From contig JAKMXF010000188.1 in the NCBI GenBank assembly GCA_024704765.1, positions 669,715 to 733,714 of the forward strand: a DNA stretch of 64,000 nucleotides, read 5' to 3'. The stretch comes from Oopsacas minuta (taxonomy: Eukaryota; Animalia; Porifera). Of this stretch, positions 1-64,000 are shown one piece after another. Within the stretch, counting starts at the first letter, position 1. The number at the start of each line of letters is the position of its first letter. The translations under genes and the position numbers were made by a program. Under the pieces are notes generated by a model. It did no database searches and was not told the origin of the DNA. It worked only from the letters and a program-made list of their open reading frames with translations.

Positions 1-744
1 TTGTTTGATAAATTTCCCATTCAGATCAAATACCATCAAACAGCCAGCTTCTGTCTGACTAACAAATACTTTCTGATTAGTAATAGCTATACCAAGCGGA
101 GAGTTCATCTTACATTCTTCAGCTTCATCTCCGAATTTGAACAGATACTTACCATATTCATTAAATGTCTGTACTCGGTTGTTAGATTTATCAGCTACAT
201 AGATGTTATTAGTTCTGTAGTCAACTGCTACACCCCATGGACTACGAAATTGTCCTTCCTCACCACCTGATACACCTCCTACACTCACCACAGGTTCAGC
301 CTTACCCACATAATCTACAACTGGTTGACAACAGATATTTGAGTTTACCACACTAATCTTACCGATACATTTAATGCTATCCAACAATGTATTATCAAAC
401 TCAATTGAGATATTTAGTTTCGAAATATATTCTAACTCTATTTCTCTTAGTTCTTCCTCTAACAGTTTGATAGTTCTAGTTTGAGTTTTCTCTAATCTCA
501 AGGTGGTAAAATGTTCCCGATTAAATTTCAATGCTTTTTCAATTTCAGAGATAGATCGTCTTTGTTTCTCATTTTCTAGTTTGTATTTGTTGTGAATATC
601 TTCCAATTCTTTCAAGAGTTCTCTCTCCCTCTCTTTCACAAAATTTGACATCTCTAGAAAGTAAGTTTCAATCTGAGTTTTGATTTGAGCTGTTTGAAGT
701 TCAAAACTTAATTCTTCTCCTGAAGGGATATAGTTTGTTGCCAT
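1..744 (-). CDS. Coiled-coil + NHL-repeat protein (TRIM-like, no RING seen); the gene's 5' end lies inside the window and it runs off the window start
   Basis: Minus-strand ATG at 744-742 with an in-frame TAG just upstream. The reading frame is open and stop-free to position 1 (248 codons; translated manually). The N-terminus is coiled-coil-like (MATNYIPSGEELSFELQTAQIKTQIETYFLEM...). Downstream come canonical NHL repeats: FRSPWGVAVDYRTNNIYVADKSNNRVQTFNEYGKYLFKFG and SPLGIAITNQKVFVSQTEAGCLMVFDLNGKFIKQ. This ORF is not in the supplied track because it runs off the window edge. It is a paralog of the 45412-47469 gene. Confidence 0.7.
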   Translation of the reverse strand, partial: MATNYIPSGEELSFELQTAQIKTQIETYFLEMSNFVKERERELLKELEDIHNKYKLENEKQRRSISEIEKALKFNREHFTTLRLEKTQTRTIKLLEEELREIELEYISKLNISIEFDNTLLDSIKCIGKISVVNSNICCQPVVDYVGKAEPVVSVGGVSGGEEGQFRSPWGVAVDYRTNNIYVADKSNNRVQTFNEYGKYLFKFGDEAEECKMNSPLGIAITNQKVFVSQTEAGCLMVFDLNGKFIKQ

Positions 745-1740
745 GCTACTAGTGAAAACAATATCCCATTAACTAAACTCCAAAATTTGAAATGTTGAGA
801 GCAAGCCTCTACGACTGAAGATTACGTATGTGAAAATATGGATATGATTATATGGATGAGCTGAAGGATAAGATTATTTGAAAACAAGAGCGCGAGCGGA
901 AGCGCAAAACTAGAGCTCTTGGTCAACACTGTAAGAGGCCAATTCCAATTCATAGAAATTTTCAGAAACTCTAATTCAAAATATGTTACTCCAGCGTGTT
1001 AATTGAGGTCTCAGTAAAGAGATAACCACTACTATTCATCCATTAGTTAGTAATAATATTAGGTACGGGGAATTGGACCCGAAACTTTCACGCGATATTG
1101 TGAGAGGTGAAGGAATTTTTATCGAGTTAGTTACTAGCATGGCGTTACGTGTTGTATGAGTGCATTTACATACTTTATTATACTAGAGGGTGAGAATTTT
1201 TCTTCGAATTAGTGTCAATATTGATCTGCTCTTTTGCGGGGAGCTTTTTGCTACCCCTGATTGTTGGATGGTGTATTTGAAGCGATCTTCTGGCAATGGA
1301 AATAATTTTGATCGAATTAGTTAAGGTTCATGTTTACGAATTTGGGTCTAAATATTTAATTTTGGGTCTAATTCCTACATTACGTACTTTGGGGTCAAAT
1401 TCCGATATTTTCTGAGTCTAACTCCAGCGTCTCAATATATTGTGTAGTTGAATTTCATTTGATAAAATGGAGAAATCCCAATAATGACAATATATTAATA
1501 CAGCAGAGCAGGTAAACTTGATACGGGCGGTGGAGTTGGAAAAGCAAGTTCCAACTAACAGTGCCGTAATCTATATTATTAAATCTCAATTGTTGTTAGT
1601 CTGTCTGTTTGTTTGTATGTTTGTCTGTTGTCAAGGAAAGGATTTACGGTATGTAATTTTGAAATTGTCGCATAACTATGTATTTATCGTGTTTATCAAG
1701 GAAGTAAATAGAATTCAATAAAACTTCACTAAATATATCG

Positions 1741-1870
1741 AACATGCTGAATCCGAATTTCGCATTTTCAAGGTTCCCATATGTAAATTTATTGGGGGTT
1801 TTTATGAATATTAAGTAAACATATTTGCAAAATCTCAAAATTTACGTAGATACTTGCTCTTAACGGCTAC
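1741..1870. repeat. SINE-like dispersed repeat (family GAATCCGAATTTCGCATTTTCAAG...ATATGTAAAT...TTTATGAATA...)
   Basis: Three copies align by eye: 1741-1870, 29722-29850, 29886-29990. Confidence 0.45.
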
Positions 1871-4454
1871 CCAGGGGGTTGAACTTACAAAATAATTCAA
1901 TAATATATTTGCAATATATGTATATTTGTGAATTACATTGTTCTAAATATATCTATATTATAATACTCAAAGGGGTCGTCAATTAGGAGGATAATGGATA
2001 CCTCGAGGCACAATGCGCCGAGTTCATCGCGAAGCGACGAGCCAAAGGCTCGTATTTCTATAATTCTACATTTTTAGGAACAATGAACAATCATTCAGAA
2101 AAACAAAATCAACAAAAAGTATTGAGTATCAAGTTAAGTTTCTGTGATTATCAATACAATTCTCCCATTGACTAATACAACATTGTTGCCTGGACAAGCG
2201 AAAAAAATTTACAAATATAATTCATTATCATATAAATCCACTACAGCCAAGCAGGAACTTACATAATAATGAATTGTATTTCTAAATAGTGTCCACTTGT
2301 CCGGGTTAATAATGTTACGTTAGTCAAAAGGAGAATTGTAATAATAAATTCAAAAAAATTTCTACCAAATTTGTTGAAACACTGGTTAATTTTGTCTCAA
2401 TTAGATATCACAGTAACTGACGTCTCATGCAATATATATATATACAGTTAAACCTGCCTAACGGCCACCTATGTATAACGGTCACCTGCACATAACTGCC
2501 GCCTAAAACAGTCCCCTCCGATTTCCATTATAATGACCTCAGTGTAGCGGCATAAACATAGCCTCTCGGCCACCTGGTCATTGAAATTTTGGAATATGAA
2601 GCTAAAATGTAACATAATTACATAACATAAATACCTAGCAAAATTTGCTAATATTTCACTTTAAACCTCTCAAAACCCTAGGAGGAGTAATGAATAAATC
2701 GGTGAAAACGAATCTATTCTGTTAACCGAAATTTGTATATTCAGTTAGAAAGAGCACATTATGTGATTAGGGCATTAGCCCTTCTTCTAAAAATAAAGTC
2801 ATTCATTTTACTAATAACTGCACTCTCTGACATCTGATTCGTTATGTTCAAATTATCCAAGCTTACGAAATATAAAGATCGCAAATATTCATTCAATCTA
2901 TTCACCCAATTCCAATAATATTTATTCAGTGCTTCTAAATCAGTGAGACTCAGCACCGGTTCACTCACTAACTCTCAGCTCACTGCGGCTGTGGTCCGGT
3001 TGGGAACTGCTTGGTGCCTCAGAACGTGATTCAGAGGGACAATGTGTCATTGGCATATAACAAATTGAATTGATTTCATGGACTTAATTTATGACCTTCT
3101 GGTAGTTCTGGAAATGAAAATATTAAAAGTAAAGAAAAGACTGCTCCATAATTAACACCAATATTATATATATTATATGGCTAAGTCATAGGAATCCGTG
3201 GTTTTAATAAAGTAACCCTTTCCAAATGTTCATGAAATTTTCGATGAGATTAGTGTGGCGGAGTTCGAAAAAGGTTAACAAACACTGATTTAATCTATAC
3301 AAGGTTTACTATACTTCCTAACATTTATCCAATATACAAGATGCAAAATACAAAGAATTAGATCTTCATAAGATAGCATTCAAATTTCCGAGACTTGGTC
3401 GCACGCTTTTCGTATAAATGCAATTTTCCTATTAATACAAGTAGGATTGAATTTCTATTCTTTCACTTCAACTAAATCACGGTTATTAGTACAAGACGCA
3501 AACTGTGAAAACATTCGATTCGCTAATATAATGCATATCGACATTGCATTATGGAAGTACCTTTGAGCCGAGTTATTTCTAATATCAAGGCAATTTATAA
3601 ATTATGGCACCCTCTGGAGTCCTTAGGGTGCTGTCTTGTGAGCAGTCCCTGTATATATCACATGATTAATAATATTTTCACAAATTTGGGTAAAATTAAG
3701 TTCCAACGTTGATTAAGTCAGCCTAAAACAGCACCCCGGCACCCTGTACTCCAAACCCATAAAGAGTATGGTGAACATTGTCCAGGATTTTAATACACAA
3801 GTACAGGATTCTCGAGATTCTGAATAGAAGGATATACAATTATTTGATTAGAGATCAACGCCCACCCAAAGTACGATTGCTACACATCATAATTCATTTT
3901 AGCACCTGCATGCAGATAATACAACATTTGCTTTTTACCTTTCACTTTTTTAAAATATCCAGGAATTTCGTAAGCTGTCTATTAATACAAGCGGCAACCA
4001 TAATAAATGATGTTTCAAGCTATTTCTAATACAAAATTTAACATCCATTTATAGTGATATACATATAGTTGTCAAATAATATTGTGTCCAGGAAAATCAA
4101 GGACTTTTCGATAAAAAGTGATTCATTGACCAGGATAATTTGGACCAAAACAACGATTTTAACTTGCAACACATAAGAAGAAAAACAATATAAGGTAACT
4201 TCAATAAGTTATATTTATCTATAACAAACATAAACACCAATATAATATCACTAATATAATAAAGTCAGAAGCATCAACACAAACTACACATAGAAGTATA
4301 TAACTCATACAGTTTGGCCTAAACAGTCTCTTTAGTATAGAGCTACTATATATTTTTAGTGATTATTCACATTAGTAAAAATGCATACAAGTCAGGCCTA
4401 GAACAGCTACAGTACTAATTATATTGAGTATGTTTGAATTCAGACACATAGTGG

Positions 4455-7400
4455 TTATTGGGGGGGAGGCTGGTACCCGTAAGGAGGGTAATAGGCTCCG
4501 TACATTGGGTAGTAGGGCATTGGCTGAGCTCCGGGTTGTTGTGGTGGGTGTTGTCCGGGCATTACTCCTGGCTGTGGGGGACCCTGTTGAGGCTGAGCAT
4601 AGGGGTAATTAGGGGGAGGAGCTCCGTACACGGGATAGCCAGGGTAGTAGGGGGTAGGATTTGAAGGATGCGGTGTCACTATTGAGCTTGGAGCAGGCTG
4701 TTGAGGGGGAGGAGCTACAGCACGGGGAGGCATAGGCATCTGTTGAGGGGGAGGAGCAGTCGTTGCACCGGCTGGGACGTATGCAGCTGGACGACCTGGA
4801 CCAGAAGGTTTCTTAGAGCTCGACAAAACTTTATCTAAATCTTTACAGAGATCATCTTTCTCTGTCCGTCTGGCAAATGTCAGGTCCCCTACCCTCTGTT
4901 GACACTTGAGTAGCAGATTAGTCAGATCTCCGTAGAACTTAGCTCCCTCCTCTAGGTTTCCGATAAGCTCATTGAACGCTTCGTATCCACTCTGTAGATC
5001 TTTCAGAACCTTCTCTCTGGCAGCTGCACCATCTCCTTGCTGACACTCATTGACAAACTGAGCGTTGACCTGTTTGATCTGCTCAGTGAGAGCTGATCCT
5101 TTCGTCACAGACTCTTGTACTTGCTGTTGTAGCGAGGAATATGTCTCTTGTAGGTGAGTCATAGAGATAGTCTCTTCGTCTACTGAACCCTCAGTCTTGA
5201 GACACTCTAGGAATTTGTTCGCTGGACTAGGTAAGTTGTCTCTGAGAGAAGATTCGATTACCTCTCTCTCTGCCTTCAAGGTTTCAGACTATATAAGAGA
5301 TATTATGAAATATATACTAAGCATAAATACTAAAAAATAATATATTACCTGTTCATATAGCTGCTTTAAGTTTTGTACAACTTGAGCTGAAGAGCCAGAT
5401 CTGCTCGCCGCTCCGCTAGTAGGAATAGAAGCTACTACAGAAGCTTGATCTTGGCTGAGAATTCCAATAGCTTCTCGATTGGCTTGAAACTTGCTATTCA
5501 CAACCTATTACATTGTGACGTCATAAAATATTGGATAAAACATTCATGTGACGTTATGGAGGGATTTGAAATTTTTGGAACTTAAGAAATACATCCAACA
5601 GTACTCGCCGACTACTCGACATTGGAGAAATTTATAGTTGGTGCTTTCTAACGTCGCTTATCTAAACATTAACTAGCATCAAGGTGGATAACATCACAAA
5701 TATACTACTTGTAGATGCAACTCTAATAAGCTTAACCGATTACGACAGAAGTATTACGTTCGTAATGAAAAGGAACACTAAATTTTTACCACCATCTTCA
5801 TCCAATTCCAATACCAAAAACGATATTACAGCACTTTTTTTGGCGTCATAAAATCACACATTTTCCCGGCAGTATTCGGTTAATCCTAATTCAGTAAATC
5901 ACATTGAGTTAAACTTTAAGTAAAGTTAGCTAGGCACATGATATAACCATGGATGGTCCAGATCACGCGAGAATATATAGTATAATAGACAATTAATACA
6001 ATTATCTTGCCTTATCAGCTCCAGTCGCACTTGATAGAATGCCTTGATACTTAGAAATATCAGCTCTGACGTTAACTGTTAACTGAGCTGAGGGCATACG
6101 CGTCCATCTGTCTCCATACTTAGCTCTAACAATAAACAAATTAAAAGATTATGTACAGTAGTATATATCAACTCATATAATGACGTCACTGACCTACATT
6201 CCCCATCCTCTCTGTCTTCCTCGTTCAGAACTCTAACCGTCTCATCCAGGATCTCTTTGTTCCTAATCAGTAGCTCAGGTAGATTCAGTATCATTTCTTC
6301 TAACCTCACCAATCCTCCTTTGCCCCTGACCTCAGCTGATTTGTCTAGCACGGAGGGTGGGGCTCCAGTACCTGAGGTGTCCTCTAAAGCAGCTGGTAGA
6401 TTATATGACGTCAGCAGTGTAGTGAGTTCCTGTGTATTTGCACGCAGTCTTCCTATCTCAGAGTTTACAAGTCCCATCTTCCTCTGCTCATATATCAGTA
6501 GAGCTTCATTCACTTTCAATGGCATCAGCTGAGAGAATAGGTCTACGAAGTTGGATTGAGGGGCGTTGAATGGGAGAGGCTACAATAATGTTATATATCA
6601 AAATATGATATAGTCAAACTTGTCTATATCGAACAAGAAAAGGACTGACCAAAAGTGGCAATTATAGACAAATGTAGTAGTAATTTGAATATAATGGCAG
6701 TTACTATATTCCCTGCAGGATATTTAAGATAATATAGTGTGAGTAGTTAATGATGGGAACCTAACGGACTTGTCAAAGGTGGACTTAATAGAAAGTGACC
6801 GTTATAGACAGGTTTAACGCCATTTATGGACCAAAAAAATTGTGCCCACTGGCCGCGATAAAGAGGTAAATATAATGGGAGAACGGAGGGATTGCTTTTA
6901 AGTGGCCGATAAGTGCAGGTGACCGTTAAGCACGTTTGACTGTAGTAATATTAAATACTAATAAAATTATAGCCTATAAAGATACCTTAGCTAGTGCTGC
7001 CTTTCCTACTGGTTCTATTGTAGCATACTCAGGAACAGGATCACTATATATCATCTTATTATCCTTCAATTCCTTCTCTAGCTTAGTCTTAACTTTAGCC
7101 AGAACACCCTTGATATCATAGAAGCCCTCGCTTCGCTTGACAGCATCTTCTAGACAAGACACTGATTTCTTGAGTCTGGAAATGCTCTCTCCATAATTCT
7201 GATTCTCCAGTGCTACTTTAGCCTGGCTCTCTTCTGCTAGAGCAAGGAATAAACTCTGTTTTGCAGACACAATAGGAATCCATTCTTTCTCCCATTGAGC
7301 TTTGACTGAGCCCTGTTGGAAAGAGGAGAGAGTATCTGCGTAGAGATCACTGGCCTGGTGAGCTAGCTTAGCAATTATCTTCTCCTGCATCTTATCTTTA

Positions 7401-8997
7401 GTAGCCTGTAGGTATATTCAATATAATTTAGTTGTGTAAATTCACTTCCTTGGTCTCATGGTCTGGTGAATGTAAAACTAGTTCCCAAGTAACAATGGCC
7501 ATAATATCGAGATACAGCTGTGTTGGCCTACTAATGCGCCTATTAGCAAGTTCTTTCAAGGACTTATAGACCATTTTGAATAGGAAATAATTCCTCTCTG
7601 ATAGCAAGTTCGCGTATTAGCAGAGAAATTCGTGTAAATACGAATTGTTAGTAGACGAACTCCACTGTATCATTACCCGACAGATAATATACAGAGGAGG
7701 TGGAAGGTGCAAACCTATCATAAAGTATTTACCTTTAGAAAGAAAGCTTCCTGTGCTTGAGCTAACATAAGGTTACACATAGCAGTGGTAGATTCAGCAC
7801 CTAAGTCTGGAGTAGGAGCAATACTCAGGTGTTGATACACGTCATCTCTCAGACGAGTGAAAGTACCAGCTGCTCCCTGGAAGTGTTTACAGGCAGCTTT
7901 CAATCCCTCGTCAGAATCAAAGTTCTGAGCTTTAGCAATCTGGCACTGAAGAGCTCCAATATTGAATAGGAGGCAGCATCTCTCGAATGCTATGTCAACT
8001 GCTGCATGCTTCTTAGCTCCGGATAGAAACCCACCGATGTTGAAGGAATCTTGCCAAGTAAACTTTATTCGAATCTAAAAAATAGAATATAGAGAGTAAT
8101 GCATTAACATATTATAGATAAGTGTTGTTGCTCGTTTTTGAGTTAACTCAGTTAAGCTTGCCAATTAAGAATTGTTACGTAGAATTGGCTCGGCGGTATC
8201 AATCTAGCTGGGAAAATTTGGACCTATCTTCTACGTTTGGGAGTTTTTAAGAAAGACATTTGATGGATTAGCTCTATTTCTAATGAATATCTACGCCAGA
8301 GACTAGGTAGGACACGTTCTTAACCTGACCAAATCTATCCTTACATAACCAAGTTTACTACCGGATAGTTCGTTCTTCCATTCAACCGGATGTTATCAGT
8401 ATTTGACTATCCGCAGAGATGCCAACTCTCACGCCTTACCAGTGAGTCTCTCGCTTTTCAGAGGTCAAAAATGAATTTTCGCGGCATTTTATGATTCTTC
8501 ACTCCACATTTTGAAGCTAAAATGCCAAATCACACGGCTTGACGAGACGCCTGGTTGGCATCTATGTATTCGGTATTGCAGCTATTATCGGTTCGAGCGG
8601 TATAAAACATCATCCTAGCTGACCCCACATGTTGAAACTAATAATGAACAAAAAACTGTTGCATATGTCTAAAAGGACCCTCAGATATAGGTATACCTAT
8701 CCTGGTAAGTCATTAAGTATGGTCGTATATTACCTGACTCTCAGAAATTGGAAGTTTCGTATCTACCACTGTCAGTTGGTCAAAATAGCGAAGTAACACG
8801 TCTAAGCTAGCTTCGTGTTTGTCGGGTACTAGTACACAAGAAGCCTCTCGCAGCTGGTTGAACTCTTTGATCGCGTCTTTGAACTTTCCTGGCGCTTCAT
8901 CGTAGCTGTTGCGAATGAATTTGTTGAAATCTGAAGTGAAGTCAACAGAAGTAGACTTTTTCAGGATTGGAGAAAGGAACTGAAAACCTGTCGCCAT
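4455..8997 (-). CDS. PDCD6IP: ALIX / programmed cell death 6-interacting protein homolog (Bro1 domain + V domain + Pro-rich tail); 7 exons
   Basis: Exons on the minus strand: 8734-8997 (ATG at 8997; MATGFQFLSPILKKSTSVDF... matches the ALIX Bro1 N-terminus), 7733-8074, 6986-7405, 6194-6579, 6011-6125, 5349-5504, 4455-5288 (includes the stop). Exon phases all join cleanly, giving 2517 nt or 838 aa. The ordered match to ALIX is strong, for example IRIKFTWQDSF, ACKHFQGAAGTF, LMLAQAQEAFFLK|ATKDKM, AKYGDRWTRMPSAQL against ALIX AKFKERWQRTPSNEL, and a PPxY/Pro-Gln-Tyr-rich C-terminus. Introns are GT-AG except one GC-AG (AAG|GCAAGA at 6010-6009). Confidence 0.88.
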
Positions 8998-10077
8998 TCT
9001 GTAATTCGGGAAAATAAATATCTAACTGGTATCATAACATAAATATATCAAATTGTACAAATCGAAGTCTCACAAGATCTTTATTATTACATTAATTAAA
9101 GGTAAACCCCCGATATGCGGCACTTTGGGAGCAGGGCTTGTGTCAGGTTGTCGTATTTCGGAGGCGCCGCTTTTATAGGTTTACTTGTGTTGATTAATCA
9201 ACGCATTCCTTTAGAATACCGATTCCTTCTTTGGATAAATTTATTTTATTTCCAAAAAAGTTTCAGAGTTATCTTTCTTCATTTTAGATCAATATAAAGG
9301 CCGTATTTTGAAATCGGGATATGTCTGATGAGAAAATGGATCCTTAGCGCTCTTTACCCAATTTTCCAATCGTAGATCGTCATTTCACAAAGAAAATGAC
9401 AATAGGTAGTTACGAAAATTACATGACTCTTAGATTACCTATTTTTACTTATTTCTGAGAAGTGAGAATGTAATCTGAGAATAGACTAGGAAATAAAAGA
9501 ATATTCGAATAGATAATTATTACAATATATATATAAGAAATTGTGGAGTTGATGAGCTGACTATAATGATTTAGAATATTATAATAAGGGTCATATTGTG
9601 TCAATACAGTAGCTAAATTAAGTAGCTACACTGATACATTACGTTGAAAGGAAATGGCTTCATTTTCGTTACACAATTGGAAGTAGAGCCATGTGACAGA
9701 ATTGGAGTAAAGCATCTATCTATAATAGGATGTATATTTAAGGAATATGGCTGTGCTATGGGTATGATGGAAAATGAAAGTATTCTAGAACACGTAATTA
9801 AAATGGATTGAAAAAATTCTTAATAATTAATACGTAGATATAAGTTCAACATAAAAAAGAGGTGTCAGCTTGGGGCCTTTGGCAGACTCAAACAAGTAAG
9901 CAAACGAAGAGCGTTTCAGCAACTCTCTAACAACTTAATGAAAATATATATGTGAAAACCTCAAAAACATGTATAAAAATCACTCAAAATATTACACAAA
10001 AGTATCTAAATATTAATAACAAACTGTAAGTGGGCTCGTGCCCTTTGAATCTGTATACAGCTGATGATCCTCTAATA

Positions 10078-10170
10078 CATTGGTTCTCAACCCTTTTTTC
10101 CCGCGGACCCCCTGCCAATAAACATAACGAAAACATTTTAGGCACGCGGACCCCAGGTTGAGAACCACTG
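10078..10170. mobile_element. 93-bp MITE of hAT type: 15-bp TIRs CA(T/G)TGGTTCTCAACC, perfect 8-bp TSD CTCTAATA
   Basis: Left TIR cattggttctcaacc at 10078-10092. Right TIR ggttgagaaccactg at 10156-10170 (reverse complement cagtggttctcaacc). Flanking direct repeats ctctaata at 10070-10077 and 10171-10178. Related GGTTC(T/C)CAACC-headed copies lie at about 17608-17690 and 36793-36870. Confidence 0.75.
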
Positions 10171-11356
10171 CTCTAATAGCTTTGTAAATAACTTTATACG
10201 GATAAACAGGGATGTAGAATTCGATTTTGACATTTCAAAATGTCTAACAAGATTAGTAATAATACATTTTTCTTTCTTTGCTAAAATCGATATACGGATA
10301 AACAGGGACGTAATGTTTACCAAGATTAGTAGTAATACATTTTTCTTTCTTTGTTAAAATGGATATTTAGTAGAATAATTAATATTCGTAGTTTCAATAA
10401 TCCACTATAATTAATTTGGTAAATTTAAGACAGACGATAATTTGAGATTTTTACTACTTTGAATTGTCCAATTTATCTTCTATTTTTATGTTTTTAGCAA
10501 ATATGTTTGTCATGTATATTTTGAATTTTTTAATAATCTTCCCTTTCATTTAATCCTACCACTTAGTAAAACTGGAAGTTTCTAATAGTAATATTTCATT
10601 TTGATTTACCTAGTTTACTTATGTCGATTATTATTATTTCAGAAACAATCATTTGGTAAGAGTGTTCAATTTTCTACGGCTACTGTGCGAACACTTCGTA
10701 TACGCGACCCGAGCAGCGCAAGAAAGCGAAGCTTGCTTGTTTCAATAATTTCTGATTGGTCCTTAGCTGTCTCTGGCATAGCTCAGTGTATTATTTAATA
10801 GCAATTGTAACTAGTCAATCGGGTCGAGTAGAGTTTCATGTTTGACCGGTGGAAAACATTCAATATTGTGTAAGTATAGAAGCTGTTGTAAATACTCCCT
10901 GCCTCTATCATATGTATTTCCTAAGATATTTGGTGACTAAGGTAAAGTTTTGCACCTATGTATCGAGCTGACCGCCACAGTCCTATATAAATCCTTGAAA
11001 TTGTTTCATATTTTGGCGGGCTAATTCTTGGTTTCATTCATTATAAAGATTTTCAAGACTGTTAATGCATAATACAAGTGTAATTTGATGTTTGTAGCAC
11101 AATTTCCCATTCTTTTTTATTTGTAGGACTAATTGCAATCATATTTAAGACTGCCAGAAATGCTCTAATAAATTTAAGATATATATATATATGTGAAAAT
11201 ATTCAAAATACATTTGGGTACCAATCATAAATCATATTTTTGGAATATATATATTTTCACACCTCTTCATGTCAAGCAGTTCCGTTTCATAGAATAGGGA
11301 AGTATGATTTAAATCCATTACCATATTTATAATTCGTCTTAGCTTTCACACAACAA

Positions 11357-14300
11357 ATGGCTTCAGGTGATGTGTTCACGAATATGTTCGGTAACACCTT
11401 ACTACGAATTGAAGGTGGAGTAACTAAGGAGATCGAAACATCTACTCTAATCAAAGACGGAGTAATCGCACTCTACTTTTCTGCTCATTGGTGTCCCCCC
11501 TGTCGTACCTTCACTCCTACTCTAGGTGATTGGTACAAAAAACTAACTTCTGGAAGTTTGAAAGATAAACTCGAGATTGTCTTTCTCAGCTCTGATCAGA
11601 GTGAAGAAGAGTTTAAAGACTACTACTCTAGCATGCCCTGGTGTGCTCTCCCCTATTCAGACAGGGAGAAGAAGGTTGATATTTATCTGTACTGTCATTA
11701 GCTTTATTGATTGATATATCTATTTATTTCTTAGGCTGAGCTTTCTAAGAAATTCGGTATCAAAGGTATTCCTTCTCTCATATTCCTGAACGCACAGAAC
11801 GGGAAAATAATAACACGTGAGGGGAGAGAGGTTGTGAATGAGGACCCAGAGGGGGAACAGTTCCCCTGGAAGCCAAAGTCAATTTCTGAAGTCCTCTCTT
11901 GCCTGGAAGACAAACTTGTCGACAATAAGGGAGGACAGTATAAGCTCTCTGAGATACGAAAAGATAAATATCTAGCTCTTTATATTTCAGCTCATTGGGT
12001 GGGTAGCTATATGAAATATACTGGATCCCAGTTATAAGAGACAGTAGGTCTCCGTCTAGAATACATATTCCCCTCCGGGTATGAACTTTTCGATGCCCTG
12101 ACGTCATATTCATTAGGTTCTACTGCAGTGGTTTTCCAAATGTCTTGAATTTATGATGAATATATGATGTTAGGACGGGACGCTAGGGGCGTTTGAAAAA
12201 TAAATAGGCTTAGAGACGGGTTGCGATCAAAAGCTCCGGAACACTATTCTATTGTATATTGAATTTTTGATACGTAATATAATTCTACAGTGTCCTCCTT
12301 GTAAAGTATTCACTCCTAAGCTAGTGGAGGCCTACCAGAAGCATCAGGACAAAGGTTTTGAAGTAATTTTCATATCGTTTGACAGAGATGAAGAAAGTTT
12401 TAAAGATTATTTCGAAACCATGCCATGGAAATCTGCCAATTACGCTGATGCGAACAAACTCGGACCAAAGATAGCAAGGAGATTTGGAGTGAAGGGTAAA
12501 TATTCTCTAATTTGCTTGTTTGTTGATTATTATGTGTTTATCTTTATTCATATATACATAGGTATTCCTACTCTTGTGTTAATGGATAAAAATCTTGAAG
12601 TAATTAACCAGAACGCGAGATCTTTCATAGAGCATGATGAGAAGTTTGAGGTAATAATTCGTATTTATTATATGCTGAATGATTAGCATTGATACTATGC
12701 TATATGACTTTCTAATTACAATTTATCATATATAGTGGGTATTACTTATAAGAACATATCGGTTATAAGAATATATCGGTTATAAGAATATACTTTGATA
12801 TTCCCAAGGGTGTTATCATCAGCGATAACCACTAGGCCGGATCGAGAAAAGTATACATCGTCGCTTCAACTTCTACCTAAGGCAAAAGTTGCCTTTACTC
12901 TTTTCCAGGAAAATGCGAGACATAAATTTGAAAATATTTCGAGTTGACCCTTGCAGTTTTATATTTTTGCTGTGTCACTTTCGCAAACTTGACTTTAAAT
13001 TGTCCGAATTTTCTAATTCCTTTGACTTAGCCCCTATAGATATATTATTTGGTAATAGTAAGTCGCATATTTGCTTTCGAATGATGTATTAGGCTAATTT
13101 CCATGTCCAAAGGTACTCAAGTTGTCAATATATCTTTTGCATATTCTATCATACCCTAATAATATTATCCACCCCCTTTTTTTCCGAAGATTTGCAAATG
13201 CATAATTCTTACAAAAAATAGCTATATCCTCACCAAACTTAGTATAATTCTGTATCTAGATCCAAATTCATCAATAGATTACCACAAAGAAATTTTACCA
13301 ACTTTCCTTATCTCTTGCTCTTAACTTAGTTGCCATTTATCTAGCATGGAATTTATGGTCAATTATTATATCTAAATAAAAACTCACTCAAATGACTCAT
13401 ATTATAGAGTGATTATATTCCTATAATTTATGTAATTTTGAATATGGTAGGATACACGCTTAGTATTGTAGTATTTCATCCTGTTTTTGGTTATCCTGGA
13501 CCCATCCCAGAAAATCTACTCCCGATAAAACTAGATCTATACAATCATTATAGTATGCTTAGAAATGAAGATTCTAAATCAACTAGAGATGATATAGCGA
13601 AAGAATTAACTGAGGTATTAGTGCGTATCTATAATTTGGCTTCCATACCCACAAAATCAGAGCTCCAAATATATCAGTACATCATTTCTGATATTATCGA
13701 GAGAGCTAAATATTACAGAAAAGTATCCAAAACAAGCAATATCCTGACGGTATCCAGCCTATAATTCCGAATTCAATGTCTTGTTCGACGTCTCAAGTTG
13801 CAAATGCCAAATACAAGAAGAAAAAAGTTTTGCTCTCTCGATAATATCAGAAATGATGTACTGATATATTTGGAGCTCTGATTTTGTGGGTATGGAAGCC
13901 AAATTATAGATACGCACTAATACCTCAGTTAATTCTTTCGCTATATCATCTCTAGTTGATTTAGAATCTTCATTTCTAAGCATACTATAATGATTGTATA
14001 GATCTAGTTTTATCGGGAGTAGATTTTCTGGGATGGGTCCAGGATAACCAAAAACAGGATGAAATACTACAATACTAAGCGTGTATCCTACCATATTCAA
14101 AATTACATAAATTATAGGAATATAATCACTCTATAATATGAGTCATTTGAGTGAGTTTTTATTTAGATATAATAATTGACCATAAATTCCATGCTAGATA
14201 AATGGCAACTAAGTTAAGAGCAAGAGATAAGGAAAGTTGGTAAAATTTCTTTGTGGTAATCTATTGATGAATTTGGATCTAGATACAGAATTATACTAAG

Positions 14301-16326
14301 TTTGGTGAGGATATAGCTATTTTTTGTAAGAATTATGCATTTGCAAATCTTCGGAAAAAAAGGGGGTGGATAATATTATTAGGGTATGATAGAATATGCA
14401 AAAGATATATTGACAACTTGAGTACCTTTGGACATGGAAATTAGCCTAATACATCATTCGAAAGCAAATATGCGACTTACTATTACCAAATAATATATCT
14501 ATAGGGGCTAAGTCAAAGGAATTAGAAAATTCGGACAATTTAAAGTCAAGTTTGCGAAAGTGACACAGCAAAAATATAAAACTGCAAGGGTCAACTCGAA
14601 ATATTTTCAAATTTATGTCTCGCATTTTCCTGGAAAAGAGTAAAGGCAACTTTTGCCTTAGGTAGAAGTTGAAGCGACGATGTATACTTTTCTCGATCCG
14701 GCCTAATAACCACTGTATTGTCATTTCACTTCAACACTGATCATGAATGAATTAACAAATCCGGATACGTATTATACGGTATTGCTTTGAATAAGTGCCG
14801 GGGGTAGCACTACACGAAATAAGTAACCGCCAGAGCGCTTATTCAGAGCAATACGAAGGGCATTAGGATCGTACGATCACGATCGCGATACTTTTTTGAC
14901 GATCTGGCGACGATCGGCAACCATTGTTTTATTAAGGATCGGATGTAAGATCGCAATCCTTTTTTGCACAAAAATTTTCGATCATATTTTCGATCATTTT
15001 TGTACTTTGAATGCTACTATCATTAGCGTTTTGTATACTTAGGTTATTGTTCCAAATTTGTGTTCAACAATCAGTAATATTCGTTCGTAGAATGCGTTGA
15101 TTCTCCACCTAAGTTTCTTTTGGCATAAGAAATGATGTAACTATCAAAAATATATGTCTTGAATATTACACAAACGATCGGAAAAATGATCGAGATCGGG
15201 ATCGCGATCGTTTTGAGATAAGGATCTTGATCGGGATCGCGATCTTGTTTAACACGATCGACTAATGCCTTAGTAATACGTTACACTAATAACGCTATTT
15301 GTAATATACAATTGACAACAGCTATCTCGAACACAAAGAGCAGTTCAACTGTAATCCAAATATTATAAGTATAGGATGCTGATTTCTCTTTAGAGTTCGA
15401 GTTAGGGAAGTACGTATATCTGAACCCTGCATAGCAGTATTCCTTAATTTTATTTACTTATAGAATTTTCCATGGAGTGCTAATATCTGTACTACTCTCA
15501 ATTCTGAAAAGGATTTTGCTTATCTAGTTAGTCACCCAGCTGTTCTCTACACAGTATCAGGTGAGTAGTAGCAATAGACCATTTGGATCGATTCAAAAAA
15601 GGTAAAGTGTAATCTCGTTTGAGTAATTCCATCTTTCCCCAAAGGTTAACGCATGTTACCTCTATATCCCTATTGTCATGTCTACCTACCTACCTCCACC
15701 TCCTCTGCATTTAAGAATACATAATATATTCTCCAATCTTTAAAATTATAACTTTATTGAGTATTGGGCTACTGTTATTTATAGAGATTCAGCTCCACCC
15801 CCGCATCTGATTTAGCCTACTAATAATCAATATACTCAGTGTAATTCAGCTATTGGGTGTATAAGCTAGTTAAGAATACAATAGAGATGACGTCTAGAAT
15901 ATTATAATATTAAAATTGACATTTATATATTTTATGAATGAACCAATTTTCCCGTTGATTGTCACAAAATAAATAATTTTGTAATTAATCCTTCCTACCT
16001 TTCATACACATATTTATCAAACAGATGAATCGAAGTTTAACGAAGCTATGCAAATCCTGGATGCTGTCAGTAAGAAATTCATTGCTAACAAACCTCGGGA
16101 CGCAATAATCAATTTCTTCTGCTATGTCGATGACGAAAAGGCTAACAGTGCATGTAAGGAGTTCTTCCACAAGGGGTGTGGTGGTGTAGCAAATCAGGTG
16201 TTTATAATAGACCCTCAAGAGCAGATGAAGAACAAAGAACCTATCACAAAACTAGATGTGGACTCAATCTACACTCAAGCAATGTCGTACATTGAGGGAG
16301 AGCTCGATATGGTTAAAGTCGACTAA
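11357..16326 (+). CDS. NXN: Nucleoredoxin-like protein with tandem thioredoxin-fold (WCPPCR / WCPPCK) domains; at least 5 exons, one internal exon not located
   Basis: Exons 11357-11674 (MASGDV...[13 protein letters not shown]...[15 protein letters not shown]), 11735-11998 ([19 protein letters not shown]...[11 protein letters not shown]...YISAHW), 12291-12495 (CPPCKVFTP...[19 protein letters not shown]...), 12562-12650 ([16 protein letters not shown]...HDEKFE) and the terminal exon 16025-16326. The terminal exon resembles the nucleoredoxin C-terminal region: [17 protein letters not shown]...[11 protein letters not shown]. Order and spacing match vertebrate NXN. Exon 4 ends in phase 0 but the terminal exon needs phase 1, so at least one small exon is missing between 12651 and 16024. 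Confidence 0.72.
12833..14705. mobile_element. Foldback-type transposable element: two perfect 874-bp inverted arms (12833-13706, 13832-14705), a 125-bp unique spacer, and an 8-bp TSD ATAACCAC
   Basis: The arms are reverse-complement identical across all stretches checked. ORF pairs 12889-13092(+)/14446-14724(-) and 13438-13764(+)/13759-14100(-) translate identically. Arm termini are taggccggatcgag...ctcgatccggccta. The flanking direct repeat ataaccac sits at 12825-12832 and 14706-14713. Confidence 0.75.
14858..15269. mobile_element. Candidate non-autonomous DNA transposon / MITE with GATCG-rich subterminal repeats
   Basis: Imperfect TIRs ggcattag(-)gatcgt at 14858 and acgatcgactaatgcc ending at 15269. 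Both ends are packed with GATCG / CGATCGCGATC motifs. An adjacent 18-bp-stem hairpin lies at 14786-14858. No clear TSD was seen. Confidence 0.4.
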
Positions 16327-18097
16327 GTAAATTCTACCAAATATATATGTATGCGAGTGGTATTTCCTTTTAGTTAGCGGAGTGTATAGATATACTTTAT
16401 TTGAAGCTTATATTCTATCTAGTAGCTAGGCAACGTATAGTTTTTACCTAGCTTATATTTTCTGGAACTTTAATCATATATTAGACTTAGTGTTATCGTG
16501 TGTATTTAGGCCTTAATCTGTCTATTGATGAATTAGTTGAGAGTAGTTATGCATATATTTGGATATATTAGATTAAGGAAATTGTAGAAACTTCCAAATT
16601 GTATTGGAATTATAATATAAACAGTGGAAGTTATCAACTAATCATGTATTACCACCAGGGTTGCTGTGGGAATGTGATGGGAATGGGAATTGAAATTCCT
16701 TTCCCACGGCAACCCTGATTGCCACTTCTGTAGTATGTTCAAATATCATATGGTTTGTTTTCCGATAAATATATGACAAGCATTAAGTTAAACTGGATAT
16801 ACAGTGTTTTTGACTATTTCTTTACTAGCAACTCGTATTTTGATTTACGATATATTTGTGGCTTTGATTCATGTACTTTTTAGTAGTATGTATTTTTAAC
16901 AAAGTTTTTAAGCGATGCGACCTAATGTTGTGTTCAGAGGCTTAGCTAGGGTGCGACACATTAAATTACGTGTGCTCACCAAAATGAAATTGAAATGTAT
17001 TACGGATGCGGCCAGTAGCTCATATGACTGAGGTTGTTGTCAAAAATCCGGGAGGGGGCTTGTAAAATCAAAAGTGATAAATTCAGGCAAATATCCTGGA
17101 AATCGAGCATTTTCAGGGAAATTCTGGGGGAATACCCCCGGATTCCTTAGAGGGAACACTGGATGCGGAATTTCCGTACCTGCGCCACTTTGTTGCACCT
17201 ATTCCGCACTATCGTGTGGTCCTAGCTACGCCTCTGTCTCCACCTTCTGCTCCTAATTCCTAATATGTTACATAATTCTATAAATGAAAGACTCACAGCT
17301 TTATGTGGTATAGCGTGCCCTACGTAGAGCACAGATAGAGAAATTGAAGGTATAAATGATGCCACCAGTGACAATCTAGTATTAATTAGTATTGGAATAT
17401 CAATCAAACTGATAACTATTTTCTTATGAAAATATTCGAATTCAGATTCAATCGTGAGTTACTGGCTCCTAAACGTCCTTATTTACGTGTGTCTGCCTAA
17501 GTGAATTTCGGACCACAACAGTATTAAATGCTGAATTACAATTTTTACTGTACAGACTAATACAATTACATTGTATAGTGGCTCAGTTCAAAAATGGTTG
17601 ACTTAGTACAGCGGTTCCCAACCTGGGGTTCATGGACCCCTTGGTCTTTAGTGATCCACGGAAGATGCCAGGGGGTCCACAGAATGTGTTTGTTTTTACA
17701 ATTGGGCATAAATGCATAAAATTAGTTCTGGTGGAGTGTTTGTAATTTAATTAGAACTGGAATGTATTTGTATTTTCTTAGTTAAAATAGATATAGCATA
17801 ATTTCAATAATCCACTAAAATTAATTCGGTAAAATTTAAGTCGGCACCAGTCGGTGATTTTATGGTTCAAAATGATTCTTATTATTTTAGGCCAAAATCT
17901 ACCATATTTGGGTGTTTATGTGTTGGGATAACTACACTCATTATCCTTACATACAAATATCTATGTAATACTCTCCTGTGTTTGTTTATCACTTTATCAC
18001 TTGCCACTGAATTGTCACTCCACAAGTTTTGTTCAATTTATACCCAAAATTAAGATTGTTCTATCGCTCGTATATTAGCAAATTGACATTATTATCA

Positions 18098-20293
18098 ATG
18101 TCTAGTACCTCACACGCGTATCCACAGAGCTCAAGTCCAGCTGATCTGAGTGATGTTCATATTCTGCATAATGCTCAGTTATTAGTAAAAGAACCATGGA
18201 CTGCAAACAATGAAGGTATATCTCGAGGTGCTAAAATAAAATGGCTTGCTCAAATATGTCGTGGTAGAAAATTACAAAAAGATGCATTTATATTGAATCC
18301 TAATTGGCAAGAGGATATTCTCGTAGAGGTGCGTATCCTTCAAAAGCTCCAGCACACTTCTCTCTGCCACTATTTAGGTTTATTCTTCCCACCTGGTTCT
18401 ACCAGTCAGAAGATGCCTTATTTTGTATACGAGAATATTGGGTATCCGTTAAATCTGTACTTATATGAGAACGGGGCCGAACTACAGCCCCGAGTAAAAT
18501 CCGGTATTGCACTTGATATTTGCTCTGGCTTATCTTTCCTACATAGTAGGCAGGTGGTGCATCGTGGTATGTGTCCGGAAGCAGTTAACATTTATCAGAG
18601 CGGAGATTTCATGCGAGCTAAGATTACAGATCTCGGTGTAGCACGGTGTATTTCTGTGACAGCTCAACTTATTGGGAGCAAACATCAACCTTATATACCC
18701 TTAGAAGGTAAGGATCCAGACTATACACTACAACCTTCATGGGATGTGTATTCGTTTGGTATACTAGTTCTAGAATTATTAACTCAAGAAAAACCGCTAG
18801 GAGTAGAGACATTTATCGTGGATCCACAAACAAAGCATCAAGATGAAAAGTTCATTAAAGTTAGTCCGACTGAGCACATCCATATGTTACTTAGAATTGT
18901 TATGAAGGTACCAATGTATGTGCAGTATGGTTATCTAATACAAGAGTGTGTAAAATCTGATTATCAAAATAGGCCACTTACGATGTTTATTTTAGAAAAA
19001 ATACAAGAGATGCCAATTCAACAAGAAATGTTAAAAAACCAACTCAATCAAAGAGGTCCTACCAAAACAAACACTTTACCCTCCCCCTTACAGATTGATA
19101 AACAAGATAACGTTCCTAAATATGACGATCATATGCAGTATACTCTTTTGCAGTCTCCTTCTACTAACGGAACTACCAGTTTTGTGAATCCTATGACAAT
19201 AACAGATAATTTGAATTTATCAATGAACCACAAAATAGCACAAGATAACTTATTGAAACGATCTCTTTCAGAAGATGTAAGTGAATCTGTTGATAAGAGT
19301 ATTGGTCAGATTAGAAGGATGTCTGCACATTCTCAGGAGCATGATCATGTAGTTAACGAAGCAGAAGATTTCATATATTTATCACAATATCTAAGAGATA
19401 ATAGACATAGAAAATTACCGACCACGTTTGGACGTTGTATAGCATTAATCCACGACAACAAATTAGTATTATATGAGATAACTCAGGGAGAAATGTATGT
19501 CCTGGAGCCGAAAACGCAACAATGGAATGTTTTAGCCGACAAAATGCCCGTACGTCTGGGCGGGATCTGTGTGTATGGATCTAGGTTATATGTATTAGGC
19601 GGGTTTATAAAATCTAAAGGTGGATATGAAAATGCTGAGCAAAACAAACATATTTTCTGGTGTAAAATGACTGATAAAGATAATAAAGTTGTTCGATCAG
19701 ACCTTCCTGATACGTTATACTGCCATAAAGTGCCCTCTGTTGCTGTCTATAATGACTTCATACTTGTTATAGGAGGTGATACAAAGCGCAATTCTATTGA
19801 GGTCTACGACCCTAGACATGACCATTGGTACTTAAACACGTATATACCAAGCGACTCCAGAGGCAGTTTGGTTATAATGTCAGCTTGTGTTCGCGAAAAT
19901 TTATTATATCTAGCTCTGACTGATGAAAGGTCTCCTCCTACGTATATGTACAGTAGTTGTCTAGACACACTGTCTCAAGTTAAGAATAACACTCTAACAT
20001 GGAACAGATTCAATTCGCGAATACCTACTTGTAGTCCTAGACTAATTAGTTCAAAGAGTAAGATGTATGCTGTGGGAGGTGGTGGAGATTTCTCACGAAC
20101 TTCCTATGCTAAAGATGTGTATGGTTGGGATGAAGATGAGGATACCTGGGTGAAGACGACCTCTCTGAAGCAGGAGAGGAAATGCTGTGGAGTGTGCACT
20201 TTATTTGATGGGTCTATCTATGTTGCAGGGGGGAATTCGTACATGGAAACTCCTGATTACTTAGATATACAAGAGCTAGCGTTAATTCATTAA
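18098..20293 (+). CDS. Intronless protein-kinase-like (probable pseudokinase) + C-terminal Kelch beta-propeller protein
   Basis: Single ORF; the first in-frame ATG is at 18098. A kinase-like domain shows a subdomain IX motif DVYSFGILVLELLT and a DFG-like DLGVAR. However, HRD is replaced by HRG (VVHRGMCPEAVNIY) and no clear GxGxxG or VAIK lysine is present. The C-terminal half has repeated Kelch signatures (YVLGG, VIGGD, YAVGGGG, YVAGG, plus W/Y spacing). Confidence 0.65.
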   Translation: MSSTSHAYPQSSSPADLSDVHILHNAQLLVKEPWTANNEGISRGAKIKWLAQICRGRKLQKDAFILNPNWQEDILVEVRILQKLQHTSLCHYLGLFFPPGSTSQKMPYFVYENIGYPLNLYLYENGAELQPRVKSGIALDICSGLSFLHSRQVVHRGMCPEAVNIYQSGDFMRAKITDLGVARCISVTAQLIGSKHQPYIPLEGKDPDYTLQPSWDVYSFGILVLELLTQEKPLGVETFIVDPQTKHQDEKFIKVSPTEHIHMLLRIVMKVPMYVQYGYLIQECVKSDYQNRPLTMFILEKIQEMPIQQEMLKNQLNQRGPTKTNTLPSPLQIDKQDNVPKYDDHMQYTLLQSPSTNGTTSFVNPMTITDNLNLSMNHKIAQDNLLKRSLSEDVSESVDKSIGQIRRMSAHSQEHDHVVNEAEDFIYLSQYLRDNRHRKLPTTFGRCIALIHDNKLVLYEITQGEMYVLEPKTQQWNVLADKMPVRLGGICVYGSRLYVLGGFIKSKGGYENAEQNKHIFWCKMTDKDNKVVRSDLPDTLYCHKVPSVAVYNDFILVIGGDTKRNSIEVYDPRHDHWYLNTYIPSDSRGSLVIMSACVRENLLYLALTDERSPPTYMYSSCLDTLSQVKNNTLTWNRFNSRIPTCSPRLISSKSKMYAVGGGGDFSRTSYAKDVYGWDEDEDTWVKTTSLKQERKCCGVCTLFDGSIYVAGGNSYMETPDYLDIQELALIH

Positions 20294-22407
20294 AAAGTTA
20301 AAGAATGAAGGAAAATTTCATTTGAATAGCTTTCATAAAATATATTAAATGGGAGGAATTTATTCTAGTAATTAATAAAGTAACAATGTATCATATCTAC
20401 ACCAAAACTCAACTCTCGATAAATATTAATCTCTACTACAATCCTATCTCTAAGTGGTGCTATATGTCAGATAGCTACTACTTGTGAACCCTAATGCATT
20501 GATATATACAGTTGTGTGTTTGTGCGTTTTGGGTAATGTTTGTAGTGATTTTATTTATTTTAGAACCATATATTGTTCGTATGTTTGTACGATTCATATT
20601 AAACACTCCCATTACTTGATTCCTGGGATGAGGATATATGTTATACCTTATCATGATTCCTAAAAAAATCAGTTTACCTTGACTAGCTGTTTGTGTTTAT
20701 GGACTTATTTACAACAAAACAAGTTTCGCATTCCGTTTTTTTTGGCGGGACGTGCCGATTTTCGAACTTGTATTGAGGGCCAATGAGGCTAATGTCCCGC
20801 TAAAACTTACAAAAGCCTAATTGTCTAGCTTTTTTGTAGTCCAGCCTCATACCCCTATATGCTACGTCTTACGATATCCCCCTATATTAGTAGTACACAA
20901 TGCGTCTCACTTTTTTCTTTATTCAGGCTGGCAAGTATGCACCCGATAACTTAGGGGAAATCCAATTTGTTCGAGATAACGAATGTACGAGTTAACGGGC
21001 ATTTGAGTTACCGGATGTTGACTGTATTAATCATCTCACATTTGTTTTCAAAATCAAACGAAATATCTCTGTGCCAACTTGGGTCCATTGCGTTTTCTTG
21101 ATATCTCCTAATCCGCTAAAGTTAAGACTACGAAAATGTATTAGTGTTTGATGGGAAGTTACATGTTGAGAGTCGATTGATCATACTGCCTTATCCAAAA
21201 TATTTGCGGAATGTGAATTATGTGGTTTTCACACCTTTCCACATTTATGTTGATTGTGTCGTAATATCTCTTCTAATTTGAGCGCTAGACATCATAAATG
21301 TGTAATTAGACAATGGAGATCCATAGGTAACGACTCCTTCAGTCAGATTTCCATATCTCAAAGCAAGGCCTGAATTTTGGACTAGGGATGTTGTTGTCGA
21401 CCGAGGTATTTATTTGATGTTTCTATATTGTAGAAACGGCGTTTGTTTGCCCGAATAAATGTATTGCACATTTGTAGTACAACAAATTATCAACCATTAT
21501 ATGCTAAAAAATCTCTGGAATGTGCCAAAATATTTGTCTAGTAATCATTTATTTGGTAATTATGTTATTGTTTAATAGCTTGTAATGGCCCGTATAAAGT
21601 TAAATATTGCATCTTTCATTTCGAATTGACTTATGAAAAGATCTTATAAACTATTATACAATATATGGAAAGGTTGTTATCATTGGTTCGTTATTGAGTT
21701 ATAGTAGGGATCGTTGATGATACACTCTCAGTCTCAGTATCCTCTAAATAAGGTTTCGACCCAATAAAATACTGATGCATTTCGCGATAACCTTATGTAA
21801 AGTGAAAAATACAAATTGACAAAATCCTTTATTGAGATTTCACCCACAACAATCATGGCTGATAATTTGAAATATGTGGCAGCTCAAATAAAACAAAAGA
21901 TTTCAGAATTTGTTAACATTATTACAAACTTCGTAGCAGATACAATGAATATTTGAGTTTGCGAAAACCAAACATTGGCACTGCCTCTTTCGTTAAATGT
22001 ACACAGATGTAAATCAAGAATCAAAGAGCTTATTAATATAAATACAATCTTTTTATCAGATTGTATTTTGGCAGTTTTGTATTTTACCTTGAAATGAATG
22101 ATAACATATTTAACATTATCCACAGCTGCAAAGTATCAAAGAAGGTGCTAATTACCAACTAAATTCTTTCTCTACGAAAATGGGCATATTCCTGTCATGT
22201 TTAATATGGACCAAAATTGTTCTACAAATATTTAATGGCATAATACACTGTTTCCGCAATATAGAAGCCACTAATAAAATACTTTCATCTTCCACTCCAC
22301 CCTTACTGAATTCCACTCGTTACTCTGAGGCCTTATATGTTTTGAATTAGTCCTTATTAATTGAATCCTGTATTTCATACACATTTAGTTATAGCCATTA
22401 AACAAGC

Positions 22408-23664
22408 ATGTTTGGTTCTACTACACAAACGATCTATTTTGATACTTCCAAGAAAGAACAATTTTCTCTGACTAATGGTTTGAAGATTCTATCTCAGAAA
22501 CTGAAATCTAAATGGAGACTTCTCTCTTGGAAAGATGATATCTCTATGCTCAGCTTAACCCCTGGACAGGTGTATATAATCCCTGGTCCGTGTGAGAAGT
22601 TCTCAGCTGGAGAGATCAAAGCAATCGCTCAGTTTTTAGAATCTGGAGGTAACCTGATAGTACTCCTGGGGGAGGGAGGGGAGAACAAGTATGACACCAA
22701 TATTAACTTCCTGCTGGAGGAGTATGGTATTATGGTAAATTCAGACTCTGTAATTCGTACTTCTTATTTCAAATATTTTCATCCTAAAGAAGTGTTGATA
22801 ACTGGTGGCCTGCTTAACCGCGAGATAACAAAGGCATCCCTATCACTTCACCATAGTAATGATGGTAACGAGCTCACAATGAATCTGCTATATCCGTTTG
22901 GTTCAACAGTGAGTATTAGAAAACCTGCTATACCTATAGTATCCACTGGAAACGCTTCTTACCCTCTCAACAGACCTGTGTGTGCATTTGCTAAGGCTGG
23001 TAAAGGAAAGATAGCAGTGCTAGGCTCAGTTGCATTTATTAGTGACAATTATATAGAGAAGGAAGATAACTTTCTTTTGCTAGAGATTATACTGGAATGG
23101 CTTACAGGGAATAGTATCAACATTAATCAGATTGATGCAGATGATCCTGATGTATCTGACTACTACTATCTCCCTTACACTTGTAAGCTAGCTAACAGAG
23201 TATACTTCTCATTGCAAGAGTGTGATGAGGTACCACGTGACTTCACTCGTCTCTACAATCACTCTCTATACACATTAGACTCTAGTGTCCTGCCGAATGT
23301 TTTAGAAGCTTACAAAGAGTTCCAAATCAAGCATGAGCCTCTCCAGCTCATCTCTCCTCAATTCGAAGCTCCCCTACCCTCTCTAAACGCAGCTGTATTC
23401 CTCCCTGAGCTGAATGAGAGTGCTCCTCCCCTGTTGGAGCTATACGACCTAGATGATCACTTCTCCTCTCCAAGGATACGATTAGCTCAGCTGACTAACA
23501 AATGTACTGATACAGACCTGGATTACTTTATCCATGAGGCTGCTAAGATATTGGGCGTGGACGATAAGGTATCCTCACAAGAACGGACTTCTAAGCTATA
23601 TCTGGAGTTAATTCTATCTCAGTTGATGGAGTTTAAGTTATCTTCTATTGATGAGCAGTATTAG
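22408..23664 (+). CDS. IFT52: Intraflagellar transport protein 52 (IFT-B complex), intronless
   Basis: 418-aa ORF. It is near-collinear with IFT52 along its length: GNLIVLLGEGGENKYDTNINFLLEEYGIMVNSDSVIRTSYFKYFHPKEVLITGGLLNREI, ...AVLGS..FISDNYIEKEDN..., LTGNSININQIDADDPDVSDYYYLPYT, HEPLQLISPQFEAPLPSLNAAVF, RLAQLTNKCTDTDLDYFIHEAAKILGV. Confidence 0.9.
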   Translation: MFGSTTQTIYFDTSKKEQFSLTNGLKILSQKLKSKWRLLSWKDDISMLSLTPGQVYIIPGPCEKFSAGEIKAIAQFLESGGNLIVLLGEGGENKYDTNINFLLEEYGIMVNSDSVIRTSYFKYFHPKEVLITGGLLNREITKASLSLHHSNDGNELTMNLLYPFGSTVSIRKPAIPIVSTGNASYPLNRPVCAFAKAGKGKIAVLGSVAFISDNYIEKEDNFLLLEIILEWLTGNSININQIDADDPDVSDYYYLPYTCKLANRVYFSLQECDEVPRDFTRLYNHSLYTLDSSVLPNVLEAYKEFQIKHEPLQLISPQFEAPLPSLNAAVFLPELNESAPPLLELYDLDDHFSSPRIRLAQLTNKCTDTDLDYFIHEAAKILGVDDKVSSQERTSKLYLELILSQLMEFKLSSIDEQY

Positions 23665-24235
23665 TACGAATTATATATTATGAGCATAAGCATTATCTGT
23701 ATGTAAGTCTTGTCCTAATCATGCTATTTGTGTTGTATATTTGATAACGGGATGATTCTTATGTAAGCCAGGTTGTCCCAAACTAATAGATCTAATTTCT
23801 CATCTAAATATATTTAGAGAACATCCCACTACTTAGATAGCTACAGTCTTTTAGCCTCGAATTTACTTATTTTGCCCTTATTTGAAAAGGTGTAACTGTA
23901 AATTTATTGTTTGTAGTTCTTGTTGTTGAATTCTTATTCTCTTAGATTTATTCGTCAAGTATTGTTTGAATACATAGTTTTAATCTAACGTCACTCACAG
24001 AGTTTCAGAATAAGAATAAATTATAGCTAGGAATAAGCTAGGGGATTAATAGATTGAGCTAAAGTAACGTATTTCCTCAATGATAGCCGATTAAAGAGGA
24101 ATTAATTATTGCTCGAGCAACCAGTTTAGTGAATACAATATTTGTCAGCGGCGAAGTTGAGAATATTCAAGATTAAAATTTCAAACGCATTATTCTCAAT
24201 TTCATCTTCTTCTCGGTCTTGGGGTGAGCCTTTCT

Positions 24236-24716
24236 GTTACAGTCATCAGTGGCGGCAAAGGGCTGAGTTATCTTTATGGAGCGGACAATATTCAATACCT
24301 GAGTGGGCTTCGCTTACTCGCGCTATGTGGCTTGCGAACATTAAGTGTCCGGGTATGCTCGGCACTTAGCACCTCGAATTGAGTAAATTATATCTATCAT
24401 TAAAATCCAAAAAATTTACATAGTATCAAACTTGGAATGCGATATATGGAATCAGCCTACTGTGTTACCACTGTGTTGTGATTAGAGCAAGTCTATATCT
24501 ATATTATGAGATTTATATGATTTGTTTATTTTATCTTCTTTAAAACAACAAATTTACACATGATTACCTTAATTATTATTATTGATTAATAATTCGTAAA
24601 TTTCATATTGTTATTGTGCGGTCCTAATTAGATACAAGTCCTATACCCACTCTTAACTGATGGGGCGCTAGCCCAATCTAGCCCCATCTAGCCCCATGCT
24701 TGCGCCGCCACTGACA
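24236..24716. mobile_element. Candidate MITE with CAGTGGCGGC termini (member of a CAGTGGCR...GGGGG...CAAG family)
   Basis: Left end gtcatcagtggcggcaaag. Right end gcgccgccactgacag (reverse complement ctgtcagtggcggcgcaag). Related fragments or hairpins lie at 42175-42230, 42381-42428 and 63866-63912. Confidence 0.35.
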
Positions 24717-25727
24717 GTCACCAATATGCTTTAATAATTCTTGTTGGATAACCAAATTTAACGTATATAACCTACACGCATGGTTTGTGTACAACCTTTT
24801 TGTATAATTTACATACGATTGTTAGCTATAGCTATAGAACGATCATGGCTTTATTAATATTTAGATAATATGAGGATGTAATGTATCAATACAGTGATTA
24901 TACACCTCATTCAATGCAGATGTATATATGTTATGCTAGTTGATCGTGTCATTTAATGGTATTAGAATTCCTATATTAACTCTATCAGCAAATTAATACA
25001 GATTCTTACTCAGTATAATAGTCAATGTATAGAATATTAAATTGTATGATAAAACACTCACATTGGCGTATTTCTAGACATGAGATATCTATAATCATTG
25101 TTGTGTTAGAACTTCGTATCGTTATCTAATTTCTCGTGACAACATTGTTACGATTTTATCTCAGATTGAGTAATCTAACCTCATTCACCTTTGCTACTTC
25201 TTACCACCTATAAATATGGATGAATTATATCCAATATTCCATAATTAGTTAAGCTTAGTACCTGGGGTAGTAATATAAAAAATTACGATTTTGTGAATAC
25301 AGATTTCCCATGCTGTTCTAACTGAAATTTATTATAATATTACAAGAGAATAATTGTCTGTCTGTCTGTCACGTCATTTTCGGGTATACCAGTTCTCGTA
25401 GAAGTTAAGGTTCATACGAAACTAAGCGTAATGGTCTAAAACCTTGGGAAACAGAATTACAATCATTCCATCTCTTTGAGATTTAGTGACAAATGTCTAT
25501 GCAAATCAGATCAACATTAGTAAGCTATACTAAGTTGAATATTTCTTGTCTGAGAGCGTTCTTAGGATTGAAATTCTGTAGTGGGAGTTTACTTTGAGTT
25601 TAGGAAACTTTTTGAAACAATTATACTGCCTGTATATATTTGTTTTGAATAAATAAGCATTTTGTGCTTGTGTGTGTGTCTTATCTGAGTACGTATATTT
25701 TATAATTTCCTTCACTAGATAGCTAAA

Positions 25728-28700
25728 ATGCAACTCTACTATCGCTTCCTGTTGATATCATGTCTACTGGGTACAACCTTTGGCATGCAGTTGTTGGGAG
25801 CTAACCGCTGCACCTGGGGTCCCAGCTGGTGGTGTATTAACGAAACTACTGCTAATGACTGCGGCGCAACACAACATTGTATTGATAATGTATGGCAGAT
25901 TCCAGCAACTAAGAAACAACAATCCAAGGCAATGGAAAACTTCCTTAAAAATCCTTTAGGTTTGCTACCAATCGGAATCATACCACAGCCCGAACATAGC
26001 GTAAGGTTAACTCAGGACGCGTGTGACACCTGTTTGAATCGAGTACTAGAAATTAAAATTCTTATCAAGGATAATGCTACTAGTGAGGGATTCGAGAAAC
26101 TTCTTATAAATGAATGCATTAAATGGTTTAACAACGAGGACTCTTGTTACGAAATAATATCACATTCCAGTGAAGCTATATTCAGCATTATCAAACGCTC
26201 ATCTCCTGAACAGGTGTGTGACTTGGTATTACAATGTGGCAACACATGTAGTGAATGTAAGAGCGGCGTAGTTGTTGTTGAGAAGGCTCTTAGTCAGAAT
26301 TTAACTGATCAGGAAATAGTATACTTATTTATTGAGTTTTGTGCTAAGCTAGGTCCATACTCAGGTGAGTGTAAAGCCGCGGTTACTTCACGAATGGATC
26401 TTGTTATTGACGATTTGATTGACTTCCTGCAAAATGATCCTTGTGGTAGCCTAGGTGCTTGTGACTCATCTCTTCAACTAGTTTCTTCTGATGTTGAATG
26501 TACACTTTGTCTGTTTATTTGGGAATATGTTGTACACGAAGTTTCTCTGAACTCAACTGAAGAAGAGATCAAGAATGCATTGAAAGAGATATGCCAATAT
26601 CTAGGCAAGTTGAAGGATATCTGCAGTAACTTTGTCGATACTAACGTAGGTGATATAATTGTTGACATATTGAATAATGAATCACCACACAAATTCTGCA
26701 CACAAATTAAAGCTTGTAATAGCTCCAGTACTTTCGCATTATCTCCTCTACCTAAGCAAACTACATCAGCTCTACTCTGCAGTGCTCTAGCTAGCATATT
26801 CCAATCATTATTCAGCACAGATCTAATTGTACGATCTTTAGTTCAGGTGTTCTATATGACATGTAACATGCTGCCTGATGACACAGCTGTGGAGAATTGT
26901 CAGTCCTTCGTTATGCTCTACGTAGCTGGTATCTTACAGATAATCAATGCTGCTCTCCCCGTATCATATCTATGTATTGCCTTCCTGGGGAATAACCCTA
27001 ACGCTATTTCCAATATATATGATAATTCCATAGAATTCAGCCCAGCAGTTCACGGAGAAATAGAATGCGCTATTTGTGAGCTAGTACTAGAAATAGTGAG
27101 AATGGATATAGATACTAACAAATCTGTTAAGGACATACAAAATGACGTCAACATGACATGTCAGTTGCTTCCTGAAGGGACAATCAGAAAGGATTGTGAA
27201 TCAGGTGTTCTATTAGTCCCAGTTGTGTTAGATCTGCTAGCTCATAATTGTGTTCCGCATGAAATTTGCTATGTCCTTACTGCATGTCCAAATAACTCCT
27301 CTATAGAGACAACAACACTTGCTAAGCATGCCACACAGGTTGAGAGTTTTGATGTAACTTGTTTCGCCTGTAAAACGGGTGTTCAGCTGACGTTCTCATT
27401 CCTCGCCAGCAACCACACTGTGCAAGAAATGATATATATTATAAACGGTCTCTGTACTATAGTTAGTCCTAATTATGGATGTGAGGGGTTTCTCCAGGAT
27501 CTACTACCTCCACTATTGAATTATCTGCAGCAACAGTTCTCTCCTGAAGAGGTGTGTATAGGTATTGGGATGTGTCAGAATGATGAGGTAGGAGGCTACA
27601 CCGTGGATAAGAATGCTCCTATTGAAGAGAGTGAAGATATAGGATGTCTTGTATGTAGTGCATTAGCTACTTTACTTGATGATTACACTGGGTCTTATAG
27701 TGAAAATACAATAATTAGCGTTGCTAGTGCTTTGTGTAATCAGTTCGGTGAGTTTAGTGATGAGTGTAAAACTATCGTAGCGAATAACTTACCTAATATT
27801 ATCGAAAAACTGAGAGCTGGAGAATCTCCACAACAACTATGTGCTGAGGTTAAACTATGTCAGGCTGTTACATCTCGTGTCTCTGCCTCGCTAATGAAGG
27901 TTATAGCTGATAAAGATGAGGATCAGTGTGACACGTGTTTGGATGGTATTGACAGTATAAAGAGCATGTTAGCTAATAAGGGAGAAGATTATACTAAAGA
28001 CTATCTAATACAACAATGTATTGCTGCGTATTCTAAGATTATCTGTAATGAAGCTATTTCTCATTTGATTAAGATTATTCAGACCGGAGAGGATCCTTCT
28101 GATATCTGCTCTCAGCTAAATTTATGCAGTCTTGAGCCTGGATTGGAAAGTTATATTGATTGTGATACTTGTTTGAAATACGGGAAAGAATTAGAAAACA
28201 GAATAACTGATGAGACTTCTCAAGACGATTTTGATGATATTTTGTTCAATGTTTGCAGGCAGAATGCGAGTAAAACGATTTGTAAAATAGTTGTTAAACG
28301 GTTCTCTCAAGAACTCTTCAAACTAATGGTTACTCAGGGACAGAGCTACGAGCAAATATGTAAAGAAATGGCTGATTGTTCTGTTAGCTCTCCCTCTTTT
28401 GAAGTGAGTAGTAATACTATGTACTGTGCCGAATGCAAGTTTATTATAATGATAACTAAGCAAGCTATTTCTAAAACCAGTGAAGAAGATATTGAAAAGT
28501 ATTTAGATACCCTTTGTAATATGCTTGGAGAAAATCAGTATGAACAATGTAAGTATTTACTCGACTCTTTTATCAGCAAACTTTACGAAATTCTCAATGG
28601 TGATATGAGTGTTACTGAATTATGTGAAGAAATCAATGCTTGTTCCTCGCAACAGGTTACTTTACAGAAAACCTACTTACAACTCTGGGAGGAGTTGCAG

Positions 28701-28976
28701 CAGTCTCCCAGCACTGATTGTATCCTCTGCACTTGGATTAGTCAGTCTATACATCCACAGCTAATTGATATGTATTCGCATGAATCTTTGAAGTACAAAC
28801 TAGCTTCCAAATGCGCTAAACTACCTTTACATAATCAAGCTAGTTGCGAGGAGTTTGTTGAGAACAATTATTTCATTTCTGCTCTTAAGTCCAACTCCAA
28901 TTCTCCTATCTGTCAAGCTATTAATATCTGTCAGGGCAAGTCTAGAACTCCGGCTGGGTTTTCTCTTTTCATTTAA
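25728..28976 (+). CDS. Prosaposin-like secreted protein: signal peptide, N-terminal saposin-A-type domain and about 10 saposin-B-type domains; intronless
   Basis: 1082-aa ORF starting MQLYYRFLLISCLLGTTFG (signal-peptide-like). A SapA-like CTWGPSWWCINETTANDCGATQHC follows. Ten repeats each open with CxxC and carry the six-Cys saposin-B spacing (CDTCL, CSECK, CTLCL, CAICE, CFACK, CLVCS, CDTCL, CDTCL, CAECK, CILCT), each followed by ...C...C...C...C. Confidence 0.82.
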   Translation: MQLYYRFLLISCLLGTTFGMQLLGANRCTWGPSWWCINETTANDCGATQHCIDNVWQIPATKKQQSKAMENFLKNPLGLLPIGIIPQPEHSVRLTQDACDTCLNRVLEIKILIKDNATSEGFEKLLINECIKWFNNEDSCYEIISHSSEAIFSIIKRSSPEQVCDLVLQCGNTCSECKSGVVVVEKALSQNLTDQEIVYLFIEFCAKLGPYSGECKAAVTSRMDLVIDDLIDFLQNDPCGSLGACDSSLQLVSSDVECTLCLFIWEYVVHEVSLNSTEEEIKNALKEICQYLGKLKDICSNFVDTNVGDIIVDILNNESPHKFCTQIKACNSSSTFALSPLPKQTTSALLCSALASIFQSLFSTDLIVRSLVQVFYMTCNMLPDDTAVENCQSFVMLYVAGILQIINAALPVSYLCIAFLGNNPNAISNIYDNSIEFSPAVHGEIECAICELVLEIVRMDIDTNKSVKDIQNDVNMTCQLLPEGTIRKDCESGVLLVPVVLDLLAHNCVPHEICYVLTACPNNSSIETTTLAKHATQVESFDVTCFACKTGVQLTFSFLASNHTVQEMIYIINGLCTIVSPNYGCEGFLQDLLPPLLNYLQQQFSPEEVCIGIGMCQNDEVGGYTVDKNAPIEESEDIGCLVCSALATLLDDYTGSYSENTIISVASALCNQFGEFSDECKTIVANNLPNIIEKLRAGESPQQLCAEVKLCQAVTSRVSASLMKVIADKDEDQCDTCLDGIDSIKSMLANKGEDYTKDYLIQQCIAAYSKIICNEAISHLIKIIQTGEDPSDICSQLNLCSLEPGLESYIDCDTCLKYGKELENRITDETSQDDFDDILFNVCRQNASKTICKIVVKRFSQELFKLMVTQGQSYEQICKEMADCSVSSPSFEVSSNTMYCAECKFIIMITKQAISKTSEEDIEKYLDTLCNMLGENQYEQCKYLLDSFISKLYEILNGDMSVTELCEEINACSSQQVTLQKTYLQLWEELQQSPSTDCILCTWISQSIHPQLIDMYSHESLKYKLASKCAKLPLHNQASCEEFVENNYFISALKSNSNSPICQAINICQGKSRTPAGFSLFI

Positions 28977-29289
28977 CAGCACTATTTGCCTACCTTTATT
29001 GTATTTATAGATTTGATTCTGCATGTCAACCCCTTGTTATTTACCTTTGTATTTTAGCGGCAGTATATTGTACTATTCACTGTTTGTAAGTATTTACTGC
29101 ACATTATTGTATGTACTAAAAAGATATACGATTTAGGACTTCTTTGTACTGTATTATCTTCTTTTTAATAAAATCATTTATTCTTTCTTTAATTAATTAT
29201 AGATTTGTGAATTTATTCGACGTAATGATATGAGGGTATTGTATCTAGCTGTAAATATGTAAAATGAAATTGTTTTCATATTTCGGTAC

Positions 29290-29504
29290 CGTAATATGGG
29301 GCTACTTTTGTCCAAATATTGAAGTTTTCTTAAAATATCGATATTATCTGGAAATAAACTTCAAAATGATAATGTATATTTTAACATTTCCTTAAATTTG
29401 TCTAGTCATTTTCAGGTTTACCACAGAATCATCTCGACATTTCTTAAAAGTTCAATATTTTGGGGTAAAATAAACCTAGTGGGCCAAAGTAGCCCCATTT
29501 TACG
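29290..29504. mobile_element. Candidate MITE (215 bp) with TIR CGTAA(T/A)ATGGGGCTACTTTG
   Basis: Left cgtaatatggggctacttttgtcca at 29290. Right tgggccaaagtagccccattttacg ending at 29504. No clear TSD. Confidence 0.45.
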
Positions 29505-30186
29505 TTATACACGTTATTAATTTATGTACTGTTTCAGCAAATATATTGCAACGTCATAAAGTGCTCGACAATATCAAAATTTGTTGATTATTAGCCAACA
29601 TCTTCGATTTCGATTCCTGAAACAGAGGCATAGCCTCTATAAAGAAGGTAATGTTTAGGTGGCTTACTAAGTCATTAGGCTTGGGATTTGGTTACCACTG
29701 AGCCACCTAATTTGTCGAGAACTGCAAATTGAATCAGAATTTCGCATTTTCCAGTTTCTCATATGTAAATTTATTTTTGCTTTAATGAATACAAGTAAGC
29801 AAATATTTGAAATCTTGAAATAATCATATAGACTTGCTTAACGCTTATACATAGGTAATCAAGTACGCTCACTACCGCCTCACTAAGCTGAATCCAAATT
29901 TTGCATTTTCAAGTTTCTTATATGTAAATAGTTGTTGTTCTTATAGTTGTTGTTTTTATGAATGTAAAGTGAACAAATGTCTAAATTGCCACAACAACTC
30001 CGTGTTCAATGGTTATCCTAGTGTAAGGGGTACGCAGTTTTCAATTACGATGATTGATTGTCAACAACGTCTTGTGAATATTAGTGTATCTATTATTTCT
30101 AGATGCCTACTTCTAGTGCAACTGGAGAAGTTGAATTTGAGCTTCAAATCAGACAATTAATACATAAAATTGAAATTCAGTTTTGT

Positions 30187-30757
30187 GAAACAAACGTAAT
30201 CCAATATACTGTAAACAAACGTAATCCAATATACTGTAAACAAACGTAATCCAATATACTGTAAACAAACGTAATCCAATATACTGTAAACAAACGTAAT
30301 CCAATATACTGTAAACAAACGTAATCCAATATACTGTAAACAAACGTAATCCAATATACTGTATACAAACGTAATCCAATATACTGTAAACAAACGTAAT
30401 CCAATATACTGTAAACAAACGTAATCCAATATACTGTAAACAAACGTAATCCAATATACTGTAAACAAACGTAATCCAATATACTGTATACAAACGTAAT
30501 CCAATATACTGTAAACAAACGTAATCCAATATACTGTAAACAAACGTAATCCAATATACTGTAAACAAACGTAATCCAATATACTGTAAACAAACGTAAT
30601 CCAATATACTGTAAACAAACGTAATCCAATATACTGTAAACAAACGTAATCCAATATACTGTAAACAAACGTAATCCAATATACTGTAAACAAACGTAAT
30701 CCAATATACTGTAAACAAACGTAATCCAATATACTGTATACAAACGTAATCCAATAT
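30187..30757. repeat. Minisatellite: 25-bp unit AAACAAACGTAATCCAATATACTGT in about 23 tandem copies
   Basis: Direct reading of the sequence. Copies are near-identical, with a recurring A-to-T variant (tgtatacaaacg) at copies spaced 5 and 10 units apart (30361, 30486, 30736). The three overlapping minus-strand ORFs here are frame artefacts. Confidence 0.95.
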
Positions 30758-31066
30758 GAAATATAGTAACTGAAGTCAACGTTAGTTGAGGAGAATTATA
30801 TAAAATGGTGAATTCTTTTGGATTGATATAAAATAAGGGTGCCCGTATCTTGGAGGTCCGGATCTCGGAGGTTCGACTGTATTACATTTATCTTAGAATA
30901 ACTTGAATAACTTGACATTAACCTCCTTCTCACAGGGTCCCATTGAACTGGCTCATGTGTCTACTCATCTTCTATATATTTCAATCTACACATTTTCCAT
31001 CAAATGTCTCAATATAATTATACTTAATGTCTTTTATTCTATCCTAATAAGCTCCATCTACACAGC

Positions 31067-31863
31067 ATGGTATCTGTTGGTGCTGATCCACTTTCTGTTT
31101 TTCTTCGCATACGGCCATTCTCAGCTAAAGAGAGTTCTGATGATGGAAATAATATATCTTGTATCAAAGTTCTAAATAATTCAGAGTTGATAACCATCCC
31201 TCCTCTGTGCTCTCACGCACACAAGGGCCTCCAGAAGGTAACTGTTGACAAGGAGATATGAATATACTCTTATACCATTTTGTTTAATTTACAAGCTGTT
31301 TTTCTTATTAATTAGGGAGTGAGTGATATTCAAACTTTGTTCAGCTTCACTAGAATATTCGATGATAATACTGGACAGAAAGATTTTTATGATTCAGCTA
31401 TTCTGGATTATATTCAGGACTTTCTGAAAGGTAAACTTTCTTATTATTCAATTAGGTAATTATTAGGATGTAGTATACTCCGCTTATAGGGTTACACACT
31501 CTATTTGCATGGTTCTGTCTCTGACCAGGTTACCCTATTATTCTGGACTCAAAGCTTCACCAGTGACTCTACAAATAGAGTCTATTGTATGGAGAATTTG
31601 TTAAAACTTTGGTAGAGGAGTCTTAATATAAGTTTGTTAAGTATTCTGGTACTACACATTTTGTCAAAACAACACAATACGGATTATATCATATCCATAA
31701 AGCCTCGTACCACTTAAATTTTCTTTTCCACATCTTTGAATAACCCCAAAGTGGAGTATTGGAATCTCAGAATTCAGAGCCATACAACACCTCTACTACT
31801 TTACAGCTGAGCGAACACAATTGCACAATACTACTATATTTGTGTTGTGTTATGTTGCTTTTG

Positions 31864-31896
<33 letters not shown>

Positions 31897-34800
31897 GCTC
31901 TTTTAGGTCACAATGTATTAATATTCGCTTACGGTGTAACTAATGCTGGTAAGACCTACACTATGGCTGGTACTCGATCTAATCCAGGAGTTCTTCCACG
32001 AGCTCTCGACAGTATCTTCCAAGCAATAGAGCACCAACAACCTACTAACATATTTTACAAACCTAGAGGTGAGGCTATACATACTTATTTATTATTATAC
32101 GAGCCGCTTCGCTTATTTGCGGTTTGCGAACATTTTGTGTCCACATGGGACTCGGCAATTCATGCCTCGAAGTTAGCAAAGTAGTAAATTGCAAAATTGA
32201 ATTGATGAATTAATATTCCTATTTGTTTTACTTTATATTCATAAAAACAACCAAAAATTTACATATGATTAATTCAAAAGTGTTAAAATCAGATTCAGCA
32301 CTTTCGATATATTTTTGCCAAGTTTTATTCAATTTTGTATACTTTCTTGGTATACAGCCATAGTTGGGCGACATCTCAGTATTGAGAAATCAGAATTCAA
32401 TACAATATTGCATAAATCCTTTCCTTGACAACAGACAAATAGACAAACAAACAAGCAAATATGGCAATTTAATAATATACAGGGTACCTCAAAAGTTCTG
32501 CAACAAATTTTTACACCAATTTTTTATATCAAACCATAATTCAACTGCTGTTAAATTCATACTTATGGACAAAGGCTATATAATATATTCAATAAACTGT
32601 GATAGTTCAATTCTGGTCTTTTGTTATGTCAGGTATATCTGAACTACAGAAGAGGTCTCCTATTATTCATTTATTTCTAAATGGTAAGAAGCAGAATCAA
32701 ATTCTAAAAGCCCTTGGTTCACCGAAATTTTCACCATCGTTGATATCCCACACGATAAAACGATATATTGAGACAGGCGATATCGTAGATAAGCAACGAT
32801 CAGGTCGGCCAAGAACAATTAGGACTCCTGCTAACAAGAAAAAGGTTCGTCAGATTTTAACTCGTCGGCCCACGATGTCGGAATAGATAAGGAATCTGCT
32901 CGACGAATAATCAAGAAAGACTTAGGTATGAAATGTTTCAAACGAAGTAGAGTAGAGTCTCTTAATGGCCAGGGAATTAATAAGAGAATCCAAAGATGTC
33001 GTAGACTGCTGGATCGACTCAAAAATGTCAACAGTGATTCAATTGTATTTTCGGATGAGAAGATCTTCTGTATTGAGGAGAAGTGGAACTCTCAAAAATT
33101 CGCGGGTTTATTCCTTAACACGTAATGACATCCCAGAAAACTTAAGAAGTGTCCAGAAATTACAACACCCAAAAGTATTATGGTGGGCGGGAATTTCAGT
33201 TTTTGGGAAAACTCCGTTAGTATTCATACCCAAAGGTACAAAAATTAATGCTCAGGTATACAAAGATATTATACTGGAGAAACATGTCTTAGCAATTGGT
33301 TTGACCTTCATGAAAAACAAGGCATGGCTATTTCAACAGGATGGTGCACCGGCTCATACCGCTAAAATATCTCAAGATTGGTTGTCAAGTAAGATCCCAG
33401 CGTGTTTGAACCGTGACGAATGGCCCCCTTCAAGTCCTGACCTAAACCCTTGTGATTATTATTTGTGGGGAAGACTAGAGACACTAGTAAACAATAGATC
33501 CCACAACAGTATTCCAGCACTAAAACGAGCGTTAGAGAAAGCTTGATGCGAATTAGATCAGGATGAGGTCGCTCGGGCATGCAAATTATTTCTATCCAGA
33601 CTTAAAGATTGTCTGAAGGCCGGAGGGAATAGATTTGAAAACAAGTAGAGCCAAATATTTTCGTATATGATAGTTAGACATAATAGCATTTTCTTAACAA
33701 AATATTAGTCTGGTTATATGCTTTACATGTATAAGAATTACATTTAAATTTTGTTGCAAAACTTTTGAGACCCCCTGTAGATTATTGATTATGCTTTAAT
33801 CGTTGCGAATCTTACGATATTGCCCCACTCTGTTATCCCTGGCCTTCTAAAAGTAAACCTGTGAACTATGCTTCAATTCAGAGAAATTAATATAATATAC
33901 GGTGTACCTGCATAAACCGATACTCGTTTGGGACATGAAAATTTTGTCGGATTATGCAGGTGAATTTGTATTGTCGAATGCTGTTTCAGATCCGAAACTC
34001 TGTGTCGGATTATAAGGTGTTCTGGATTATAAGGTGTTCTGGATTATAAAGGTGTCGGTTTATGCAGGTTCCACTGTAGTCATAATATATAGGGGCTCAT
34101 AGATTTGCATCGCTAAAATAATCGATTTTGATGCTTCCTGAAATAACGAATTGTAGATTTGGCTAATCATATCAAATAGTTCGATTTTTTAGAGTAAAAT
34201 ATATACATTAACTCTGCCCGCTACTGATATAACATTACCTTATATTAAACATAAAGCAGCTGTGTTGCATGTGTTTTAGAAGTCACAATATGAACTATTT
34301 CTGTAGCTTTAATGCTTTATATACATACATGCATTATTATCCCTAATTCATACTTTTCCGTGATTTTTGATATTTAATGGCTCTCTTACAATTATATAGG
34401 GTTCGCTAATACAGTACGACTAGATAGAGAGAGTGCAGATCATGAAGCAGTTAAAAAGCGCAAGTTCTTGTCCAGAAAACTAACTAGACATAATCTTATT
34501 TCTGATCTAAGCAAGCTGTCAGATGGCACTGATTCTCAGACCTCCACTATATTCTCTACTCACCCTAGTGACCAGGAAATGGGAGAATCCTTAAAAAGCT
34601 CTAGAATTAATCCAGATCCCTTAGACTGTAGGTAGGTATATCTCTTAATATAAATTGCTGTAATTCGGCATAACATTCCATAATTAATTGGATTCATTAT
34701 ATATTGTAGTGCTCTGGAGATGGAGCACAATGAAGCTAGCTATTCAATATGGGTATCCTTTGTGGAGATACATAACGAATCGATATACGACCTGCTAGAT

Positions 34801-37800
34801 GGTGTTAATACTCACAAGACAGGATCTATCAGTAAAGTACCTCTGAAGCTGGCAGATGATCAGGATGGAAATGTGTACATTAAGGATATAATTGAGGTTA
34901 TTATTCATGTGAAGTTTTATAATTCTATCCCTTCCCCTTTCTTTAGCATTACGCAGGGGCGTTGGAATCTGGGGGTCATTGTGAGTATATCATGAAAAGT
35001 GTAGCGAATTAGCATCCTTCTCGCCATAAGACTAGCATTGTTTATGTACAAAGTGGCCAGGCCACGCTTCCAACACCACTGTTACTACTTCGATGTTATA
35101 CAATGCACAGTAATTCTATAAAACATTAGATTAGTTGCGCTCCTTCGTGTCTGCTTCACCAAAATGGAGCACGCTCCTCCTATCCACTCTTGATTCATAA
35201 ATTGAGCTGCGTTCCAGGTTTCGCTCCTCATAATTGGAGTTTTAACCTGGAGCGCTGCTCTTGAAGCGCGATCCTTTAATGCTCTGATAATATGAAATTT
35301 AAAAATATTTGGAAGTAATTTGTGAATTGATGATAATTGAAAAGGTATTGCAACTTGTAATATTATTTCCGCTTATCCTACACTTTCCTATCTTTCTTGA
35401 TTATTTAATTAAAGAAGATTTTTTCAAATTTTGAACTACGACACACTTATTTGATTCAATAGTTCATGTACACCTGTCATAAATATTTTAAGGAATAATT
35501 ACGATTTGTTAGTGCCAGTGAAAATTTAGTGTTAAATTAACACCGTCATAAGGTACCCAAAAGTGCAACGGCACATGGTTGAGAACCTTGAATAAGGTAT
35601 ACGTAGGTCATATTATCTTTATTACAATTCAGATAGGATGTAATACAGCTATGGAAGCACTACACTTATTCCTGCTAGGAGAACAGCAGAGAAGAGTTGG
35701 AGAAACTAAGTTGAATCTTAATTCTTCTCGCAGTCATATCATCTTCTCTCTCAGATGTATAAGGATAGATGAGAGTGGAACTCCTACTCGTGTTAATACA
35801 CTCAGTCTTGTAGACTTAGCTGGATCTGAGAGACAGGTTCATATTATTAATCATGTTACTTTGTGTTATGCCATAGGCTATGGTTATACATATTTCCGCT
35901 ACTTGTAAGTCACTACGTCACAAATTTCCCATATTCTCATCGTAATGATTAGATTTTTAGGAAATTGGAAACTTATTTAGGTTCTATGTATCTACAAAAT
36001 ATAATCCCGAAAATCCGAACATTTTTGAAATAATTTCAGGTCATTAATTATGAATTATCGTGTATGTTAGGCTTTACAGTTTTCATCCAGGGCAGGGACA
36101 GATAAAACCTTCATAATTCATATCATAAATTTCAGAAATTTAGTCTTCTCCTCACTCATATTTAGTAGCCAATACGGTAATTGACCCCTTAGATTTTCAA
36201 CTTGCATATTAAGCAGCTACTATTGTAATTATAATTATTAGTTTATTCTGTGATTGTTGTATCAGACCTCTCGATTATTTCACTCCCTCGCTATTTACCT
36301 ATATCACCCCTGATTTATACTTGGCTACGACCTTTCCCAGACTATTGTATATCATATCTCTTCTATTCATTTAGATTGGAACAAAGGCTGAGGGAGAGCG
36401 TCTGAAGGAAGCTGGTAATATAAATAAATCCCTCCTTACTCTTGGGAGATGTATAGAGATTATGAGATATAATCAGAACAAGACTACTAGTCTGAAAATT
36501 GTTCCTTTTAGGGAAACAAAACTCACTCGTCTATTTCAATCATATCTAGTTGGTAGGAGTGAGCTAGGCTATGAGGGAAAGCTTACAATGATTGTAAATA
36601 TCTCACAGGTAATCTTATAATATTTCTCCAAATGTAGAAGGGGATATAATTTATTTTTCACAATTACTTACTTGGGTGGGTGATGCACGAAATATACTAT
36701 TGTATGCATACGTATTTGCAGGGATAAATGAGAAGATGAAGTTACATAGTTTTTACAAGTATTAGCTAATTAATGGGATTGTTGTCTAGGATTTAGTGCA
36801 TGGTTCTCAACCTGTGATCATCGAATGATCAAACATGACCAAATAGGTTGGGCCCAGGGTGTCGCCATGATATACATTTTCAAAAAAATTGTGTTCATAA
36901 CCCATGAGAGTTTGAGATACCCTGACCTAGGGTGAGGGTACCAATTTGGGTAATATGAGATTTCCTGTTTTTCTCTCTTATAAATCAAAACTCTCAATAA
37001 TTTTACTGTTTCCCTGACACAATATCTTCCATAAGTAATTCTACGTTATATATTAACTAGCATAAGCAAATTTATATTATTTAGACTGCTAATACATTCG
37101 ATGAGACTTGTCACGCTCTTAAATTTTCCGCGGTTGCTCGTGAGGTAATCCCAGTAACAATTGAGGTTCCTAGACCCACATTCCAATCAGCCAGTGAAAC
37201 TACTGGGTTTACTAGCATGTTAGAAAAGACATTGAATGAGTACAGTAATAATACTACAAAGGATATAGAAGAGATGAATGGAGATGAGATTAAGAATTAT
37301 TGTGGTGACCTTGAGAAGCAGAATAATAATCTTATTGAGTTGGTTAGTTTGTTGTATTATATTGAGCTACTTTCGTTTTGATGTGAAATTTAACAGACTA
37401 TAATCTGTATATACTGACCGCTGTTGCTTCGTAAACAATCAGAACATTATCACAATGTGTCAAATATACATACATTTATGCTAATTTTATAATATACTAA
37501 CAAGAATCATTCACAATTAACTAACGAACTACGGGTAACTAGCAAACAAACTAAACAACATTTATTATTGAAAGGATATTCCTGTCTATGTATTATATAG
37601 ATATAGACAATATGATTATTATCTATACAAATGTATAGGTGCTTAAATCGAAGGAAGAGTGTCTAGAAATTGAAAATAGATTAAGAAAAGAATTGTGTTT
37701 ACAATTCGCGAATGAACTCAATGCAATAAAGCAAAGAGAAGCTAACAAGCAATTGAAAGCAAAGGAAAATCTCAACCTTTATCACGAGGCTAGAATGGAT

Positions 37801-40800
37801 ATTGTTCAGCGTTCTATTCAGAAGGACAGAAGGCTTAGGATGAGACGTTCCCATTCCGTAGACTCTATTGAACCAATTAAAACCTGTATTAACTATAGCG
37901 ATGCAATGGATACTACTATCACTGGATCTGTCAGGTAAGTATTTAACTTTTATATCTAATCATACAGTTAACTGAATTCTAGAATATTCTATGTTTCTTG
38001 TTCAGCGAATATGTGGATACGTTTAGTTCTACTCTACATACAATGAAAAAACTTGATTTTGATGACACAGACCTGAGACTTAAATATGAAGAAAATGTTA
38101 AGGAGCTAGCTCGTCTTCAGAGGGAGAAATCTAAAATCAGTCAAGATTTCGAATCTGCACAAGATCTTCTCGAGGATATGCAGCGTGATATGCGAGTAAT
38201 GAGATCAGAGTATGAGAACAAGTTAATGGATTCAATGCAATCTGCTGAAGATAAGGTATTTGTATGTATATTGTATGTAGAAGTATTTACAATGGTGTTT
38301 GGCTTTAACAAATCGTATTTTCCGCAATATTGTTGATAAATATTTTTCGATAATTTGGTAGAGATTGAATACCATACTTATGTATTACATTGACAACACC
38401 GTATATTTATTCACTGTATTCTTCCTACTAGGTTGAGGTCAGGAGAGAGATTGCTCGTTTGTCAGGAGAGCTTAAGATGACTCTTGCACAAAAAGAGGAG
38501 CTTTACACATTTGTGAGTATCCACTATATAAATCTAATATTACACAGTGATGTGAAGGGATAATGGCTTATATTCCACCATCGAAATTCAACATATAATT
38601 TGATTAATTCTATTTTCCATACATATTTGGTTGTTTAATTCGAAACAGTGAAATCTTCCTGTTTCTTATATAATTCTTATGAATGTCTTCTTCAGGTGAA
38701 AGAATTAGAAAAACAGTTAGCAGATTTACAGGAACAGTTATTGATAAAAAATTCTAGCAAAGAAGATGGAGATCAAGAGAGAATACAGAAGATGAATAAT
38801 TTAAATTTTGCTGACTCTGCGGAAAACTCTAACATGATAGTTAGATTGAAGGAATTAGAGTCAGAAAACTCTCGTTAGTAGCATCGCCTGCTAATATATG
38901 TATTGTTATACCTTATACGGTATGCCGTGTATAAGAACATTATAAGACATTCCCGAAGTTGTTCTTATAACCGGCATCCGCTGTAATTTATTTGTTCTGT
39001 TCTATCCGTCTGTCTGTCTGAAGCAATTCTGTATTAACCAGCGTTCATAGATATTTGTCCCACTTCTATATCTATACCACTAAATATACTATGTTCCTAT
39101 TTCATTGGATAGGTCCACTAAAGCGGTGAAATGTTGGAACATTTGATGTCATATTGGATTTTGTAGTTAGCAAATTACAACTGATACACAAGTCAGATAT
39201 ACTGAATACTCACTAATTAGCACATAGTACTAAAATGTAGGCATCTGGATTTGGATATTTGTAGTTCTCATCTTTTTGGCTCAATTTTACATGATTCTAT
39301 GTAGAGTATACAGTGGGTGGTACTTCCTTAAGGGCCGCCAATTTTCAATAGAAATCGACCACTATATAGCGTCCACCTGTACATAACGGCCACTTTTGGC
39401 CAGTCCCTTAGGTGGCCTTAATTTAGTCTTTAATTCTTAGAAATTTTTTTTCTAGGAATGAAAGACCAAATTAAGGATTATTCTATACAAATCTCTGAGA
39501 AATGCACTGAACTAGTCAGTATGCAGACAAAACTTTTGGAACTAGAGGAAAGTAAGCTTTTGACAATTGAATCTTATCAGACTGATATCAAGAGACTTGG
39601 TGAAGAAACCCGATCGCTTAACGATAATTTAGAATCAACTCAGAAACAGAATGATACATTTGTAACTAAAAACACCAAATTGACTAATCAATTAAATAAG
39701 TTGAAAGATAAAAATATACAAAATGAAGAATTAAAGGATACGAAAATTTCTGAGCTAGAAAATAAGATCACAGAACACAAGGTCACAATATCTGACCTTA
39801 AAGAACAGGCTTCAAGGTTGTTTATATGTGTACCTTCAATTAATTTGTAATATAATAAATATATTTTGTAAACATGAACGTAATATTTGGTACTTTAGTG
39901 CAGAAGAGAGACTAACTGAACTACAGGCTGAACAGGCAGCGCGGGACGGAGAAGCTGTTTACTATCAATCTAAAATACGACAGTTAGAGGAGAAATACAG
40001 TCCATATGAAAAACAGGAGGATCACATCAATCAGCTTAAGTCTGAGCTTATTCATACTAAGAAACAATTGTTTGAAGATAGGATTAGTTATGAGAAGAAA
40101 ATTGGACAATTGGAAGGAGAAGTCAAACATTTGAGGTTTATTCCTGCAAGCATGCGATCTAATGATTTACCGAATTATGAAAGTATTGCTCCGAAATCAA
40201 CTCGTTCTTCTGACCGCACATACATCTCAATGAAGGACAGTGACTCCCCGCATTATGAAAGCATACACTCTTCTATGTTACAAGTATGTTTCATTTTAAC
40301 TATGAATATCTTAAGCATATCAATAGAACTTCGTTAGTATTAACACTACGTATTTGGCATTAGTCCAGTTAGTGAGTATAGTTTATATTCGCTATTACAC
40401 ATAAATGTATTACCGTGTTAAGCAATGCTACTGGCAAGACCATGACGTTACCAGGATCTGGCATATGCTTTAATCTTGTAGGACGTATCACATGTAACTG
40501 TGTTAGCTCCTGTTACTGCACAAGTTCCTGATGTGGAAGATACCGTTCGCTTATCTGAGCATAAATTGAATCAAAATCTCTCTCCTACTAATTCAGTTAA
40601 ACATACACCTAATCGTACTACTGTATCAGGAAGAGATGATTCATTCGACAGCTATGCTTCTTGGCTACCAGGTTTGCTAAATATTATTTTGTATTTAATA
40701 TTCGAGTGATAAACCCAACCAGATGCTTATTACAAATTGTAAATCCATTTTTCAATTATTCTACTCCTGAATATTAATTTGTCTTAATCAATATTCAATA

Positions 40801-41779
40801 CTTCTATACAGTAGTATCTGTCTTTGACGACCCCTACCACCAGCGATCACCTACCTTTACGATCGCTTTCCCCAACAACACGAATAGATTAGATACCTAC
40901 TAATTGACCTGCGGTGAGCCATCACCTGCCTTTTACAACCGCATATTTCGGAGCAGCTGGTGGCCGCAAATTCCAAGTTTACTGTATCTGTATTTATAAT
41001 ATTATATTCTTGTTAAGCCAGCTACTTTTCTAATGAAATTGGTACGTAACCAATAGAGTGTTTAACCAGTGGTTTAGCAATTCCCATGGGTGTACATTCT
41101 AACCTCTAACAACAGACCTCAATGATCCGTTCATGATATATTGAATCTGTTTAAATGTTTTAGGCGTTGTCTTACGGAAGAGTACTAGTACTTAAGTCCT
41201 CTTAAATTTTTATTTTCCTTATTTCTAGCTATCTCATCTGAACCTATTTATGAAAATTTCGGTAGCCTGCAAGACAATTCCCCAGATTTAGTAGATCCCA
41301 GTTTCTCCACAGATGACAGAGTTACTCACATTGTAAATATCATACAACCTTCATGCAAAGGTAAGAGAAAATCTTTACAAGACGATACATCCAACCCTCC
41401 GTCTAAAAAACGTAGTAAGACTGGTAAATTAATGAAGAGTAGTATAACTAAGAAACGAACCTCTGCGAGAAATGCTAAGAAAGAAATTAAACAAGAAGCA
41501 TCTACACAAGTTAAACTATCTCCTATTCCCGAAGGGGATACACCTAGAAAAGGGTTTCAGTTCTTCGGTACTCCTTCTTTCAAGAAATCGAAAAAGGGAA
41601 GTACTCCTGAAGAGCGAACGACAGCTACTACCCCACTATCTATATTCTCGAGAGATAAATCCAAGCTTAAATCCAAAAAGAAGTTGCCTAAGAAATCAGA
41701 AATATCTGCTCCCATCGAATTATTACAACCTGCCTTACCTGCAGAAAATCCCCTCAGAAGATTGCGTCCTAGAAAATAA
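31067..41779 (+). CDS. Kinesin-6 family motor protein (KIF20/MKLP2-like): N-terminal motor domain with a long loop-6 insertion, coiled-coil stalk, basic Lys-rich tail; 16 exons
   Basis: Exons: 31067-31237, 31316-31430, 31907-32068, 34400-34631, 34710-34896, 35633-35836, 36375-36608, 37085-37342, 37639-37934, 38006-38255, 38432-38512, 38696-38873, 39456-39816, 39899-40283, 40482-40671, 41229-41779. They total 3855 nt, or 1284 aa plus a stop, and all phases are consistent. Kinesin motifs: [11 protein letters not shown]; P-loop [18 protein letters not shown]; switch [10 protein letters not shown]; switch [11 protein letters not shown]; neck [23 protein letters not shown]...[13 protein letters not shown]. 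The 5' end is uncertain, since the first Met may be internal to an unseen upstream exon. Confidence 0.85.
31864..31897. repeat. (ATT)n microsatellite, about 11 units, in kinesin intron 2
   Basis: attattatt... read directly. It explains the poly-Ile stretch in spurious ORF 31759-32184. Confidence 0.95.
32480..33777 (+). mobile_element. Tc1/mariner-superfamily DNA transposon (about 1.3 kb), degenerate copy, inserted in kinesin intron 3 with a TA target-site duplication
   Basis: 28-bp TIRs: cagggtacctcaaaagttctgcaacaaa at 32480- and ttgttgcaaaacttttgagaccccctg ending at 33777. Flanking TA sits at 32478-32479 and 33778-33779. Internal transposase ORF fragments (32599-32886, 32928-33125, 32965-33546) have an HTH-like N-terminus and a DDE region containing [11 protein letters not shown] ... 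[17 protein letters not shown]. Confidence 0.88.
32599..33546 (+). pseudogene. Frameshifted Tc1/mariner transposase remnant
   Basis: The transposase is split over three overlapping ORFs in different frames, so at least two frameshifts. The catalytic region [12 protein letters not shown]...[22 protein letters not shown] is recognisable. Confidence 0.8.
33900..34076. mobile_element. Tc1-like MITE (177 bp) with TA TSD, termini TA|C(A/G)GTG, GTCGGATTAT subterminal repeats
   Basis: Left end cggtgtacctgcataaaccgatac. Right end gtgtcggtttatgcaggttccactg (reverse complement cagtggaacctgcataaaccgacac). TA on both flanks (33898-99, 34077-78). A related truncated copy ends at 61681 (...ggaggttccactg|ta). 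Confidence 0.55.
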
Positions 41780-43321
41780 TCTCTCACTAAATACAGAATT
41801 TAGAATTTTGACTAGAACTCATTTCTTTTCTCTATAGTGATTCTTATGCACAAAGTACAAGTACATGTAGTAATCAGTGTACATCTTTGTATTCTGTTGA
41901 ACGAATGAATTCAAATAAGGTTATTCTGTGATATTAATATAGTGGAACCTCCAAAAGCGGGGTAAGTAAACTTCAACTAACATCAATTTTTATCCAAATG
42001 GACTTCTGAACAAGGAAGCAGGGAAAGATATTTGGTACCCAATCAGGCTATCTACAGTACCCGCTTCGGAAGGTCCCACTGTATTTATTTTTATCGGTTA
42101 ATTCATGAAATGATGTACGTACACACTTTGGAGTTCCATAACTTAAATCATGTACCCTGCTAGTGGTAATAGGCCCAGAGCAGTGGCGGATACTTTTGAA
42201 TTATTGGGGGTGCTCAACAAATTAACCAAAATTGATTTCCTATGAGAGCACTAAATTGTATTTATCGAGAATACCTATAGCTATCTTTTCAACTTGATCA
42301 CAAATGTATACTTTGTGCACAATTATCAAACTTAAATAAAACTTTTCTTCGCCCACACTTTCACCGAAAATATTGGCCAGTGGCACTAGGGGGTGGTCAA
42401 GCACCCCCTAGTGCCACTGGCCATGACGTAGGAAATTAAACGGGTATTTTGGTCACATGTTTGTTCTTGGTTTGTGTCAGTGTTACTATACAACCATCAG
42501 TGCATCTTGCTACTCAACCATAAGAGTAGCAGACATTATGTATTATTATATCCCTTTTAAACATCCTTTTCCAAACAATTTTTGCTTACATGCGATAATT
42601 GCTTCTTGAGGGATGGAAATGTGCAGTTAATCGCTTTTGATCACTAAATTCTGGTGATTATTTTGGACATTACTGCAATATTCATTCATATCTATCAATC
42701 AATGTATTGTCAATTCATACATTCAGTAATTAGTTATGGGATTACTTATATGTCGGCTAGTTGACAAATAAGTAATTATGGCCGACTTATAAGGATTTAG
42801 CCGCATATAAGTAATCCCATTAGTTATTAGTTTTCTTCTTTTGAAACATGCTGAGTGGAGCTGACTTAACAACAGAAGAACACCTTGTCTTTCATTTGCT
42901 CCTGGTAAGCCAGATCCTGGACCTCTCCTGCTCTTAGCTCGGCGAGATTAAAATACACATATAAGTACAGTACTCCCGTCTGACTATTTATCCTCAATTC
43001 TTGAGGTTTTGTGCATGATGAAGTGTTGCATTTATGGGAATTTAGTATTAACTGTTTCCATGCAACATGCTTTGTTGAGAAGCACCCAAACCTTTTATAA
43101 CAATACCTATTAACTTTTGATGTAACAAAGCAACTAAATGATCGAAAGTGACCAGTTTAACCTTCCACGCTTAGTTGTATAAATTAGTTGATTAAATTAT
43201 CTAAGATAAGTAAGATTGCTTTGTGAATTTGTGAAAGCATCAAGTTACCATAAGGGATGATACCAAGGGATTGTGAATAAACTGATTGTACCTTATTTGT
43301 TTGTAGTATTTGTGTTTTAAA

Positions 43322-44623
43322 ATGGTCCCAGACAACTCAAATGATTTTTTGTATATCAAGAAAGTTAAAGAAACCCAAGATCTGTATTATGGGTACAATA
43401 GGGAATATTTAGCTCAGAACTTAACAGAAATGGAAGAAGAATTTATTGTTTGTAAGAAGTGTACAGGAATAATGCGAGAAGCTTCTATTTGTAGAGGAGA
43501 TATAACTTGTTTGATTTGTAGTGAAACTCCCGACAAACTCAATCCAGTTAAAGCTGTGCAAAGTTCTATCTCAAAATTAGTGATAAAATGTCCTCTCCTC
43601 AGAGACTGTCATTGGAAGGGACAACTGTCTGAAGCTGAAGAACATATGGAAAATTGTATACATATATTAATTCAATGTAAATATTGTAAAGAAATATTTG
43701 CCAGAAAAGAGAGTGACGAGCATAACGTTAACATATGTCCAATGCGGTTAATCAATTGTCGAAACTGCAATAAAAGGGGCAAAGCTGAGCACCTGGAGGA
43801 ACATTATGAAGTTTGCTTACATTTGTCAATTTCTTGTCCTAATAATTGTGGAGGAAAGCTCCTCAGAAGTGAATTATCTATACACAAAAGGAAATGTGAA
43901 TTAGAAACGATTAGCTGTCCCTATACAGAGTATGGCTGTGAAACAGGCTTAATGATGAGAAAAGATCTCATAGCTCACAAGAAGCAGTATATGGTGGAAC
44001 ATACCGACATGAGTTTATTGAAGATTGAAAAACTTAGCTCTCAAGTGGATAAACTCCAAATTGAAAACACGGATTTACAGAGAGAAAAGAAAGAGATGGA
44101 ATGGGCAGGAAAGGCAATGAAGCAACTTGATGGAGTTGAGTGGAAAATAGAGAATTTGGATGAATTAACTGAGAAACAGACATTTATAGAAGGACCAACA
44201 TTTTATGTCAACAATTACAGACTGAGAATATATTGTAAATATATTGTTGGTGGATTTGGTGAGAAAATCTTACAATTCTATCTCAAGAGGATTGAAGGAG
44301 AATTTGATGACGATTTAGGACAAGCTTGTATATGCCATTACAGAGTGATTATTGTGAATACACAAAATTACACTAAATCACATTATAAAGAAGGAAGAAT
44401 GAATTTTCAGCTCACCTTTAAAATGAAGAGTTCTAACATATTTACTGCATCACCTCTGTCGCACAATAGCTATCTTATAGCTAATAATTCTTTGCTTCTA
44501 CGATTCTACTTTGACATCAACACTACTGAACCTTTGACAAGTTTGACACCTAAAAAGTCTGCAAATTCACAGGATTATGCTACAAAGGTACATCCTACTG
44601 AGAAGAAGGATCCTTTTCTTTAA
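43322..44623 (+). CDS. TRAF-family protein (Cys/His TRAF-type zinc fingers, coiled coil, C-terminal MATH/TRAF-C domain), intronless
   Basis: Single ORF; first ATG at 43322. Repeated C-x-C/H-x-C zinc-finger spacing appears (CKKCTG...CLIC..., CPLLRDCHW...H..NC, CKYCKEIF...H..NIC, CRNCNKRG..H..H...C, CPNNCGG...H...C, CPYTEYGC). A coiled coil follows (LLKIEKLSSQVDKLQIENTDLQREKKEME). The MATH-domain start WKIENLDELTEKQTFIEGPTFYVNNYRLRIYCKY is present. Confidence 0.78.
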   Translation: MVPDNSNDFLYIKKVKETQDLYYGYNREYLAQNLTEMEEEFIVCKKCTGIMREASICRGDITCLICSETPDKLNPVKAVQSSISKLVIKCPLLRDCHWKGQLSEAEEHMENCIHILIQCKYCKEIFARKESDEHNVNICPMRLINCRNCNKRGKAEHLEEHYEVCLHLSISCPNNCGGKLLRSELSIHKRKCELETISCPYTEYGCETGLMMRKDLIAHKKQYMVEHTDMSLLKIEKLSSQVDKLQIENTDLQREKKEMEWAGKAMKQLDGVEWKIENLDELTEKQTFIEGPTFYVNNYRLRIYCKYIVGGFGEKILQFYLKRIEGEFDDDLGQACICHYRVIIVNTQNYTKSHYKEGRMNFQLTFKMKSSNIFTASPLSHNSYLIANNSLLLRFYFDINTTEPLTSLTPKKSANSQDYATKVHPTEKKDPFL

Positions 44624-44785
44624 CTAATTGGACTTGATTATTTTGTAATTAAGTTTTTTACTATGCAGACTAAACTATACCCAGTATAGTGGCTCAGTAC
44701 TAAAAGGTTGACTTTTCTTAGCATATATGTGTGTGTTCACTCTCCACTTCACACCTTTTGAGATTAACACACAAAATTGGCATGT

Positions 44786-45054
44786 ACAGTACACCCTCGC
44801 TAATCCGAACACCACTGTTACGATTGCAAAATAATACGTCGGATTAACAAATGCATTGAAAAATACTATAGAATCTGGGAGGACTTTTTTCGAAAGTGTA
44901 CAAACGATGGAATGGGGCCTAACATGCGTAATATCGTATTAGATATTGATTTGTTGTAGAATTGGATATATATCGGCTATGTTTTTACGTTTGAAACAAT
45001 TTTCAAAAAGATTGTATAAGCTTAGGCCCTTTTCAGATTAGCGAGGGTCTGCTG
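44786..45054. mobile_element. Tc1-like MITE (about 270 bp) with TA TSD; TIR CAG(T/C)A(C/G)ACCCTCGCTAATC
   Basis: Left cagtacaccctcgctaatccgaa at 44786. Right ...ttcagattagcgagggtctgctg ending at 45054. TA on both flanks. A solo left-end copy lies at 48057-48090. Confidence 0.5.
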
Positions 45055-45411
45055 TATATTCGTAGTGACATCTAATAGAGCATCTGACATTTGAAATTTT
45101 TGTAATATGTAGATATTTTCACAACTTTTAGGTGATTAATCATATTTTCATACATGTCTCGCTAAATTTGTACCTTCCAGCGTTTTCCTTCACTCAGGTT
45201 GGCAAGTATACAAATGTCAAAATAGTATAAGTGTGAATATAATTATATATTGCCAAAACGCATCAGATCTATTTTAATTCCGAATACAATTTGACAATGA
45301 TACTCAAAATTATTTACTGTCAATCAAAGTATAAACACCGTCATCAGTAATTACTATAATTGGGTAATAACCACCATTAGAATACAAAAGATAAATAATG
45401 AGATAGAGAAT

Positions 45412-47469
45412 TTAGAATATTTGTAGACAGTTGTCGACCTTCATGTCACCATATGTGATAATGCCAGTTTTTTCTATGAATATGCAAGAGGGACGGAATG
45501 TTTGACACAGCCCATGTCCTGTCTCACAAACTGTTTCTATGAATTTCCCATCCAAGTCGAAAACTTTGATGGAATTGTCCCAGAAATCACATATGTAGAT
45601 TCTCACTTCATCTGTGTTAGGATTTTGGAACAGGTTGAAGTTATATGCTCCTGCTATCTGATCCTCCGTGAGTATGGACTTTATGAGTTTTCCTTGTAGA
45701 GAGAACATTTGGAGAGGAGAGGGAGATCCTGTGAAGAGACATATGACGTAATCATTAGTAGTCTTCATGTCCTGTAGCCATGGATACCTGTTCGTTATCT
45801 TTGTATGCAGGATTGGTTTTAGTGGATATTCTTGATCTTTACCGAGAGGATCTAGTTGCATTCGTATTAGACTCGGCTTGAGAGTCCCCACATACAAATG
45901 CTTACTGTTAGAGGTTGTGCAACAAGCCTGTGGTATTTGGAAAGTATGTTCAAGTTTCATGTCAGATATAAGCTGACTATCTTTCCATGTGAAGCTGAAT
46001 CGTGATAGCGAACTACTTGTAGAATAGCACACGAATACAAACTGATTGAAGTTGGCCAATGAGGCTGGAGTAACCAGTGAATGAGGATGATGATACCATT
46101 CTGTAGCTGCAAGATCAATTGCTCTGTAGCGTGAGACTGTATCCCCGTATCTATCCCCTACTATTACGTTTTCTTTAATAACGATTACACTAGTGGGCGT
46201 GTCTAATTGGTGACCCTCAACTCCACCTCTATCAACACCAGATGCTACAGGAATGTTTCTCTCTGCTTTGGGTGGAGCTACTTGCATGGGCTTGTTATCA
46301 GTGTCGATCACAATTGAAGGAATGTTTATCCTGTTGGTGTAATAGTGACGGATCTTTCTAAGTACTATATCATATATTTGCTTTAATTCCTTATCGTCTT
46401 CATTCTTCCTGACAAGATATTCTAGCGACCTAGCGTCTCTGTACAGGAAAGAAAGTTCCTTGAATGTGAAAATCACATCCTTTTCAATTCTTTCCTGTAC
46501 AGTCTCTATCACTCTGCATTTCCTTTCTATATCATCTGCATTCCTAGTTTCCAATTCGTCTCTAGCTATCGCATACTCCATCTTAAGTCTGTTAAGCCTC
46601 AGGTCATACTCCTGACGTGTGATACCCCCGGGAAGTAGGTCTCTCTTGGACGGTTTTATAGGTTTCATGTCTTTCTCTATTTCAGGATCTACATAGAAAA
46701 TGAATTCACCCTCTATTACGTGTGTCAATCCCTCTTTCATAACTTTTGAACACCAATGCTCTGGAATGGGATAATTTCTCATCTTTAAGATCTCTTTCTT
46801 CAGTCTCAGTCTTAAAGATTCGTATCTGTTTACAATTATACTCTCGATTTGTTTGGGAAGTTCAATGCTTAGTTGGTTCTGAATTTTATAAATCTTTTTC
46901 TCAGCTGTCACCTTCCACATAATGAGACCGTTTAGGGAGTACAGAGAAGGTTCTGCTAGAGTTCTCTCTATATAGAAGAGGCTCTCTTTGTATTCGATAG
47001 GGAGCCAATTATTGATAACTAGTAGAGTTATTTTCTTTAAATGATGGTTGTATCGCTCCGTGAGGGAATTTCTGGATGGGACAGGGACTATTTTACTTTT
47101 TATTTTAGTATCAAATTCATTGTAAAAATGTGGTAGCTTGTTTAGAATCTTTTCGCCTAACTTTTGGTTGAATGGGACTATCATCCGTTCCATCTTCATG
47201 ACAACAGTTGATATCCATTCAATCATTTTGTACTCCTTGATTATGACGCAGAAGCGATCCTTTACAGAGTCACGCATTTCTGTGGACAGTATTGAAGCCT
47301 CTTTGGAGTATAGCGTTTCCATTTCCAACTCAAATCCTTTAATCAATTTTCGAATTTCGCTAACTTCGATTGCTTCCAAGTCAATGGACCTAATTTCCTT
47401 CAACCTATCCTCATACCTTTTGAACATCTCAGAATTTGATGGTGTTACCTGGTTCAGGTTTGTTGCCAT
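45412..47469 (-). CDS. Coiled-coil protein with degenerate NHL-like C-terminal repeats; a paralog of the gene at 1-744; intronless
   Basis: 685-aa ORF. It shares the MATN... start and the motif PV(A/V)SG(V)..GGVEG with the gene at 1-744. The C-terminus has an NHL-like YICDFWDNSIKVFDLDGKFIETV (compare YVADKSNNRVQTFNEYGKYLFKF). The long N-terminus is coiled-coil-like. Confidence 0.6.
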   Translation of the reverse strand: MATNLNQVTPSNSEMFKRYEDRLKEIRSIDLEAIEVSEIRKLIKGFELEMETLYSKEASILSTEMRDSVKDRFCVIIKEYKMIEWISTVVMKMERMIVPFNQKLGEKILNKLPHFYNEFDTKIKSKIVPVPSRNSLTERYNHHLKKITLLVINNWLPIEYKESLFYIERTLAEPSLYSLNGLIMWKVTAEKKIYKIQNQLSIELPKQIESIIVNRYESLRLRLKKEILKMRNYPIPEHWCSKVMKEGLTHVIEGEFIFYVDPEIEKDMKPIKPSKRDLLPGGITRQEYDLRLNRLKMEYAIARDELETRNADDIERKCRVIETVQERIEKDVIFTFKELSFLYRDARSLEYLVRKNEDDKELKQIYDIVLRKIRHYYTNRINIPSIVIDTDNKPMQVAPPKAERNIPVASGVDRGGVEGHQLDTPTSVIVIKENVIVGDRYGDTVSRYRAIDLAATEWYHHPHSLVTPASLANFNQFVFVCYSTSSSLSRFSFTWKDSQLISDMKLEHTFQIPQACCTTSNSKHLYVGTLKPSLIRMQLDPLGKDQEYPLKPILHTKITNRYPWLQDMKTTNDYVICLFTGSPSPLQMFSLQGKLIKSILTEDQIAGAYNFNLFQNPNTDEVRIYICDFWDNSIKVFDLDGKFIETVCETGHGLCQTFRPSCIFIEKTGIITYGDMKVDNCLQIF

Positions 47470-49082
47470 TTCAAATATACTTTTAAGTCAGTTTAGATTT
47501 TCGTTAATAGAAATATTGTAGCAATTCTTTTTATAGAAATATTTCTTCTTCATAATTTGAAGATAAATTAAGTTATACTTTTAATGTGAAGTAATGTGTT
47601 TCAGAATGTGGCTTACTCGAAACAATTGATTACACAATTGTTTATTCTGAAAATCATACATTTCTGAAACTGAAATGATTAGAAATGTTGTTTGTAAGAA
47701 TTTATTCATTTCCGAGATCACTTCATGTACGTACATACATACATTAACCAGAAACGTAAAGTTTAGGGCATAGAGAATAAATACCTGTAACTCCAAAACT
47801 GATGGAGTTATACTATGTTAGGCCGGTTTTAATTTGGATGGTGGACAAATGTTCACTGTCGACCAACTTTGAACCGTTAAAACCTTAAAATCCATCAGTT
47901 TGGTAAGTATAGGTTCATGTTCAGATTCTATCAAATACCCTGCCGAATTTTTGCTGTGACCTCCGATTAGTTTTCCAATTAAGCGAAGTGGAATATAATG
48001 TTCGTATAAAAATGCGAAATGCCATATATTTATTTCTACGAAAGTCAAATTCAATACAGAACACCCTCGCTAATCCGAACAACACTATTCCAGTTACAAA
48101 ATAAATCTTTCGAATTAGTGAATTGCATTGAGTCCAGCGGCGTTGGAAGCGAATTTCAAGTGAGGGGGGCCGATTTCTGAATTCAAATAAGTGTTAATAA
48201 ACAATGTATTTATGTAAAGAAAATACATTTTTTGGGTCTCCTGAGATAAGAGACGCTATTTGGTAATTACATTAAAAATATTGTCTAGGTCAAGGCTTTT
48301 GATATGGCGGATCAACCCCATTTTTGACACACCGGACATTTGCCAATACACCCGTGCAACTGTTCCAGCTTTGCAATCCACTACAAGTGGCGCTCCTACC
48401 TAACTAACAAGTAACAACACCGGTCTATGTTATGTGATTCTCTATCTTTGATAGAAATCTGATGATATTGTATTAGCATTTTATAATTAGATGCAAAGAT
48501 ATTTCAAGTACTGTGTCTATTCCCGTTGTCAGGGTAACATTTGATTATCGATTCTCTCTCAAAATTATAATTTTAGTTACAGGTATAATAGAATTCATCA
48601 ATTTGTAATGCAATCTAAATTTAGATTCTTTGGAAAAGTGATAGGTATCAGGTTCTGGTAGCAGTAGGTATTCTGTTTCACTAGCTGGAGTATCTCTTAT
48701 TATTATAAATCACTTTTACAAGAGAATGCCTTTTTATTTATCTTTGTTATCTGTCTTACCTCCCATCTCTATTCATTCTATTCTGCACTCAACCAACATC
48801 AGAAAAATATTGACAGTAGTCCTGATTCTAGATTTCTAATATTAGCATACCTCTTCTAATAATTTTTTGGGATCTTCGAAAAATCCCCTGAAATTATTAT
48901 CCAATCCAGGGATCCCGAGTGGGTTATCAAGTATGTTTAGGTATAAATTTCTACTGTCTAGCTGTCCCTTGATATTCTAATCCAGAGTCTACTATACTCA
49001 CTGGTATTGAAGACAATAATCTCTGTATACAATTAGTAGGGCTTATTTAGTTTGTATTCAGTTTATTGATTTAGTGTGTAGA

Positions 49083-52000
49083 ATGCAGAAGGTTGGTGAT
49101 AAGGTTATAGGGATACGTCCTCTACACTATGTCCACATACTCAACAGAAACAATAATGTAACATCTCTTGACCTTGGTCCAAAGAACTTAGTCCTGAAGG
49201 AACACGAGTCTCTGATCAAAGGACCCTTCGCTCACGTTATTCTACACCCAGGACAGTATTGTGTGATATCTGACCCTGTTATTAGGGAAGCGGAGGATAG
49301 AACTGTTGAAGGTATTCCCTATGCTCAGAGGTTCGGAGAGCATGAAGTCAAACTTTATGGTGAACCATTTCCTCTGTACCCTGGAGAGACAATGAAAGTA
49401 GCACCAAAGTCTCTTCCTATAGTACTAGCTAATCACGCTATCAAGCTAGAGGCCAAGAAGGATTTTATCGTGAGTCTTAGCTTATTAGAATACTATAATA
49501 TTAATCATCTTTATTATATTTAAAACCCGTTAAATTCACACTGCATTAATTCCTACTTTCCTTGCGCCGTGTAAGAATATTTGTCTATAGAATATATTAC
49601 TACCTGGCGGGGAACATATCCTGATTAGTGCTTTCAATTACGTACCATTATTGTACATGATAACTTAAATATAGAAAATATCAGATCAGAAGTTTCCTTC
49701 ATAACCGTCCTGTACAGTCAACTCGTATTGACTCTATACCAAGTTAGGCCAGTGTGTTATAGTTCATACCTCGAGAACCTTTAGTTCTTTTGGTATTAAT
49801 TAAATGTATTATTATTATTGGATAGGAAGTCATGTTTGTGGTTTGTGAGTTTTTTCGGATTCACACCTTGAGTCATAATAAACATAGGATATTTATTAGT
49901 AGCGACAATATTAAATAATACCCTTTTTTGGATGGAATAAATATGGTATTGATATTTAGCAATACACATAATCTATCTCTGCAAACTATTCCATGTCGAA
50001 ATGACGTAATCTGATTACTTACTTAGCAGATTTGTCAACAAATGCTCTTATTAATTGATTATTTATTGAGTTTAAAACCTCAGCCGAAGTGACAATTAAT
50101 ACATTTACGATGGCATAATTCATTCAATAGGATCTAAGGCTATTTTCATGCAAAATTTCAAAATTTTATTTGATAATGTTTGCACATTCCAGAGTTATAG
50201 ATGCAACCATGGATGCCACATTTTTGCTGATATTCATCTATAACTCAACAACCTTCAATGTTATGCCAAGCTAAATTATCTTACTTACATACACCCTGAT
50301 TATACATTTTGAAATGACATCTCTGATGATTATGATGTAATCTTGAAAATGACCATATACGATATTATTCATGACTGCACTATATTCTGAAACTCTTACT
50401 ACGAATATCACAATAACCACCTTTACAACATGTGCACGTTTAAGATTACCTCATCAATTTATAAATACTTCATAAATTCACAATTCTAATATATTATTAC
50501 CTAAGTTGGATATTGTGTGATTTGTGTCCTACACACAACGCTTAGTTCTCACCCTATAGTTATGCAAATGCACGGCTAAACACATATAATTGCTAGTGTA
50601 ATATTACCAGCGAGTAGGCTGTGTAGACTAATTAATCTTACTTGGCATGAAATGCAAATATTTGTAATATTCTAATTTGACTGTTAATAAGTAATGAAAT
50701 ATTTAATCTTAATAATCATTAGAATTCTTAAATATAATTAGTATTACACTTTGAAATTGCTGGGTGTATTTTACCGTCTTTTACTTTTACAAATGCCTTA
50801 ACTTGTTCTGTTTAGGATGGAGAGATAGAACGAAAAGCTGGAGACATCTGGCAACTGAAAGGTCCTCTTACCTACACTCCTCAGCCTGAAGTAGATATAA
50901 AGGGTAATGTATCCCCTATCGTGATAAAACCAGACCATGGACTAAAGGTAGTCGCTACAAGGGACTTCGTCGATGAAGAAGGAGTAGATCGTCTGACTGG
51001 ACATATGTGGATGGTCACGAAGACTGGGGCTTATCTGCTGGGTGTGTTTGAGAATTTGGTTGAGCGGATTGAACCTCACACAATTACAGAGAATAATTGT
51101 CTGCATATGAAGTAAGTATGTGTAAATTTAGTATTAATTTACCTGAATTAGGTGGATATTGAAATATCAGTTCGATATCTATAAAGTTAGAATTTAGTGT
51201 TGTTTGCCAGTAAAGACATCGGCTATGCAGCTTTACACATTTGCAATTGTCGATTTCAACTTTTAGCTTATTCTACAACGAATAAGTTATTGTAACTAAT
51301 TTCTAGAGCTATAGTGAGATTCACAGATGTGTTTGGGAGAGATCACGCTGCTGGAGAAGAGTGGCTAGTGACGCTAGAACAAACTGAGACATATCTCCCT
51401 TGTGTGGAGGAGGAACTGGTACAAGTAGTAGATAAGACAATACTGGGCCCTCACCAGTTTTGTGTCATCTTAAACCCAATTGGGGAAGACGGACACAACA
51501 AGCTAGGGAGGCGACTGGTAGTGAAGGGACGTATCAGTTTCTTTTTAAGACCAGGAGAGAGACTAGAGAATGGGATACAGCAGGATTATCTATTGGAAGC
51601 TGATCAGTCTCTGCTGGTACAGGCAACAGAAGAGTTCACTGAGGAAGGTTATTATCTTATTGACTATACAGTCAACTCCCCGTTATATCGAACACAGATA
51701 TATCGAAGTAATTATCGCGGTCACTTGAGCCTCGATATAACAGGAGTTGACTGTAGATTAATATGAATACCAACAGACCGTAGGAATTTATACTCTTTCT
51801 CTGGAGTATTATTAACAGAAGTTGATTTTCAGCAATTTTGGGTGAGGGAACTTTGAAGAGAACAATTTGCCAGTTGGTGTAACGAGTATATTATGTGGAC
51901 AGCTCATTTACGTTGAAATCTTATAGGAGAGGAGAGACGTGTACGTCAATCAGGAGAGAAATGGCTTATCCTTGGTCCCTGTGAATACATACCTGATCAG

Positions 52001-55000
52001 TCTACTAGCGTTATTGCTAAGAGGAAAGCTCTCTCTCTCAATCAGAATGAAGGAGTTTATGTCAGAAATGTAACAGACGGTAAGATACGTTCTGTGCTAG
52101 GCCCACAGTGTTACATTTTAAAGGCAGATGAAGAACTCTACGAGAAGCCCCTCTCTCCAGAATGTGAGAAGATCCTGAAACAAGGTGGATACTCCTCAAC
52201 ATCTGATGATGTCAGGAAGATAGCTTATTTTGAGAATTCTATCGATCCTATTCTTAGCTCAGGGAAGAGAGATAGAACTAAGGTTATCACGTACAGGTGA
52301 GGGATATTTTGAAAGTTATAATGTTTTGATAATATAATTTATCTTAAAATATATATCAAATGAGACTCGCTGAAATATCAGATAACAGGTTTCTTATACT
52401 AGTTATATCTTCAATTACGGTGTTTGATTCTACCGACGATATATTAACCGTTAGAAATTTCGCTAGAATTATTCTCCATTGATATAATTTCTTTCATAAG
52501 AGCGTTTAAATCGTCAATCTTAATATACTCTATCTCTATCTATGTCATAGAAACCTCTGATTGTAGTTTAGTTTATGTCTGTCTTACTTTATCTCTTCCG
52601 CTTTTATGTTTGTTATTGTTATTAATACGCGGAAATAACGTTATTAATAGCAATGTTTCTACTCAAGTACTATCGCTATATTACAATTATTCATGTATGG
52701 TTACTGTATTGAAATATGAGAAGTACTTATCAGTTGTAATAAATTCCATTTATTCGGTACATATCTACTCCTAATGTTATTGCTTTATTTACTAGTACAA
52801 GCAGTGGCTACCTGCACAAGCAGGTAAGCTGTGTGTTATTCAAATATAGATGTTAGCACAAATTATCTTCGGTGTTACACAGATTAATATATGGCCACAG
52901 TTTGTACGTTAATGCACATTCTTTAAGTAGTTTGTAGACGTGAGGAAGTTCGCGGTTTTGCTCACTGGCACGGCAAAATGTATATTTTATGTGCTTAAGT
53001 GCGGGTTATTTAATTACATGCATGCTGAATACTTTAGTTTTACCTAGACCTGTCGGTACTACTTTATTAACCTGATTTGTTCCAGCTCCCTTAATTTCAT
53101 GAGGCTACTGGATCGATAGGATATCTATCATTTAGATTAGGAGCTTATTATGGGAGGAATTCATAGTCAATGAAATTGATAATCTTCATGATGGGACAGA
53201 TGGGTTTTAGAAAAATATATATTTTCTAATATTTACTCGTGATAAATTACGTAATTAAATCTTTGTGCTCCAAATCGCGTTAATAAGAGCATATCATATA
53301 ACTTCCGAGAAATAGCGAGATTAAGAGTTGTATTTTCCTCTGTGTTTTAGACGGGACGTGACATAATATTCAAAGCTATAACCTGAATAATTCCGCATTT
53401 TGGCATTTTTTTAAATTAAAAATCCTTCTAATCAGTAGTATATTTAGTCTATTTCTCCAAATATAATTACTCCAGGTAATGAAACTGATGATAAAGTACT
53501 TATAAAATTGCGACTGTCCGGTGTTAGTGCTAGTGAGTATATCATAATTATAATTAGGTATAATAATCTTAATATATTATCTATCTGATAATATACACTT
53601 GCAAAACTGCAATTAGGCAATATTATCTGACATTCAATTATAAATCCATTAGTTATATTGTTGTTTATAGCATCCCTGCGTCTGCTGCACCTTACTTCTT
53701 CCTTATTATAGCTATTATCTTCTTATTTATGTAAATCTGATCAATATTCACTTTTTAAACTACATAATTAAACAGTTTACCTACATTTTGTAGATAAGTT
53801 TGTTAGTAGTTGAGTCTACTGCTAGTTAATATGATATATATTATTCCATAACTTGCAAACGAATAGTTCAATATTCGGTTCAATCAACTCCGGTTATAAC
53901 TAATGCTCAGAACCATTATTTCATTTCAACTCAACTACTTGCAAGCAATGTATATGTTTATTATATTATAATGCCCGTGATACATGGCTATTATATATAT
54001 ATGGAAGTTTGTAAGGCATTCTAAACCATTGTCATCAGCAAGGAGTATAAAGTATTATATGATATTCTATTAAATCTGCAGGTAGCGTAGTGTGTCAGTT
54101 GTGTTTGTAATAGTATTACTTTTATGCCATTAAAATGACTAGTTTTGTATATATTCTGTCCAATCTCTGTACAACTAGTCTACTAGCTTATTTCTAGAGA
54201 ATAGATGTTACTATTTTCCACCCTTATCATGACTTGTATATAAATTCCCAAAAGCCAGAATAAATCGGGTTATTACCAGGTTTAGCCATCAATTGAGAGT
54301 TAGAGATCTCACCTATAAACACAGCTGTTATCTCGAGTAGTAGTCAAGAGACAATACTAAGGTGTTGCTGAATAACATTCTAGAATTAACTATATATTGC
54401 CATAGTAATTCATAAATTTTGCTATCTTCTTAACATCTCTCCTAGATATTCCATGTTTGGTTAATACATTTGAAATATATTGATATTAGTATACTTGACG
54501 ATCCCATGAAATATTTCTTTCAGGTGTTCACAATTCATATTTGTAGCTATGAGATCATACCGAGATTAGTGTTAATTGTAAGTGCAAATTTGGAAAGAAT
54601 GTGTATAAGTTAATATCATTATTCTTGACTAAGTTTATTCCTATTACAGAGCGTCTTCAACTTGGTAATCTTGCTTGTAGCATTTGTTATGTTAGCATGT
54701 TTGTTGACGTGAGAATGCCAATTACGTTTCTTAGTCACCACAAATTCGTTTTGTGTAAGCTACAAAGATACAAAACATGAAATAGATAACAGAAATCTTG
54801 ATTCTGTATGCGTGTATATGGGCATATGCACGTGTAATTTTCGTGGGTACTGGAGACACTTAATAATGTATGCGATACTGTAAAACATTATTGCATTTGG
54901 TGTGCGGTTACGTTCCTCAATACTTGGAAGTCATACCGATTTCTTCCACCATTCTGTTTTTTTGCATTGAATATTTTCAACTAAATTCCGAGAATACTAT

Positions 55001-56767
55001 ACACATACAGTCAACTCCCGATATGTATCAAAACTCAAGGGACGGGGCGGCGATAATTATAATCAATATCCAACATCCAGTAACGCGATCCCTCAGGGGA
55101 ATTAAAAATCCGTTCGAAATAGCGAATGTTTGAGTTAACTGTTTACAAAAGTACTAAAGTTACAACCAAGGGAAAAATATTGTTTCGAGTTAAAGAATGT
55201 TAACTGTACTTCGATATTAGCAGAGTTCGATATAACCGATGAAACATGGTATTTGGACGGTTTGGGACCATATTTGTACAATTTTAGACTTGGATATATC
55301 AGTGTTCGATATAGCGGGAGTTGACAATATGTGTACATATCTTAAATGCATTGATAAACACTGATACTGCTTATTTCATTATACGTGGTACGCTTATGAT
55401 TGTGTTGCACTAATCAGCTGTGCAATTACTATTTACATTGGACTCTCGTTAAATATCATGGATTGTTAAAAACCGTACTCCTTATACAGAGTAGTAACAA
55501 CCAAATTAATATTCATTGTAAAAGCATTGATAAACTTGAGAATGTAAGTATTACCCATCTAATATTTACAAGAGTTCAATGTAATTGGCTTACTTTCTGT
55601 CAGTATTATCATCTGGTATTATCATGTAGATGTCCACACAACACAGCAATACAAGTGTATGACTATGTGAACAAGACATCTCGCGTGTTATTCGGGCCTG
55701 ATCTGGTAATGCTACAACCACACGAGAACTTCAACGTACTCAGTCTAAGTGCAGGTAAACCTAAGATGGAAGGTGCTCTCAAGTCTCTCTGTCTAATGCT
55801 AGGACCTGATTACATTACTGATAGTATTATCGTAGAGACATCTGATCACGCTAGACTATCTATATTCTACTCAGTTAATAATCACTTCGAGTACGATAGG
55901 AATAACCCAGAACAAGTCGAGAGTCTGTTTGCACTGCCAGACTTCATTGGATTTGCAGCTAGACACATTGCATCTAGGGTACGAGCGTCTGTGTCTCAAA
56001 TTAATTTTGATAACTTCCACAAACACTCAGCTGCAATTGTGAGTCGTTCTGTGTTTGGAGTAGACGCAGAAGGAAATATCGGACAGTATTACAAGTTCCC
56101 AGCTAATAACTTGGTTATAACAAACATTGATATTCGTAATATTGAGCCAGAGGACAAACACATGAGAGACAGTTTATTCAAATCTGTTACCATGGCTATT
56201 GAAATAGCGATTAACTCTACAGAAGCAGCTGCTCAACATGACGCAGAGCGACTGGAGCAGAAAGCAAGAGGTTTGTTAGAGAGGCAGAAACTAACGAATG
56301 AGCAGGAGAAGGAGAAGGCACGTAAACAGCTGTTACTGTTACAAGCAGAATGTGCTGCTATTGAATCATCAGGGATGGCTAAGGCTGAAGCACAAGCTCT
56401 GGCCGAGAAGATGCTTATTGAGTGCAAGAGCGAGATCGAGGTTAGTAAGCTCAAAGCTGAAGCTAATGAGATAGAGCTAGATTCTAAAATTAGCTTTATC
56501 AAGAAGAGTCAAGCTGCTGAGATTAAATACCAGACTGAGTTATTTGTCCTAGACCGTGATAAGACTAAATCTATGGCTGAGATAGAAATTAACAAATTTG
56601 GCTGTATGGTGGATTCGTTAGGCTCTGGTACTTTAAGGGCTATTGGACAGGCAGGCCCCACTACTCAGAAAATGCTCGAAAACACTCTTGGTTACAAGAA
56701 ACTACTCTCTAGTGGTACTACAAACCCTCTTACTTTGTTCTCTGAAGGGAAAGCTGCCTTTTCGTAA
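49083..56767 (+). CDS. MVP: Major vault protein; 5 exons
   Basis: Exons 49083-49469, 50816-51111, 51307-51647, 51927-52296, 55630-56767. Total 2532 nt, or 843 aa, with consistent phases. The match to MVP is collinear: IRPLHYVHILNRNNNVTSLDLGPK; AGDIWQLKGPLTYTPQPEV; GEEWLVT...LGPHQFCVILNPIGEDGHNKLGRRLVVKG; GEKWLILGPCEYIP; CPHNTAIQVYDY...VLFGPDL..VLSLSAGKPK; the shoulder and cap-helix region QHDAERLEQKARGLLERQKL; and the C-terminal coiled coil. Start codon taken as the first ATG, though an upstream exon is not excluded. Confidence 0.88.
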
Positions 56768-57541
56768 CGTTGCTACCCTCTCTGCATGAAAATTACCCTT
56801 TACGTGTGTATGTGTGTGTGTGGTTCTATAGTTTTTATCTTAGTAACTAGCTAACTAATTAACGGTTGTGAATATACTTTTAGATATATTCGAATTTTGT
56901 TAGATTTAGATCTACCATTCTGCCTGTTTGAAATCTTAGTTTTGTTTGAGACGAAGTGTTATTTTGTAGATATTATGTTACTATATTTATGTATTATATT
57001 AAATCAAATGTTATTTATATCTACGTGTAATGTCAGTACATTTTACAGACTGATCTCATGATATGGAACAGTTCAAAATGATTAAAATAGGCTCAAATTT
57101 ATTGAACTTTCCAAGGAAACATTATTGTAATAAGTAAATTGAAATATTAGCTCTGTTATGAACTGAGACTGTCACGAAAATTGGTCGGGACCAGTTTTGG
57201 CAGACAAAATGGGCCTGCATAGATTTTTTTGAGCTAATCCATTGAATATATTTGTCAATCCAAAACGCGGAAAGAGACGCTGTCACAACATATTGAGCCT
57301 AGCTTTCTAGGCTAATCTATTAAAAGCTAGACACTGGATGAGAATCATAGAATTTTGTTTCTAGACAGGTCCAAAAATTTATACCTGGACGAATTTTATC
57401 GGTCATGATTGGTCCGCCAGAGCCAAATTTAGCCTAACAAAAATTGGTCAGAGGATAAATTGTTAAAACTGGTCCCGGATTTTAATTTGGATCATGGTAA
57501 CCAAAATTGGGAGCTAAAGTCATACTTAACACCCTTATAAC

Positions 57542-57990
57542 CAGGGGTGTAGTGTAGGGGGAGCGGCGCTCCCCTAAGACAAATTCAAGAGGGAGAGACG
57601 CTCCCTCACTTTAACTTTATTATTGTTATTATATTATAATAAAGGTAGAATAAGTTTTCCGGAGTTGTCCTTCTTTCGTACTCTAGCCAACTCCTCTTAA
57701 TGGGGTAACATTAGCTCCAGGCCATTTCCAAACAATTAAGTGGATTAAACGTGTTGGCTCGGTCTCCGGAAGTATTTAACATCGCACTGCACTGTTTGGC
57801 CAAGTGATCCTATCAACATTGTGGCAATTTTGCATATTCTTGACCATTATAACAATGGTGCAATTGGTTTATATTACTTGTAGATTACAAAATGTTTTGT
57901 TGATTGAAAAATAACTTTGCTTTACCAATTTTGCGTAATATATTCTTGTATAAGCGCTCCCCCACTAGAAATTTGAGCACTACACCCCTG
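57542..57990. mobile_element. Non-autonomous hAT-like element (about 450 bp): 13-bp TIR CAGGGGTGTAGTG, 8-bp TSD CTTATAA(C/T)
   Basis: Left caggggtgtagtg at 57542-57554. Right cactacacccctg at 57978-57990. Flanks cttataac (57534-41) and cttataat (57991-98). A subterminal palindrome gggggagcggcgctcccc is present. Confidence 0.6.
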
Positions 57991-58633
57991 CTTATAATTG
58001 TTTCCCTGGCTATTTTTCTCCAAATCCCTGGATTTCTAATTATATATACAAATAATATGAATTTTCCCTCTATTATGAGAAAAAATCCAGGAATATTCAA
58101 TTTTTTCCTTCGATCATAAATGATAACTCAAATCCTTGGATAAGTCAGGGTACTCTGGATAGTTGGCAAGTATGTAAAGTTGTTCCGGCCAGACCAATGT
58201 GACAGGACATTATCCGATGCTATTATCTTATTAGAGAATGCTATACAACTACAATGTTCATATGGAACAGTAACCTGTAAGTTTAGTCCTATTAGATTAA
58301 CTAATTTGTTAGAAGCTTGTAAGTGAAGCTGCCATATTTTTATCTCATCAAACGAATAATGTACAAATTACCAGCTCTTTCTTGTATTCGGGAACATTCG
58401 TTACTTCAATTCTCAATTCTACCTTGGTTATACACGATTGAAGTCCCATCAATACTTCTAGGACTTGTTACGTATATTACATATAATTCTATTATAAGGT
58501 TGCGAATTAATTTGACTTACACTCGATATGCTATTTATTCAAACCTAGTATTCACAAACTTGATGCGAACACTTAATATAACTACCTCTCTAACTGTGAC
58601 AGCTACCCTATACTCCAAACACTCGTAAACTAA

Positions 58634-60442
58634 ATGGACACCCCAAGAATGAGCAGTCTCCTGGCATGGTTATGCACATTCCCACACTGTAACAATATTA
58701 CCAAATTTGAATCTCTAACTGATGGGAGAATTCTAGCATTAAGTTTGCATAGAATAGATCCTGCATTTTTCACTAAAGAATGGTTGGTTCAAATTGCTGA
58801 GGTAGGTGAAAGTAACACTCAATTGAAACAGAGAAACATCGGAAAGATTGTGAAATCAGTGGTTGATTATAATCGTGAAGTGTTACAGGTATCTAACACA
58901 TCTATTGGGAACTTGAATGTAGTTGAAATCGTGAATGGTAGCAATCATCAGGATCTCTGCCAGCTTATTCTGGCTCTGCTTAACATAGCTGTAAACTGTG
59001 AGAAGAAGGAAGAACACGTGAGTAGAATAATGCAGCTAGACAGTGCTGTACAGAAGGACATTATGGAGATCTTACAGGAGGGAATGGAGGTACAGGAAAT
59101 CGTGCGTGAGGCGAATAATCATGTAGATATACACTGGGATCTGGAGATGGTGACGAAGGAGAGAGATATCCTATTTCAGGAATCTACTCATAAGGAAACT
59201 GCATTGAAATCTATGGAGGAGGAGAAAGATGCTTTGCAATGTGAACTGGACCGCTTCAGAGAGCAGGTGAGCTCTCTGGAGGAGAAATCTCACAGATGTG
59301 TAGAGTTAGAAATACAGGTGGAACAGCTGCAGGATGATCTGACAAGTTTACACCGTAGTAGGGTAGAGCTAGAAACTTCTGTTGAAGAATTGAAAATAAA
59401 GAACGAGAACTTAGAACATGATTTAGGTATCAGTCAAGATAAGAACATCGATTATCATAACAAGCAATCGGAAATGGAACACATGCGAGATAAGCTGGAT
59501 GAAATGCCTCAGTTGGAGCTAAAACTTGCCAATTACGAGAAAAAATTATTGAGACTAGAAAATGACAATAGGAATGTTCTACTTCTGAAGGAAAACTTGG
59601 TTTTTCTCCAAAATAAGAACAAAAAATTAATTCAAGAAAAGTTGAATATGGAAAAGGGTATGAAAGAGCTTGAGGAGAAGAGATTTCATTCTCTGCAACA
59701 AAACGAACAGCTACAGTTAATGCAATCTGAGATTAACGAATATAAAACTAGTTTAACACAAGCCGAGAGGCAACTGATCAACTCAGAAGAACAAGCATCT
59801 TCTCTACAGAATGACCTTAGGAAAATAACTGAGGAGAGAGATAACTTGTTATGTGCTTTAACAAGCACACCTGAAGATCCTAACTTACTATCTCTAGAAG
59901 CTTCTCTCCTGCCTGGTGACAGACTAGACTCAATTACAGAAGTATTCACGCCTGAGATGAAAGAACGACTGGCTAGATTGGAATCAGATAACTCAGAATT
60001 GAGAAGGAAAATACAGCTCACTAGCTCAAGTAGTAAAGTTGAAGGAGGAGATGAAATAGAAGCGGAAAGATCACTCTCTCCTGGAAATATTGAAGTGTTT
60101 GAGAAAGAACTTCAAATTGACGAACTCAAAAACGAGTTAAGTTCTCGTAACAAAGAAGTTAGCAAACTTAAGAACTATCTCGTAAAGATGAAGAAAATAA
60201 AGATAAAACCTGAAAAAGATGAAGTGATGCCACCTCGTATGGATCATGAAGATAGACTAGTTATGGCTTCATGGTATAGAATGGGTCTGGAGGTACACAA
60301 TAGAGCAGATCTATATAAGGCACCTGCAGCTGGTAATAATACGCGAGTCGGTCAGGATGTAGCTAATATGAAATATGATTCTACCCCAAAGAAAGATATT
60401 GAACTACCCCCACTTAAACCACAGGAACCTAATGACCAATAA
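58634..60442 (+). CDS. HOOK: Hook-family microtubule-tethering/dynein adaptor protein, intronless
   Basis: 602-aa ORF. The N-terminal Hook domain LLAWLCTF...ILALSLHRIDPAFFTKEWL...LILALLNIAVNCEKKEEHVSRIM matches the Hook consensus (LLTWIQTF...IDPAYF...LQLILGCAVNCE). A long coiled coil follows, with the conserved C-terminal LVMASWYRMGL (compare SAWYNMGM). Confidence 0.82.
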   Translation: MDTPRMSSLLAWLCTFPHCNNITKFESLTDGRILALSLHRIDPAFFTKEWLVQIAEVGESNTQLKQRNIGKIVKSVVDYNREVLQVSNTSIGNLNVVEIVNGSNHQDLCQLILALLNIAVNCEKKEEHVSRIMQLDSAVQKDIMEILQEGMEVQEIVREANNHVDIHWDLEMVTKERDILFQESTHKETALKSMEEEKDALQCELDRFREQVSSLEEKSHRCVELEIQVEQLQDDLTSLHRSRVELETSVEELKIKNENLEHDLGISQDKNIDYHNKQSEMEHMRDKLDEMPQLELKLANYEKKLLRLENDNRNVLLLKENLVFLQNKNKKLIQEKLNMEKGMKELEEKRFHSLQQNEQLQLMQSEINEYKTSLTQAERQLINSEEQASSLQNDLRKITEERDNLLCALTSTPEDPNLLSLEASLLPGDRLDSITEVFTPEMKERLARLESDNSELRRKIQLTSSSSKVEGGDEIEAERSLSPGNIEVFEKELQIDELKNELSSRNKEVSKLKNYLVKMKKIKIKPEKDEVMPPRMDHEDRLVMASWYRMGLEVHNRADLYKAPAAGNNTRVGQDVANMKYDSTPKKDIELPPLKPQEPNDQ

Positions 60443-61105
60443 TATTCATTTTAGCAAATTCTTAAAGAGTAAAATCTGTCTAATCATAATATATTGTGGT
60501 CTAACACATACTAGACTGACAATTGATACAATAAAATTTCTATAACATTTTGTAAATGCTTTGAATTACTGTGCATTATTAACTTATTTATCCTCTTAAG
60601 AATGATATATTACATCTCATTATCGAGATGTTTAGGATTATTCTTTGTAAGATAGCATCTTTAATACACTACATATACACGATAGCCTTCTTTAAAGTTA
60701 TATACAGTGGGCATTGCTTATAAGATCAGCGTTTATTAATAATATCGGTTATAAGTATATGTTCTAATAAGCGATAATAACTTATCTGGTTTTATTTATA
60801 GGGAAGTAGGGAGCACAAAATTATTGCTGCTATAGGATATTATTCTGAATTTCTTAAGAGGTACTTTCGGTTAGTACGTACTAATTATTGTTCCCAAAGG
60901 GTACGGTACGTCTTATCCGAGTTGGAGAGCTCTACAGTATAATAAATATTCTGCAAATGAGCAAAATTAATTTCGTGATGTCATAACTTGTAAGTTGTAA
61001 TGTATATTATAGCAGGCGTAGAAAACATCACGATTCATAGAGGAAACAAATAATTAATGTGTTCCTTGAACTTATCTGTAATCTATGTGTGCTTTCCAAT
61101 TATGT

Positions 61106-62318
61106 TCGGATTAGTTAATTAATCTAATTAATTAAGTGAGGTTTTTAGGTTATGAAATAAACAGGGGGCTAACGAATCAGCTGGTAATTCCTATCTTGGA
61201 TTGTAGGTAGCATCCTTTATAGGTTTGTTTACTATTGACAATTATTGTAGTTTTCTAGTTCTGTGGAATACTTTATCATATTCTCGTTTATGAAGGAAAT
61301 TATCGAACTCATTAATTCCCAATTAATAAATATAATTATACATATACTACTTTCCCGTTAAGTCTTTTGATAAGGTAGAAAGAATTGTCACATCAGCGAG
61401 TATAAAGTAATGCCAGTAAAATGTTAACCTTATTTCACATATGAGTGTGAGGTTTATTACAGACATAGATTAAGAGAATAATCTGATATTTTTCTAACAA
61501 CGATCGAGTTACACAGGTCTAATTTACATTACTCGACTATCTTTAAATTGTCGGATTTTGAAATAGCAAGGTTCCGGATTAATGAGGTTGTTTTCTGTAC
61601 AAAAACGATCCGTGAACAGAAATAATGTCGGTTTAGGGAAATTCCGGATTACACAGGTGTCGGATTACGGAGGTTCCACTGTATCTATAATATCATTTTC
61701 GCAGGTAAATTCCGCAGGCACGCTATAAGTAGCTGCAGGCCCAGCCTGGGGGGGATGAGCTGGCGCTGGCAAAGCCATTTGATAGGATTATATCTTCTAA
61801 ATTTCCACGGGAAATAAGTGTGTTGATTACTGCTACAAAGTTAAACTCATAATGATCCAGAATAATATCTGATAGATGAGTTTACTGATAATTAATACAT
61901 TAGAAAGCCAGAAATATGTTGAATATAAAAGATCAAATTTAATCTATGTCTGTAATAAACCTCACACTCATATGTGAAATAAGGTTAACATTTTACTGGC
62001 ATTACTTTATACTCGCTGATGTGACAATTCTTTCTACCTTATCAAAAGACTTAACGGGAAAGTAGTATATGTATAATCACATAATTAGAATTTATAATTA
62101 CTCTAATATGTATAATTATATTTATTAATTGGGAATTAATGAGTTCGATAATTTCCTTCATAAACGAGAATATGATAAAGTATTCCACAAAACTAGAAAA
62201 CTACAATAATTGCCAATAGTAAACAAACCTATAAAGGATGATACCTACAATCCAAGATAGGAATTACCAGCTGATTCGTTAGCCCCCTGTTAGTTTCATA
62301 ACCTAAAATCTCACTTAA
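61106..62318. repeat. Large imperfect palindrome (arms about 61106-61480 and 61940-62318, roughly 95% identical with indels) around a roughly 460-bp core
   Basis: The reverse complement of 61940-62290 reads ...ttaagtgagattttaggttatgaaactaacagggggctaacgaatcagctggtaattcctatcttggattgtaggtatcatcc.... This matches 61130-61215 and continues through ...tgtgaggtttattacagacatagattaa. The core holds a truncated Tc1-like MITE end (61545-61681) and a GC-rich segment. Confidence 0.7.
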
Positions 62319-64000
62319 TCCGAATTATAGTTTACTAGTATGTTGAAAATTTTGTTTACTTACAAGTGTGTTGAATCTAGTACACTGCTAGTATAATATT
62401 ACACAACCATAAGGCTTGCATTAACTTTTAACAACTTTTTCGTTTTCTAATAATGTTGAATTATTGAGCTTCCGACGGGCAAGGGCCTGTGCCTGCCAGG
62501 ACTTGCTGGCAGGCACAGTTAAATTTTCCGCAGGCCCGGTATGACCTGCGGATTGTTAGACTTTGTGCCAAAAATTAATTAATTAATTGATACTCCAGCA
62601 TATTACTATGCATACCTTCTCCGTATTTGAGAAATAAGAATGTACTTAGATTGTGAATACAGTGGATCCTGATCCTATCAAAATATGGTCAAGTGACCCA
62701 TCAAATTGCTGGAATTTTCATGTTGAGTATGAATATGGTTGTTAAAATTGGTGTTTACATTGATTCGATGCGATTTGAAGAATTTACAGCCTGGGAGATG
62801 TTCCGGCGATTAGCTGACCGCCCGCCCAGAAAAATAAATAATTCGCGATACCTCCATACAATACCCATATATTTTTACAATATATTTAGCTATCTCTGTG
62901 TCATTTTCATACTAGTTACTTGTATCAAATGAACAATTTTATTGCTATGCTGCCCAACTATATATGGTATATGTAGAGGAACATAATATTTACCAGTATA
63001 ATGCAATCTGTAATATACATCTGGATCAATAATTATGATATACGTACTATGCACTATTGTACATCCATTAGAATACTTATCTCTTAGGCTCTATCTCCCT
63101 CCATACATGGAAAAGTTTAGATAAATGAGAGAAGATTGAAATTCAATAATATATAACTACTGTCTTCTCAGAGTAAGCCGCGAGATCTCGTCTGTACAAT
63201 AATAAGCACCCAAGTGCTGTTCAGGGACTTTTTGTATAGGCATAGGCATCACCTCACGCTTTATCTGGCCTCGACATAACTGGTTCTGAGATATATTGGT
63301 TAAAACTCCTAAAATACCACTGGAGTAACAAGAAGGTTACATACTATAGTCTAGTTAATACACTGACTCTATGAGTCAGGGATAGAGCCATCGATGGGCC
63401 GGAAGGAACAACTGAAGAGGACCATTTATAGGGTACAGTTTCACTTAATTTTGCTATACACCTCGCTCGAGCGAAGTTATGCATATTCATTGACCTTCCT
63501 TTAATAGTATATTATAAATATTGTAATCGATAGTATCACATATTTAATTCGTAGTAAAGAATCTGATTAACAATTATTATCTGACTTCGAGGTAAAATCT
63601 GCTGAGTCCATCCACTTCTTCTGTACTTTGCACCAAGTGTTTTGTGAGCACGATGGCTAATTACAATATCATTTCGACTGGTTTCTATGGAACTAATTTT
63701 GTCCTTTAGTAATGTATTTATTCTCCTGTATTTGCAACGCTTATTTTAGCTGAATTATTCATTTACTTCACTTCTGTAAAGGATTAAATCACCCAATAAA
63801 CACTTAACAGTCTAGCTCTAACTCCTCGATTACATTACATATACGCCAATTCGTAATTTGATCAGTGGCGTAGCCACGGGGGGGCAAGGGGGGGCACTTG
63901 CCCCCCCTTCCTATTGTGAACTAACGTTTTTGTCCGGCCTTTAGTAGTGTTCCTATTTCAACCAAGTACTGGGAACTGGAATAAATTATGATTTACCATT

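What the first reader, a model, noticed from the sequence alone, without database searches (positions are those of the whole stretch)
1..64000. Intronless genes interleaved with intron-rich genes
IFT52, Hook, TRAF, prosaposin-like, pseudokinase-Kelch and the NHL-like gene are each a single exon of 418-1082 aa. Neighbouring ALIX (7 exons), kinesin-6 (16 exons), MVP (5 exons) and NXN (5 or more exons) have many short introns (60-80 nt) plus longer ones. IFT52 and Hook are multi-exon in most animals. Either these are processed retrogene copies, or this lineage has extensive intron loss in a subset of genes.
Basis: inference. Interest (0 to 1): 0.5.

Follow-up and report, generated by a model that had tools for sequence, protein, structure and literature searches.

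The report
Ancient intron loss in glass sponge
The mix of intronless and intron-containing genes is real, but it is the normal, already published state of glass-sponge genomes (about 60% single-exon genes) and comes from old, lineage-wide intron loss, not from recent retrogene copies.

Summary
The window comes from the glass sponge Oopsacas minuta: three ORFs match its annotated proteins exactly.

**Observation: confirmed.**
- Six complete genes are single uninterrupted ORFs: pseudokinase-Kelch, IFT52, prosaposin-like, TRAF, NHL-like and Hook.
- ALIX has 7 exons, NXN 6, kinesin-6 16 and MVP 5.

**Interpretation: intron loss, not retrogenes.**
- In three to four other glass-sponge assemblies, one of them Vazella pourtalesii, pseudokinase-Kelch, IFT52, prosaposin and Hook are also single ORFs. 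They lie in the same order, next to an MVP gene split at the same four places.
- Synonymous sites between these species are saturated and dN/dS is 0.03-0.12. The state is therefore old and the genes are functional.
- IFT52 has 14 introns at shared positions in a homoscleromorph sponge and a sea anemone. All were removed precisely here.
- A coral Hook gene has 29 coding exons.
- I found no poly(A) tract, no target-site duplication and no paralogue.
- Seven single-exon genes out of 11, in random order, is what the published genome-wide figure (9872 of 16340 transcripts) predicts.

**Limits.**
- The removal mechanism is inferred. cDNA-mediated intron loss is my preferred reading.
- Very old retroposition followed by loss of the parent gene cannot be excluded.
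- TRAF and NHL-like had no comparators.

**Verdict:** real, ordinary for this lineage, already known.

The parts
1..768 (-). Partial single-ORF gene with a coiled coil and NHL repeat (TRIM-NHL-like). It runs off the left edge of the window.
   Evidence: Stop-free ORF. Pfam NHL at E = 3.3e-11.
4455..8997 (-). ALIX/PDCD6IP, 7 coding exons: 8734-8997, 7733-8074, 6986-7405, 6194-6579, 6011-6125, 5349-5504, 4455-5288. Introns are 659, 327, 406, 68, 506 (GC-AG) and 60 nt.
   Evidence: Spliced model has no internal stop. BRO1 matched 5-384 of 385 and the ALIX V domain 2-295 of 295.
11357..16326 (+). Nucleoredoxin-like gene, 6 coding exons: 11357-11674, 11735-11998, 12291-12495, 12562-12650, 15464-15560, 16025-16326. 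Introns are 60, 292, 66, 2813 and 464 nt.
   Evidence: Two Thioredoxin_8 domains. All six exons are conserved in relative L002.
12833..14705 (.). Perfect 878-nt inverted repeat with a 117-nt spacer, inside NXN intron 4. The orthologous intron in relative L002 is about 41 nt.
18098..20293 (+). Pseudokinase-Kelch gene, single exon, 731 aa. Equals KAI6655622.1 (LOD99_2120).
   Evidence: Single ORFs of 731, 736 and 731 aa in three relatives. dN/dS 0.05.
22408..23664 (+). IFT52, single exon, 418 aa. Equals KAI6655623.1 (LOD99_2121).
   Evidence: Single ORF in relatives. Fourteen ancestral introns are absent, and the sequence is colinear across their positions.
25728..28976 (+). Prosaposin-like gene, single exon, 1082 aa. 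Equals KAI6655624.1 (LOD99_2122).
   Evidence: Single ORFs of 1087, 1104 and 1042 aa in relatives.
31067..41779 (+). Kinesin-6-type gene, 16 coding exons and 15 introns (71-2331 nt).
   Evidence: The kinesin motor matched 1-327 of 327 in one stretch spanning residues 14-456.
32596..33543 (+). Degraded Tc1/mariner-type transposase (HTH_32 + DDE_3, spread over several frames) inside kinesin-6 intron 3.
43322..44623 (+). TRAF-type gene (TRAF zinc fingers + MATH), single ORF, 433 aa.
   Evidence: No comparator in relatives. The exact product is not in the protein collection.
45412..47469 (-). Gene with a coiled coil and a divergent NHL-like C-terminus, single ORF, 685 aa.
   Evidence: No Pfam hit. 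Matches PDB NHL domains: Thin at 3.7e-8, TRIM2 at 3e-3.
49083..56767 (+). Major vault protein, 5 coding exons: 49083-49469, 50816-51111, 51307-51647, 51927-52296, 55630-56767. Introns are 1346, 195, 279 and 3333 nt. The last 45% of the CDS is intron-free.
   Evidence: The same five pieces with the same boundaries occur in L001, L005 and L006.
58634..60442 (+). Hook, single exon, 602 aa.
   Evidence: Single ORFs of 599 and 605 aa directly downstream of MVP in two relatives. A Vazella transcript is colinear with the genomic ORF.

Best explanation
The window is ordinary Oopsacas minuta (Hexactinellida) chromosome. Its intronless genes are the single-copy orthologues of genes that have many introns in other animals.

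They lost all their coding-region introns before the Leucopsacidae (Oopsacas) and Rossellidae (Vazella) lineages split. Since then they have stayed in place under purifying selection. The neighbouring 'intron-rich' genes went through the same process less completely.

The removal was exact at the codon level. The most likely mechanism (inferred, not shown) is reverse-transcriptase-mediated loss. In that model a spliced cDNA recombines with the genomic copy and erases several adjacent introns at once, preferentially towards the 3' end.

Shown: orthology, conserved order, age, precision of removal, and absence of retrocopy marks. Inferred: the cDNA recombination step.
For: **Identity of the window**
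- Three ORFs are 100% identical to O. minuta proteins on one 733,714-bp contig.

**Orthologues in other glass sponges**
- In ENA assemblies ERZ25766962, ERZ20067936, ERZ25072740 and ERZ26869290, pseudokinase-Kelch, IFT52, prosaposin and Hook are uninterrupted ORFs of nearly the same length and in the same order.
- MVP there is split at the same four positions.
- The ERZ26869290 Hook ORF matches a Vazella pourtalesii transcript at 603 of 604 residues with no gap. That mRNA is therefore colinear with the genome.

**Age and selection**
- pS is 0.6-0.88 (saturated) and pN is 0.07-0.29. dN/dS is 0.03-0.12.

**Outgroups**
- IFT52 has 15 coding exons in Corticium and at least 14 in Nematostella. Thirteen of the 14 introns fall in the same or adjacent alignment column.
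- The glass-sponge proteins have no gap at any of these junctions. Small gaps of 1-2 residues lie a few residues upstream of two of them.
- Porites Hook3 has 29 coding exons.

**No retrocopy marks**
- The longest A run is 7 nt. A-richness downstream equals the window background.
- Flank repeats are no longer than in controls.
- No second copy in the window.
- Only one O. minuta IFT52 among the 120 best of 976 homologues.

**Fit with published genome figures**
- 1.59 introns per gene (PMC10280926).
- 9872 of 16340 single-exon transcripts in O. minuta and 12409 of 19578 in Aphrocallistes (PMC10282587).

**Weak 3' depletion of retained introns**
- MVP is intron-free over its last 45% and ALIX over its last 33%. 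Combined P = 0.03.
Against: - Precise removal and missing poly(A)/TSD do not separate in-place cDNA-mediated loss from very old retroposition followed by loss of the parent gene. Synonymous sites are saturated, so any such marks would have decayed.
- IFT52's neighbours in Corticium and Nematostella differ from those here. In-place loss therefore cannot be shown by deep synteny.
- The 3' bias is weak: the mean relative intron position is 0.43, and the t-test gives P = 0.13.
- Paralogues were excluded only through annotated proteins and the window, not by a whole-genome search.
- TRAF and NHL-like have no comparators.
- UTR introns cannot be seen without RNA data.
Confidence: 0.8

Rival explanations
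1. Ancient retroposition with loss of the parent. Each intronless gene began as a processed cDNA copy inserted at a new site in an early glass sponge. The intron-containing parent was later lost, so the retrocopy is now the only orthologue.
For: - Complete and precise absence of all 14 IFT52 introns and of all Hook introns.
- No shared neighbours with Corticium or Nematostella.
- Francis et al. propose retrotransposition for non-syntenic single-exon genes (PMC10282587).
Against: - It would have to happen, with parent loss, for thousands of genes (60% of the gene set).
- Neighbouring genes show partial loss with retained, conserved intron positions. Retroposition does not produce that.
- There is no positive mark of insertion. 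This is uninformative at this age.
Confidence: 0.13
2. Recent processed retrogenes. The intronless genes are young L1-type retrocopies of intron-containing parents that still exist elsewhere in the genome.
For: Only the absence of introns. A 21-nt direct repeat flanks the NHL-like gene.
Against: - No poly(A) tract or TSD.
- The 21-mer belongs to a 50-nt dispersed repeat, with an inverted partner forming a MITE-like unit.
- Four genes are syntenic and intronless in species separated by saturated dS.
- Only one O. minuta IFT52 appears among the listed hits.
- The Hook search found one glass-sponge cluster, then nothing above 31-33% identity.
Confidence: 0.03
3. For TRAF and NHL-like only: these are members of lineage-expanded families that spread as single-exon units, by DNA duplication or retroposition. 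They arrived with a block that is placed differently in O. minuta.
For: - They lie in a 20-kb stretch (about 29-49 kb) between prosaposin and MVP. Three relatives lack this stretch: their gaps are 0.8, 3.5 and 2.6 kb.
- NHL-domain single-ORF genes sit at other positions: the window's left edge, and L008 3446-4753.
- Their exact products are not in the protein collection.
Against: - The same block holds a 16-exon kinesin-6. The block therefore moved as DNA, not as cDNA.
- There are no close paralogues within the window.
- No comparator data exist.
Confidence: 0.3
4. Gene-model artefact. The long ORFs hide in-frame, stop-free introns, or have further coding exons, so they are not truly intronless.
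For: NXN intron 3 (66 nt) is in frame and free of stops, so such introns exist here. The Hook, TRAF and NHL-like ORF products do not match any deposited protein exactly.
Against: - IFT52 is colinear with outgroup proteins, with no insertions.
- A Vazella Hook transcript matches the genomic ORF with no gap.
- Three ORFs equal the deposited annotation.
- Pfam domains are complete from the first to the last profile position.
Confidence: 0.04

Closest known systems
Single-exon-rich, compact hexactinellid genomes (Santini et al. 2023, PMC10280926; Francis et al. 2023, PMC10282587)
   Same: Same organism and same phenomenon. The papers report 1.59 introns per gene. They count 9872 of 16340 (O. minuta) and 12409 of 19578 (A. 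vastus) single-exon transcripts. They also report extensive microsynteny between glass sponges. The window reproduces those figures (7 of 11 genes).
   Different: The papers give counts only. Here I show gene by gene that conserved multi-intron genes lost every intron precisely. I also show that the loss predates the Oopsacas-Vazella split and that retained intron positions (MVP) are conserved. A full-text search found no paper analysing intron loss in hexactinellids.
Reverse-transcriptase-mediated intron loss (cDNA recombination model of Fink 1987, later developed for yeasts and other eukaryotes; cited from my own knowledge)
   Same: Precise removal, several adjacent introns lost together, and a tendency for surviving introns to lie towards the 5' end (MVP and ALIX here).
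   Different: The 3' bias is weak in this sample (combined P = 0.03; t-test not significant). No reverse transcriptase source is seen in the window. The recombination step is not observable from sequence.
Processed retrogenes of mammals and Drosophila (LINE-mediated retrocopies; from my own knowledge)
   Same: An intronless coding sequence of a gene that has introns in other species.
   Different: - No parental copy, poly(A) tail or target-site duplication.
- The position is conserved among species with saturated synonymous divergence.
- These genes are the only orthologues.
Massive intron loss in other compact animal genomes, e.g. Oikopleura dioica (from my own knowledge)
   Same: A lineage-wide drop in ancestral introns in a small, gene-dense animal genome. 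Introns that remain are often very short.
   Different: As I recall, Oikopleura also gained many new introns and lost synteny. Here the retained MVP introns and the gene order are stable across glass sponges.

Membership tests
Processed retrogene (retrocopy) | An intron-containing parental paralogue exists in the same genome | tested here: not met
   - IFT52: only one O. minuta protein appears among the 120 listed hits. The next hits are 82-88% identical proteins from other assemblies.
- Hook: one glass-sponge cluster, then at most 31-33% identity.
- No extra copies in the window.
- A whole-genome DNA search was not possible.
Processed retrogene (retrocopy) | A 3' poly(A) tract downstream of the copy | tested here: not met
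   The longest A run within 1 kb downstream is 7 nt. The maximum is 12-14 A per 20 nt, equal to the window background and to the multi-exon genes. At saturated dS this test has little power for old events.
Processed retrogene (retrocopy) | Flanking target-site duplications | tested here: not met
   The longest flank repeats are 10-11 nt, against 9-15 nt in mismatched-flank controls. The 21-nt repeat around NHL-like is part of a dispersed 50-nt repeat.
Processed retrogene (retrocopy) | Location not shared with orthologues of related species | tested here: not met
   Pseudokinase-Kelch, IFT52, prosaposin, MVP and Hook lie in the same order in the relatives. Not testable for TRAF and NHL-like.
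Lineage-wide intron loss | Orthologues in sister taxa are also intronless | tested here: met
   Single ORFs of matching length in three to four other hexactinellid assemblies. A Vazella transcript is colinear with the genomic Hook ORF.
Lineage-wide intron loss | Outgroups carry introns at conserved (ancestral) positions | tested here: met
   IFT52: 14 introns in Corticium and Nematostella, 13 of them in the same or adjacent alignment column. Hook: 28 introns in Porites, but positions were not compared because identity is only 28%.
Lineage-wide intron loss | High genome-wide share of single-exon genes and low intron density | not tested
   Taken from the literature: 1.59 introns per gene (PMC10280926) and 60% single-exon transcripts (PMC10282587). 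The window agrees, with 7 of 11 genes.
RT-mediated (cDNA recombination) intron loss | Exact excision without loss or gain of codons | tested here: met
   The glass-sponge IFT52 proteins have no gap at any of the 13 alignable ancestral junctions. Gaps of 1-2 residues lie a few residues upstream of two of them.
RT-mediated (cDNA recombination) intron loss | Surviving introns biased towards the 5' end | tested here: inconclusive
   The intron-free 3' portion is 45% in MVP, 33% in ALIX, 24% in NXN and 14% in kinesin-6. Fisher combined P = 0.03, but the mean relative position is 0.43 and the t-test gives P = 0.13.
RT-mediated (cDNA recombination) intron loss | Recombination of a reverse-transcribed mRNA with the resident gene in the germ line | not testable with these tools
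   This needs population or experimental data, or genome-wide statistics.

The most novel reading that the evidence does not exclude
Glass sponges went through an early, near-complete purge of ancestral introns and have been static since. The introns that survive are kept because they carry function. Two observations fit this: MVP intron 4 stays long (2.1-5.3 kb) in all species compared, and it holds a 205-nt element that is 73% conserved between Oopsacas and Vazella although synonymous sites are saturated. If so, hexactinellids would be among the most intron-poor free-living animals. They would also be a clean natural system for asking which introns are indispensable, and whether syncytial tissue or germline biology favoured cDNA-mediated loss.
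Probability: 0.2. Interest if true: 0.5.

Novelty: already known. Interest (0 to 1): 0.2.

Why it matters
**For genome scanning:** it is a caution. In this lineage, lack of introns is the default and does not flag retrogenes or horizontal transfer.

**For biology:**
- The gene-level picture is 14 of 14 IFT52 introns and all Hook introns removed precisely.
- Intron positions in MVP are stable.
- Gene order is conserved across families.

Together these show that the glass-sponge intron deficit is old and stable. The published genome papers state this only as counts. A genome-wide intron gain and loss reconstruction in Porifera would be needed to make it more than a confirmation.

Tried and rejected
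**Searches that gave nothing**
- A chimeric Hook+TRAF+NHL-like query to the word-indexed protein search filled the 8000-candidate limit and returned nothing.
- The Hook N-terminus alone found 61 candidates, none significant. Both searches were wasted. The Hook relatives came from the exhaustive representative search instead.
- Exact look-ups of the O. minuta IFT52 gene position failed, so the official exon tables for this scaffold could not be read.
- Exact products of Hook, TRAF and NHL-like are not in the collection.
- Rfam and tRNA scans of the window found nothing. Scans of two conserved non-coding stretches gave nothing in one and only a chance-level mir-724 match (18 bits against a gathering score of 83, E = 0.94) in the other.

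**Leads considered and dropped**
- The 21-nt direct repeat flanking NHL-like looked like a possible target-site duplication. I rejected it because it is part of a dispersed or MITE-like repeat.
- Poly(A) and TSD tests were negative, but they carry little weight for old events.
- IFT52's neighbours in Corticium and Nematostella share nothing with the window, so deep synteny could not settle in-place loss against relocation.

**Not possible with these tools**
- Outgroup gene structures for MVP, ALIX, NXN and kinesin-6 could not be fetched. Whether their retained introns are ancestral was tested only within glass sponges, and only for MVP and NXN.

Full report
**Source and gene map**

The window is AT-rich eukaryotic DNA of about 35% GC. 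Three of its long ORFs are identical, residue for residue, to GenBank proteins of the glass sponge Oopsacas minuta. These are KAI6655622.1, KAI6655623.1 and KAI6655624.1 (LOD99_2120 to 2122), all on one 733,714-bp contig. O. minuta belongs to Hexactinellida, Lyssacinosida, Leucopsacidae.

- Kinase + Kelch. The HRD motif reads HRG in all four species compared, so it is a pseudokinase.
- IFT52, with all three of its domains complete.
- A saposin-repeat protein.
- TRAF zinc fingers plus MATH.
- HOOK_N plus the HOOK coiled coil.
- A 685-aa protein with no Pfam hit, whose C-terminus matches solved NHL domains at E = 3.7e-8.

**Checking the observation**

Each of the six genes is one uninterrupted ORF. 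A seventh single-ORF gene, with an NHL repeat, runs off the left edge of the window.

For the four split genes I chained the coding ORF segments through GT-AG junctions. ALIX intron 5 uses GC-AG. All four models translate without internal stops and give full-length domain matches:

| Gene | Exons | Domain check |
|---|---|---|
| ALIX | 7 | BRO1 5-384 of 385; V domain 2-295 of 295 |
| NXN | 6 | two Thioredoxin_8 domains |
| Kinesin-6 | 16 | motor 1-327 of 327 in one stretch |
| MVP | 5 | the expected series of vault repeats and shoulder |

Two details need correcting:
- Only 8 of 30 introns are 60-82 nt, the median is 327 nt, and MVP has no short intron.
- These genes are 'intron-rich' only by local standards. 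They carry 1.6-3.9 introns per kb of CDS.

**Is the pattern more than chance?**

It is not. Francis et al. count 9872 single-exon transcripts among 16340 in O. minuta and 12409 of 19578 in Aphrocallistes vastus (PMC10282587, Table 1). Santini et al. give 1.59 introns per gene (PMC10280926). With a fraction of 0.604, 6.65 of 11 genes are expected to be single-exon, and 7 are observed (P(X>=7) = 0.54). The order along the window has 7 runs against 6.1 expected under shuffling. The interleaving is what this genome looks like everywhere.

**Related species**

The IFT52 search found proteins 82-88% identical in ENA assemblies. Fetching their contigs gave several loci.

*ERZ25766962 (L001), ERZ20067936 (L002) and ERZ25072740 (L008):*
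- All three show the order pseudokinase-Kelch, IFT52, prosaposin, then MVP pieces.
- The first three genes are single ORFs of 731/736/731 aa, 424/437/426 aa and 1087/1104/1042 aa.

*Hook:*
- An exhaustive search found one close cluster, with a 605-aa member 76% identical over the full length.
- The contigs ERZ25072740 (L005) and ERZ26869290 (L006) carry a single Hook ORF of 599 or 605 aa. It lies directly downstream of a five-piece MVP.
- L005 and L008 overlap on one 1.07-Mb contig. The whole series from pseudokinase-Kelch to Hook is therefore contiguous there.
- The L006 Hook ORF matches a Vazella pourtalesii transcript-derived protein at 603 of 604 residues with no gap. This identifies that relative as Vazella (Rossellidae). 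It also shows directly that the mRNA is colinear with the genome.

*Exon boundaries:* translated comparison of all these loci with the window places the MVP exon boundaries at the same window coordinates in L001, L005 and L006. It also recovers all six NXN exons in L002.

*Divergence:*
- Synonymous differences are saturated (pS 0.6-0.88), while pN is 0.07-0.29.
- dN/dS is 0.03-0.12 where it can be computed.
- The mosaic of intronless and split genes is therefore old, stable and under purifying selection.

**Outgroups**

I mapped annotated proteins back onto their own genomic loci.
- IFT52 has 15 coding exons in the homoscleromorph sponge Corticium candelabrum and at least 14 in Nematostella.
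- In a five-way protein alignment, 13 of the 14 introns fall in the same or the adjacent column in sponge and cnidarian, so they are ancestral.
- The three glass-sponge proteins have no gap at any of those junctions. Gaps of 1-2 residues lie a few residues upstream of two of them.
- Removal was therefore exact.
- Hook3 of the coral Porites harrisoni has 29 coding exons over 29 kb. The O. minuta Hook is one 1.8-kb ORF.
- Outgroup intron densities are 10-13 per kb of CDS. Even the split genes of the window are therefore probably depleted.

**Retrogene marks**

- Within 1 kb downstream of each intronless gene, the longest A run is 7 nt.
- The richest 20-nt window holds 12-14 A. This is the same as for the split genes and as the background distribution of the window.
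- The longest exact repeats shared by upstream and downstream flanks are 10-11 nt. Mismatched-flank controls give 9-15 nt.
- The one exception is a 21-mer around NHL-like. It is part of a 50-nt repeat that has an inverted partner 222 nt away, so it is a MITE-like element and not a target-site duplication.
- No second copy or pseudocopy of any of these genes lies in the window.
- Only one O. minuta IFT52 appears among the listed homologues.

**Mechanism**

What is shown is complete, exact and ancient removal of introns from resident single-copy genes, alongside partial removal in neighbours whose remaining intron positions are conserved.

The best-fitting known process is reverse-transcriptase-mediated loss, in which a spliced cDNA recombines with the gene. 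It predicts exact junctions, concerted loss of adjacent introns, and survival of 5' introns. The first two predictions fit. The third is only suggestive:
- MVP has no intron in its last 45% and ALIX none in its last 33%.
- The combined P is 0.03.
- The mean relative position of all 30 introns is 0.43, which is not significantly below 0.5.

Very old retroposition followed by loss of the parent would leave the same junctions. It cannot be excluded, for two reasons: poly(A) tails and duplications would have decayed, and IFT52's neighbours in Corticium and Nematostella are unrelated to those here. It is less economical for 60% of a gene set, and it does not explain the partially depleted genes.

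**TRAF and NHL-like**

These two genes have no comparators.
- They lie with the 16-exon kinesin-6 in a stretch of about 20 kb between prosaposin and MVP.
- In three relatives the same two genes are only 0.8, 3.5 and 2.6 kb apart.
- The block is therefore placed differently in O. minuta.
- Because it contains a 16-exon gene, it moved as DNA.
- Whether TRAF and NHL-like are old orthologues or family expansions remains open.

**Verdict**

It describes the normal condition of hexactinellid genomes, which both genome papers already report as summary counts.

A full-text search found no paper that analyses intron loss in hexactinellids. The gene-level evidence here therefore adds detail: exact loss of all ancestral IFT52 introns, loss predating the Oopsacas-Vazella split, and stable retained introns. 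It does not add a new kind of thing.

Noticed in passing
window 12833-13710 and 13828-14705: A perfect (100%) 878-nt inverted repeat with a 117-nt spacer lies inside NXN intron 4 and inflates it to 2813 nt. The orthologous intron in relative L002 is about 41 nt. It is either a very recent foldback insertion or an assembly artefact. The ORF inside it has no Pfam match.
   Followed up: partly
window about 29000-49080: A block of about 20 kb (minisatellite, kinesin-6, TRAF, NHL-like) separates prosaposin from MVP. In three related glass-sponge assemblies these two genes are 0.8-3.5 kb apart, so this is a rearrangement specific to the O. minuta arrangement.
   Followed up: partly
window 54344-54548 (MVP intron 4): A 205-nt intronic stretch is 73% identical to L006 6596-6806, in the same intron of Vazella, although synonymous sites are saturated. 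It has no Rfam match and no obvious ORF. This intron is long in all species compared (2.1-5.3 kb).
   Followed up: partly
window 24886-25216: An intergenic stretch between IFT52 and prosaposin is 68% identical over 349 nt to L001 11450-11779. It may be a promoter, a UTR or an unannotated small gene. The only nearby Rfam match (mir-724, 24804-24856) is at chance level.
   Followed up: partly
window 1567-1833, 29730-29942, 32220-32479: A dispersed repeat of about 130 nt occurs in both orientations. Copies at 73-89% identity also occur in L005 and L006, so this repeat family is shared across glass-sponge families.
   Followed up: no
window 32596-33543: A degraded Tc1/mariner-type transposase (HTH_32 and DDE_3 in different frames) lies inside the 2331-nt kinesin-6 intron 3. 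Relative L002 has a DDE_3 ORF between IFT52 and prosaposin.
   Followed up: partly
window 30063-30887: A minisatellite with a 25-nt unit and about 30 copies, mostly 99-100% identical. It creates spurious ORFs of about 200 aa in three frames on the minus strand.
   Followed up: no
window 61143-61473 and 61939-62308: A second foldback-like pair of inverted repeats (arms about 330 nt, 98-99% identical, about 465 nt between them), downstream of Hook.
   Followed up: no
window 6005-6011 (ALIX intron 5 donor, minus strand): ALIX intron 5 appears to use a GC-AG splice pair (AAG|GCAAGA). No GT donor keeps the frame open there.
   Followed up: partly
window 44782-45059 and 48054-48104: A MITE-like unit with 28-nt terminal inverted repeats lies just downstream of the NHL-like gene. 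A related solo 50-nt copy lies upstream of it. Together they mimic a target-site duplication.
   Followed up: yes
L005 13707-14423: One relative carries a partial tandem duplicate of the C-terminal half of Hook (241-aa ORF, about 60% identical to window 59627-60397), 2 kb downstream of the full gene.
   Followed up: no
window 58634-60442: Glass-sponge Hook is very divergent. The best hits outside the group are about 28-33% identical, and only 203 cluster representatives reach E <= 0.001. The word-indexed search could not find any homologue.
   Followed up: partly
L008 3446-4753: One relative has a 435-aa single-ORF NHL gene on the minus strand between NXN and pseudokinase-Kelch. It is absent from that position in the window. 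NHL-domain single-exon genes seem to occupy variable positions in these genomes.
   Followed up: partly

Follow-up and report, generated by a model that had tools for sequence, protein, structure and literature searches.

A perfect foldback element in the sponge Oopsacas minuta, probably derived from a hAT-like DNA transposon

The element and its surroundings

The window, by which we mean the whole 64-kb stretch of DNA from the glass sponge Oopsacas minuta that was analysed, is sparse in ORFs. These include split thioredoxin-like exons and, next to the element described here, a 754-aa ORF matching a kinase-kelch protein of O. minuta at 100% identity. The element sits between two genes. GATC-rich repeats in the window are reminiscent of a cyanobacterium, but a prokaryotic reading is rejected, given that no tRNA or Rfam matches were found in it, that its ORFs are sparse with split exons and that the kinase-kelch match is to O. 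minuta.

The element itself is 1.87 kb long and consists of a left arm (12833-13706, forward strand), a spacer of 125 nt (13707-13831) and a right arm (13832-14705, reverse strand). Walking inward from 12833 and 14705 we counted 874 consecutive complementary positions, with the first mismatch at 13707/13831. The arms are thus complementary at 874/874 positions (100%), which upholds the arm and spacer lengths of the initial annotation to the nucleotide; the identity did not break down on exact alignment. A repeat search returns arms of 878 nt (12833-13710 and 13828-14705), since it reads through this single mismatch, and its 100% identity is a rounded value. Complementarity ends precisely at the termini of the element (12833 and 14705). 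Directly outside them lies the direct repeat ATAACCAC (12825-12832 and 14706-14713), which is identical at 8/8 positions, as had been claimed for the 8-bp target site duplication (TSD). Within the window, the 20-nt terminus has no occurrences other than those at either end of the element (0 expected from 100 shuffles). Moreover, no further copy of the element was found within the 64-kb window, and TRF detected no tandem array inside 12833-14705. A perfect inverted repeat of 874 nt cannot have originated by chance.

Both pairs of identical ORFs that had been reported are present. ORFs 13438-13764(+) and 13759-14100(-) are identical over their first 91 aa and converge with an overlap of 6 nt, whilst 12889-13092(+) and 14446-14724(-) have 67 aa in common. 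The TTG 'starts' of the listed ORFs are an artefact of the bacterial code, the host being eukaryotic. Profile searches of the arm ORF and of a 644-aa ORF against Pfam returned noise only. However, the 91-aa peptide, previously thought to belong to no recognisable family, proved by its homologues, alignment and tblastn to be the N-terminal domain of a transposase of ~725 aa. The left arm carries a remnant of codons 1-89, encoding the N-terminal helical domain, from the native ATG at 13444 (13444-13710, forward strand; tblastn of P0024 and alignment). Its mirror image begins at 14094 (13828-14094, reverse strand; ORF list and tblastn). The converging ORFs are therefore real, but as mirrored gene remnants and not as a gene pair.

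The expected pre-insertion sequence reads ...CATCAGCGATAACCACTGTATTGTC... The orthologous interval of a related sponge assembly (L007) measures 417 bp, compared with 2809 bp here, and contains no match to the element, its flanks being too diverged to align and thus to reveal an empty site. Searches with the junction 34-mer and a degenerate terminus gave 0 matches in two JGI metagenome scans.

The parent transposon family and its transposase

The arm ORF has 14 homologues, and the contigs on which these lie carry full-length elements of 3222 bp (L003) and 3216-3224 bp (L008-L011). The latter four loci contain an identical 725-aa ORF, at a DNA identity of 99.3-99.7%. The parent family is therefore one of ~3.2-kb elements with a single intronless ORF for a DDE transposase of ~725 aa. 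The native terminal inverted repeats (TIRs) are ~370 nt long (~350-390 nt; 349+39 nt in L003) and begin with the conserved TAGGCCGG. Internal-deletion derivatives were found at L001, L002, L004, L005 and L006, derivatives with similar breakpoints are frequent in the family, and copies differ among themselves by 0.3-25%.

These termini and 8-bp TSDs recur in seven independent insertions, the window copy and six others, which bears out the earlier view of a foldback transposable element bracketed by a TSD. The two TSD copies match at 8/8 positions in the window and at L008, at 7/8 at L003 and L011, at 6/8 at L004 and at 5/8 at L009 and L010. Among the half-sites, T occupies position 2 in 14/14 and A occupies position 7 in 12/14; the TSD of the window copy has both. 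The chance of finding T at position 2 in 7/7 events is ~4e-4 (T ~0.33).

Whilst parent DNA was compared using the L-numbered loci, O. minuta's own copies were compared as proteins. At least 13 annotated O. minuta proteins belong to this 90% cluster, one of them 720 aa long. The arm peptide shares only 88-89% identity with the annotated O. minuta transposases (P0145-P0151), a divergence of 11-12%, so that, judged by this comparison, its sequence does not represent a fresh copy of any element known to be active. Substitutions in the arms affect family-conserved residues and are lineage-specific, for example LPT>LPI.

Homologues of the transposase number >574; they range from sponges to arthropods and are ~40% identical. 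The family alignment shows invariant D297, D369, C398-x2-H401 and E681. In an AF2 model (pLDDT 83.9) the aspartates lie on or after beta1 and beta4 and the glutamate on a late helix, with an all-alpha insertion between. As in hAT transposases, the predicted structure thus has a DDE/RNase H core interrupted by an all-alpha domain, a CxxH motif following the second aspartate and a Hermes-like fold; Foldseek ranked ISCth4 and the P element first, and Hermes was absent from the top 50. The 8-bp TSD of all seven insertions is also that of hAT elements. Moreover, the family TSDs follow the hAT target preference 5'-nTnnnnAn-3', a pattern stated for Hermes (PMC10368747).

At the level of sequence, no Pfam family was detected in 24 transposase members at E<=0.1 or in the sponge protein at E<=1, and the hAT models (C-terminal dimerisation domain PF05699, DUF4371 and others) gave no match. 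Precomputed Pfam domains were absent among 120 homologues, and PDB sequences yielded nothing by phmmer or profile search. One UniRef name reads 'DUF4371 domain-containing', which the Pfam search did not reproduce. No N-terminal BED zinc finger was found. hAT TIRs are about 10-25 bp long and start with YARNG, so that 370-nt TIRs are atypical; the termini found here, TAGGC, agree at 4/5 positions with that consensus and belong to an inverted repeat of ~350-390 nt. We therefore call the family hAT-like, by predicted fold and target-site pattern, membership of hAT itself being without sequence-level support. The window copy is thereby a pointer to a widespread metazoan transposase family that Pfam does not recognise, with intact multi-copy elements in glass sponges. 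This family combines a hAT-like fold and target-site pattern with 370-nt TIRs and a non-BED N-terminus.

Derivation of the window copy and competing explanations

BLAST aligned the left arm and spacer to parent positions 1-1005 and the right arm, inverted, to positions 868-1, with an overlap of 17 nt. The left arm corresponds to parent positions 1-874 and is colinear with L003, L004 and L008. Its outer part (12833-13200, forward strand, inner boundary approximate) represents the native TIR of ~370 nt and begins with TAGGCCGGATCGAG; this assignment is based on arm positions 1-366/373, to which the right ends of L002, L003 and L004 correspond as well. The equivalent part of the right arm lies at 14338-14705 (reverse strand, inner boundary again approximate). 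The window copy retains the left TIR, a leader of ~610 nt and transposase codons 1-129, which tblastn of P0024 recovers in three frames (codons 1-92, 92-107 and 108-129). The spacer had been described as unique. This holds within the element, yet alignment (L001, L002, L003 and L006) and tblastn show it to be the next 125 nt of the parent and not foreign DNA: it continues on the forward strand through ~codons 90-129, with two frameshifts, and ends in the CxC...CxC motif region.

In the right arm, left-arm positions 1-874 are repeated in inverted orientation, in place of the parent's transposase gene and native right end. As the right arm is left-type at 11/11 columns that separate left from right interiors of native elements in the TIR alignment, it is a copy of the left interior. 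The junction is marked by the microhomology TTTTGCTCTCTCGA (13828-13841), where parent forward TTTTGCTCTTTTGA meets the reverse complement of arm positions 861-874, TTTAGCTCTCTCGA. This microhomology is visible in the multiple alignment with L001, L002, L003 and L006.

We conclude that the feature probably derives from a hAT-like cut-and-paste DNA transposon of O. minuta, of which it is a non-autonomous foldback form. It cannot produce transposase. Its two complete left-type ends could in principle allow mobilisation in trans by full-length copies in the same genome. The junction microhomology and the inverted left end suggest an origin, in repair or in replication, by template switching or by fold-back synthesis. 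While the element was being copied, a nascent strand proceeding inward from the left end would have switched template. This strand may have folded back onto its own sequence; or else each of the broken ends may have copied a left end, a switch that 370-nt TIRs would permit, the two then annealing via the microhomology. Gap repair after excision is the most likely setting, with replication as the alternative. By either route the arms would have been identical from birth and could have formed in situ, leaving the TSD undisturbed. Template switching and slippage in gap repair are an accepted source of defective DNA-transposon copies (PMC4168063). The element is ordinary transposon debris in an unusually clean state. 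It provides a clean, resolved case of a foldback or hairpin-type non-autonomous element arising from an autonomous DNA transposon, with parent, breakpoints and junction microhomology all visible.

The zero divergence of the arms had been taken to mean a recent insertion or homogenisation. It does date the inverted duplication or the last arm-to-arm conversion, but not necessarily the insertion. The foldback could instead be old, with continuing gene conversion between the arms erasing any differences, as happens in large genomic palindromes; the identity of the arms would then be uninformative on age. The lineage-specific substitutions at conserved residues and the 88-89% identity to O. minuta transposases fit this explanation, although a decayed non-autonomous parent accounts for the divergence equally well. 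Similarly, there are two frameshifts in the 125-nt spacer and none in the 267-nt coding remnant of the arms, but this contrast rests on too few sites for significance. In the window copy the TSD still matches at 8/8 positions, in contrast to the degenerate TSDs of several other copies. Moreover, long, perfect, closely spaced palindromes are generally unstable, and long persistence of such a structure would be unexpected. We therefore consider an old foldback unlikely. The divergence of the arms from the annotated transposases may reflect either an already-old parent copy or arms maintained by conversion.

Support for the structure comes from a single hybrid PacBio/Illumina assembly (PMC10280926), in which Canu-corrected PacBio CLR and Illumina reads were assembled in SPAdes and passed through SSPACE and pilon. 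This route of long-read correction, assembly, scaffolding and polishing could in principle have incorporated a chimeric fold-back read (a missed PacBio adapter or another template-switch chimera). The assembler would then have swapped the interior of a full-length element for an inverted left end and rejoined the right flank via the TIR, to which the native TIRs offer a path. Such a read would yield perfectly identical arms, and arms that are mutually identical yet 11-12% diverged from the annotated copies might be seen in this light. However, missed-adapter chimeras are symmetric about the molecule end, and here the 125-nt spacer is asymmetric and colinear with the parent. The junction microhomology of 5-14 nt is far below the k-mers used (21-99), and Illumina polishing left no differences between the arms. 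Furthermore, the element ends exactly at the conserved termini, is bracketed by a perfect TSD and has unique sequence on either flank, and the family often yields deletion derivatives with similar breakpoints. We judge an assembly artefact very unlikely.

A further possibility is that the element is not hAT-like but a member of the Drosophila-type Foldback (FB) elements or a long-TIR element of the P superfamily such as Galileo. Long inverted arms are compatible with this, an 8-bp TSD also fits P elements, and Foldseek matched the transposase to that of the P element at E 6.8e-5. Galileo, a long-TIR 'foldback-like' element, has been placed in the P superfamily (PMC4168063) and shows that elements of this kind exist there. 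Neither a THAP DNA-binding domain nor P-type transposase domains were found in the family, and the P or FB assignment as a whole appears highly improbable. Classical FB membership is rejected, given the lack of a tandem array (TRF), a TSD of 8 bp and arms that share homology with the 5' portion of an autonomous element.

Lastly, two truncated copies inserted head-to-head or nested can be dismissed: nothing beyond the existence of two inverted copies speaks for them, the only TSD pair lies at the outer ends, the inner ends meet in microhomology within the coding region with neither TSD nor terminus, and independent copies would not be 874/874 identical in a family diverged by 0.3-25%.

Hairpin potential and comparison with known systems

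In the minimum free energy fold (-1555 kcal/mol) each of the 874 arm positions is paired with its counterpart in the other arm. A transcript across the element would thus be predicted to form a perfect dsRNA stem of 874 bp comprising TIR, leader and 5' coding region. The suggestion that the element is a source of hairpin RNA and a rearrangement hotspot is plausible. At the DNA level the element may adopt a hairpin or cruciform, and this long perfect palindrome may hence constitute a fragile site between two genes.

The same architecture triggers heritable transposon silencing in maize (Mu killer and Ac/Ds inverted duplications). As at Mu killer, a TIR and the 5' transposase region are duplicated in inverted orientation and the family is present in the same genome, here as the 720-aa O. 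minuta member and 12 other proteins. The two inward-facing transposase leaders could serve as transcription starts, or transcripts of the upstream thioredoxin-like gene could extend into the element. The 874-bp hairpin RNA (TIR, leader and first 89 codons) would then feed small-RNA silencing of the intact hAT-like family in O. minuta, and selection or arm-to-arm conversion would explain why the arms are identical despite 11-12% divergence from active copies. A variant of this idea casts the mirrored N-terminal-domain ORFs as KP-like transposase repressors. We think it improbable that the element is a natural Mu killer-like locus of an early-branching animal, or this variant of one. The O. minuta genome paper makes no mention of Dicer, Argonaute or Piwi. 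Its Mu killer-type architecture makes the element a specific site at which to ask whether small RNAs derived from hairpins keep sponge DNA transposons in check.

The family resembles hAT elements (Hermes, Ac) and their Ds-type derivatives in its 8-bp TSD, nTnnnnAn preference and termini beginning with TAG, and in a DDE transposase with a CxxH motif and an all-alpha insertion, the predicted fold of which we consider closest to that of Hermes although Hermes is not in the Foldseek top 50. Like Ds, it yields internal-deletion derivatives with short junction homologies, as expected of abortive gap repair. It differs from hAT in that no Pfam hAT dimerisation, BED or DUF4371 match was obtained, in an N-terminus made of a helical domain and a CxC-x6-CxC cluster in place of a BED finger, and in native TIRs of ~370 nt compared with 10-25 nt. 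Moreover, the window copy is an inverted duplication, unlike the simple deletions of Ds-type elements.

With Galileo and FB of Drosophila the element shares inverted arms that are very long relative to its size, and a potential for rearrangement. FB arms consist of tandem subrepeats and are flanked by 9-bp TSDs, whereas the arms described here are unique sequence from a hAT-like parent. Structural variants of Galileo and FB have been ascribed to template switching, slippage and exchange during repair (PMC4168063).

The maize Mu killer and Ac/Ds composite insertions are likewise inverted duplications of one TIR and the 5' part of the transposase gene. They have been shown experimentally to be transcribed and to give rise to siRNAs that silence the family (PMC3440606; bioRxiv 10.1101/2020.01.07.897926), whereas the present element, in a sponge, is known from its sequence. 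If it were transcribed, a long hairpin RNA with homology to the autonomous element would result here too. However, Mu killer is not a TSD-bounded mobile unit, whilst the window element keeps both of its termini and its TSD.

Structure and setting of the inverted repeat

Walking inward from window positions 12833 and 14705, we found 874 successive complementary positions before the first mismatch at 13707/13831, which upholds the two 874-nt reverse-complement arms (12833-13706 and 13832-14705) and the 125-nt spacer (13707-13831) of the initial annotation. Its mirrored ORF pairs and perfect 8-bp target-site duplication (TSD; ATAACCAC at 12825-12832 and at 14706-14713) were likewise present. A repeat search returned arms of 878 nt, since it tolerated the single mismatch. 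Arm complementarity ends precisely at the element termini, and the 20-nt terminus occurs in the window at the two element ends only (0 expected by chance). No tandem subrepeats were found in the arms.

The element lies ~140 bp downstream of the last ORF of a set of split thioredoxin-like exons (11357-12686) and 3.3 kb upstream of a kinase gene; the 754-aa kinase-kelch ORF of this gene (18029-20293) matches a protein from the glass sponge Oopsacas minuta with 100% identity. The window is eukaryotic, its GC content ~35%, and tRNA and Rfam searches across it found no match. The syntenic interval of a related sponge assembly in ENA measures 417 bp versus 2809 bp in the window and contains no match to the element; the flanks there are too diverged for an empty site to be recognised. 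DNA transposons account for 15.4% of the O. minuta genome (PMC10280926). Several other repeats were observed. Tandem 17-nt units (TTATAAGAATATATCGG, 2.8 copies) occupy 12746-12792, 33 nt upstream from where the element inserted, GATC-rich degenerate repeats (GATCGNGATCG...) lie downstream (14875-15250), and a 25-nt unit forms an array of ~33 copies at 30063-30887, the central ones 99-100% identical. Another element with long TIRs, ~1.17 kb in size (61131-62320) and unrelated to the first, carries arm pairs at 61143-61345/62106-62308 (203 nt, 98%) and 61330-61473/61939-62082 (144 nt, 99%); its inverted repeat reaches outward to GTGAGG.../...CTCAC with TTAA on both flanks (a TTAA or TA TSD), and a 52-nt repeat in its centre recurs at 34037-34088.

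A family of probably hAT-like transposons

Fourteen homologues of the 108-aa arm ORF were found (51-85% identity), and their contigs yielded further copies. One of these, L003, is an element of 3222 bp. Four separate loci of one related glass-sponge assembly (L008-L011, ENA ERZ25071281) hold elements of 3216-3224 bp, at ~1897-5120 of each locus, that are 99.3-99.7% identical to L003 and share an identical, uninterrupted 725-aa ORF. These near-identical copies with intact transposase suggest that the family is active there now or was very recently. All copies have the termini TAGGCCGG.../...CCGGCCTA, and native terminal inverted repeats (TIRs) are ~350-390 nt. The flanking 8-mers are direct repeats at seven insertions, agreeing at 8/8 positions in the window copy and in L008 (ATGTCTAT on the left and ATGTCTAT on the right), 7/8 in L011 (ATCTATTG/ATCTATAG) and L003 (CTATACAT/GTATACAT), 6/8 in L004 (CTTTTTAC/CTGATTAC), and 5/8 in L009 (ATCCATAG/CTGCATGG) and L010 (TTGTGTAG/GTGTATAT), where ectopic exchange between copies could be responsible. 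Internal-deletion derivatives also occur: parent positions 1101-2094 are missing from L002 and 940-1111 from L004, which carries filler, whilst L001, L005 and L006 are more complex. Faulty gap repair of cut-and-paste elements yields such a spectrum (PMC4168063).

Genes with matches to Pfam PF20700 (Mutator) lie outside the element, a few kb from hAT-like copies (L001, 1-501; L004, 3872-4312 and 8959-9573), suggesting that DNA-transposon neighbourhoods are dense in related sponge assemblies. A 403-aa ORF of L005 (10580-11791, minus strand) has ~270 Asp codons in a row, a GAT/ATC trinucleotide array.

The arm peptide, which the initial annotation placed in no family, proved to be transposase: the 91 shared residues are its N-terminal domain, 88-89% identical to O. 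minuta family proteins and 75% to P0024, our tblastn query. More than 574 homologues of the full protein are in the databases, ~40% identical and ranging from sponges to crustaceans, Hemiptera and Lepidoptera, with invariant columns D297 (YFDGRKD), D369 (GCDGTxVNTG), C398-x2-H401 (CxLHxNELxLRH) and E681 (HTQAVER). No Pfam model or PDB sequence matched it. An AlphaFold2 model (pLDDT 83.9) is RNase H-like in its core and places an all-alpha insertion of ~260 residues ahead of the catalytic Glu helix; the model's best Foldseek matches were ISCth4 and the P element (E about 6e-5), and Hermes was absent from the top 50. A profile comparison (hhalign) with a hAT-type fragment of a neighbouring locus brought the region around the second Asp into register, but the alignment was weak (E 8e-4, probability 24%). 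Independent support comes from the TSDs, of which 14/14 half-sites have T at position 2 and 12/14 have A at position 7, in keeping with the Hermes/hAT pattern nTnnnnAn (PMC10368747). The family is therefore probably hAT-like, although its TIRs are very long for hAT and its transposase has neither a BED finger nor a recognisable hAT dimerisation motif. This transposase family (proteins P0024-P0143; >570 metazoan homologues of ~720-780 aa, in sponges, a barnacle, a porcelain crab, a psyllid, moths and butterflies) conserves a helical domain at the N-terminus together with a CxC-x6-CxC cluster, has no Pfam domain on record and is effectively an unannotated hAT-like clade.

Origin of the foldback

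In alignment with a full-length element, parent positions 1-1005 are matched by the left arm and spacer and positions 868-1, inverted, by the right arm, with an overlap of 17 nt in the window. Because the left arm and spacer are colinear with the parent, the spacer is its next 125 nt and not foreign DNA. By tblastn with the 725-aa protein, the left half codes for transposase residues 1-92, 92-107 and 108-129 in three frames, and thus has two frameshifts in the spacer, whilst the right arm codes for residues 1-98; the native ATG lies at 13444, mirrored at 14094. In native elements the left and right interiors differ past the TIR, from about position 375. The window right arm has the left-type base in 11/11 columns that tell them apart, and is therefore a left-end copy rather than the native right end.

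At the junction, the multiple alignment shows ...GAAGAAGGTAAATGTTTTTGCTCTTTTGAC|AAAAAAATACC... in the parent and ...CAAGAAGAAAAAAGTTTTGCTCTCTCGAT|AATATCAGAAATG... in the window copy. Past the shared TTTTGCTCT-T-GA, the window is the reverse complement of arm 861-874 (TTTAGCTCTCTCGAT AATATC), which places the crossover inside a microhomology where, as part of an 11/15 match, at least 5 bases (GCTCT) are identical; a crossover there accounts for the lone mismatch at which the perfect arms stop. An assembly artefact is very improbable. A hybrid assembly such as the published one (PacBio CLR and Illumina, with SPAdes, SSPACE and pilon; PMC10280926) could in principle go wrong at a chimeric fold-back read; however, the spacer is asymmetric and colinear with the parent, the junction microhomology is far shorter than assembler k-mers, the ends are exact conserved termini, and the TSD is perfect with unique flanks. 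The foldback is a real feature of an already known kind, a non-autonomous element derived from a hAT-like DNA transposon.

The junction signature, as read from the alignment, indicates template switching during DNA synthesis, and we infer that the foldback formed by microhomology-mediated switching. A nascent strand that had copied 1 to ~995 may have folded onto itself and self-primed at about position 874. Alternatively, in the synthesis-dependent repair of a gap left by excision, each broken end may have copied a left end, the 370-nt TIR letting the right end switch to the left-end template, before the two nascent strands annealed via the microhomology. Either route would make the arms identical at birth and could act in situ, preserving the TSD. 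The arms show 0 differences over 874 nt (95% upper bound on their divergence ~0.34%), whilst native left and right TIRs of the young copies L008-L011 are only 95-98% identical; the arm peptide differs by 11-12% from the 13 annotated family proteins of O. minuta, one of which has 720 aa. This fits a recent inverted duplication of a copy already diverged or decayed, and also an older foldback whose arms were homogenised by conversion.

Mobility and hairpin potential

The foldback cannot encode transposase; mobilisation in trans is possible, because both of its ends are complete and the genome contains full-length relatives. In a computed fold of a transcript across the element, all 874 arm positions would pair (-1555 kcal/mol). 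The foldback would be of greater interest only if the locus were truly a hairpin-RNA source silencing the family. The foldback shares its architecture with two triggers of siRNA silencing, maize Mu killer (PMC3440606) and the Ac/Ds inverted duplications (bioRxiv 10.1101/2020.01.07.897926).

What the first reader, a model, noticed from the sequence alone, without database searches (positions are those of the whole stretch)
12651..16024. The nucleoredoxin-like gene appears to lack an exon exactly where the foldback and a GATCG-rich element sit
Exon 4 ends in phase 0 (…HDEKFE|gtaata). The terminal exon at 16025 needs one carried-over nucleotide and begins at the part homologous to the NXN C-terminal domain. 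The segment corresponding to vertebrate NXN FPWHPKPV… is not found as an open exon. The 3.4-kb intervening intron holds the 1.87-kb foldback and the 412-bp GATCG element. Either a small exon was missed by eye, or the insertions have disrupted or are displacing it.
Basis: partly seen in the sequence, partly recalled or inferred. Interest (0 to 1): 0.55.

Follow-up and report, generated by a model that had tools for sequence, protein, structure and literature searches.

The report
Missed small exon; nucleoredoxin gene intact
The sponge nucleoredoxin-like gene is not missing an exon: a 97-base exon at 15464-15560 was overlooked, the gene is intact and already annotated, and the two odd elements are transposon remnants sitting harmlessly in the intron.

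Summary
Exon 4 ends in phase 0 at 12650. The last exon starts at 16025 and needs one carried base. A 1.87-kb foldback and a ~415-bp GATCG-rich element lie between them.

The "missing" FPW segment is present as an open exon at 15464-15560. It is 97 nt, with acceptor tttacttatag|AATTTTCCATGG and donor G|gtgagt, entering in phase 0 and leaving in phase 1. Including it gives a six-exon, 424-aa reading frame. That protein is 100% identical over its full length to GenBank KAI6655621.1, "Nucleoredoxin-like [Oopsacas minuta]" (glass sponge).

The exon carries the invariant F-P and near-invariant W of the family. Brachiopod and sea-urchin nucleoredoxin genes have the same exon series, 205 nt, 89 nt, then a 91-nt xFPW exon, with identical phases.

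Both elements lie wholly inside intron 4 (2813 nt, or about 517 nt without them). They sit 182 nt from the donor and 192 nt from the acceptor.

The foldback has 878-nt arms, a 117-nt loop and a perfect 8-bp target-site duplication, ATAACCAC. It is a palindromic, non-autonomous derivative of the 5' end of a DDE transposon that encodes a ~725-aa protein.

Verdict: the exon was missed by eye. The finding is ordinary and of low interest.

The parts
11357..11674 (+). NXN-like exon 1 (ATG; aa 1-106; first WCPPC tryparedoxin-like domain)
   Evidence: Exact spliced mapping of KAI6655621.1 onto the window; Pfam Thioredoxin_8 hit
11735..11998 (+). Exon 2 (aa 107-194; phase 0 in, phase 0 out; contains the first FPW, aa 149-151)
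12291..12495 (+). Exon 3 (205 nt; starts CPPC; phase 0 in, phase 1 out). Same length and phases as in the Lingula and Diadema genes
12562..12650 (+). Exon 4 (89 nt; GIPTLV...HDEKFE; ends in phase 0; donor gtaata). Same length and phases as in the Lingula and Diadema genes
12651..15463 (+). Intron 4, 2813 nt. It is enlarged by two transposon insertions and would be about 517 nt without them
   Evidence: the mean O. minuta intron is 341 bp (PMC10280926)
12825..12832 (.). Left copy of the 8-bp target-site duplication ATAACCAC
12833..14705 (.). Foldback transposon derivative: arms 12833-13710 and 13828-14705 (878 nt, one mismatch at 13707), loop 13711-13827, termini TAGGCCGG.../...CCGGCCTA. Each arm holds a ~365-nt TIR, the 5'UTR and the first ~105 codons of a transposase gene
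14706..14713 (.). Right copy of the 8-bp target-site duplication ATAACCAC
14857..15271 (.). GATCG-rich element. Its short terminal inverted repeat is (A)AGGGCATTAG / CTAATGCCTT. Two GATCG/CGATC clusters (14867-14991 and 15175-15256) flank an AT-rich core, and an internal inverted repeat pairs 14978-15004 with 15167-15193. MITE-like; family not identified; boundaries approximate
15464..15560 (+).
15561..16024 (+). Intron 5 (464 nt)
16025..16326 (+). Exon 6 (terminal; phase 1 in; [10 protein letters not shown]...MVKVD; stop codon 16324-16326)

Best explanation
The window comes from the glass sponge Oopsacas minuta. It carries an intact six-exon nucleoredoxin-like gene at 11357-16326 on the + strand.

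It encodes the FPW cap of the second tryparedoxin-like domain and the start of the C-terminal domain. Past FPW it has diverged from the vertebrate FPWHPKPV sequence, and that is why it was missed by eye.

The interval 12651-16024 is therefore two introns, not one. Intron 4 is 2813 nt and intron 5 is 464 nt.

Intron 4 has been enlarged by two non-autonomous DNA-transposon insertions that touch neither splice site.

1. The first is a 1873-bp palindromic derivative of the 5' end of a DDE transposon, flanked by a perfect 8-bp target-site duplication. I infer that it formed by fold-back template switching at a short internal inverted repeat of the parent element.
2. The second is a ~415-bp GATCG-rich, MITE-like element.

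Shown here: the exon, the frame, identity to the deposited protein, conserved exon structure, the anatomy of the transposon remnants and the target-site duplication. Inferred: normal splicing in vivo, and how the palindrome arose.
For: - Frame: splicing 12650^15464 and 15560^16025 gives a 1275-nt ORF with no stops. Leaving the exon out puts the last exon out of frame.
- Database match: the 424-aa product is 100% identical over 100% of its length to P0001 = KAI6655621.1 / A0AAV7K415, 'Nucleoredoxin-like [Oopsacas minuta]'. That annotation was made with BRAKER/Augustus using TopHat-mapped RNA-seq, with introns allowed up to 5000 nt (PMC10280926).
- Conservation: among 15 NXN-family sequences, F294 and P295 are invariant and W296 is >=90% conserved. 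All three are encoded by this exon.
- Exon structure: exact spliced mapping gives 205-nt, 89-nt and 91-nt (xFPW, phase 0 to 1) exons in Lingula (L001) and Diadema (L002). Oopsacas has 205, 89 and 97 nt with the same phases.
- Uniqueness: of 72 frame-restoring open AG..GT segments in the interval, only those starting at acceptor 15464 contain FPW. Only the 97-nt version has a consensus GTGAGT donor.
- Foldback: arms, loop and the 8-bp duplication ATAACCAC are. The arm ORF is 75% identical to residues 1-92 of a 725-aa protein. A 3.05-kb relative has ~360-nt TIRs and a degenerate 8-bp duplication.
Against: - I saw no transcript reads. Support for splicing comes from an RNA-seq-guided gene prediction, not from junction counts.
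- Plain tblastn of 13 orthologues against 12651-16024 gives nothing significant (best E 0.66). The NFPW word at 15464 recurs in 8 of the 13 queries, in the 5 clearest only as the bare NFPW(S/T) word, at E 3.6-7.4. Sequence similarity of the exon alone would not establish it.
- A perfect 878-nt hairpin in the pre-mRNA could in principle impair splicing. That was not tested.
Confidence: 0.95

Rival explanations
1. The transposon insertions have disrupted the gene: the FPW exon is lost, displaced or no longer used, and the locus is a pseudogene or makes a truncated protein.
For: Intron 4 is about 8 times the genome's mean intron size. It contains a long perfect hairpin. tblastn with orthologues finds no significant match in the interval.
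Against: The exon is present and open, with consensus splice sites and the right phases. The full ORF equals the deposited protein. The exon structure is conserved across phyla. Both insertions lie at least 182 nt from either splice site. No stop or frameshift occurs in any exon.
Confidence: 0.02
2. The exon is real, but the intronic foldback or the MITE-like element causes partial exon-5 skipping or intron retention. Some transcripts would then be frameshifted and degraded, making the insertion a hypomorphic or regulatory allele.
For: Skipping exon 5 shifts the frame of exon 6. The 878-nt arms would form a very stable intramolecular duplex in the pre-mRNA (inferred). The perfect target-site duplication and near-identical arms suggest a recent insertion that may not yet have been tested by selection.
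Against: No data here show aberrant splicing. The annotation pipeline recovered the full model. The hairpin closes on itself and leaves the donor, branch region and acceptor free.
Confidence: 0.08
3. The 1.87-kb perfect palindrome is an assembly artefact, for example a PacBio missed-adapter or chimeric read, and not a real insertion.
For: The arms are 877/878 identical. The published assembly used PacBio together with Illumina data.
Against: The palindrome is flanked by a perfect 8-bp direct duplication and by unique intron sequence on both sides. It has a 117-nt non-palindromic loop that is colinear with related elements elsewhere. It begins exactly at the TIR terminus shared with those elements. 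It lies inside a 733,714-bp contig. An adapter artefact would produce none of these.
Confidence: 0.04

Closest known systems
Animal nucleoredoxin (NXN) genes, e.g. Lingula anatina nucleoredoxin (P0025) and Diadema antillarum nucleoredoxin-like (P0074)
   Same: Two tandem tryparedoxin-like Thioredoxin_8 domains, each ending in FPW, followed by a C-terminal domain. Overall identity is 35-36%. The intron positions and phases around the second domain are identical: a 205-nt exon, an 89-nt exon, then a small xFPW exon running from phase 0 to phase 1.
   Different: The sponge exon is 97 nt instead of 91 nt. After FPW it reads [10 protein letters not shown] where orthologues have the usual xPKPVxxL, so it is not recognisable from the vertebrate motif. 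The C-terminal domain is a single exon in the sponge and two exons in Lingula and Diadema. Intron 4 carries two transposon insertions.
Tryparedoxins (e.g. PDB 1O73, 6GXG)
   Same: The closest solved relatives of each thioredoxin-like repeat, at E about 3e-34. The match to repeat 1 runs through its FPW, which shows that FPW is the C-terminal end of the fold.
   Different: Tryparedoxins are single-domain proteins of about 145 aa. The sponge protein has two such domains plus a C-terminal domain.
Foldback or long-TIR deletion derivatives of cut-and-paste DNA transposons in the hAT / Mutator / P group
   Same: Terminal inverted repeats, an 8-bp target-site duplication, no intact transposase, and derivation from an autonomous element. 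The parent protein has an RNase-H-like DDE fold closest to Hermes, ISCth4 and the P-element transposase.
   Different: The arms (878 nt) extend well past the parental TIR (~360 nt) into the 5'UTR and the first ~105 codons. The palindrome is therefore secondary, not the family's native TIR. The parent protein family has no Pfam model and no PDB sequence match, so its superfamily is unresolved.
Large palindromes formed from short inverted repeats by fold-back or template switching (ODIRA and homology-mediated end-capping models; PMC4689423, PMC10766183, PMC3834830)
   Same: The junction at 13828-13844 lies on a short imperfect inverted-repeat partner of 13694-13710, which is also present in related elements. 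The single arm mismatch carries the base of the parental forward sequence.
   Different: Here the event lies inside a 3-kb transposon rather than at a chromosomal amplicon. The mechanism is inferred from sequence only.

Membership tests
Nucleoredoxin (NXN) family | Tandem tryparedoxin-like thioredoxin-fold domains with the WCPPC active-site motif | tested here: met
   Pfam Thioredoxin_8 E 1.2e-55 with 2 stretches. SAHWCPPC at aa 42-49 and 191-198; S, A, H, W, both Cys and the second Pro are invariant in the alignment, and the first Pro is >=90% conserved.
Nucleoredoxin (NXN) family | FPW motif closing the second thioredoxin-like domain, followed by a C-terminal domain | tested here: met
   F294 and P295 are invariant and W296 is >=90% conserved, all encoded by exon 5. 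The alignment continues to the C-terminus, with F355 and L418 invariant.
Nucleoredoxin (NXN) family | Orthologous gene structure (shared intron positions and phases) | tested here: met
   Exons of 205 / 89 / 97 nt with phases 0-1, 1-0, 0-1, against 205 / 89 / 91 nt with the same phases in Lingula and Diadema.
Nucleoredoxin (NXN) family | Disulfide reductase activity and expression of the full-length mRNA | not testable with these tools
   No transcript reads or biochemistry are available. The only support is the RNA-seq-guided annotation.
Class II (TIR, cut-and-paste) DNA transposon, non-autonomous derivative (the foldback) | Terminal inverted repeats | tested here: met
   878-nt arms, 877/878 complementary. 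The termini TAGGCCGG are shared with relatives.
Class II (TIR, cut-and-paste) DNA transposon, non-autonomous derivative (the foldback) | Target-site duplication of fixed length | tested here: met
   A perfect 8-bp ATAACCAC on both sides. The relative in L005 has CTTTTTAC / CTGATTAC, matching at 6 of 8 positions.
Class II (TIR, cut-and-paste) DNA transposon, non-autonomous derivative (the foldback) | Related autonomous element encoding a DDE transposase; multiple dispersed copies | tested here: met
   The arm ORF matches residues 1-92 of the 725-aa P0134, and 13 related ORFs lie on different contigs. O. minuta proteins LOD99_2187 and LOD99_9496 are relatives. The fold matches transposases.
hAT superfamily (considered for the foldback's parent) | hAT transposase domains (hAT C-terminal dimerisation domain) and short TIRs | tested here: inconclusive
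MITE (considered for the GATCG element) | TIRs, a target-site duplication and many copies | tested here: inconclusive
   Only a short 8-10-nt terminal inverted repeat plus an internal 27-nt inverted repeat. I could not identify an unambiguous duplication. There is no second copy in the window or in L003-L005. The genome-wide copy number is not testable here.

The most novel reading that the evidence does not exclude
The foldback may be a very recent product of a still-active DDE transposon lineage that is widespread in animals and formally undescribed. The evidence for recency is the perfect duplication and arms identical except at the junction. The lineage encodes a ~725-750-aa protein with no Pfam model, a fold in the hAT/Mutator/P group, ~360-nt TIRs and an 8-bp duplication. 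Its 878-bp perfect hairpin inside the NXN pre-mRNA could act as a source of double-stranded RNA, through small RNAs or editing, that modulates the host gene.
Probability: 0.1. Interest if true: 0.35.

Novelty: already known. Interest (0 to 1): 0.08.

Why it matters
It matters little beyond quality control. The apparent anomaly disappears once the 97-nt exon is recognised, and the resulting gene model is already in GenBank as KAI6655621.1. Three points are still useful:

- It is a clean example of deeply conserved intron positions in nucleoredoxin genes, shared between a sponge and bilaterians.
- It shows that this compact genome's rare long introns can be explained by recent transposon insertions.
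- The foldback is a tidy natural example of a large palindrome seeded by a short inverted repeat within a transposon. Its transposase family currently has no Pfam annotation.

Tried and rejected
I ran 13 NXN orthologues against 12651-16024 in all frames. Nothing was significant (best E 0.66), and only the NFPW word at 15464 recurred. The exon is too short and too diverged for this test, so frame and phase, conserved exon structure and the database identity carried the argument instead.
- **Locating the deposited gene.** The look-up of encoding contigs for P0001 returned no record, so I could not read the deposited exon coordinates directly. I re-derived them by exact spliced mapping.
- **Intron-hosted RNAs.** Rfam and tRNA scans of 10800-17300 found nothing inside the introns.
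- **ORFs in the elements.** Pfam scans of the foldback and GATCG-element ORFs found nothing.
- **'Mutator' neighbours.** The PF20700 'Mutator' genes next to related copies in L003 and L005 lie outside the element boundaries, so they are not evidence for its superfamily.
- **GATCG element boundaries.** I looked for a target-site duplication and for further copies. None were convincing.
- **Paralogues.** I checked the window for additional NXN paralogues and found none.
Full report

The sequence is eukaryotic with GT-AG introns. The + strand between 11357 and 16326 encodes a nucleoredoxin-like protein.

- Exon 4 (12562-12650) ends in phase 0 with ...HDEKFE followed by gtaata.
- The last coding exon begins at 16025 after ...tcaaacag and needs one carried-over nucleotide. 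Joining 12650 directly to 16025 throws it out of frame.
- Between them lies a foldback at 12833-14705. Its arms are 878 nt and differ at a single position, 13707. The loop is 117 nt.
- There is also a GATCG-rich stretch at about 14857-15271. It holds 13 of the window's 31 GATCG pentamers, against 0.2 expected from its share of the length.

All of these statements are correct.

**The exon that was missed**

A six-frame listing of the interval shows an open stretch at 15464-15565 reading [34 protein letters not shown]. A polypyrimidine-rich acceptor precedes it (ccttaattttatttacttatAG|, 75% pyrimidine over the 20 bases that end 3 nt before the exon). A consensus donor follows after base 15560 (G|GTGAGT).

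The exon 15464-15560 is 97 nt. It enters in phase 0 and leaves in phase 1. These are exactly the phases the neighbours require.

The six exons are 11357-11674, 11735-11998, 12291-12495, 12562-12650, 15464-15560 and 16025-16326. Together they give a 1275-nt ORF of 424 codons with no internal stop.

**Independent support**

- **Database identity.** The 424-aa product is 100% identical over 100% of its length to a database protein: GenBank KAI6655621.1, UniProt A0AAV7K415, "Nucleoredoxin-like [Oopsacas minuta]", on a 733,714-bp contig. The window is therefore from the glass sponge Oopsacas minuta. That annotation came from BRAKER/Augustus with TopHat-mapped RNA-seq and introns allowed up to 5 kb (PMC10280926).
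- **Residue conservation.** In an alignment with 13 NXN-family proteins from other organisms, F294 and P295 are invariant and W296 is conserved in at least 90%. All three are encoded by the 97-nt exon.
- **Role of FPW.** The same motif closes the first thioredoxin-like repeat (aa 149-151). There it marks the C-terminal end of the tryparedoxin fold, as the matches to solved tryparedoxins show.
- **Exon structure in other phyla.** I mapped the Lingula (brachiopod) and Diadema (sea urchin) proteins exactly onto their genomic loci. Both have a 205-nt exon beginning CPPC, an 89-nt exon beginning GIP, and then a 91-nt exon beginning D/EFPW that runs from phase 0 to phase 1. Oopsacas has 205, 89 and 97 nt with the same phases.

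This intron-exon architecture therefore predates the sponge-bilaterian split, and the sponge gene retains it.

**Caveats**

tblastn of 13 orthologues against 12651-16024 gave no significant hit (best E 0.66). The NFPW word at 15464 recurred in 8 of the 13 queries, in the 5 clearest only as the bare NFPW(S/T) word, at E 3.6-7.4. After FPW the sponge reads [10 protein letters not shown] where orthologues read xPKPVxxL.

Frame closure alone is also weak. The interval contains 72 open AG..GT segments of 20-600 nt that would restore the frame. Only those starting at acceptor 15464 contain FPW, and only the 97-nt version has a consensus donor and matches the orthologous exon length.

I saw no transcript reads, so in vivo splicing is inferred from the RNA-seq-guided annotation.

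**What the intron really holds: the foldback**

The interval is two introns. Intron 4 is 12651-15463 (2813 nt) and intron 5 is 15561-16024 (464 nt). The gene's other introns are 60, 292 and 66 nt, and the genome mean is 341 bp. Removing the two elements leaves about 517 nt for intron 4.

The foldback is a genuine transposon insertion. It starts TAGGCCGG... and ends ...CCGGCCTA. A perfect 8-bp direct duplication, ATAACCAC, flanks it at 12825-12832 and 14706-14713.

Each arm contains an ORF. From its methionine, that ORF is 75% identical to residues 1-92 of a 725-aa protein, P0134.

Related DNA copies at 75-87% identity occur on other contigs. One of them is L005:5389-8439, about 3.05 kb long. 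It has ~360-nt TIRs that are 93-96% complementary, a degenerate 8-bp duplication (CTTTTTAC / CTGATTAC), and frameshifted remains of the whole ORF.

The window's arms therefore consist of the parental TIR (~365 nt), the 5'UTR and the first ~105 codons, mirrored.

Parental-type sequence runs colinearly through the 117-nt loop and up to 13844. The junction 17-mer at 13828-13844, TTTTGCTCTCTCGATAA, is an imperfect inverted partner of 13694-13710. The relatives have it too (L004: TTTTGCTCTTTAGATAA). The only arm mismatch carries the parental forward base.

The simplest reading is that a nascent strand folded back at this short inverted repeat and copied itself. That would make a palindromic, internally deleted, non-autonomous element. 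Comparable short-inverted-repeat-seeded palindromes are described in PMC4689423, PMC10766183 and PMC3834830. This step is inference.

**The parent transposase family**

The ~725-750-aa family occurs in O. minuta itself (LOD99_2187, LOD99_9496) and in moths, aphids, a barnacle and a snail. It has no Pfam match even at E<=10 and no PDB sequence match.

An AlphaFold model (pLDDT 84.9) matches DDE transposases:

| Search | Top matches |
|---|---|
| Foldseek | ISCth4 E 3.5e-5; P element E 5.6e-5 |

So it is a transposase of the hAT/Mutator/P group. The superfamily is unresolved.

**The GATCG element**

This ~415-bp element has a short terminal inverted repeat, (A)AGGGCATTAG...CTAATGCCTT. Two clusters of GATCG/CGATC motifs, at 14867-14991 and 15175-15256, sit around an AT-rich core. 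An internal 27-nt inverted repeat pairs 14978-15004 with 15167-15193.

This is the layout of a MITE with subterminal binding-site repeats. I found no convincing target-site duplication, no second copy in the window or in the fetched loci, and no coding capacity. Its family is unknown.

No Rfam family or tRNA lies in either intron.

**How it works and what follows**

The gene is read as six exons. Both insertions are removed with intron 4. The foldback begins 182 nt after the donor, and the GATCG element ends 192 nt before the acceptor. Nothing in the sequence indicates disruption.

The remaining uncertainty is quantitative: whether a perfect 878-bp intramolecular duplex in the pre-mRNA lowers splicing efficiency or feeds small-RNA or editing pathways. 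That needs RNA data.

**Comparison with what is known, and verdict**

The gene meets every NXN feature I could test: domain composition, WCPPC motifs, the FPW cap, alignment through the C-terminal domain, and orthologous intron positions. It is already annotated.

The claimed anomaly, a missing exon, is not real.

The transposon details are a minor by-product: a new palindromic member of a known kind of element. Interest is low at 0.08. The gene model is already known.

Noticed in passing
window 16656-16717 (+), about 330 nt downstream of the NXN stop codon: A 62-nt near-perfect hairpin (CAGGGTTGCTGTGGGAA ... TTCCCACGGCAACCCTG). MFE is -38.9 kcal/mol for the 96-nt stretch 16640-16735 that was folded, z = -4.3, and no shuffle of 200 folds as well. 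The only Rfam match is a sub-threshold mir-988 hit (24 bits against a gathering score of 72, E 0.2). It is single-copy in the window. It may lie in the NXN 3'UTR and could be miRNA-like or a tiny palindromic repeat.
   Followed up: partly
window 13444-13761 (arm ORF) and relatives P0134, P0135, P0185; L005:5389-8439: The foldback derives from a transposon whose ~725-750-aa protein is widespread in animals: Oopsacas, Lepidoptera, aphids, a barnacle and a snail. It has no Pfam domain and no PDB sequence match. The AlphaFold model (pLDDT 84.9) is closest to the Hermes, ISCth4 and P-element transposases. It may be an unnamed lineage of the hAT/Mutator/P group with ~360-nt TIRs and an 8-bp target-site duplication.
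   Followed up: partly
window 13694-13710 and 13828-13844: A short imperfect inverted repeat sits at the inner ends of the foldback arms and is also present in related elements. The single arm mismatch (13707/13831) carries the parental forward base. This is the signature of fold-back template switching as the origin of the palindrome.
   Followed up: yes
window 12738-12800 and 60705-60760: A short dispersed repeat about 80% identical between the two sites, CAGTGGG(T/C)ATT(A/G)CTTATAAGA...ATATCGGTTATAAG. The intron-4 copy includes a 17-nt tandem duplication (TTATAAGAAYATATCGG x2) just upstream of the foldback insertion site. It is probably the remnant of another small transposon.
   Followed up: partly
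window 14779-14854: A small hairpin between the foldback and the GATCG element, with 20-nt arms 90% complementary and a 36-nt loop (GTATTGCTTTGAATAAGTGC ... GCGCTTATTCAGAGCAATAC). It is unexplained. It could belong to the GATCG element's left end or be a separate remnant.
   Followed up: no
L003 and L005 (ENA assemblies ERZ20067936, ERZ25069837) and L004 (GCA_044233465.1): Copies of the foldback's parent element at 75-87% identity sit in assemblies of unidentified origin. In L003 and L005 they lie next to genes hitting Pfam PF20700 (Mutator), so these are transposon-rich neighbourhoods. The source organisms were not identified.
   Followed up: no

Follow-up and report, generated by a model that had tools for sequence, protein, structure and literature searches.

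The combination of a pseudokinase with a protein-interaction domain is a well-known design. In the TKL group, IRAK4 and IRAK1 are active kinases whilst IRAK3 (IRAK-M) and IRAK2 are pseudokinases, and in the JAK kinases the role of the JH2 domain is allosteric regulation, not catalysis. JH2 adjoins the active JH1 domain within a single chain that also has FERM and SH2 domains. LRRK2 likewise carries a kinase domain, of the TKL group, followed by a C-terminal propeller, but it is catalytically active, its propeller is a seven-blade WD40, and it also possesses ARM, ANK, LRR and ROC-COR domains. Kinase and Kelch motifs have been found in one polypeptide in protists, namely in Entamoeba histolytica kinases and in unicellular holozoan tyrosine kinases (PMC2939887; PMC4342544). 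The protist proteins are described as being of tyrosine-kinase or receptor type, belong to unrelated lineages, and are not reported as pseudokinases.

The gene in this study was found in a window of 64,000 nucleotides (the whole stretch of DNA analysed, to which all positions refer) from the glass sponge Oopsacas minuta. Its product has one kinase-like domain and a propeller, unlike the JAK kinases, although the JH2 domains of TYK2 and JAK2 are the nearest folds to the modelled domain (TM ∼0.75, normalised to the target), and JAK1 JH2 has HGN in place of HRD, as does a sister HGN/DAG paralogue clade of the O. minuta protein. The resemblance to JH2 reflects degeneration that took place convergently within the TK/TKL fold. 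LRRK2 was the sole solved protein that Foldseek aligned over both halves of the model (∼750–800 columns), with a global rmsd of ∼25 Å, so that only the domain order is common to the two.

Gene structure and domain architecture

The gene is a single unbroken ORF of 731 codons plus a TAA stop, as taken from the ORF list with its coordinates verified. The first ATG lies at 18098 and the stop at 20291–20293, with an in-frame stop ∼30 codons 5′ of that ATG. Over its 731 aa the translation matches the NCBI O. minuta protein P0001 with 100% identity, and the public gene model therefore has one exon as well; the NCBI product name is "PLK4-like". The lack of introns, pointed out from the sequence alone, is unremarkable: O. 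minuta genes have 1.59 introns on average (PMC10280926), and IFT52 and the saposin-like gene next to this one are single ORFs too. From N- to C-terminus the protein has a kinase fold, a disordered linker and a Kelch propeller of six blades, and kinase and Kelch models are the only Pfam matches of this protein, which is of cytosolic type. The ORF, the Pfam matches and the alignments thereby bear out the description of a kinase fold without its catalytic Asp, joined to Kelch in one exon. The gene and its larger parts are as follows.

18098–20293, + strand: complete single-exon coding sequence of the pseudokinase-Kelch protein (ORF list, NCBI match P0001, dN/dS)
18143–19051, + strand: pseudokinase domain with a TKL/IRAK-like fold, aa 16–318 (Pfam, PDB matches, AF2 model, Foldseek, dN/dS)
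19055–19354, + strand: disordered linker, aa 320–419 (pLDDT <50 across these residues; dN/dS)
19364–19420, + strand: invariant helix and segment before the propeller, EDFIYLSQYLRDNRHRKLP, aa 423–441 (model helix at aa 418–434)
19412–20281, + strand: six-bladed Kelch beta-propeller, aa 439–728 (Pfam, PDB, model, Foldseek, dN/dS)

A kinase profile search, which had been proposed as a check on the sequence-only reading, did find the fold. The PK_Tyr_Ser-Thr model (PF07714) matched aa 71–296 over profile positions 45–252 of 258, with E = 4.2e-18 and 66 bits against a cut-off of 23.1, and Pkinase (PF00069) matched with E = 3.1e-17 and 63.3 bits against a cut-off of 31.7. PDB sequence matches of the domain were JAK1, IRAK4, RIPK1 and CTR1. 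The AF2 model has a pLDDT of mostly 75–95 in this region and a bilobal secondary structure, and its Foldseek matches were TYK2/JAK2 JH2, RAF and RIPK1, with a kinase probability of 1.00. The domain is TKL/IRAK-like and not PLK4. An orthologue of PLK4, the centriole-duplication kinase, is what the NCBI name implies, and the automatic name is the one argument in its favour. No polo-box was matched by Pfam in the O. minuta protein or in 41 aligned family members, PLK4 is absent among the best 60 PDB sequence matches (where JAK, IRAK4, RIPK1 and CTR1 appear instead), the catalytic residues are degenerate, and a Kelch propeller makes up the C-terminal part. The identity is refuted by this domain content, which leaves it with practically no probability.

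The linker evolves faster than the two domains, with a dN/dS of 0.16–0.19 against ∼0.03. It contains two conserved Ser motifs of the basophilic type, KRSLSE (aa 387–392) and RRMSA (aa 406–410), for which the orthologues have RRLS/RKLS and KRALS/RRSIT, and from which we infer that phosphorylation sites may be present. In the segment that precedes the propeller, residues 427–441 are identical across four species.

The earlier description of a Kelch domain of five or six blades was right as to Kelch, and the blade number can now be given as six from the motifs, the model and Foldseek. Four Pfam models scored above their cut-offs (given in brackets): Kelch_1 at 40.3 bits (20.1), Kelch_6 at 31.9 (25.3), Kelch_2 at 23.7 (21.3) and Kelch_3 at 23.2 (22). 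The six blade motifs are FGRCIALI, YVLGG, LVIGG, YLALTD, YAVGG and YVAGG. In the AlphaFold model, aa 439–728 form an all-beta domain of high confidence, the best Foldseek matches of which are six-bladed Kelch proteins (TM 0.65–0.68), and among the PDB matches are KLHL17 and SAKe6, the latter being designed Kelch proteins with six blades. The pTM of the whole model is 0.47, and the arrangement between domains is therefore modelled without confidence.

Since the closest natural propellers in the PDB are those of KLHL12, KLHL20, KLHL17 and IVNS1ABP, all of them CRL3 adaptors with six-bladed Kelch domains of the same repeat type, the protein could be imagined as a substrate adaptor of a Cullin-RING ligase in which Kelch recruits substrates and the pseudokinase is accessory. 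The likeness to KLHL propellers is, however, a generic repeat similarity at ∼25–30% identity. Neither BTB nor BACK was matched by Pfam (E ≤ 0.01) in the O. minuta protein or the 41 family members, and matches to BTB, BACK, F-box and SOCS were found in 0 of those 41. There is also no room for a BC-box or Cul2-box after the propeller: its last strand runs to aa 728 in a protein of 731 aa, and a C-terminal BC/Cul2 box of the KLHDC type is impossible with three residues left. Unlike KLHL and KLHDC proteins, the O. minuta protein thus has neither BTB/BACK nor a C-terminal degron/BC-box region, and so no evident route to a Cullin. The substrate-adaptor role that had been suggested is unsupported for lack of any BTB, BACK, F-box, death or polo-box domain, and we regard it as very unlikely.

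Loss of catalytic motifs and conservation of the gene

The motifs of the kinase-like domain were placed by alignment to the family and to JAK1, and are listed below.

18215–18241, + strand: vestigial Gly-rich loop GISRGAKIK, aa 40–48 (family alignments)
18257–18271, + strand: beta3 remnant CRGRK, aa 54–58 (family alignment)
18326–18328, + strand: alphaC Glu77, kept (aligned to the JAK1 alphaC Glu and the Glu of family RFxxEC)
18560–18589, + strand: degenerate catalytic loop HRGMCPEAVN, aa 155–164 (aligned to family HRDLSSNNVL)
18629–18637, + strand: DLG, equivalent to DFG, aa 178–180, with the metal-binding Asp178 kept (family alignment)
18743–18784, + strand: subdomain IX DVYSFGILVLELLT, aa 216–229 (aligned to JAK1 DVWSFG)

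Compared with 38 family sequences, four canonical catalytic elements are gone from the O. minuta protein, these being the Gly-rich loop at its tip, the Lys of beta3, the HRD Asp and the catalytic Asn. In the Gly-rich loop, GISRGA-----KIK aligns to LGxGxYGxVxKA of the family with five residues deleted and no GxGxxG pattern, and the pLDDT of the model is <50 across aa 32–42. At beta3, ICRGRK aligns to family CAAK such that Arg57 occupies the Lys position with Lys58 next to it, although a register shift of one residue is possible; Cys54 is almost invariant in the family, and CRGRK is the same in all three orthologues. In the catalytic loop, the HRD Asp is replaced by Gly157 (HRG, aa 155–157, nt 18560–18568), and Ala162 stands in the Asn column of HRDxxxxN, where at least 90% of the family have Asn. 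HRGMCPEAV is the same in all three orthologues, whilst residue 164 varies as N/S/S. Other positions have been kept: Asp178 is invariant among 41 family members, in which DLG is also found in members that are otherwise intact, and neither Asp216 nor Gly221 varies within the family.

All of the motifs quoted in the sequence-only reading (HRG, DLG and DVYSFGILVLELLT) were found, and its loss of the HRD Asp stands. Its statement that no Gly-loop or VAIK lysine is recognisable does not, as vestigial remnants of both appear once the family is aligned, and the loss of the catalytic-loop Asn, now Ala162, is an addition to its list.

Given Asp178, Glu77 and Lys58, the domain may still bind nucleotide or have an atypical activity. 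A step further would be a kinase that is still active through a non-canonical mechanism, comparable to WNK, CASK or the haspin type, in which Lys58 or the beta2 residues Lys46/Lys48 would stand in for the beta3 Lys and some other residue would serve as base. The retained DFG Asp178 and Glu77, the position of Lys58 beside that of the beta3 Lys, and an active-site region conserved as strongly as the rest of the domain would all agree with this. Strong conservation is, however, equally expected of a structural pseudokinase; four independent elements have been lost together, including the phosphate-clamping Gly-loop tip (by deletion) and positions 157 and 162, and both orthologues have Ser in place of Asn164, the candidate substitute. 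An active kinase is thus considered unlikely here, and a domain that has lost phosphate transfer is the prediction from sequence.

Loss of catalytic residues would also be expected of a relic without function, be it a kinase gene in decay or an artefact of assembly or annotation, and the kinase Pfam score of 66 bits is far under that of the best aligned family member (Pkinase E down to 1.5e-43). The comparison with other genomes argues strongly against this. Two syntenic orthologues are present in independent assemblies, the 731-codon ORF is intact in all three assemblies, and the order of the kinase-Kelch, IFT52 and saposin genes is kept among them. A fourth, partial orthologue has 71% identity. 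HRG, the conservation of which the sequence-only reading had proposed to examine, is identical in both syntenic orthologues, and a sequencing error is ruled out, as HRGMCPEAV is the same in three assemblies. The dN/dS of the full coding sequence against the two syntenic orthologues is 0.03–0.06 with saturated dS, and by domain it is 0.012–0.034 for the kinase part and 0.029–0.045 for Kelch, again with saturated dS. A 731-codon ORF with a dN/dS of ∼0.04 is well past chance expectation. Purifying selection has acted strongly on both folded domains ever since at least three glass-sponge genomes diverged, and with HRG identical in the orthologues and dN/dS low in both domains, the gene is neither an error nor decaying. 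The relic reading is effectively refuted.

A colinear kinase-Kelch family

A word-indexed homology search returned only three close relatives, which suggested an orphan architecture. This was ruled out by an exhaustive search of representatives, in which at least 32 further clusters at 50% identity have the identical kinase-linker-Kelch layout. Both domains were found in 33 of the 149 top representatives, with the same N-to-C order in 32 of those, and matches are colinear end to end, as for P0329, where query residues 77–723 align to 81–728. The earlier remark that kinase-Kelch architectures are rare is therefore misleading, and the O. minuta gene is a degenerate family member and not a unique fusion. 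Pfam matches in the 41 aligned family members are to kinase and Kelch only. The linker is variable within the family. The family motifs are the Cys before the beta3 Lys, RHPNIVQYLG, YMPPE and D.FS.G, and Cys54, His86, Pro87, Asp216 and Gly221 of the O. minuta protein are conserved in the family, which places it there as a member.

The named family members come from O. minuta and the demosponge Halichondria panicea only, and public names such as "PLK4-like", "OSR1-like" and "uncharacterized" hide the family. The O. minuta protein is a divergent "dead" member of a colinear kinase-Kelch family, all named members of which are from sponges. No description of a sponge kinase-Kelch family was found in the literature, which yielded only the Kelch motifs in protist kinases, and the family is so far undescribed.

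Catalytic motifs are intact in most of the family clusters, and the HRD Asp is absent in 7 of 33. A second Asp-less paralogue, with HGN/DAG (a JH2-like motif) and an omega of ∼0.05, is encoded in the same assembly as the orthologue P0003. The intact members that were traced (P0375, P0297 and P0289) all lie in assemblies other than those of the glass-sponge orthologues.

Among solved kinases in the PDB, the family profile best matches IRAK4 (8e-47), followed by BRI1, CTR1, TNNI3K and B-Raf. The IRAKs resemble this family further in that intact and Asp-less paralogues are mixed in both, which suggests that dead members modulate or scaffold live ones. The kinase-Kelch proteins differ, however, in having a C-terminal Kelch domain and no N-terminal death domain, a Death match being absent by Pfam from the O. 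minuta protein and the 41 family members, and identity to IRAK4 is in the usual range between families.

Proposed role and significance

A scaffold role had been put forward for the catalytically dead protein, and a non-catalytic scaffold is indeed the most reasonable reading of its predicted properties. The O. minuta protein is probably a non-catalytic signalling protein, in which the pseudokinase would serve as a module for docking or allostery or as a switch and the propeller as the binder of a partner. The face of the propeller would recognise a specific partner or ligand. The pseudokinase domain might either associate with an active TKL kinase, perhaps a paralogue from the family that is still active, or be a conformational switch. 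Its role toward active relatives would then be akin to that of IRAK3/IRAK2, KSR or JAK JH2. The flexible linker, with its two conserved RxxS/RRxS motifs, would be a likely point of control by basophilic kinases.

A more far-reaching proposal, which is speculative and on the whole unlikely, is that kinase-Kelch proteins form an undescribed, sponge-restricted family of cytosolic IRAK-like TKL kinases in which Kelch is a sensing or docking module and repeated conversion to pseudokinases has produced dedicated regulators. Glass sponges would then have retained two or more dead paralogues of ancient origin (HRG/DLG and HGN/DAG) as core parts, without catalytic activity, of a lineage-specific pathway, for example in innate-immune or symbiont sensing in syncytial tissue.

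No concept is overturned by the kinase-Kelch finding. It does correct an annotation, which matters since the presence or absence of PLK4 is discussed for the centriole biology of O. minuta. It also exposes a family that joins an IRAK-like kinase to Kelch in at least two sponge classes and ∼30 divergent clusters, with catalysis lost repeatedly, and it contributes a lineage-specific module to our view of kinome innovation in early animals. The series of live and dead paralogues is natural material on how pseudokinases arise.

The pseudokinase-Kelch gene and its neighbourhood

The following features were identified in the window:

18098-20293, plus strand: CDS of the pseudokinase-Kelch protein, a single ORF of 731 codons ending in TAA
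22408-23664, plus strand: IFT52 gene, intronless, with all three IFT52 Pfam domains
25728-28976, plus strand: saposin-repeat protein, 1082 aa
43310-44623, plus strand: TRAF-like ORF (zf-TRAF and MATH)
45412-47469, minus strand: 685-aa ORF with an ATG start, a candidate protein-coding gene with no Pfam match at E<=0.001
4455-5279, minus strand: exon-sized ORF matching ALIX (V-domain)
55400-56767, plus strand: exon-sized ORF matching major vault protein (Vault_3 and shoulder)
58634-60442, plus strand: exon-sized ORF matching HOOK

The pseudokinase-Kelch ORF is preceded in frame by a stop about 30 codons 5' of its first ATG, and the translation is a 100% match to the NCBI O. minuta protein "Serine/threonine-protein kinase PLK4-like" (P0001), so the public gene model is likewise single-exon. 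The sequence-only reading had called the gene intronless; the single exon stands, but it is unremarkable in a genome averaging 1.59 introns per gene (PMC10280926), where the adjoining genes are single ORFs too.

A word-indexed search returned two full-length close relatives, at 87 and 83% identity, plus a partial one at 71%. Both full-length relatives are located in other large eukaryotic assemblies (loci L001 and L002), where the order kinase-Kelch, IFT52, saposin is kept, and these shared 3' neighbours identify them as orthologues. HRGMCPEAV, DLG and the entire N-lobe are identical or near-identical across the three orthologues, and HRG, which the earlier reading had proposed to check in this way, is not a sequencing error. 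Synonymous sites are saturated (dS >1, Nei-Gojobori), with dN/dS of 0.012–0.034 for the kinase-like domain, 0.029–0.045 for the propeller and 0.16–0.19 for the linker. Both folded domains are thus under strong and long-standing purifying selection, and this conservation rules out sequencing error and pseudogene decay; together with synteny, this selection leaves no room for a relic or artefact.

IRAK and TRAF6 act together in bilaterians, and the TRAF-like ORF is found 23 kb 3' of the gene for the IRAK-like pseudokinase, a closeness that may be coincidence. The ALIX and major vault protein ORFs are evidently parts of multi-exon genes and, like HOOK, represent ordinary eukaryotic genes. At 30188-30757, a 25-bp minisatellite, AAACAAACGTAATCCAATATACTGT (22.8 copies, 99% identical), produces three overlapping phantom ORFs of ~200 aa each, in all three minus-strand frames.

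Kinase-like domain, linker and propeller

The kinase fold was recovered by Pfam profiles over aa 71–296 (PK_Tyr_Ser-Thr, 4.2e-18; Pkinase, 3.1e-17), and every motif quoted in the sequence-only reading was located where it had been placed. The profile alignment starts only at position 42–45, indicating that the N-lobe strands have diverged beyond what the profile can align. PDB sequence searches returned JAK1, IRAK4, RIPK1 and CTR1 for the N-terminal half, and designed six-blade Kelch proteins and KLHL17 for the C-terminal half, where several Kelch Pfam models exceed cut-offs over aa 490–715.

Most members of the kinase-Kelch family carry a complete catalytic set (LGxGxYGxV, CAAK, alphaC Glu, HRDLSSNNVL, DFG/DLG, YMPPE). 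Aligned with this family, the O. minuta protein has a Gly-rich loop reduced by five residues (GISRGA-----KIK), Arg57 at the beta3 Lys position with Lys58 adjoining, Gly157 for the HRD Asp, and Ala162 where at least 90% of members have the catalytic Asn; the alphaC Glu77 and the Asp178 of DLG are kept. HMMER's alternative pairing of Asn164 with the catalytic Asn lacks support, since this residue is Ser in both orthologues. The claim that no Gly-loop or VAIK lysine is recognisable was therefore only partly right, as remnants can be discerned, although they are non-canonical. The domain is thus a kinase fold that has lost four catalytic elements; that it is an active kinase of atypical type is possible but improbable, because these were lost simultaneously.

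An AlphaFold2 model built from a 41-sequence family alignment (mean pLDDT 73.6) contains:

aa 32–42: Gly-loop region, low confidence
kinase domain: bilobal, pLDDT mostly 75–95
aa 320–419: disordered linker
aa 418–434: helix
aa 439–728: all-beta domain, confident

No inter-domain packing was confident in the model (pTM 0.47). Foldseek against the PDB matched the kinase half to the TYK2/JAK2 JH2 pseudokinase domains, RAF and RIPK1 (TM ~0.75) and the propeller to designed six-blade Kelch proteins (TM 0.65–0.68); the only solved protein aligned over both domains was LRRK2, in which the kinase is followed by a C-terminal WD40 propeller. Six blade motifs (FGRCIALI, YVLGG, LVIGG, YLALTD, YAVGG, YVAGG) are located in the six-blade Kelch propeller, which is joined by a flexible linker whose KRSLS and RRMS motifs are conserved among orthologues. 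The original description of a pseudokinase fused to a Kelch propeller therefore holds.

The kinase-Kelch family

The word-indexed search had suggested an orphan architecture, which was overturned when HMMER was run exhaustively against 1.84 billion cluster representatives. Many proteins of 600–800 aa are colinear with the O. minuta protein across both halves, e.g., P0329 (731 aa), in which residues 81–728 align with query residues 77–723. Kinase and Kelch matches occur together in 33 of the 149 best representatives, 32 of them in the query's N-to-C order, and the supposed rarity of the architecture is not upheld. With close cluster mates counted, all 41 aligned members have both Pfam matches, and none has a Pfam match to BTB, BACK, F-box, death or polo-box domains. 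The O. minuta protein is a member of this colinear family, most members of which appear active.

Among solved kinases, the family profile scores highest against IRAK4 (8e-47), then BRI1, CTR1, TNNI3K and B-Raf, which assigns the family to the TKL group; its best natural propellers are KLHL12 and KLHL20. Apart from the O. minuta protein, the named members all come from the demosponge Halichondria panicea: P0277, labelled "OSR1-like", and two adjacent loci labelled "uncharacterized". The automatic product names of P0001 and P0277 are both misleading, as these are TKL/IRAK-like kinase-Kelch proteins that show neither polo-box nor OSR1 features. Domain content and nearest kinase relatives rule out that P0001 is a PLK4; the misnaming is relevant because PLK4 has been discussed for O. 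minuta (PMC10280926). In the word-indexed search a plant protein, P0005 (Rutidosis leptorrhynchoides, 1252 aa), presumably with repeated kinase domains, scored 125–129 bits (E ~1e-31) against the query, far above every other non-family kinase.

The HRD Asp is absent (HRG, HGN, HCN or HRN) in 7 of 33 clusters, the query's own included. By neighbour-joining, where long-branch attraction is possible, the Oopsacas clade pairs with an HGN/DAG clade (P0256, P0391, P0392). P0392 shares an assembly with the orthologue P0003 at similar coverage and is hence a paralogue within the same glass-sponge genome, a second, predicted dead one in this lineage; its omega, too, is low (~0.05). An identical P0391 protein is encoded on two contigs of ERZ25072730 (L005 3001-5361 and L006 3001-5361), each copy flanked upstream by a DDE-transposase fragment and downstream by RuvBL/TIP49; the two copies are haplotigs or stem from a recent segmental duplication. 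Immediately 5' of the intact kinase-Kelch gene P0289, on the same strand, a 317-aa kinase-only ORF (L010 696-1649) is perhaps a tandem fragment of the family or a split gene.

Proposed role

We infer that the O. minuta protein takes part in signalling without catalysis. Its propeller would be the partner-binding part, and the pseudokinase domain would provide docking or allosteric control, with an active TKL kinase or family paralogue as the possible target, a role for which IRAK3/IRAK2, KSR and JAK JH2 offer models; KRSLS and RRMS in the linker are putative regulatory phosphosites. The suggestion that the protein serves as a Cullin adaptor is unsupported, as BTB/BACK and F-box are absent and no sequence is left C-terminal to the propeller.

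A literature search found no description of the kinase-Kelch family, and the mentions it turned up of kinases with Kelch motifs are limited to Entamoeba and unicellular holozoans (PMC2939887, PMC4342544). A pseudokinase with an interaction domain is a known design; the kinase-Kelch family brought to light here, with members misnamed in public databases, is itself so far undescribed, and is probably enriched in sponges.

Follow-up and report, generated by a model that had tools for sequence, protein, structure and literature searches.

A prosaposin-like gene with ten canonical saposin units and a derived four-cysteine unit in the glass sponge Oopsacas minuta

The closest described systems to the gene reported here are precursors that carry several saposin-type (SapB) units. 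The proSP-B protein (UniProt P07988) has an N-terminal SapA domain, three SapB units and no C-terminal SapA, with a hydrophobic unit set between ordinary ones; mature human SP-B is hydrophobic (GRAVY 1.03) and cationic (charge +7), contains seven cysteines and forms a disulfide dimer. Drosophila Sap-r, with eight SapB units, has been proven to be a lysosomal orthologue of prosaposin, and its loss leads to sphingolipid storage (PMC5319729; PMC5483003). As predicted for the sponge protein, naegleriapores and Dictyostelium AplE and AplK derive from single secreted precursors with multiple SapB units, whose cleavage into separate peptides is thought or shown to occur (PMC11542183). These protist SAPLIP precursors hold two to a few units, have no SapA and are proven pore formers, whereas the sponge protein has an N-terminal SapA and is known from sequence. 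The literature on sponge saposins came down to MANF papers and incidental mentions, and saposin is absent from the O. minuta genome paper.

We analysed a 64,000-nucleotide window of contig JAKMXF010000188.1 of the glass sponge Oopsacas minuta, in which the ORF listing contains a plus-strand frame of 1082 codons plus a stop, with an ATG start and no internal stops (Table 1). On the 5′ side, an in-frame stop precedes the ATG by 12 nt. The DNA carrying this ORF has a GC content of about 35%, and arithmetic from base composition puts the chance of such an open frame at roughly 1e-35. By exact-sequence look-up, the encoded 1082-aa protein is identical to GenBank KAI6655624.1 (LOD99_2122), which carries the automatic, similarity-based UniProt name 'Proactivator polypeptide'; this entry belongs to a sequence cluster whose representative is a 57-aa fragment. 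Judged from its sequence, this already deposited and automatically named gene is a real prosaposin-like gene of O. minuta. The first-pass annotation had proposed a prosaposin-like gene, and its reading agrees with a signal-peptide-like N-terminus (by a heuristic), a Pfam SapA domain and tandem SapB units at more than twice the four of human prosaposin (PSAP).

The same annotation described one uninterrupted exon, and the ORF, which has no frameshift, and the collinear orthologs bear this out. Its placement of the gene among multi-exon genes is partly true, but the two genes directly upstream, a kinase gene (18098-20290) and IFT52 (22408-23664), are likewise uninterrupted ORFs, identical to deposited proteins. 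The 100% identity of the IFT52 product confirms O. minuta as the source. Because the O. minuta genome averages 1.59 introns per gene (PMC10280926) and both upstream neighbours are single-exon, a single-exon structure is ordinary in this species and not the remarkable trait it had been taken for. Three further sequences were set aside: Logan contig L004 (4,035 bp), considered as transcript evidence, is 100% collinear with the genomic contig L003 and has a low-complexity end, and is thus uninformative; an antisense ORF at 26474-26818 (114 aa) is a chance ORF; and ORFs of 190-201 aa at 30149-30779 are a repeat artefact.

Table 1. Features of the prosaposin-like gene and its product (nucleotide positions in the window; Dx, four-cysteine unit)
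Feature	Position	Strand	Basis
Complete CDS, prosaposin-like gene	25728..28976	+	ORF listing; exact look-up; collinear orthologs with same start and stop
Putative signal peptide, aa 1-19 (MQLYYRFLLISCLLGTTFG)	25728..25784	+	Kyte-Doolittle 19-residue window 1.69; small residues at -3/-1; heuristic
SapA domain, aa 26-57, sole SapA of the protein	25803..25898	+	Pfam PF02199 E 3.7e-12
SapB D1, aa 99-170, six Cys, sequon at offset 17	26022..26237	+	Weak Pfam; profile vs human saposin B E 2.3e-6
SapB D2, aa 174-245	26247..26462	+	Pfam SapB_1 E 1.1e-6
SapB D3, aa 258-330, nearest to consensus	26499..26717	+	Pfam SapB_1 E 2.4e-8, SapB_2 E 1.5e-9
Dx, aa 348-419, four-Cys hydrophobic SapB derivative (predicted)	26769..26984	+	Cys spacing, conservation, HMM
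SapB D4, aa 447-520	27066..27287	+	Pfam SapB_1 E 0.0017; hhalign to D3 88-93%
SapB D5, aa 545-616	27360..27575	+	Pfam SapB_1 E 2.8e-5, SapB_2 E 3.8e-5
SapB D6, aa 640-711	27645..27860	+	Pfam SapB_2 E 3.1e-9; NK-lysin match E 6e-5
SapB D7, aa 734-800	27927..28127	+	Pfam SapB_2 E 1.9e-5; amoebapore A match E 0.0019
SapB D8, aa 812-884, lowest conservation of units (39% identity)	28161..28379	+	hhalign to D9 89%; six invariant Cys
SapB D9, aa 900-972	28425..28643	+	Pfam SapB_1 E 2.3e-5; saposin A E 2.5e-6
D9-D10 linker, aa 973-997 (SQQVTLQKTYLQLWEELQQSPSTD)	28644..28718	+	Conservation; predicted helix
SapB D10, aa 998-1068, near-neutral pI 6.97	28719..28931	+	hhalign to D9 90%, D3 88%
C-terminal tail, aa 1069-1082, ends GFSLFI, plus stop codon	28932..28976	+	Same ending in six orthologs
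AATAAA polyadenylation-signal match, first after gene	29167..29172	+	191 nt past stop codon; pattern match only

Searched as a whole, the protein matches Pfam SapB_1 (E 9.5e-24) and SapB_2 (E 1.3e-20), and its SapA match scores 46.4 bits, where the cut-off is 22. The putative signal peptide, recognised solely from its hydrophobicity and the -3/-1 rule, has T at -3 and G at -1 and is kept in all orthologs. A cysteine-spacing scan for C-x2-C...C...C...C-x5-C units returned exactly ten, the number of six-cysteine repeats counted after SapA in the first-pass annotation; that total overlooked an eleventh, four-cysteine unit, which we call Dx. Run unit by unit, Pfam detects seven of the ten canonical units at E ≤ 0.01 and five at the gathering score. 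The sub-threshold units D1, D8 and D10 are backed by invariant cysteine spacing and by profile-profile matches (hhalign, 75-90% probability), and their profiles match solved human saposins with E-values of 2e-6, 0.06 and 0.008, respectively. For D8, the O. minuta sequence has no Pfam match, while its orthologs match SapB_2 at E 0.011-0.15 and the profile matches saposins at E 0.06-0.15; for D10, on which Pfam is silent, the match at E 0.008 is to saposin A and all 12 profile matches are saposins. With D8, D10 and Dx missed and seven of eleven units detected, the Pfam SapB models under-count diverged units in this protein. D3 matches human saposin C (E 1.2e-6) and is the best partner for units from other phyla.

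The closest solved structures by sequence match are human saposins A, B, C and D, and the overall plan is that of PSAP and Sap-r: a signal peptide, an N-terminal SapA and linker-spaced tandem six-cysteine SapB units, which are acidic. The unit pI is 4.05-4.79 in 10 of the 11 units (6.97 in D10), and net charge runs from -8 to 0. In D1-D5 an NxS/T sequon, situated between C2 and C3, follows C1 at an offset of exactly 17 residues; we take this to be the site glycosylated in human saposins A and C (as a saposin C alignment also has it). Sequons at this offset thus occur in 5/10 canonical units of O. minuta, as compared with 5/8 in Sap-r (PMC5319729). The sponge protein differs from both in its number of canonical units (ten, plus one derived, versus four in human and eight in fly), in having no C-terminal SapA, in the extremely hydrophobic Dx without a C1-C6 disulfide, in a D1-D2 linker of three residues (GNT), in a highly conserved D9-D10 linker and in its GFSLFI tail. 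The SapA HMM finds the N-terminal copy and no second, C-terminal one, in the protein and in each ortholog. A full-length AlphaFold2 model from a seven-sequence alignment (pLDDT 44.5, pTM 0.22) was usable for helical periodicity only.

The first-pass annotation had suggested comparing unit number in related species, and six orthologs (53-65% identity) have the same architecture, with 10 canonical units apiece. Over the seven species, 64 of 64 unit cysteines are invariant (60 in canonical units and four in Dx); the reading frame, start, stop and cysteines are kept in about seven or eight species, and the gene order kinase-IFT52-saposin(-MVP) is conserved in five other genomes. Overall dN/dS is 0.15-0.22. 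Taken singly, none of the eleven saposin units reaches 0.55 in any pair for which the ratio could be computed; in one pair dS was saturated for D1 and for D9. Purifying selection acts on every unit. Only in the 14-residue C-terminal tail does dN/dS climb as high as 0.98, and this in one pair out of two. The linkers are mostly 11-30 residues long and poorly conserved. No other segment of the protein is as strongly conserved as the D9-D10 linker (mean identity 83%, 64% of columns invariant, dN/dS 0.03-0.05), which has a helix at 980-992 in the low-confidence AlphaFold2 model.

Among the units of the protein, Dx is the best conserved, with 4/4 cysteines invariant, 80% identity among orthologs and a dN/dS of 0.05. 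Its cysteines (C351, C379, C391 and C416) are spaced 28/12/25, as C2-C5 are in saposins, with C1 and C6 lost; by this pattern Dx is a SapB derivative that would lack the outer (C1-C6) disulfide. A Dx HMM falls in register with canonical SapB units from many animals (E ~1e-5), and the GRAVY of Dx, 1.17, exceeds that of every one of 1300 canonical units compared. A Dx-only model reached pLDDT 57. Searched against the PDB with Foldseek, its top ten matches were all saposins, at E ≥ 0.07 (none at E ≤ 0.001); at this weak level the best partners were open, lipid-bound saposin conformers, and the SP-B N-terminal domain was among the fold matches. The 19-residue window at aa 402-420 has a Kyte-Doolittle score of 1.97. 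A single transmembrane pass at this point was rejected as the leading interpretation, since it would put five to six disulfide-rich units in the cytosol. Across the large invertebrate arrays examined, a Dx-like hydrophobic four-cysteine unit was absent; it was seen in the glass-sponge group only.

With proSP-B, the sponge protein shares an N-terminal SapA, the absence of a C-terminal SapA and one embedded, strongly hydrophobic saposin-fold unit. Dx and SP-B are similarly hydrophobic (1.17 versus 1.03), but Dx has a net charge of -3 and four cysteines. As read from its sequence, then, Dx is not the hydrophobic, cationic, seven-cysteine unit that marks proSP-B, and we found no evidence of homology between Dx and SP-B beyond a common SapB origin.

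We consider it probable that the locus is a functional, single-coding-exon prosaposin-like gene, the product of which would be a lysosomal or phagosomal saposin precursor; we infer that this product is secreted, sent to lysosomes, proteolytically processed and active as a lipid activator. The 1082-aa product would enter the ER through its N-terminal signal peptide, form three disulfides in each SapB unit and be N-glycosylated on five units at the canonical saposin position. It would then be routed toward acidic endolysosomal or phagosomal compartments, and proteolysis of the linkers of 11-30 residues would free small acidic saposin-like modules. The D1-D2 linker is so short that D1 and D2 would not be cleanly separable. 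Once freed, the modules would bind and perturb membranes and pass lipids to hydrolases, and in an animal that digests bacteria intracellularly they may also help to dismantle ingested bacterial membranes. The protein's lack of a C-terminal SapA counts against the lysosomal reading, as vertebrate prosaposin binds sortilin through its C-terminal region; this objection is eased by Drosophila Sap-r, which reportedly has the sortilin-binding motif in its N-terminal SapA, and by the 40 of 156 relatives with SapA at the N-terminus only. That the most conserved segments are the hydrophobic Dx and a linker is not predicted by a simple 'string of saposins' model.

Sponges are bacterivorous phagotrophs, and this favours another reading, one that we think unlikely, in which the product is an antimicrobial, pore-forming SAPLIP polyprotein cleaved to peptides whose main task, in the phagosome or once secreted, would be to make bacterial membranes permeable and not to activate sphingolipid hydrolases. 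Besides saposins, individual units do match NK-lysin (E 6e-5) or amoebapore A (E 0.002), and multi-SAPLIP precursors have been documented to yield pore-forming peptides in Naegleria, C. elegans and Dictyostelium (PMC11542183). Lysosomal saposins nevertheless give the strongest matches, and the N-terminal SapA and the sequons at the canonical position are prosaposin or proSP-B traits. The units are acidic or neutral, in contrast to cationic NK-lysin and granulysin, and no unit has the strongly cationic surface of that type. The low pI of the units and the conservation of the glycosylation site make us favour the lysosomal saposin reading over the antimicrobial one. An acidic charge is itself compatible with amoebapore-type low-pH pore formers, and the layout, apart from its SapA, would fit a precursor of the naegleriapore or Apl type. 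Finally, there is next to no probability that the frame is open by chance, that the gene is a pseudogene or that it arose from faulty assembly or annotation, given 1082 open codons at 35% GC, the low dN/dS, the frame, start, stop and cysteines kept across species and the conserved synteny; conservation effectively refutes a non-functional reading.

It is also doubtful, though conceivable to about the same degree as the antimicrobial reading, that the product acts as a largely unprocessed multidomain lipid-handling protein, with Dx as an SP-B-like membrane-inserting or fusogenic unit or an anchor, and with the flanking acidic units and the conserved D9-D10 linker binding a partner or receptor. 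The extreme hydrophobicity of Dx and its 402-420 window, the strongest constraint falling on Dx and the D9-D10 linker, the three-residue D1-D2 linker, the parallels in layout to proSP-B and the open, lipid-bound conformers among the Foldseek partners of Dx all point this way. Against it, Dx is anionic and has four cysteines where SP-B has a charge of +7 and seven, the structural matches are weak, a single transmembrane pass would implausibly leave the disulfide-rich units beyond it on the cytosolic side, and the majority of linkers are poorly conserved, as cleavable linkers should be. We give very little credence to the narrower idea that Dx is a lineage-specific membrane-inserting or fusogenic saposin, a functional analogue of SP-B or of fusogenic saposin C; if this is true, saposin-fold modules would gain a new functional class, one that keeps just the two inner disulfides. 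Hexactinellid tissues are syncytial, and Dx might relate to the unusual membrane biology of the group. Conserved and of SP-B-like hydrophobicity, Dx is a candidate membrane-active module open to testing.

Returning to the array as a whole, the first-pass annotation read the ten units as a tandem domain expansion. Unit-to-unit identity within the O. minuta protein averages 24% (maximum 32%), there is no DNA-level repeat within the ORF, and every unit can be matched one-to-one with its ortholog in six further species. Recent tandem expansion is therefore not supported; on these comparisons the array, with its ten canonical units and one four-cysteine unit, is old and fully differentiated, which suggests division of labour among units over dosage. 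Nor is the number unusual, since at least 10 canonical SapB units occur in 40 of the 147 best cluster representatives: Styela clava has 31, Aplysia 29, Elysia 28, Apostichopus 18, the Tachypleus 'prosaposin' 15 and Clytia 12, and among demosponges Halichondria panicea (XP_064387396) has 14 and Dysidea avara (XP_065912710) 10. Because big saposin arrays are common among invertebrates, the O. minuta finding is correct but mostly ordinary, and with precursors of 8-31 units widespread it carries little weight as an 'expansion'.

The large invertebrate multi-saposin proteins resemble that of O. minuta in combining SapA with at least 10 tandem SapB units that are net acidic (mean -4.6). They differ in that they contain recently duplicated units (maximum unit-unit identity 0.66-1.00, versus 0.32 in the glass-sponge array) and that their units all resemble the generic D3 type, whereas one-to-one unit orthology for the glass-sponge array is confined to the glass-sponge group. 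We found no such orthology with demosponge, cnidarian, nemertean or spider arrays, nearly all of whose units best match D3; an ancestral metazoan 10-unit architecture is therefore unsupported. Glass sponges have a fixed, ancient 10+1 array, as against the repeatedly re-duplicated, homogeneous arrays of demosponges, cnidarians, molluscs and tunicates, and offer a clean case in which to study subfunctionalisation of saposin modules. As for SapA, it was not detected in 49 of 156 relatives; 40 have it at the N-terminus only, 18 at the C-terminus only and 49 at both ends.

The saposin gene is one uninterrupted open frame of 1082 codons, with an ATG start, 0 internal stops in the ORF listing of the window and no frameshift, as the first-pass annotation had read it. 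The start codon has an A at −3 and an in-frame TAG 12 nt upstream, and the first AATAAA follows 191 nt beyond the stop codon; at a GC content of ~35%, chance does not account for so long an open frame. An exact-sequence look-up returned a deposited model of precisely the same 1082 aa (KAI6655624.1, ‘hypothetical protein LOD99_2122’), which UniProt names ‘Proactivator polypeptide’ (A0AAV7K5C1). In the homolog search this protein of O. minuta (Porifera, Hexactinellida, Lyssacinosida by taxonomy look-up) stayed hidden behind a 57-aa fragment, the representative of its 90%-identity cluster, and only the exact-sequence look-up brought the deposited entry to light; calling a gene ‘not annotated’ is risky for this reason. 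Our literature search found no paper that discusses the protein, and the O. minuta genome paper nowhere mentions saposin (PMC10280926). The gene is of a well-known kind, deposited and uncharacterised.

Coordinates of the saposin gene, its segments and its neighbours
Feature	aa	Window	Strand	Remarks
Kinase+Kelch gene		18098-20290		731 aa, KAI6655622.1, ‘PLK4-like’; single-exon
IFT52		22408-23664		KAI6655623.1, 100% identical to LOD99_2121 of Oopsacas minuta; single-exon
Saposin ORF		25728-28976	+	1082 codons
SapA	26-57			Pfam, E 3.7e-12
FLKNPxGLLPVG	72-83	25941-25976		after SapA
D1-D2 linker	171-173	26238-26246		G-N-T
Dx	348-419			between D3 and D4
D9-D10 linker	973-997	28644-28718		SQQVTLQKTYLQLWEELQQSPSTD
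GFSLFI tail	1077-1082	28956-28973		hydrophobic
Tandem array		30188-30757		25 bp, AAACAAACGTAATCCAATATACTGT
Kinesin-motor fragment		31759-32184		in saposin-MVP interval
DDE_3 transposase fragment		32965-33546		in saposin-MVP interval
TRAF/MATH ORF		43310-44623		in saposin-MVP interval
685-aa ORF		45412-47469	−	no Pfam match; in saposin-MVP interval
Saposin-MVP interval		~29000-49000		~20 kb

Searched with the whole protein, Pfam reports an N-terminal SapA, SapB_1 (E 9.5e-24, 5 independent stretches) and SapB_2 (E 1.3e-20, 4 stretches). A cysteine-spacing scan for C-x2-C...C...C...C-x5-C found exactly ten units (D1 to D10, N- to C-terminal), which bears out the earlier description of ten six-cysteine repeats behind a SapA-type domain. 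When the units were scanned singly, Pfam recovered 7 at E≤0.01, rather than about four, and 5 at the gathering score; D1, D8 and D10 fell below threshold or were undetected. These three are nevertheless SapB units, because all six of their cysteines are invariant in seven species, their profiles align to the clear units with hhalign probabilities of 75-90%, and among solved structures the profiles match human saposins from end to end (saposin B for D1, E 2e-6; saposin A for D10, E 0.008; several saposins for D8, E 0.06-0.15).

The number ten is unsurprising in context. When 1.84 billion cluster representatives were searched exhaustively with HMMER, 2575 matched at E≤1e-3, and at least 10 canonical units are present in 40 of the 147 best non-self matches: Styela clava (31), Aplysia (29), Elysia (28), Bulinus (26), Apostichopus (18), Tachypleus ‘prosaposin’ (15), the demosponge Halichondria panicea (14), Mercenaria (14), Oedothorax (13), Clytia (12), the demosponge Dysidea avara (10) and the protist Anaeramoeba (10) are examples. 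Drosophila Saposin-related (Sap-r) has eight (PMC5319729, PMC5483003), and ten units are thus not the notable expansion that had been proposed. The ten Oopsacas units share a mean identity of 24% and a maximum of 32%, whereas every other protein examined with at least 10 units contains recent duplicates (maximum unit identity 0.66-1.00). No DNA-level tandem repeat was found within the saposin ORF. Nearly all units from demosponges, cnidarians, a nemertean and a spider have the generic D3 profile as their best match, and so lack a one-to-one correspondence with glass-sponge units; synonymous sites are saturated at the divergence between the eight sampled lineages. By these comparisons, the glass-sponge array is fully differentiated and older than the split of those eight lineages, and arrays in other lineages expanded or homogenised independently. 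The first-pass observation is confirmed and its interpretation partly supported: tandem domain expansion is right historically, but it was neither recent nor unique to the lineage.

Our ortholog sample comprised six sequences from ENA/Logan assemblies, which are 53-65% identical to the O. minuta protein, 1042-1104 aa long and uninterrupted, with ten canonical units each. We infer that they come from other glass sponges, since IFT52 in these genomes is 82-88% identical to that of O. minuta (53% or less in any named animal) and the genes run in the shared order kinase-IFT52-saposin, mostly with the major vault protein (MVP) gene next in line. The apparent N-terminal truncation of one ortholog, P0004, reflects the gene caller's choice of start codon; its frame runs upstream through a signal peptide and SapA. 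Across seven species, 60 of 60 canonical cysteines are invariant, and dN/dS (Nei-Gojobori) is 0.15-0.22 overall and below about 0.5 in every unit; these conservation data exclude a non-functional ORF. All orthologs end in ...GFSLFI or GLSLSF, so the stop is genuine and a C-terminal SapA is absent. This tail and the FLKNPxGLLPVG motif, both outside any domain, are under unexpected constraint. The most conserved segment is the D9-D10 linker, a predicted helix (83% identity, dN/dS 0.03-0.05). Prosaposin linkers are normally poorly conserved, so this one may serve in binding or sorting.

The first-pass annotation overlooked an eleventh unit, Dx, whose four invariant cysteines are spaced 28/12/25, as are saposin C2-C3-C4-C5; the outer C1-C6 disulfide has thus been lost. 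Scanned singly, Dx has no Pfam match, and hhalign relates it weakly to the other units (best 64%). The Dx HMM nevertheless matches, in register, canonical SapB units from dozens of animals (E ~1e-5; common core ‘vCniLP...C.sFv..Y’), which supports its derivation from SapB well. Its fold may be that of a saposin: PDB sequence matches are to saposin C only (E 0.55), and Foldseek with a low-confidence model returned saposin-family structures in all top ten places. Of all the units, Dx is the best conserved (identity 80%, invariant columns 54%, dN/dS 0.05), and its GRAVY of 1.17 exceeds that of all 1300 canonical units (mean 0.17, maximum 0.84) from the 150 best relatives and is comparable to that of mature human surfactant protein B (SP-B; 1.03). 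In the whole comparison set, the eight most hydrophobic 72-residue windows all correspond to Dx orthologs, including that of P0198, a more distant partial ortholog whose units map to D1-D2-D3-Dx in order. This conserved four-cysteine derivative is the gene's only feature that might repay experiments.

The predicted signal peptide, SapA, acidic units (pI 4.05-4.79 in 10 of 11, D10 at 6.97; net charge −8 to 0 over all units) and an NxS/T sequon in D1-D5 exactly 17 residues past C1, the glycosylation position of human saposins (cf. the saposin C alignment), fit a prosaposin-type precursor. By analogy with vertebrate prosaposin and Drosophila Sap-r, it would be synthesised in the ER, carried to acidic compartments and cleaved at its linkers into lipid-binding modules. 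The missing C-terminal SapA makes no strong case against lysosomal routing, since 40 of 156 relatives have SapA at the N-terminus only and the sortilin-binding sequence of Sap-r reportedly lies within its N-terminal SapA. An antimicrobial polyprotein like amoebapores or naegleriapores seems unlikely, as acidic charge and the SapA domain speak against the cationic type, although low-pH pore formers would be compatible. We are similarly doubtful that the protein stays largely intact, with Dx serving as a membrane-active module akin to SP-B; the extreme constraint to which Dx and one linker are subject favours this, as does the three-residue D1-D2 junction, but support is otherwise thin. That Dx is a glass-sponge-specific membrane-active or fusogenic module is more improbable still, by a wide margin. 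D1 and D2 probably work as a fused pair rather than being proteolytically separated; GN of their linker is invariant in all species.

The single exon, flagged earlier as notable, is unsurprising in a genome with a mean of 1.59 introns per gene (PMC10280926). The placement among multi-exon genes holds for some downstream genes, such as MVP, but the two directly upstream are single-exon and identical to deposited proteins, so that three intronless genes stand in a row, in an order kept in five other genomes. From the saposin stop to the MVP exons is 0.7-3.5 kb in four other glass-sponge-like genomes (L001, L003, L005, L006); the far longer O. minuta interval suggests an insertion or rearrangement specific to its lineage. 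The tandem array 1.2 kb 3′ of the saposin gene (22.8 copies, 99% matches) produces three overlapping, spurious minus-strand ORFs of 190-201 aa.

Follow-up and report, generated by a model that had tools for sequence, protein, structure and literature searches.

A convergent pair of single-exon genes in Oopsacas minuta: a RING-less TRAF and a protein joining an orphan helical region to a degenerate NHL propeller

The genes at the locus

The window, i.e. the whole 64,000-nucleotide stretch of DNA that was analysed, comes from Oopsacas minuta (Hexactinellida), and the products of the three genes considered here are all identical to NCBI proteins of this species. A TRAF gene and a second gene, here called X, lie tail-to-tail at a distance of 788 bp, each as an uninterrupted open reading frame (ORF), so that the initial annotation was right in placing an intronless gene opposite the TRAF and in describing the two as convergent. 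A coiled-coil + NHL (CC-NHL) gene occupies the left edge of the window, with its C-terminal 163 codons falling outside (Table 1).

Table 1. Positions of genes, protein regions and the repeat element within the window
Feature	Position	Strand	Basis
CC-NHL gene, first 248 codons of 411 aa	1..744	-	Translation; P0103 100% identical
TRAF gene, single-exon	43322..44623	+	Uninterrupted ORF (43310/43322-44623); 433 aa from ATG 43322, stop counted
TRAF-type zinc-finger region, about residues 71-221	43532..43984	+	Pfam zf-TRAF; TRAF6 alignment
TRAF-N-like linker, helical and probably coiled-coil, about residues 225-270	43994..44131	+	Heptad-like LLKIEKLSSQVDKLQIENTDLQREKKEMEW, judged by eye
MATH / TRAF-C domain, residues 273-381	44138..44464	+	Pfam MATH_2
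MITE-like element, 278 bp, 28-nt terminal inverted repeats	44782..45059	.	Inverted repeat I1, 86% complementary
Gene X, single-exon	45412..47469	-	Uninterrupted 685-codon ORF (685 aa + stop)
X residues 416-685, degenerate six-bladed NHL beta-propeller	45415..46224	-	Model, Foldseek, family profile
X residues 158-415, helical core conserved within the family and specific to it, including two small beta-hairpins	46225..46998	-	Motifs
X residues 1-157, variable module at the N-terminus, helical and similar to a three-helix bundle of spectrin type	46999..47469	-	

The TRAF product is 100% identical to P0223 ('TRAF4-like isoform X2'), a model that carries an additional N-terminal extension of 24 aa in comparison with the ORF read from ATG 43322. 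Because the homologues begin with MASKLVP or MACKLQP, the comparison of sequences supports this ATG, rather than the annotated upstream exon, as the probable start. The architecture previously described for this protein holds: Pfam recovered zf-TRAF (PF02176) at 52 bits against a cut-off of 27 (1.2e-13), in two stretches of which the best spans residues 161-211, and MATH_2 (PF22486) at 33 bits, barely above its cut-off of 32 (8.4e-8), and residues 71-165 align to the zinc fingers of TRAF6 (E 8.5e-6). A RING was found neither by Pfam in the product nor by a regular-expression scan, which covered the protein and 3 kb of upstream sequence; CxxC knuckles are present at residues 44 and 63 only, N-terminal to the fingers. 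An N-terminal RING is needed for E3 activity in TRAFs, and TRAF1 is devoid of it. Having no RING, the window TRAF is therefore not expected to be an E3 ligase itself. For this protein, as for X and the 1-744 gene, we infer function from domain families, and the most likely role would be that of a TRAF1-like trimerising adaptor or regulator, docking peptide motifs via its MATH domain.

The CC-NHL gene encodes P0103 (411 aa, 'TRIM71 isoform X3'). Its in-window ORF, which starts with MATN at position 744, holds an NHL repeat (Pfam, E 3e-11), and the NHL of the gene scores 97.8 bits and matches that of TRIM71 at E 7.5e-58.

The MITE-like element is situated between the stop codons of TRAF and X, outside both genes. 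The core of its terminal inverted repeats is present in three copies in the window, where none is expected, and a partial copy of the element is found at 48054-48125. Inverted copies of the repeat terminus consequently lie on either side of X (45032-45057 and 48054-48079). Capture of X in a composite transposon was considered and is unsupported: one arm belongs to the complete element and the other to the truncated copy, and neither a target-site duplication nor further transposon structure was seen around X.

Architecture and family of gene X

X corresponds to P0001 (LOD99_2125, 'hypothetical protein'), with 100% identity over 93% of the ORF. Its residues 1-49 align with paralogues starting with MATNMSQVTPS and, judged from this alignment, the NCBI model begins 49 codons too late. 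Homologues of both X and the 1-744 gene, derived from independent gene calls, all begin at the same Met. The protein is built of a variable three-helix-bundle module, a conserved helical core and a degenerate NHL propeller.

In the AlphaFold model, the propeller comprises 23 strands in six blades. Its top Foldseek matches are the NHL domains of Lin41/TRIM71/TRIM2/TRIM3/Thin/Brat (E 1e-11 to 1e-9), and it superposes on the NHL of TRIM71/TRIM2 at TM 0.72-0.74. X itself matches no Pfam family at E<=1, thus giving no single-sequence match to NHL (PF01436), a result that on a literal reading is the one by which the initial annotation would have had itself refuted. Yet 14 of its 25 relatives match NHL at E<=0.01 (best 5.7e-6), and with the family profile the NHL domains of TRIM2/3/71/Thin are matched at E~6e-17, the match extending through the last blade. 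In X, a clear NHL signature is retained only in this blade. Of the coiled-coil/NHL description given to X in the initial annotation, the propeller therefore stands, and an NHL profile is recovered through the family although not from X alone, whereas the N-terminal half is no plain coiled coil. The propeller would represent a diverged six-bladed NHL derived from the TRIM-NHL type. It may bind a ligand. As its net charge is -5, in contrast to the basic RNA-binding face of Brat and LIN-41, a protein would be a more probable ligand than RNA.

The main oddity of X, overlooked in the initial annotation, is a 415-residue N-terminal region without detectable relatives. No relative of residues 1-415 was found outside the X family among 1.84 billion protein representatives, and comparison of the N-terminal model with PDB folds returned generic helical matches only. 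The novelty of X resides in this orphan region, and it is modest. The helical core, with motifs that include YPIPEPWCS, GEFIFxV, RDxLPGG, NRIxIPS and APPKxERN, is more conserved within the family than the propeller, and the N-terminal module is repeatable (duplicable) among family members. This module is only 5-10% identical to spectrin and plakin three-helix-bundle repeats. A spectrin repeat is taken here as a bundle of three helices, about 106 residues long, that carries the spectrin sequence profile, and the module has neither sequence-level nor Foldseek support, its likeness probably being a generic fold resemblance only. The conserved core may carry a common effector or oligomerisation function, with the variable module acting as a spacer or specificity element, and the most likely working model for X would be a cytosolic scaffold or sensor.

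Members of the X family comprise 15 O. minuta models and about 85 ENA proteins. The family is apparently restricted to glass sponges, its members coming from no source other than O. minuta and two ENA assemblies that are presumably also from glass sponges. Among its longer members (860-990 aa, n=10), a Pfam search for RING, death, TIR and TRAF domains gave sub-threshold noise only. Likewise, no RING or B-box was matched by Pfam in 25 X members, these 10 longer members or 25 CC-NHL members, and a regular-expression scan of 3-3.7 kb upstream of both NHL genes, which for the 1-744 gene covered 745-4454 on the minus strand, revealed no RING or B-box pattern. Both genes are thus RING-less, as had been proposed, but the accompanying view that CC-NHL proteins without a RING are a rarity does not hold for this lineage, which abounds in them, with hundreds of copies of ~410 aa.

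The TRAF, X and CC-NHL families are all strongly expanded in O. minuta and the two ENA assemblies, mostly in tandem arrays. TRAFs number dozens, and the clade of the window TRAF has 9-10 O. minuta models and forms arrays of 4-5 genes in ENA contigs. The 1-744 gene belongs to a third expanded family, which combines a TRIM71-like NHL propeller with a probable TRIM-type coiled coil and from which RING and B-box are gone. The O. minuta genome is small (61 Mb, 36% GC, 16,413 genes, 1.59 introns per gene; PMC10280926), and tandem, mostly single-exon, lineage-specific expansions have been described in glass-sponge genomes (PMC10282587). The X family is undescribed in the two glass-sponge genome papers searched, and neither gave a relevant mention of NHL, TRAF or TRIM genes.

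Origin of the pair and alternative readings

The reading we consider likely is that two independent, intact single-exon genes, from families expanded in glass sponges, ended tail-to-tail in a compact and intron-poor genome. Their juxtaposition would be an incidental result of duplicate copies, each a single exon, having inserted among conserved genes, of which MVP and HOOK lie downstream. The intactness of X may be doubted, as it has no Pfam match of its own, reads RNYPIPEHW where the consensus is RTYPIPEPW and so departs from it at two near-invariant positions, has an N-terminally truncated NCBI model and is flanked by repeat-element fragments. A decaying, non-functional duplicate or an annotation artefact is nevertheless very improbable, given an intact 685-codon ORF in DNA of 35% GC, an end-to-end alignment with relatives in which more than 100 invariant residues are kept, and a confidently modelled fold (pLDDT 84). 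It is also conceivable that X is a long paralogue of the neighbouring CC-NHL / TRIM-NHL family with an ordinary elongated TRIM-type coiled coil as its N-terminal half, which is almost wholly helical in the model; the propellers are homologous, and both proteins are RING-less, single-exon, start with MAT and have a similar hydrophobic C-terminus. We regard this as unlikely. Pairwise BLASTP between X and the 1-744 product gives E=0.005 over 87 aa only, and hhalign between the families aligns the propeller (E 9e-10, 21% identity, 96.5% probability) and nothing N-terminal of it. TRIM_CC (PF25600) was found by Pfam in 4/25 CC-NHL members and in 0/25 X members, the N-terminal model shows short packed helices and beta-hairpins (pTM 0.71) rather than one long hairpin coiled coil, and a core more conserved than the propeller is not what a generic coiled coil would present. 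By their sequences, the two genes belong to different families, homologous through their propellers only. The 1-744 gene does have the clear NHL and the MATN start first noted, but MATN amounts to four shared residues in families whose members mostly begin with MAT, and close paralogy is not upheld. Lineage-specific expansion is similarly confirmed, though not local paralogy as its sign, since the genes are 44 kb apart, with ALIX, kinase-kelch, IFT52, prosaposin-like and other genes between them, and their families are separate in the ENA assemblies too.

Alternatively, TRAF and X could form a functional sensor-adaptor pair, in which ligand sensing falls to the X propeller and the adjacent TRAF is recruited by X through the MATH domain of the TRAF, their adjacency and a fusion reflecting this coupling. 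Besides the convergent arrangement, one further co-location exists in O. minuta, on another scaffold: P0087, a chimeric gene model joining a TRAF to the X core, which is a hint of the Rosetta-stone type. For 16,413 genes and family sizes of about 15 (X) and about 10 (TRAF) models, chance would yield roughly 0.02 adjacencies, so that with P0087 as a second case the co-location may be non-random. Expanded families, on the other hand, tend toward common 'expansion islands', which inflates co-location. The TRAF part of P0087 is just 27% identical to the window TRAF and belongs to a different subfamily, and P0087 is missing the first ~110 residues of X and the propeller, as expected of a merged or degenerate gene model. 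In the six related loci examined (including X tandem arrays L001-L003 and TRAF tandem arrays L004 and L006), four X loci had no TRAF within 10 kb and two TRAF loci had no X within 10 kb, and on the sole contig with both families their arrays are about 200 kb apart. A TRAF2-type consensus, [PSAT]x[QE]E, is kept at X residue 284 in 20/25 members, but the motif averages 3.3 per X protein and this copy lies at a helix start; it was discarded as evidence of TRAF binding because of its degeneracy. The pairing looks incidental rather than like a conserved two-gene module, a functional link between TRAF and NHL genes, as initially suggested, is weak, and we hold the sensor-adaptor pair to be a minor possibility. 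About equally speculative is a wider proposal, that the X family represents glass-sponge-specific cytosolic sensors of immunity or self/non-self, invented independently, in which the new helical domain connects a diversifying propeller and N-terminal module with RING-less TRAFs, with P0087 and the adjacency in the window as traces of the coupling.

Implications and comparison with known systems

Among animals, glass sponges branched off early, and they are syncytial. The three expanded RING-less families (TRAF, coiled coil + NHL, and X) show that in these sponges the binding and scaffold modules of TRIM and TRAF proteins multiplied, while the ubiquitin-ligase modules were dropped. Should X turn out to act as a sensor or as a scaffold in signalling, its core would represent a new protein domain, and the family would help to understand how recognition repertoires are built in the earliest animals; under the immune-sensor reading, it would be a counterpart of the TRIM and NLR families that expanded in other animals. 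If it is neither, the family would be another lineage-specific expansion of hypothetical proteins, chiefly of use for correcting two gene models.

In regard to known systems, a C-terminal six-bladed NHL propeller is common to X, the 1-744 gene and the TRIM-NHL proteins (TRIM class VII / subfamily C: TRIM71/LIN-41, TRIM2, TRIM3, Thin, Brat, Mei-P26), but both sponge genes are devoid of RING, B-box and filamin domain, and X has an unrelated helical region of 415 residues in place of the RBCC. Loss of N-terminal modules has given rise to NHL proteins from TRIMs before, as in Brat, which has no RING, and NHLRC1/Malin, with RING and NHL only (Marin 2012, PMC3503706). In comparison with these, the 1-744 family has lost both RING and B-box, leaving a probable coiled coil and NHL in proteins of about 410 aa and very many copies, whereas X carries a new N-terminal region. 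The window TRAF shares the RING-less architecture of vertebrate TRAF1, and its closest sequences are the zinc fingers of TRAF6/TRAF4; the sponge clade to which it belongs has expanded in tandem. The nearest parallel to the behaviour of X is the AIG1/GIMAP cluster of Aphrocallistes vastus, for which LOD99_16049 is the O. minuta counterpart (PMC10282587), a locus tag inside the range spanned by five X paralogues (LOD99_16020-16053). Although X belongs to a different protein family, it shares with this cluster a lineage-specific, mostly single-exon, tandemly clustered and non-syntenic mode of expansion.

Domain organisation and family of protein X

The minus-strand gene facing the TRAF gene encodes a 685-residue protein (X), annotated in NCBI as 'hypothetical protein' only, in which an NHL propeller is combined with a new N-terminal architecture. 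The initial annotation had called it NHL-like; as a single sequence X has no NHL match (Pfam returned nothing at E<=1), and the call was borne out by the relatives, the family profile and the fold. The profile of 25 full-length members matches the NHL domains of TRIM2, TRIM3, TRIM71 and Thin (E~6e-17), essentially through the last blade, and 14 of these members reach Pfam NHL at E<=0.01. In the AlphaFold2 model obtained with the family alignment (mean pLDDT 83.9), 23 strands arranged as six blades span residues 425-684, and Foldseek pairs this propeller best with the NHL domains of Lin41/TRIM71, TRIM2, TRIM3, Thin, Brat and Mei-P26, at target-normalised TM-scores of 0.72-0.74. As the profile, the Pfam matches of relatives, the modelled blades and the structural search agree, X is, by profile and predicted structure, a protein ending in a diverged NHL propeller, despite the absent single-sequence Pfam match.

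The N-terminal half had been described as a coiled coil, a description too simple for the separate model of the first 415 residues (pLDDT 84.6, pTM 0.71), which shows about 13 helices and two small beta-hairpins. Neither Foldseek against the PDB (best E 0.5) nor a profile search of PDB sequences gave a significant match to this region, Pfam found nothing there in 35 members, and when 1.84 billion cluster representatives were searched exhaustively with a profile, only 73 proteins came up, all X-family members or fragments. Conservation along the protein peaks in residues 158-415, the core (mean pairwise identity 0.58-0.77; propeller 0.45-0.75), which has many invariant residues and the motifs YPIPEPWCS, GEFIFxV, RDxLPGG, NRIxIPS and APPKxERN. 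The least conserved part, residues 1-157 (0.32-0.40), constitutes a module that is repeated in frame, up to four to five times, in some relatives, including those at the ENA loci L002 and L003, where the unit is about 150 residues long. These two loci, whose contigs measure 495,209 and 491,764 bp, have an identical but mirrored gene order and probably represent haplotigs.

The family comprises 15 O. minuta models with 61-70% identity to X and about 85 ENA proteins with 41-56% identity; since no match came from any named non-hexactinellid source, it appears to be restricted to glass sponges. Tandem arrays of three X genes within 22 kb are present in each of L001, L002 and L003. In the NCBI model LOD99_2125 (636 aa), the first residue is Met50 of X. 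Residues 1-49 are conserved in paralogues and, because those beginning MATNMSQVTPS align with X from residue 1, the gene is better modelled by the whole 685-codon ORF, and the N-terminus of LOD99_2125 looks wrong. The single-exon state is the norm here and no peculiarity, as the O. minuta genome (61 Mb, 36% GC, 16,413 genes) has just 1.59 introns per gene (PMC10280926), and tandem single-exon expansions are a described trait of glass sponges (PMC10282587). Five O. minuta X paralogues outside the window, LOD99_16020-16053, bracket by locus tag LOD99_16049, the O. minuta counterpart of the 50-gene single-exon AIG1/GIMAP tandem expansion of Aphrocallistes vastus (PMC10282587), which suggests that the two share 'expansion islands'.

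The window and its TRAF and coiled-coil/NHL genes

The window (34-36% GC), which protein searches assign to the glass sponge Oopsacas minuta, is rich in long uninterrupted ORFs of typical animal proteins, among them IFT52, major vault protein, HOOK, the C-terminus of ALIX, a kinase-kelch protein and a prosaposin-like protein. X is bracketed by inverted copies of the terminus of a MITE-like element, as a full element and a partial copy lie on its two sides; the window contains three occurrences of the 20-nt core of the terminal repeat, against an expectation of 0.

Features of the window and of related loci in ENA assemblies
Feature	Position	Strand	Description
CC-NHL gene	1-744	-	first 248 codons of P0103
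Kinase-Kelch ORF	18029-20293	+	single exon, 754 aa; protein kinase 94-322, C-terminal Kelch beta-propeller 513-738; uncommon architecture
Prosaposin-like gene	25728-28976	+	single exon, 1082 aa; SapA domain, many saposin B repeats
Tandem array	30188-30757		25-bp unit (AAACAAACGTAATCCAATATACTGT), 22.8 copies, 99% match; gives rise to three spurious minus-strand ORFs of ~200 aa
Putative Tc1/mariner-type transposase remnant	32965-33546	+	193-aa ORF; weak DDE_3 match (E 7e-5, under Pfam cut-off)
Putative upstream exon of P0223	43250-43321	+	24 residues
TRAF gene	43310/43322-44623	+	433 aa
MITE-like element	44782-45059		278 bp; 28-nt terminal inverted repeats (TACAGTACACCCTCGCTAATCCGAA...); between TRAF and X stop codons
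X gene	45412-47469	-	685 aa
X residues 1-49	47323-47469	-	
Truncated copy of MITE-like 5' end	48054-48125		~600 bp upstream of X
L002, X gene with repeated module	13321-17148	-	1275 aa; module x4-5
L003, X gene with repeated module	10001-13372	+	1123 aa; module x4-5
L005, X relative and NHL-repeat gene	1-812 and 10001-12058		~9 kb apart

Both convergent ORFs were recovered as annotated, with 788 bp between their stop codons. The TRAF product scores 52 bits against Pfam zf-TRAF (cut-off 27) and 33 bits against MATH_2 (cut-off 32), and its residues 71-165 align to the zinc fingers of TRAF6 (E 8.5e-6). NCBI lists it, with identical sequence, as 'TRAF4-like isoform X2' (P0223, 457 aa), a model that adds 24 residues from the putative upstream exon. 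Homologues are without them and begin MASKLVP.. or MACKLQP.., which favours the ATG at 43322 chosen initially; judged by these alignments, the N-terminus of the NCBI model looks wrong. No RING was found in the protein or in 3 kb of sequence before the gene, two CxxC knuckles being the only such pattern. The clade is expanded, with nine O. minuta models retrieved by the window TRAF and, on ENA contigs, arrays in which at least four genes lie within 21 kb, besides a gene call with zf-TRAF, the fifth, at the edge of the locus.

The MATN ORF at 744 runs past the left window edge and, as the off-edge part is the C-terminus, the whole upstream side of the gene lies inside the window. The corresponding protein P0103 (411 aa; 'TRIM71 isoform X3') begins at this MATN, and its match to the NHL domain of TRIM71 has an E of 7.5e-58. 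The 25 relatives aligned with it all have a MAT start and a length of about 380-431 aa; Pfam finds NHL in every one, TRIM_CC in four and RING or B-box in none. As no RING or B-box pattern is present in the 3.7 kb between the ATG and the ALIX gene, the ordinary TRIM-NHL gene considered initially as the alternative gains no support. With 464 proteins retrieved at E<=0.001, this is a very large family, although the tail includes generic NHL proteins.

The proposed local paralogy of X and this gene reduces to a distant relation through the propeller. BLASTP aligns the two products at E 0.005 over 87 residues, and the profile-profile match of X 406-675 to CC-NHL 150-404 (96.5% probability, E 8.7e-10, 21% identity) covers the propeller only. 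The genes are separated by 44 kb and at least eight unrelated genes and, since the other assemblies contain both families as distinct groups, the split between the families predates the divergence of those lineages. Lineage-specific expansion, also proposed initially, is real, but it is shown by tandem arrays elsewhere and not by the two NHL genes of the window. At L005, the closest X relative (P0011, 52% identity) lies some 9 kb from a 418-aa NHL-repeat gene, probably a CC-NHL family member, which echoes the window, where the families co-occur within 47 kb.

Pairing of the TRAF and X families

It seems rather unlikely that TRAF and X constitute a true functional module. Given some 15 X models and some 10 TRAF models in a total of 16,413 genes, only ~0.02 adjacencies would be expected by chance, a figure that takes no account of the non-syntenic "islands" which expanded families tend to share (PMC10282587). 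On another O. minuta scaffold (825,488 bp), the gene model P0087 (757 aa) joins a TRAF with zinc fingers and MATH to X residues ~113-430. However, its TRAF part belongs to another subfamily, 27% identical to the window TRAF, and because the first ~110 residues of X and the propeller are missing, the model resembles two neighbouring genes run together, or else a degenerate copy; either this or a real chimera implies a second TRAF-X co-location. Likewise, a TRAF2-type [PSAT]x[QE]E motif at X residue 284 is conserved in 20 of 25 members, yet such motifs occur 3.3 times per X protein and this copy begins a helix. In the two ENA assemblies (ERZ25072730 and ERZ25069837), tblastn found no TRAF within 10 kb of the X loci L001, L002, L003 and L005 and no X within 10 kb of the TRAF loci L004 and L006, and on the one contig holding both families the arrays are ~200 kb apart.

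Possible function and known systems

As X has no signal peptide or hydrophobic N-terminus, it is probably cytosolic. Its propeller may provide a ligand-binding face, with a net charge of -5 that weakly counts against RNA binding of the Brat/LIN-41 type. X is predicted not to bind RNA, which the TRIM71-like CC-NHL propeller may do. The invariant core would carry the function common to the family, for example oligomerisation or effector docking, while the variable, duplicable N-terminal module could serve as a spacer or specificity element. The window TRAF, which joins zinc fingers to MATH by a helical linker and lacks a RING, would most likely be a trimerising adaptor or regulator and not an E3 ligase, by analogy with what is established for TRAF1 versus TRAF2/6. 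High copy number, tandem arrays and single exons are in keeping with invertebrate repertoires for recognition and immunity, and an immune role is putative.

A text search of two glass-sponge genome papers returned no mention of NHL, TRAF or TRIM genes. TRAF expansions are already known. TRIM-derived proteins in which parts of the RBCC are lost have likewise been described, such as Brat and Malin (PMC3503706). The window TRAF gene and the CC-NHL gene are further members of already known families, and the unusual element, as judged by database searches, is the N-terminal region of X, which matched nothing outside its own family.
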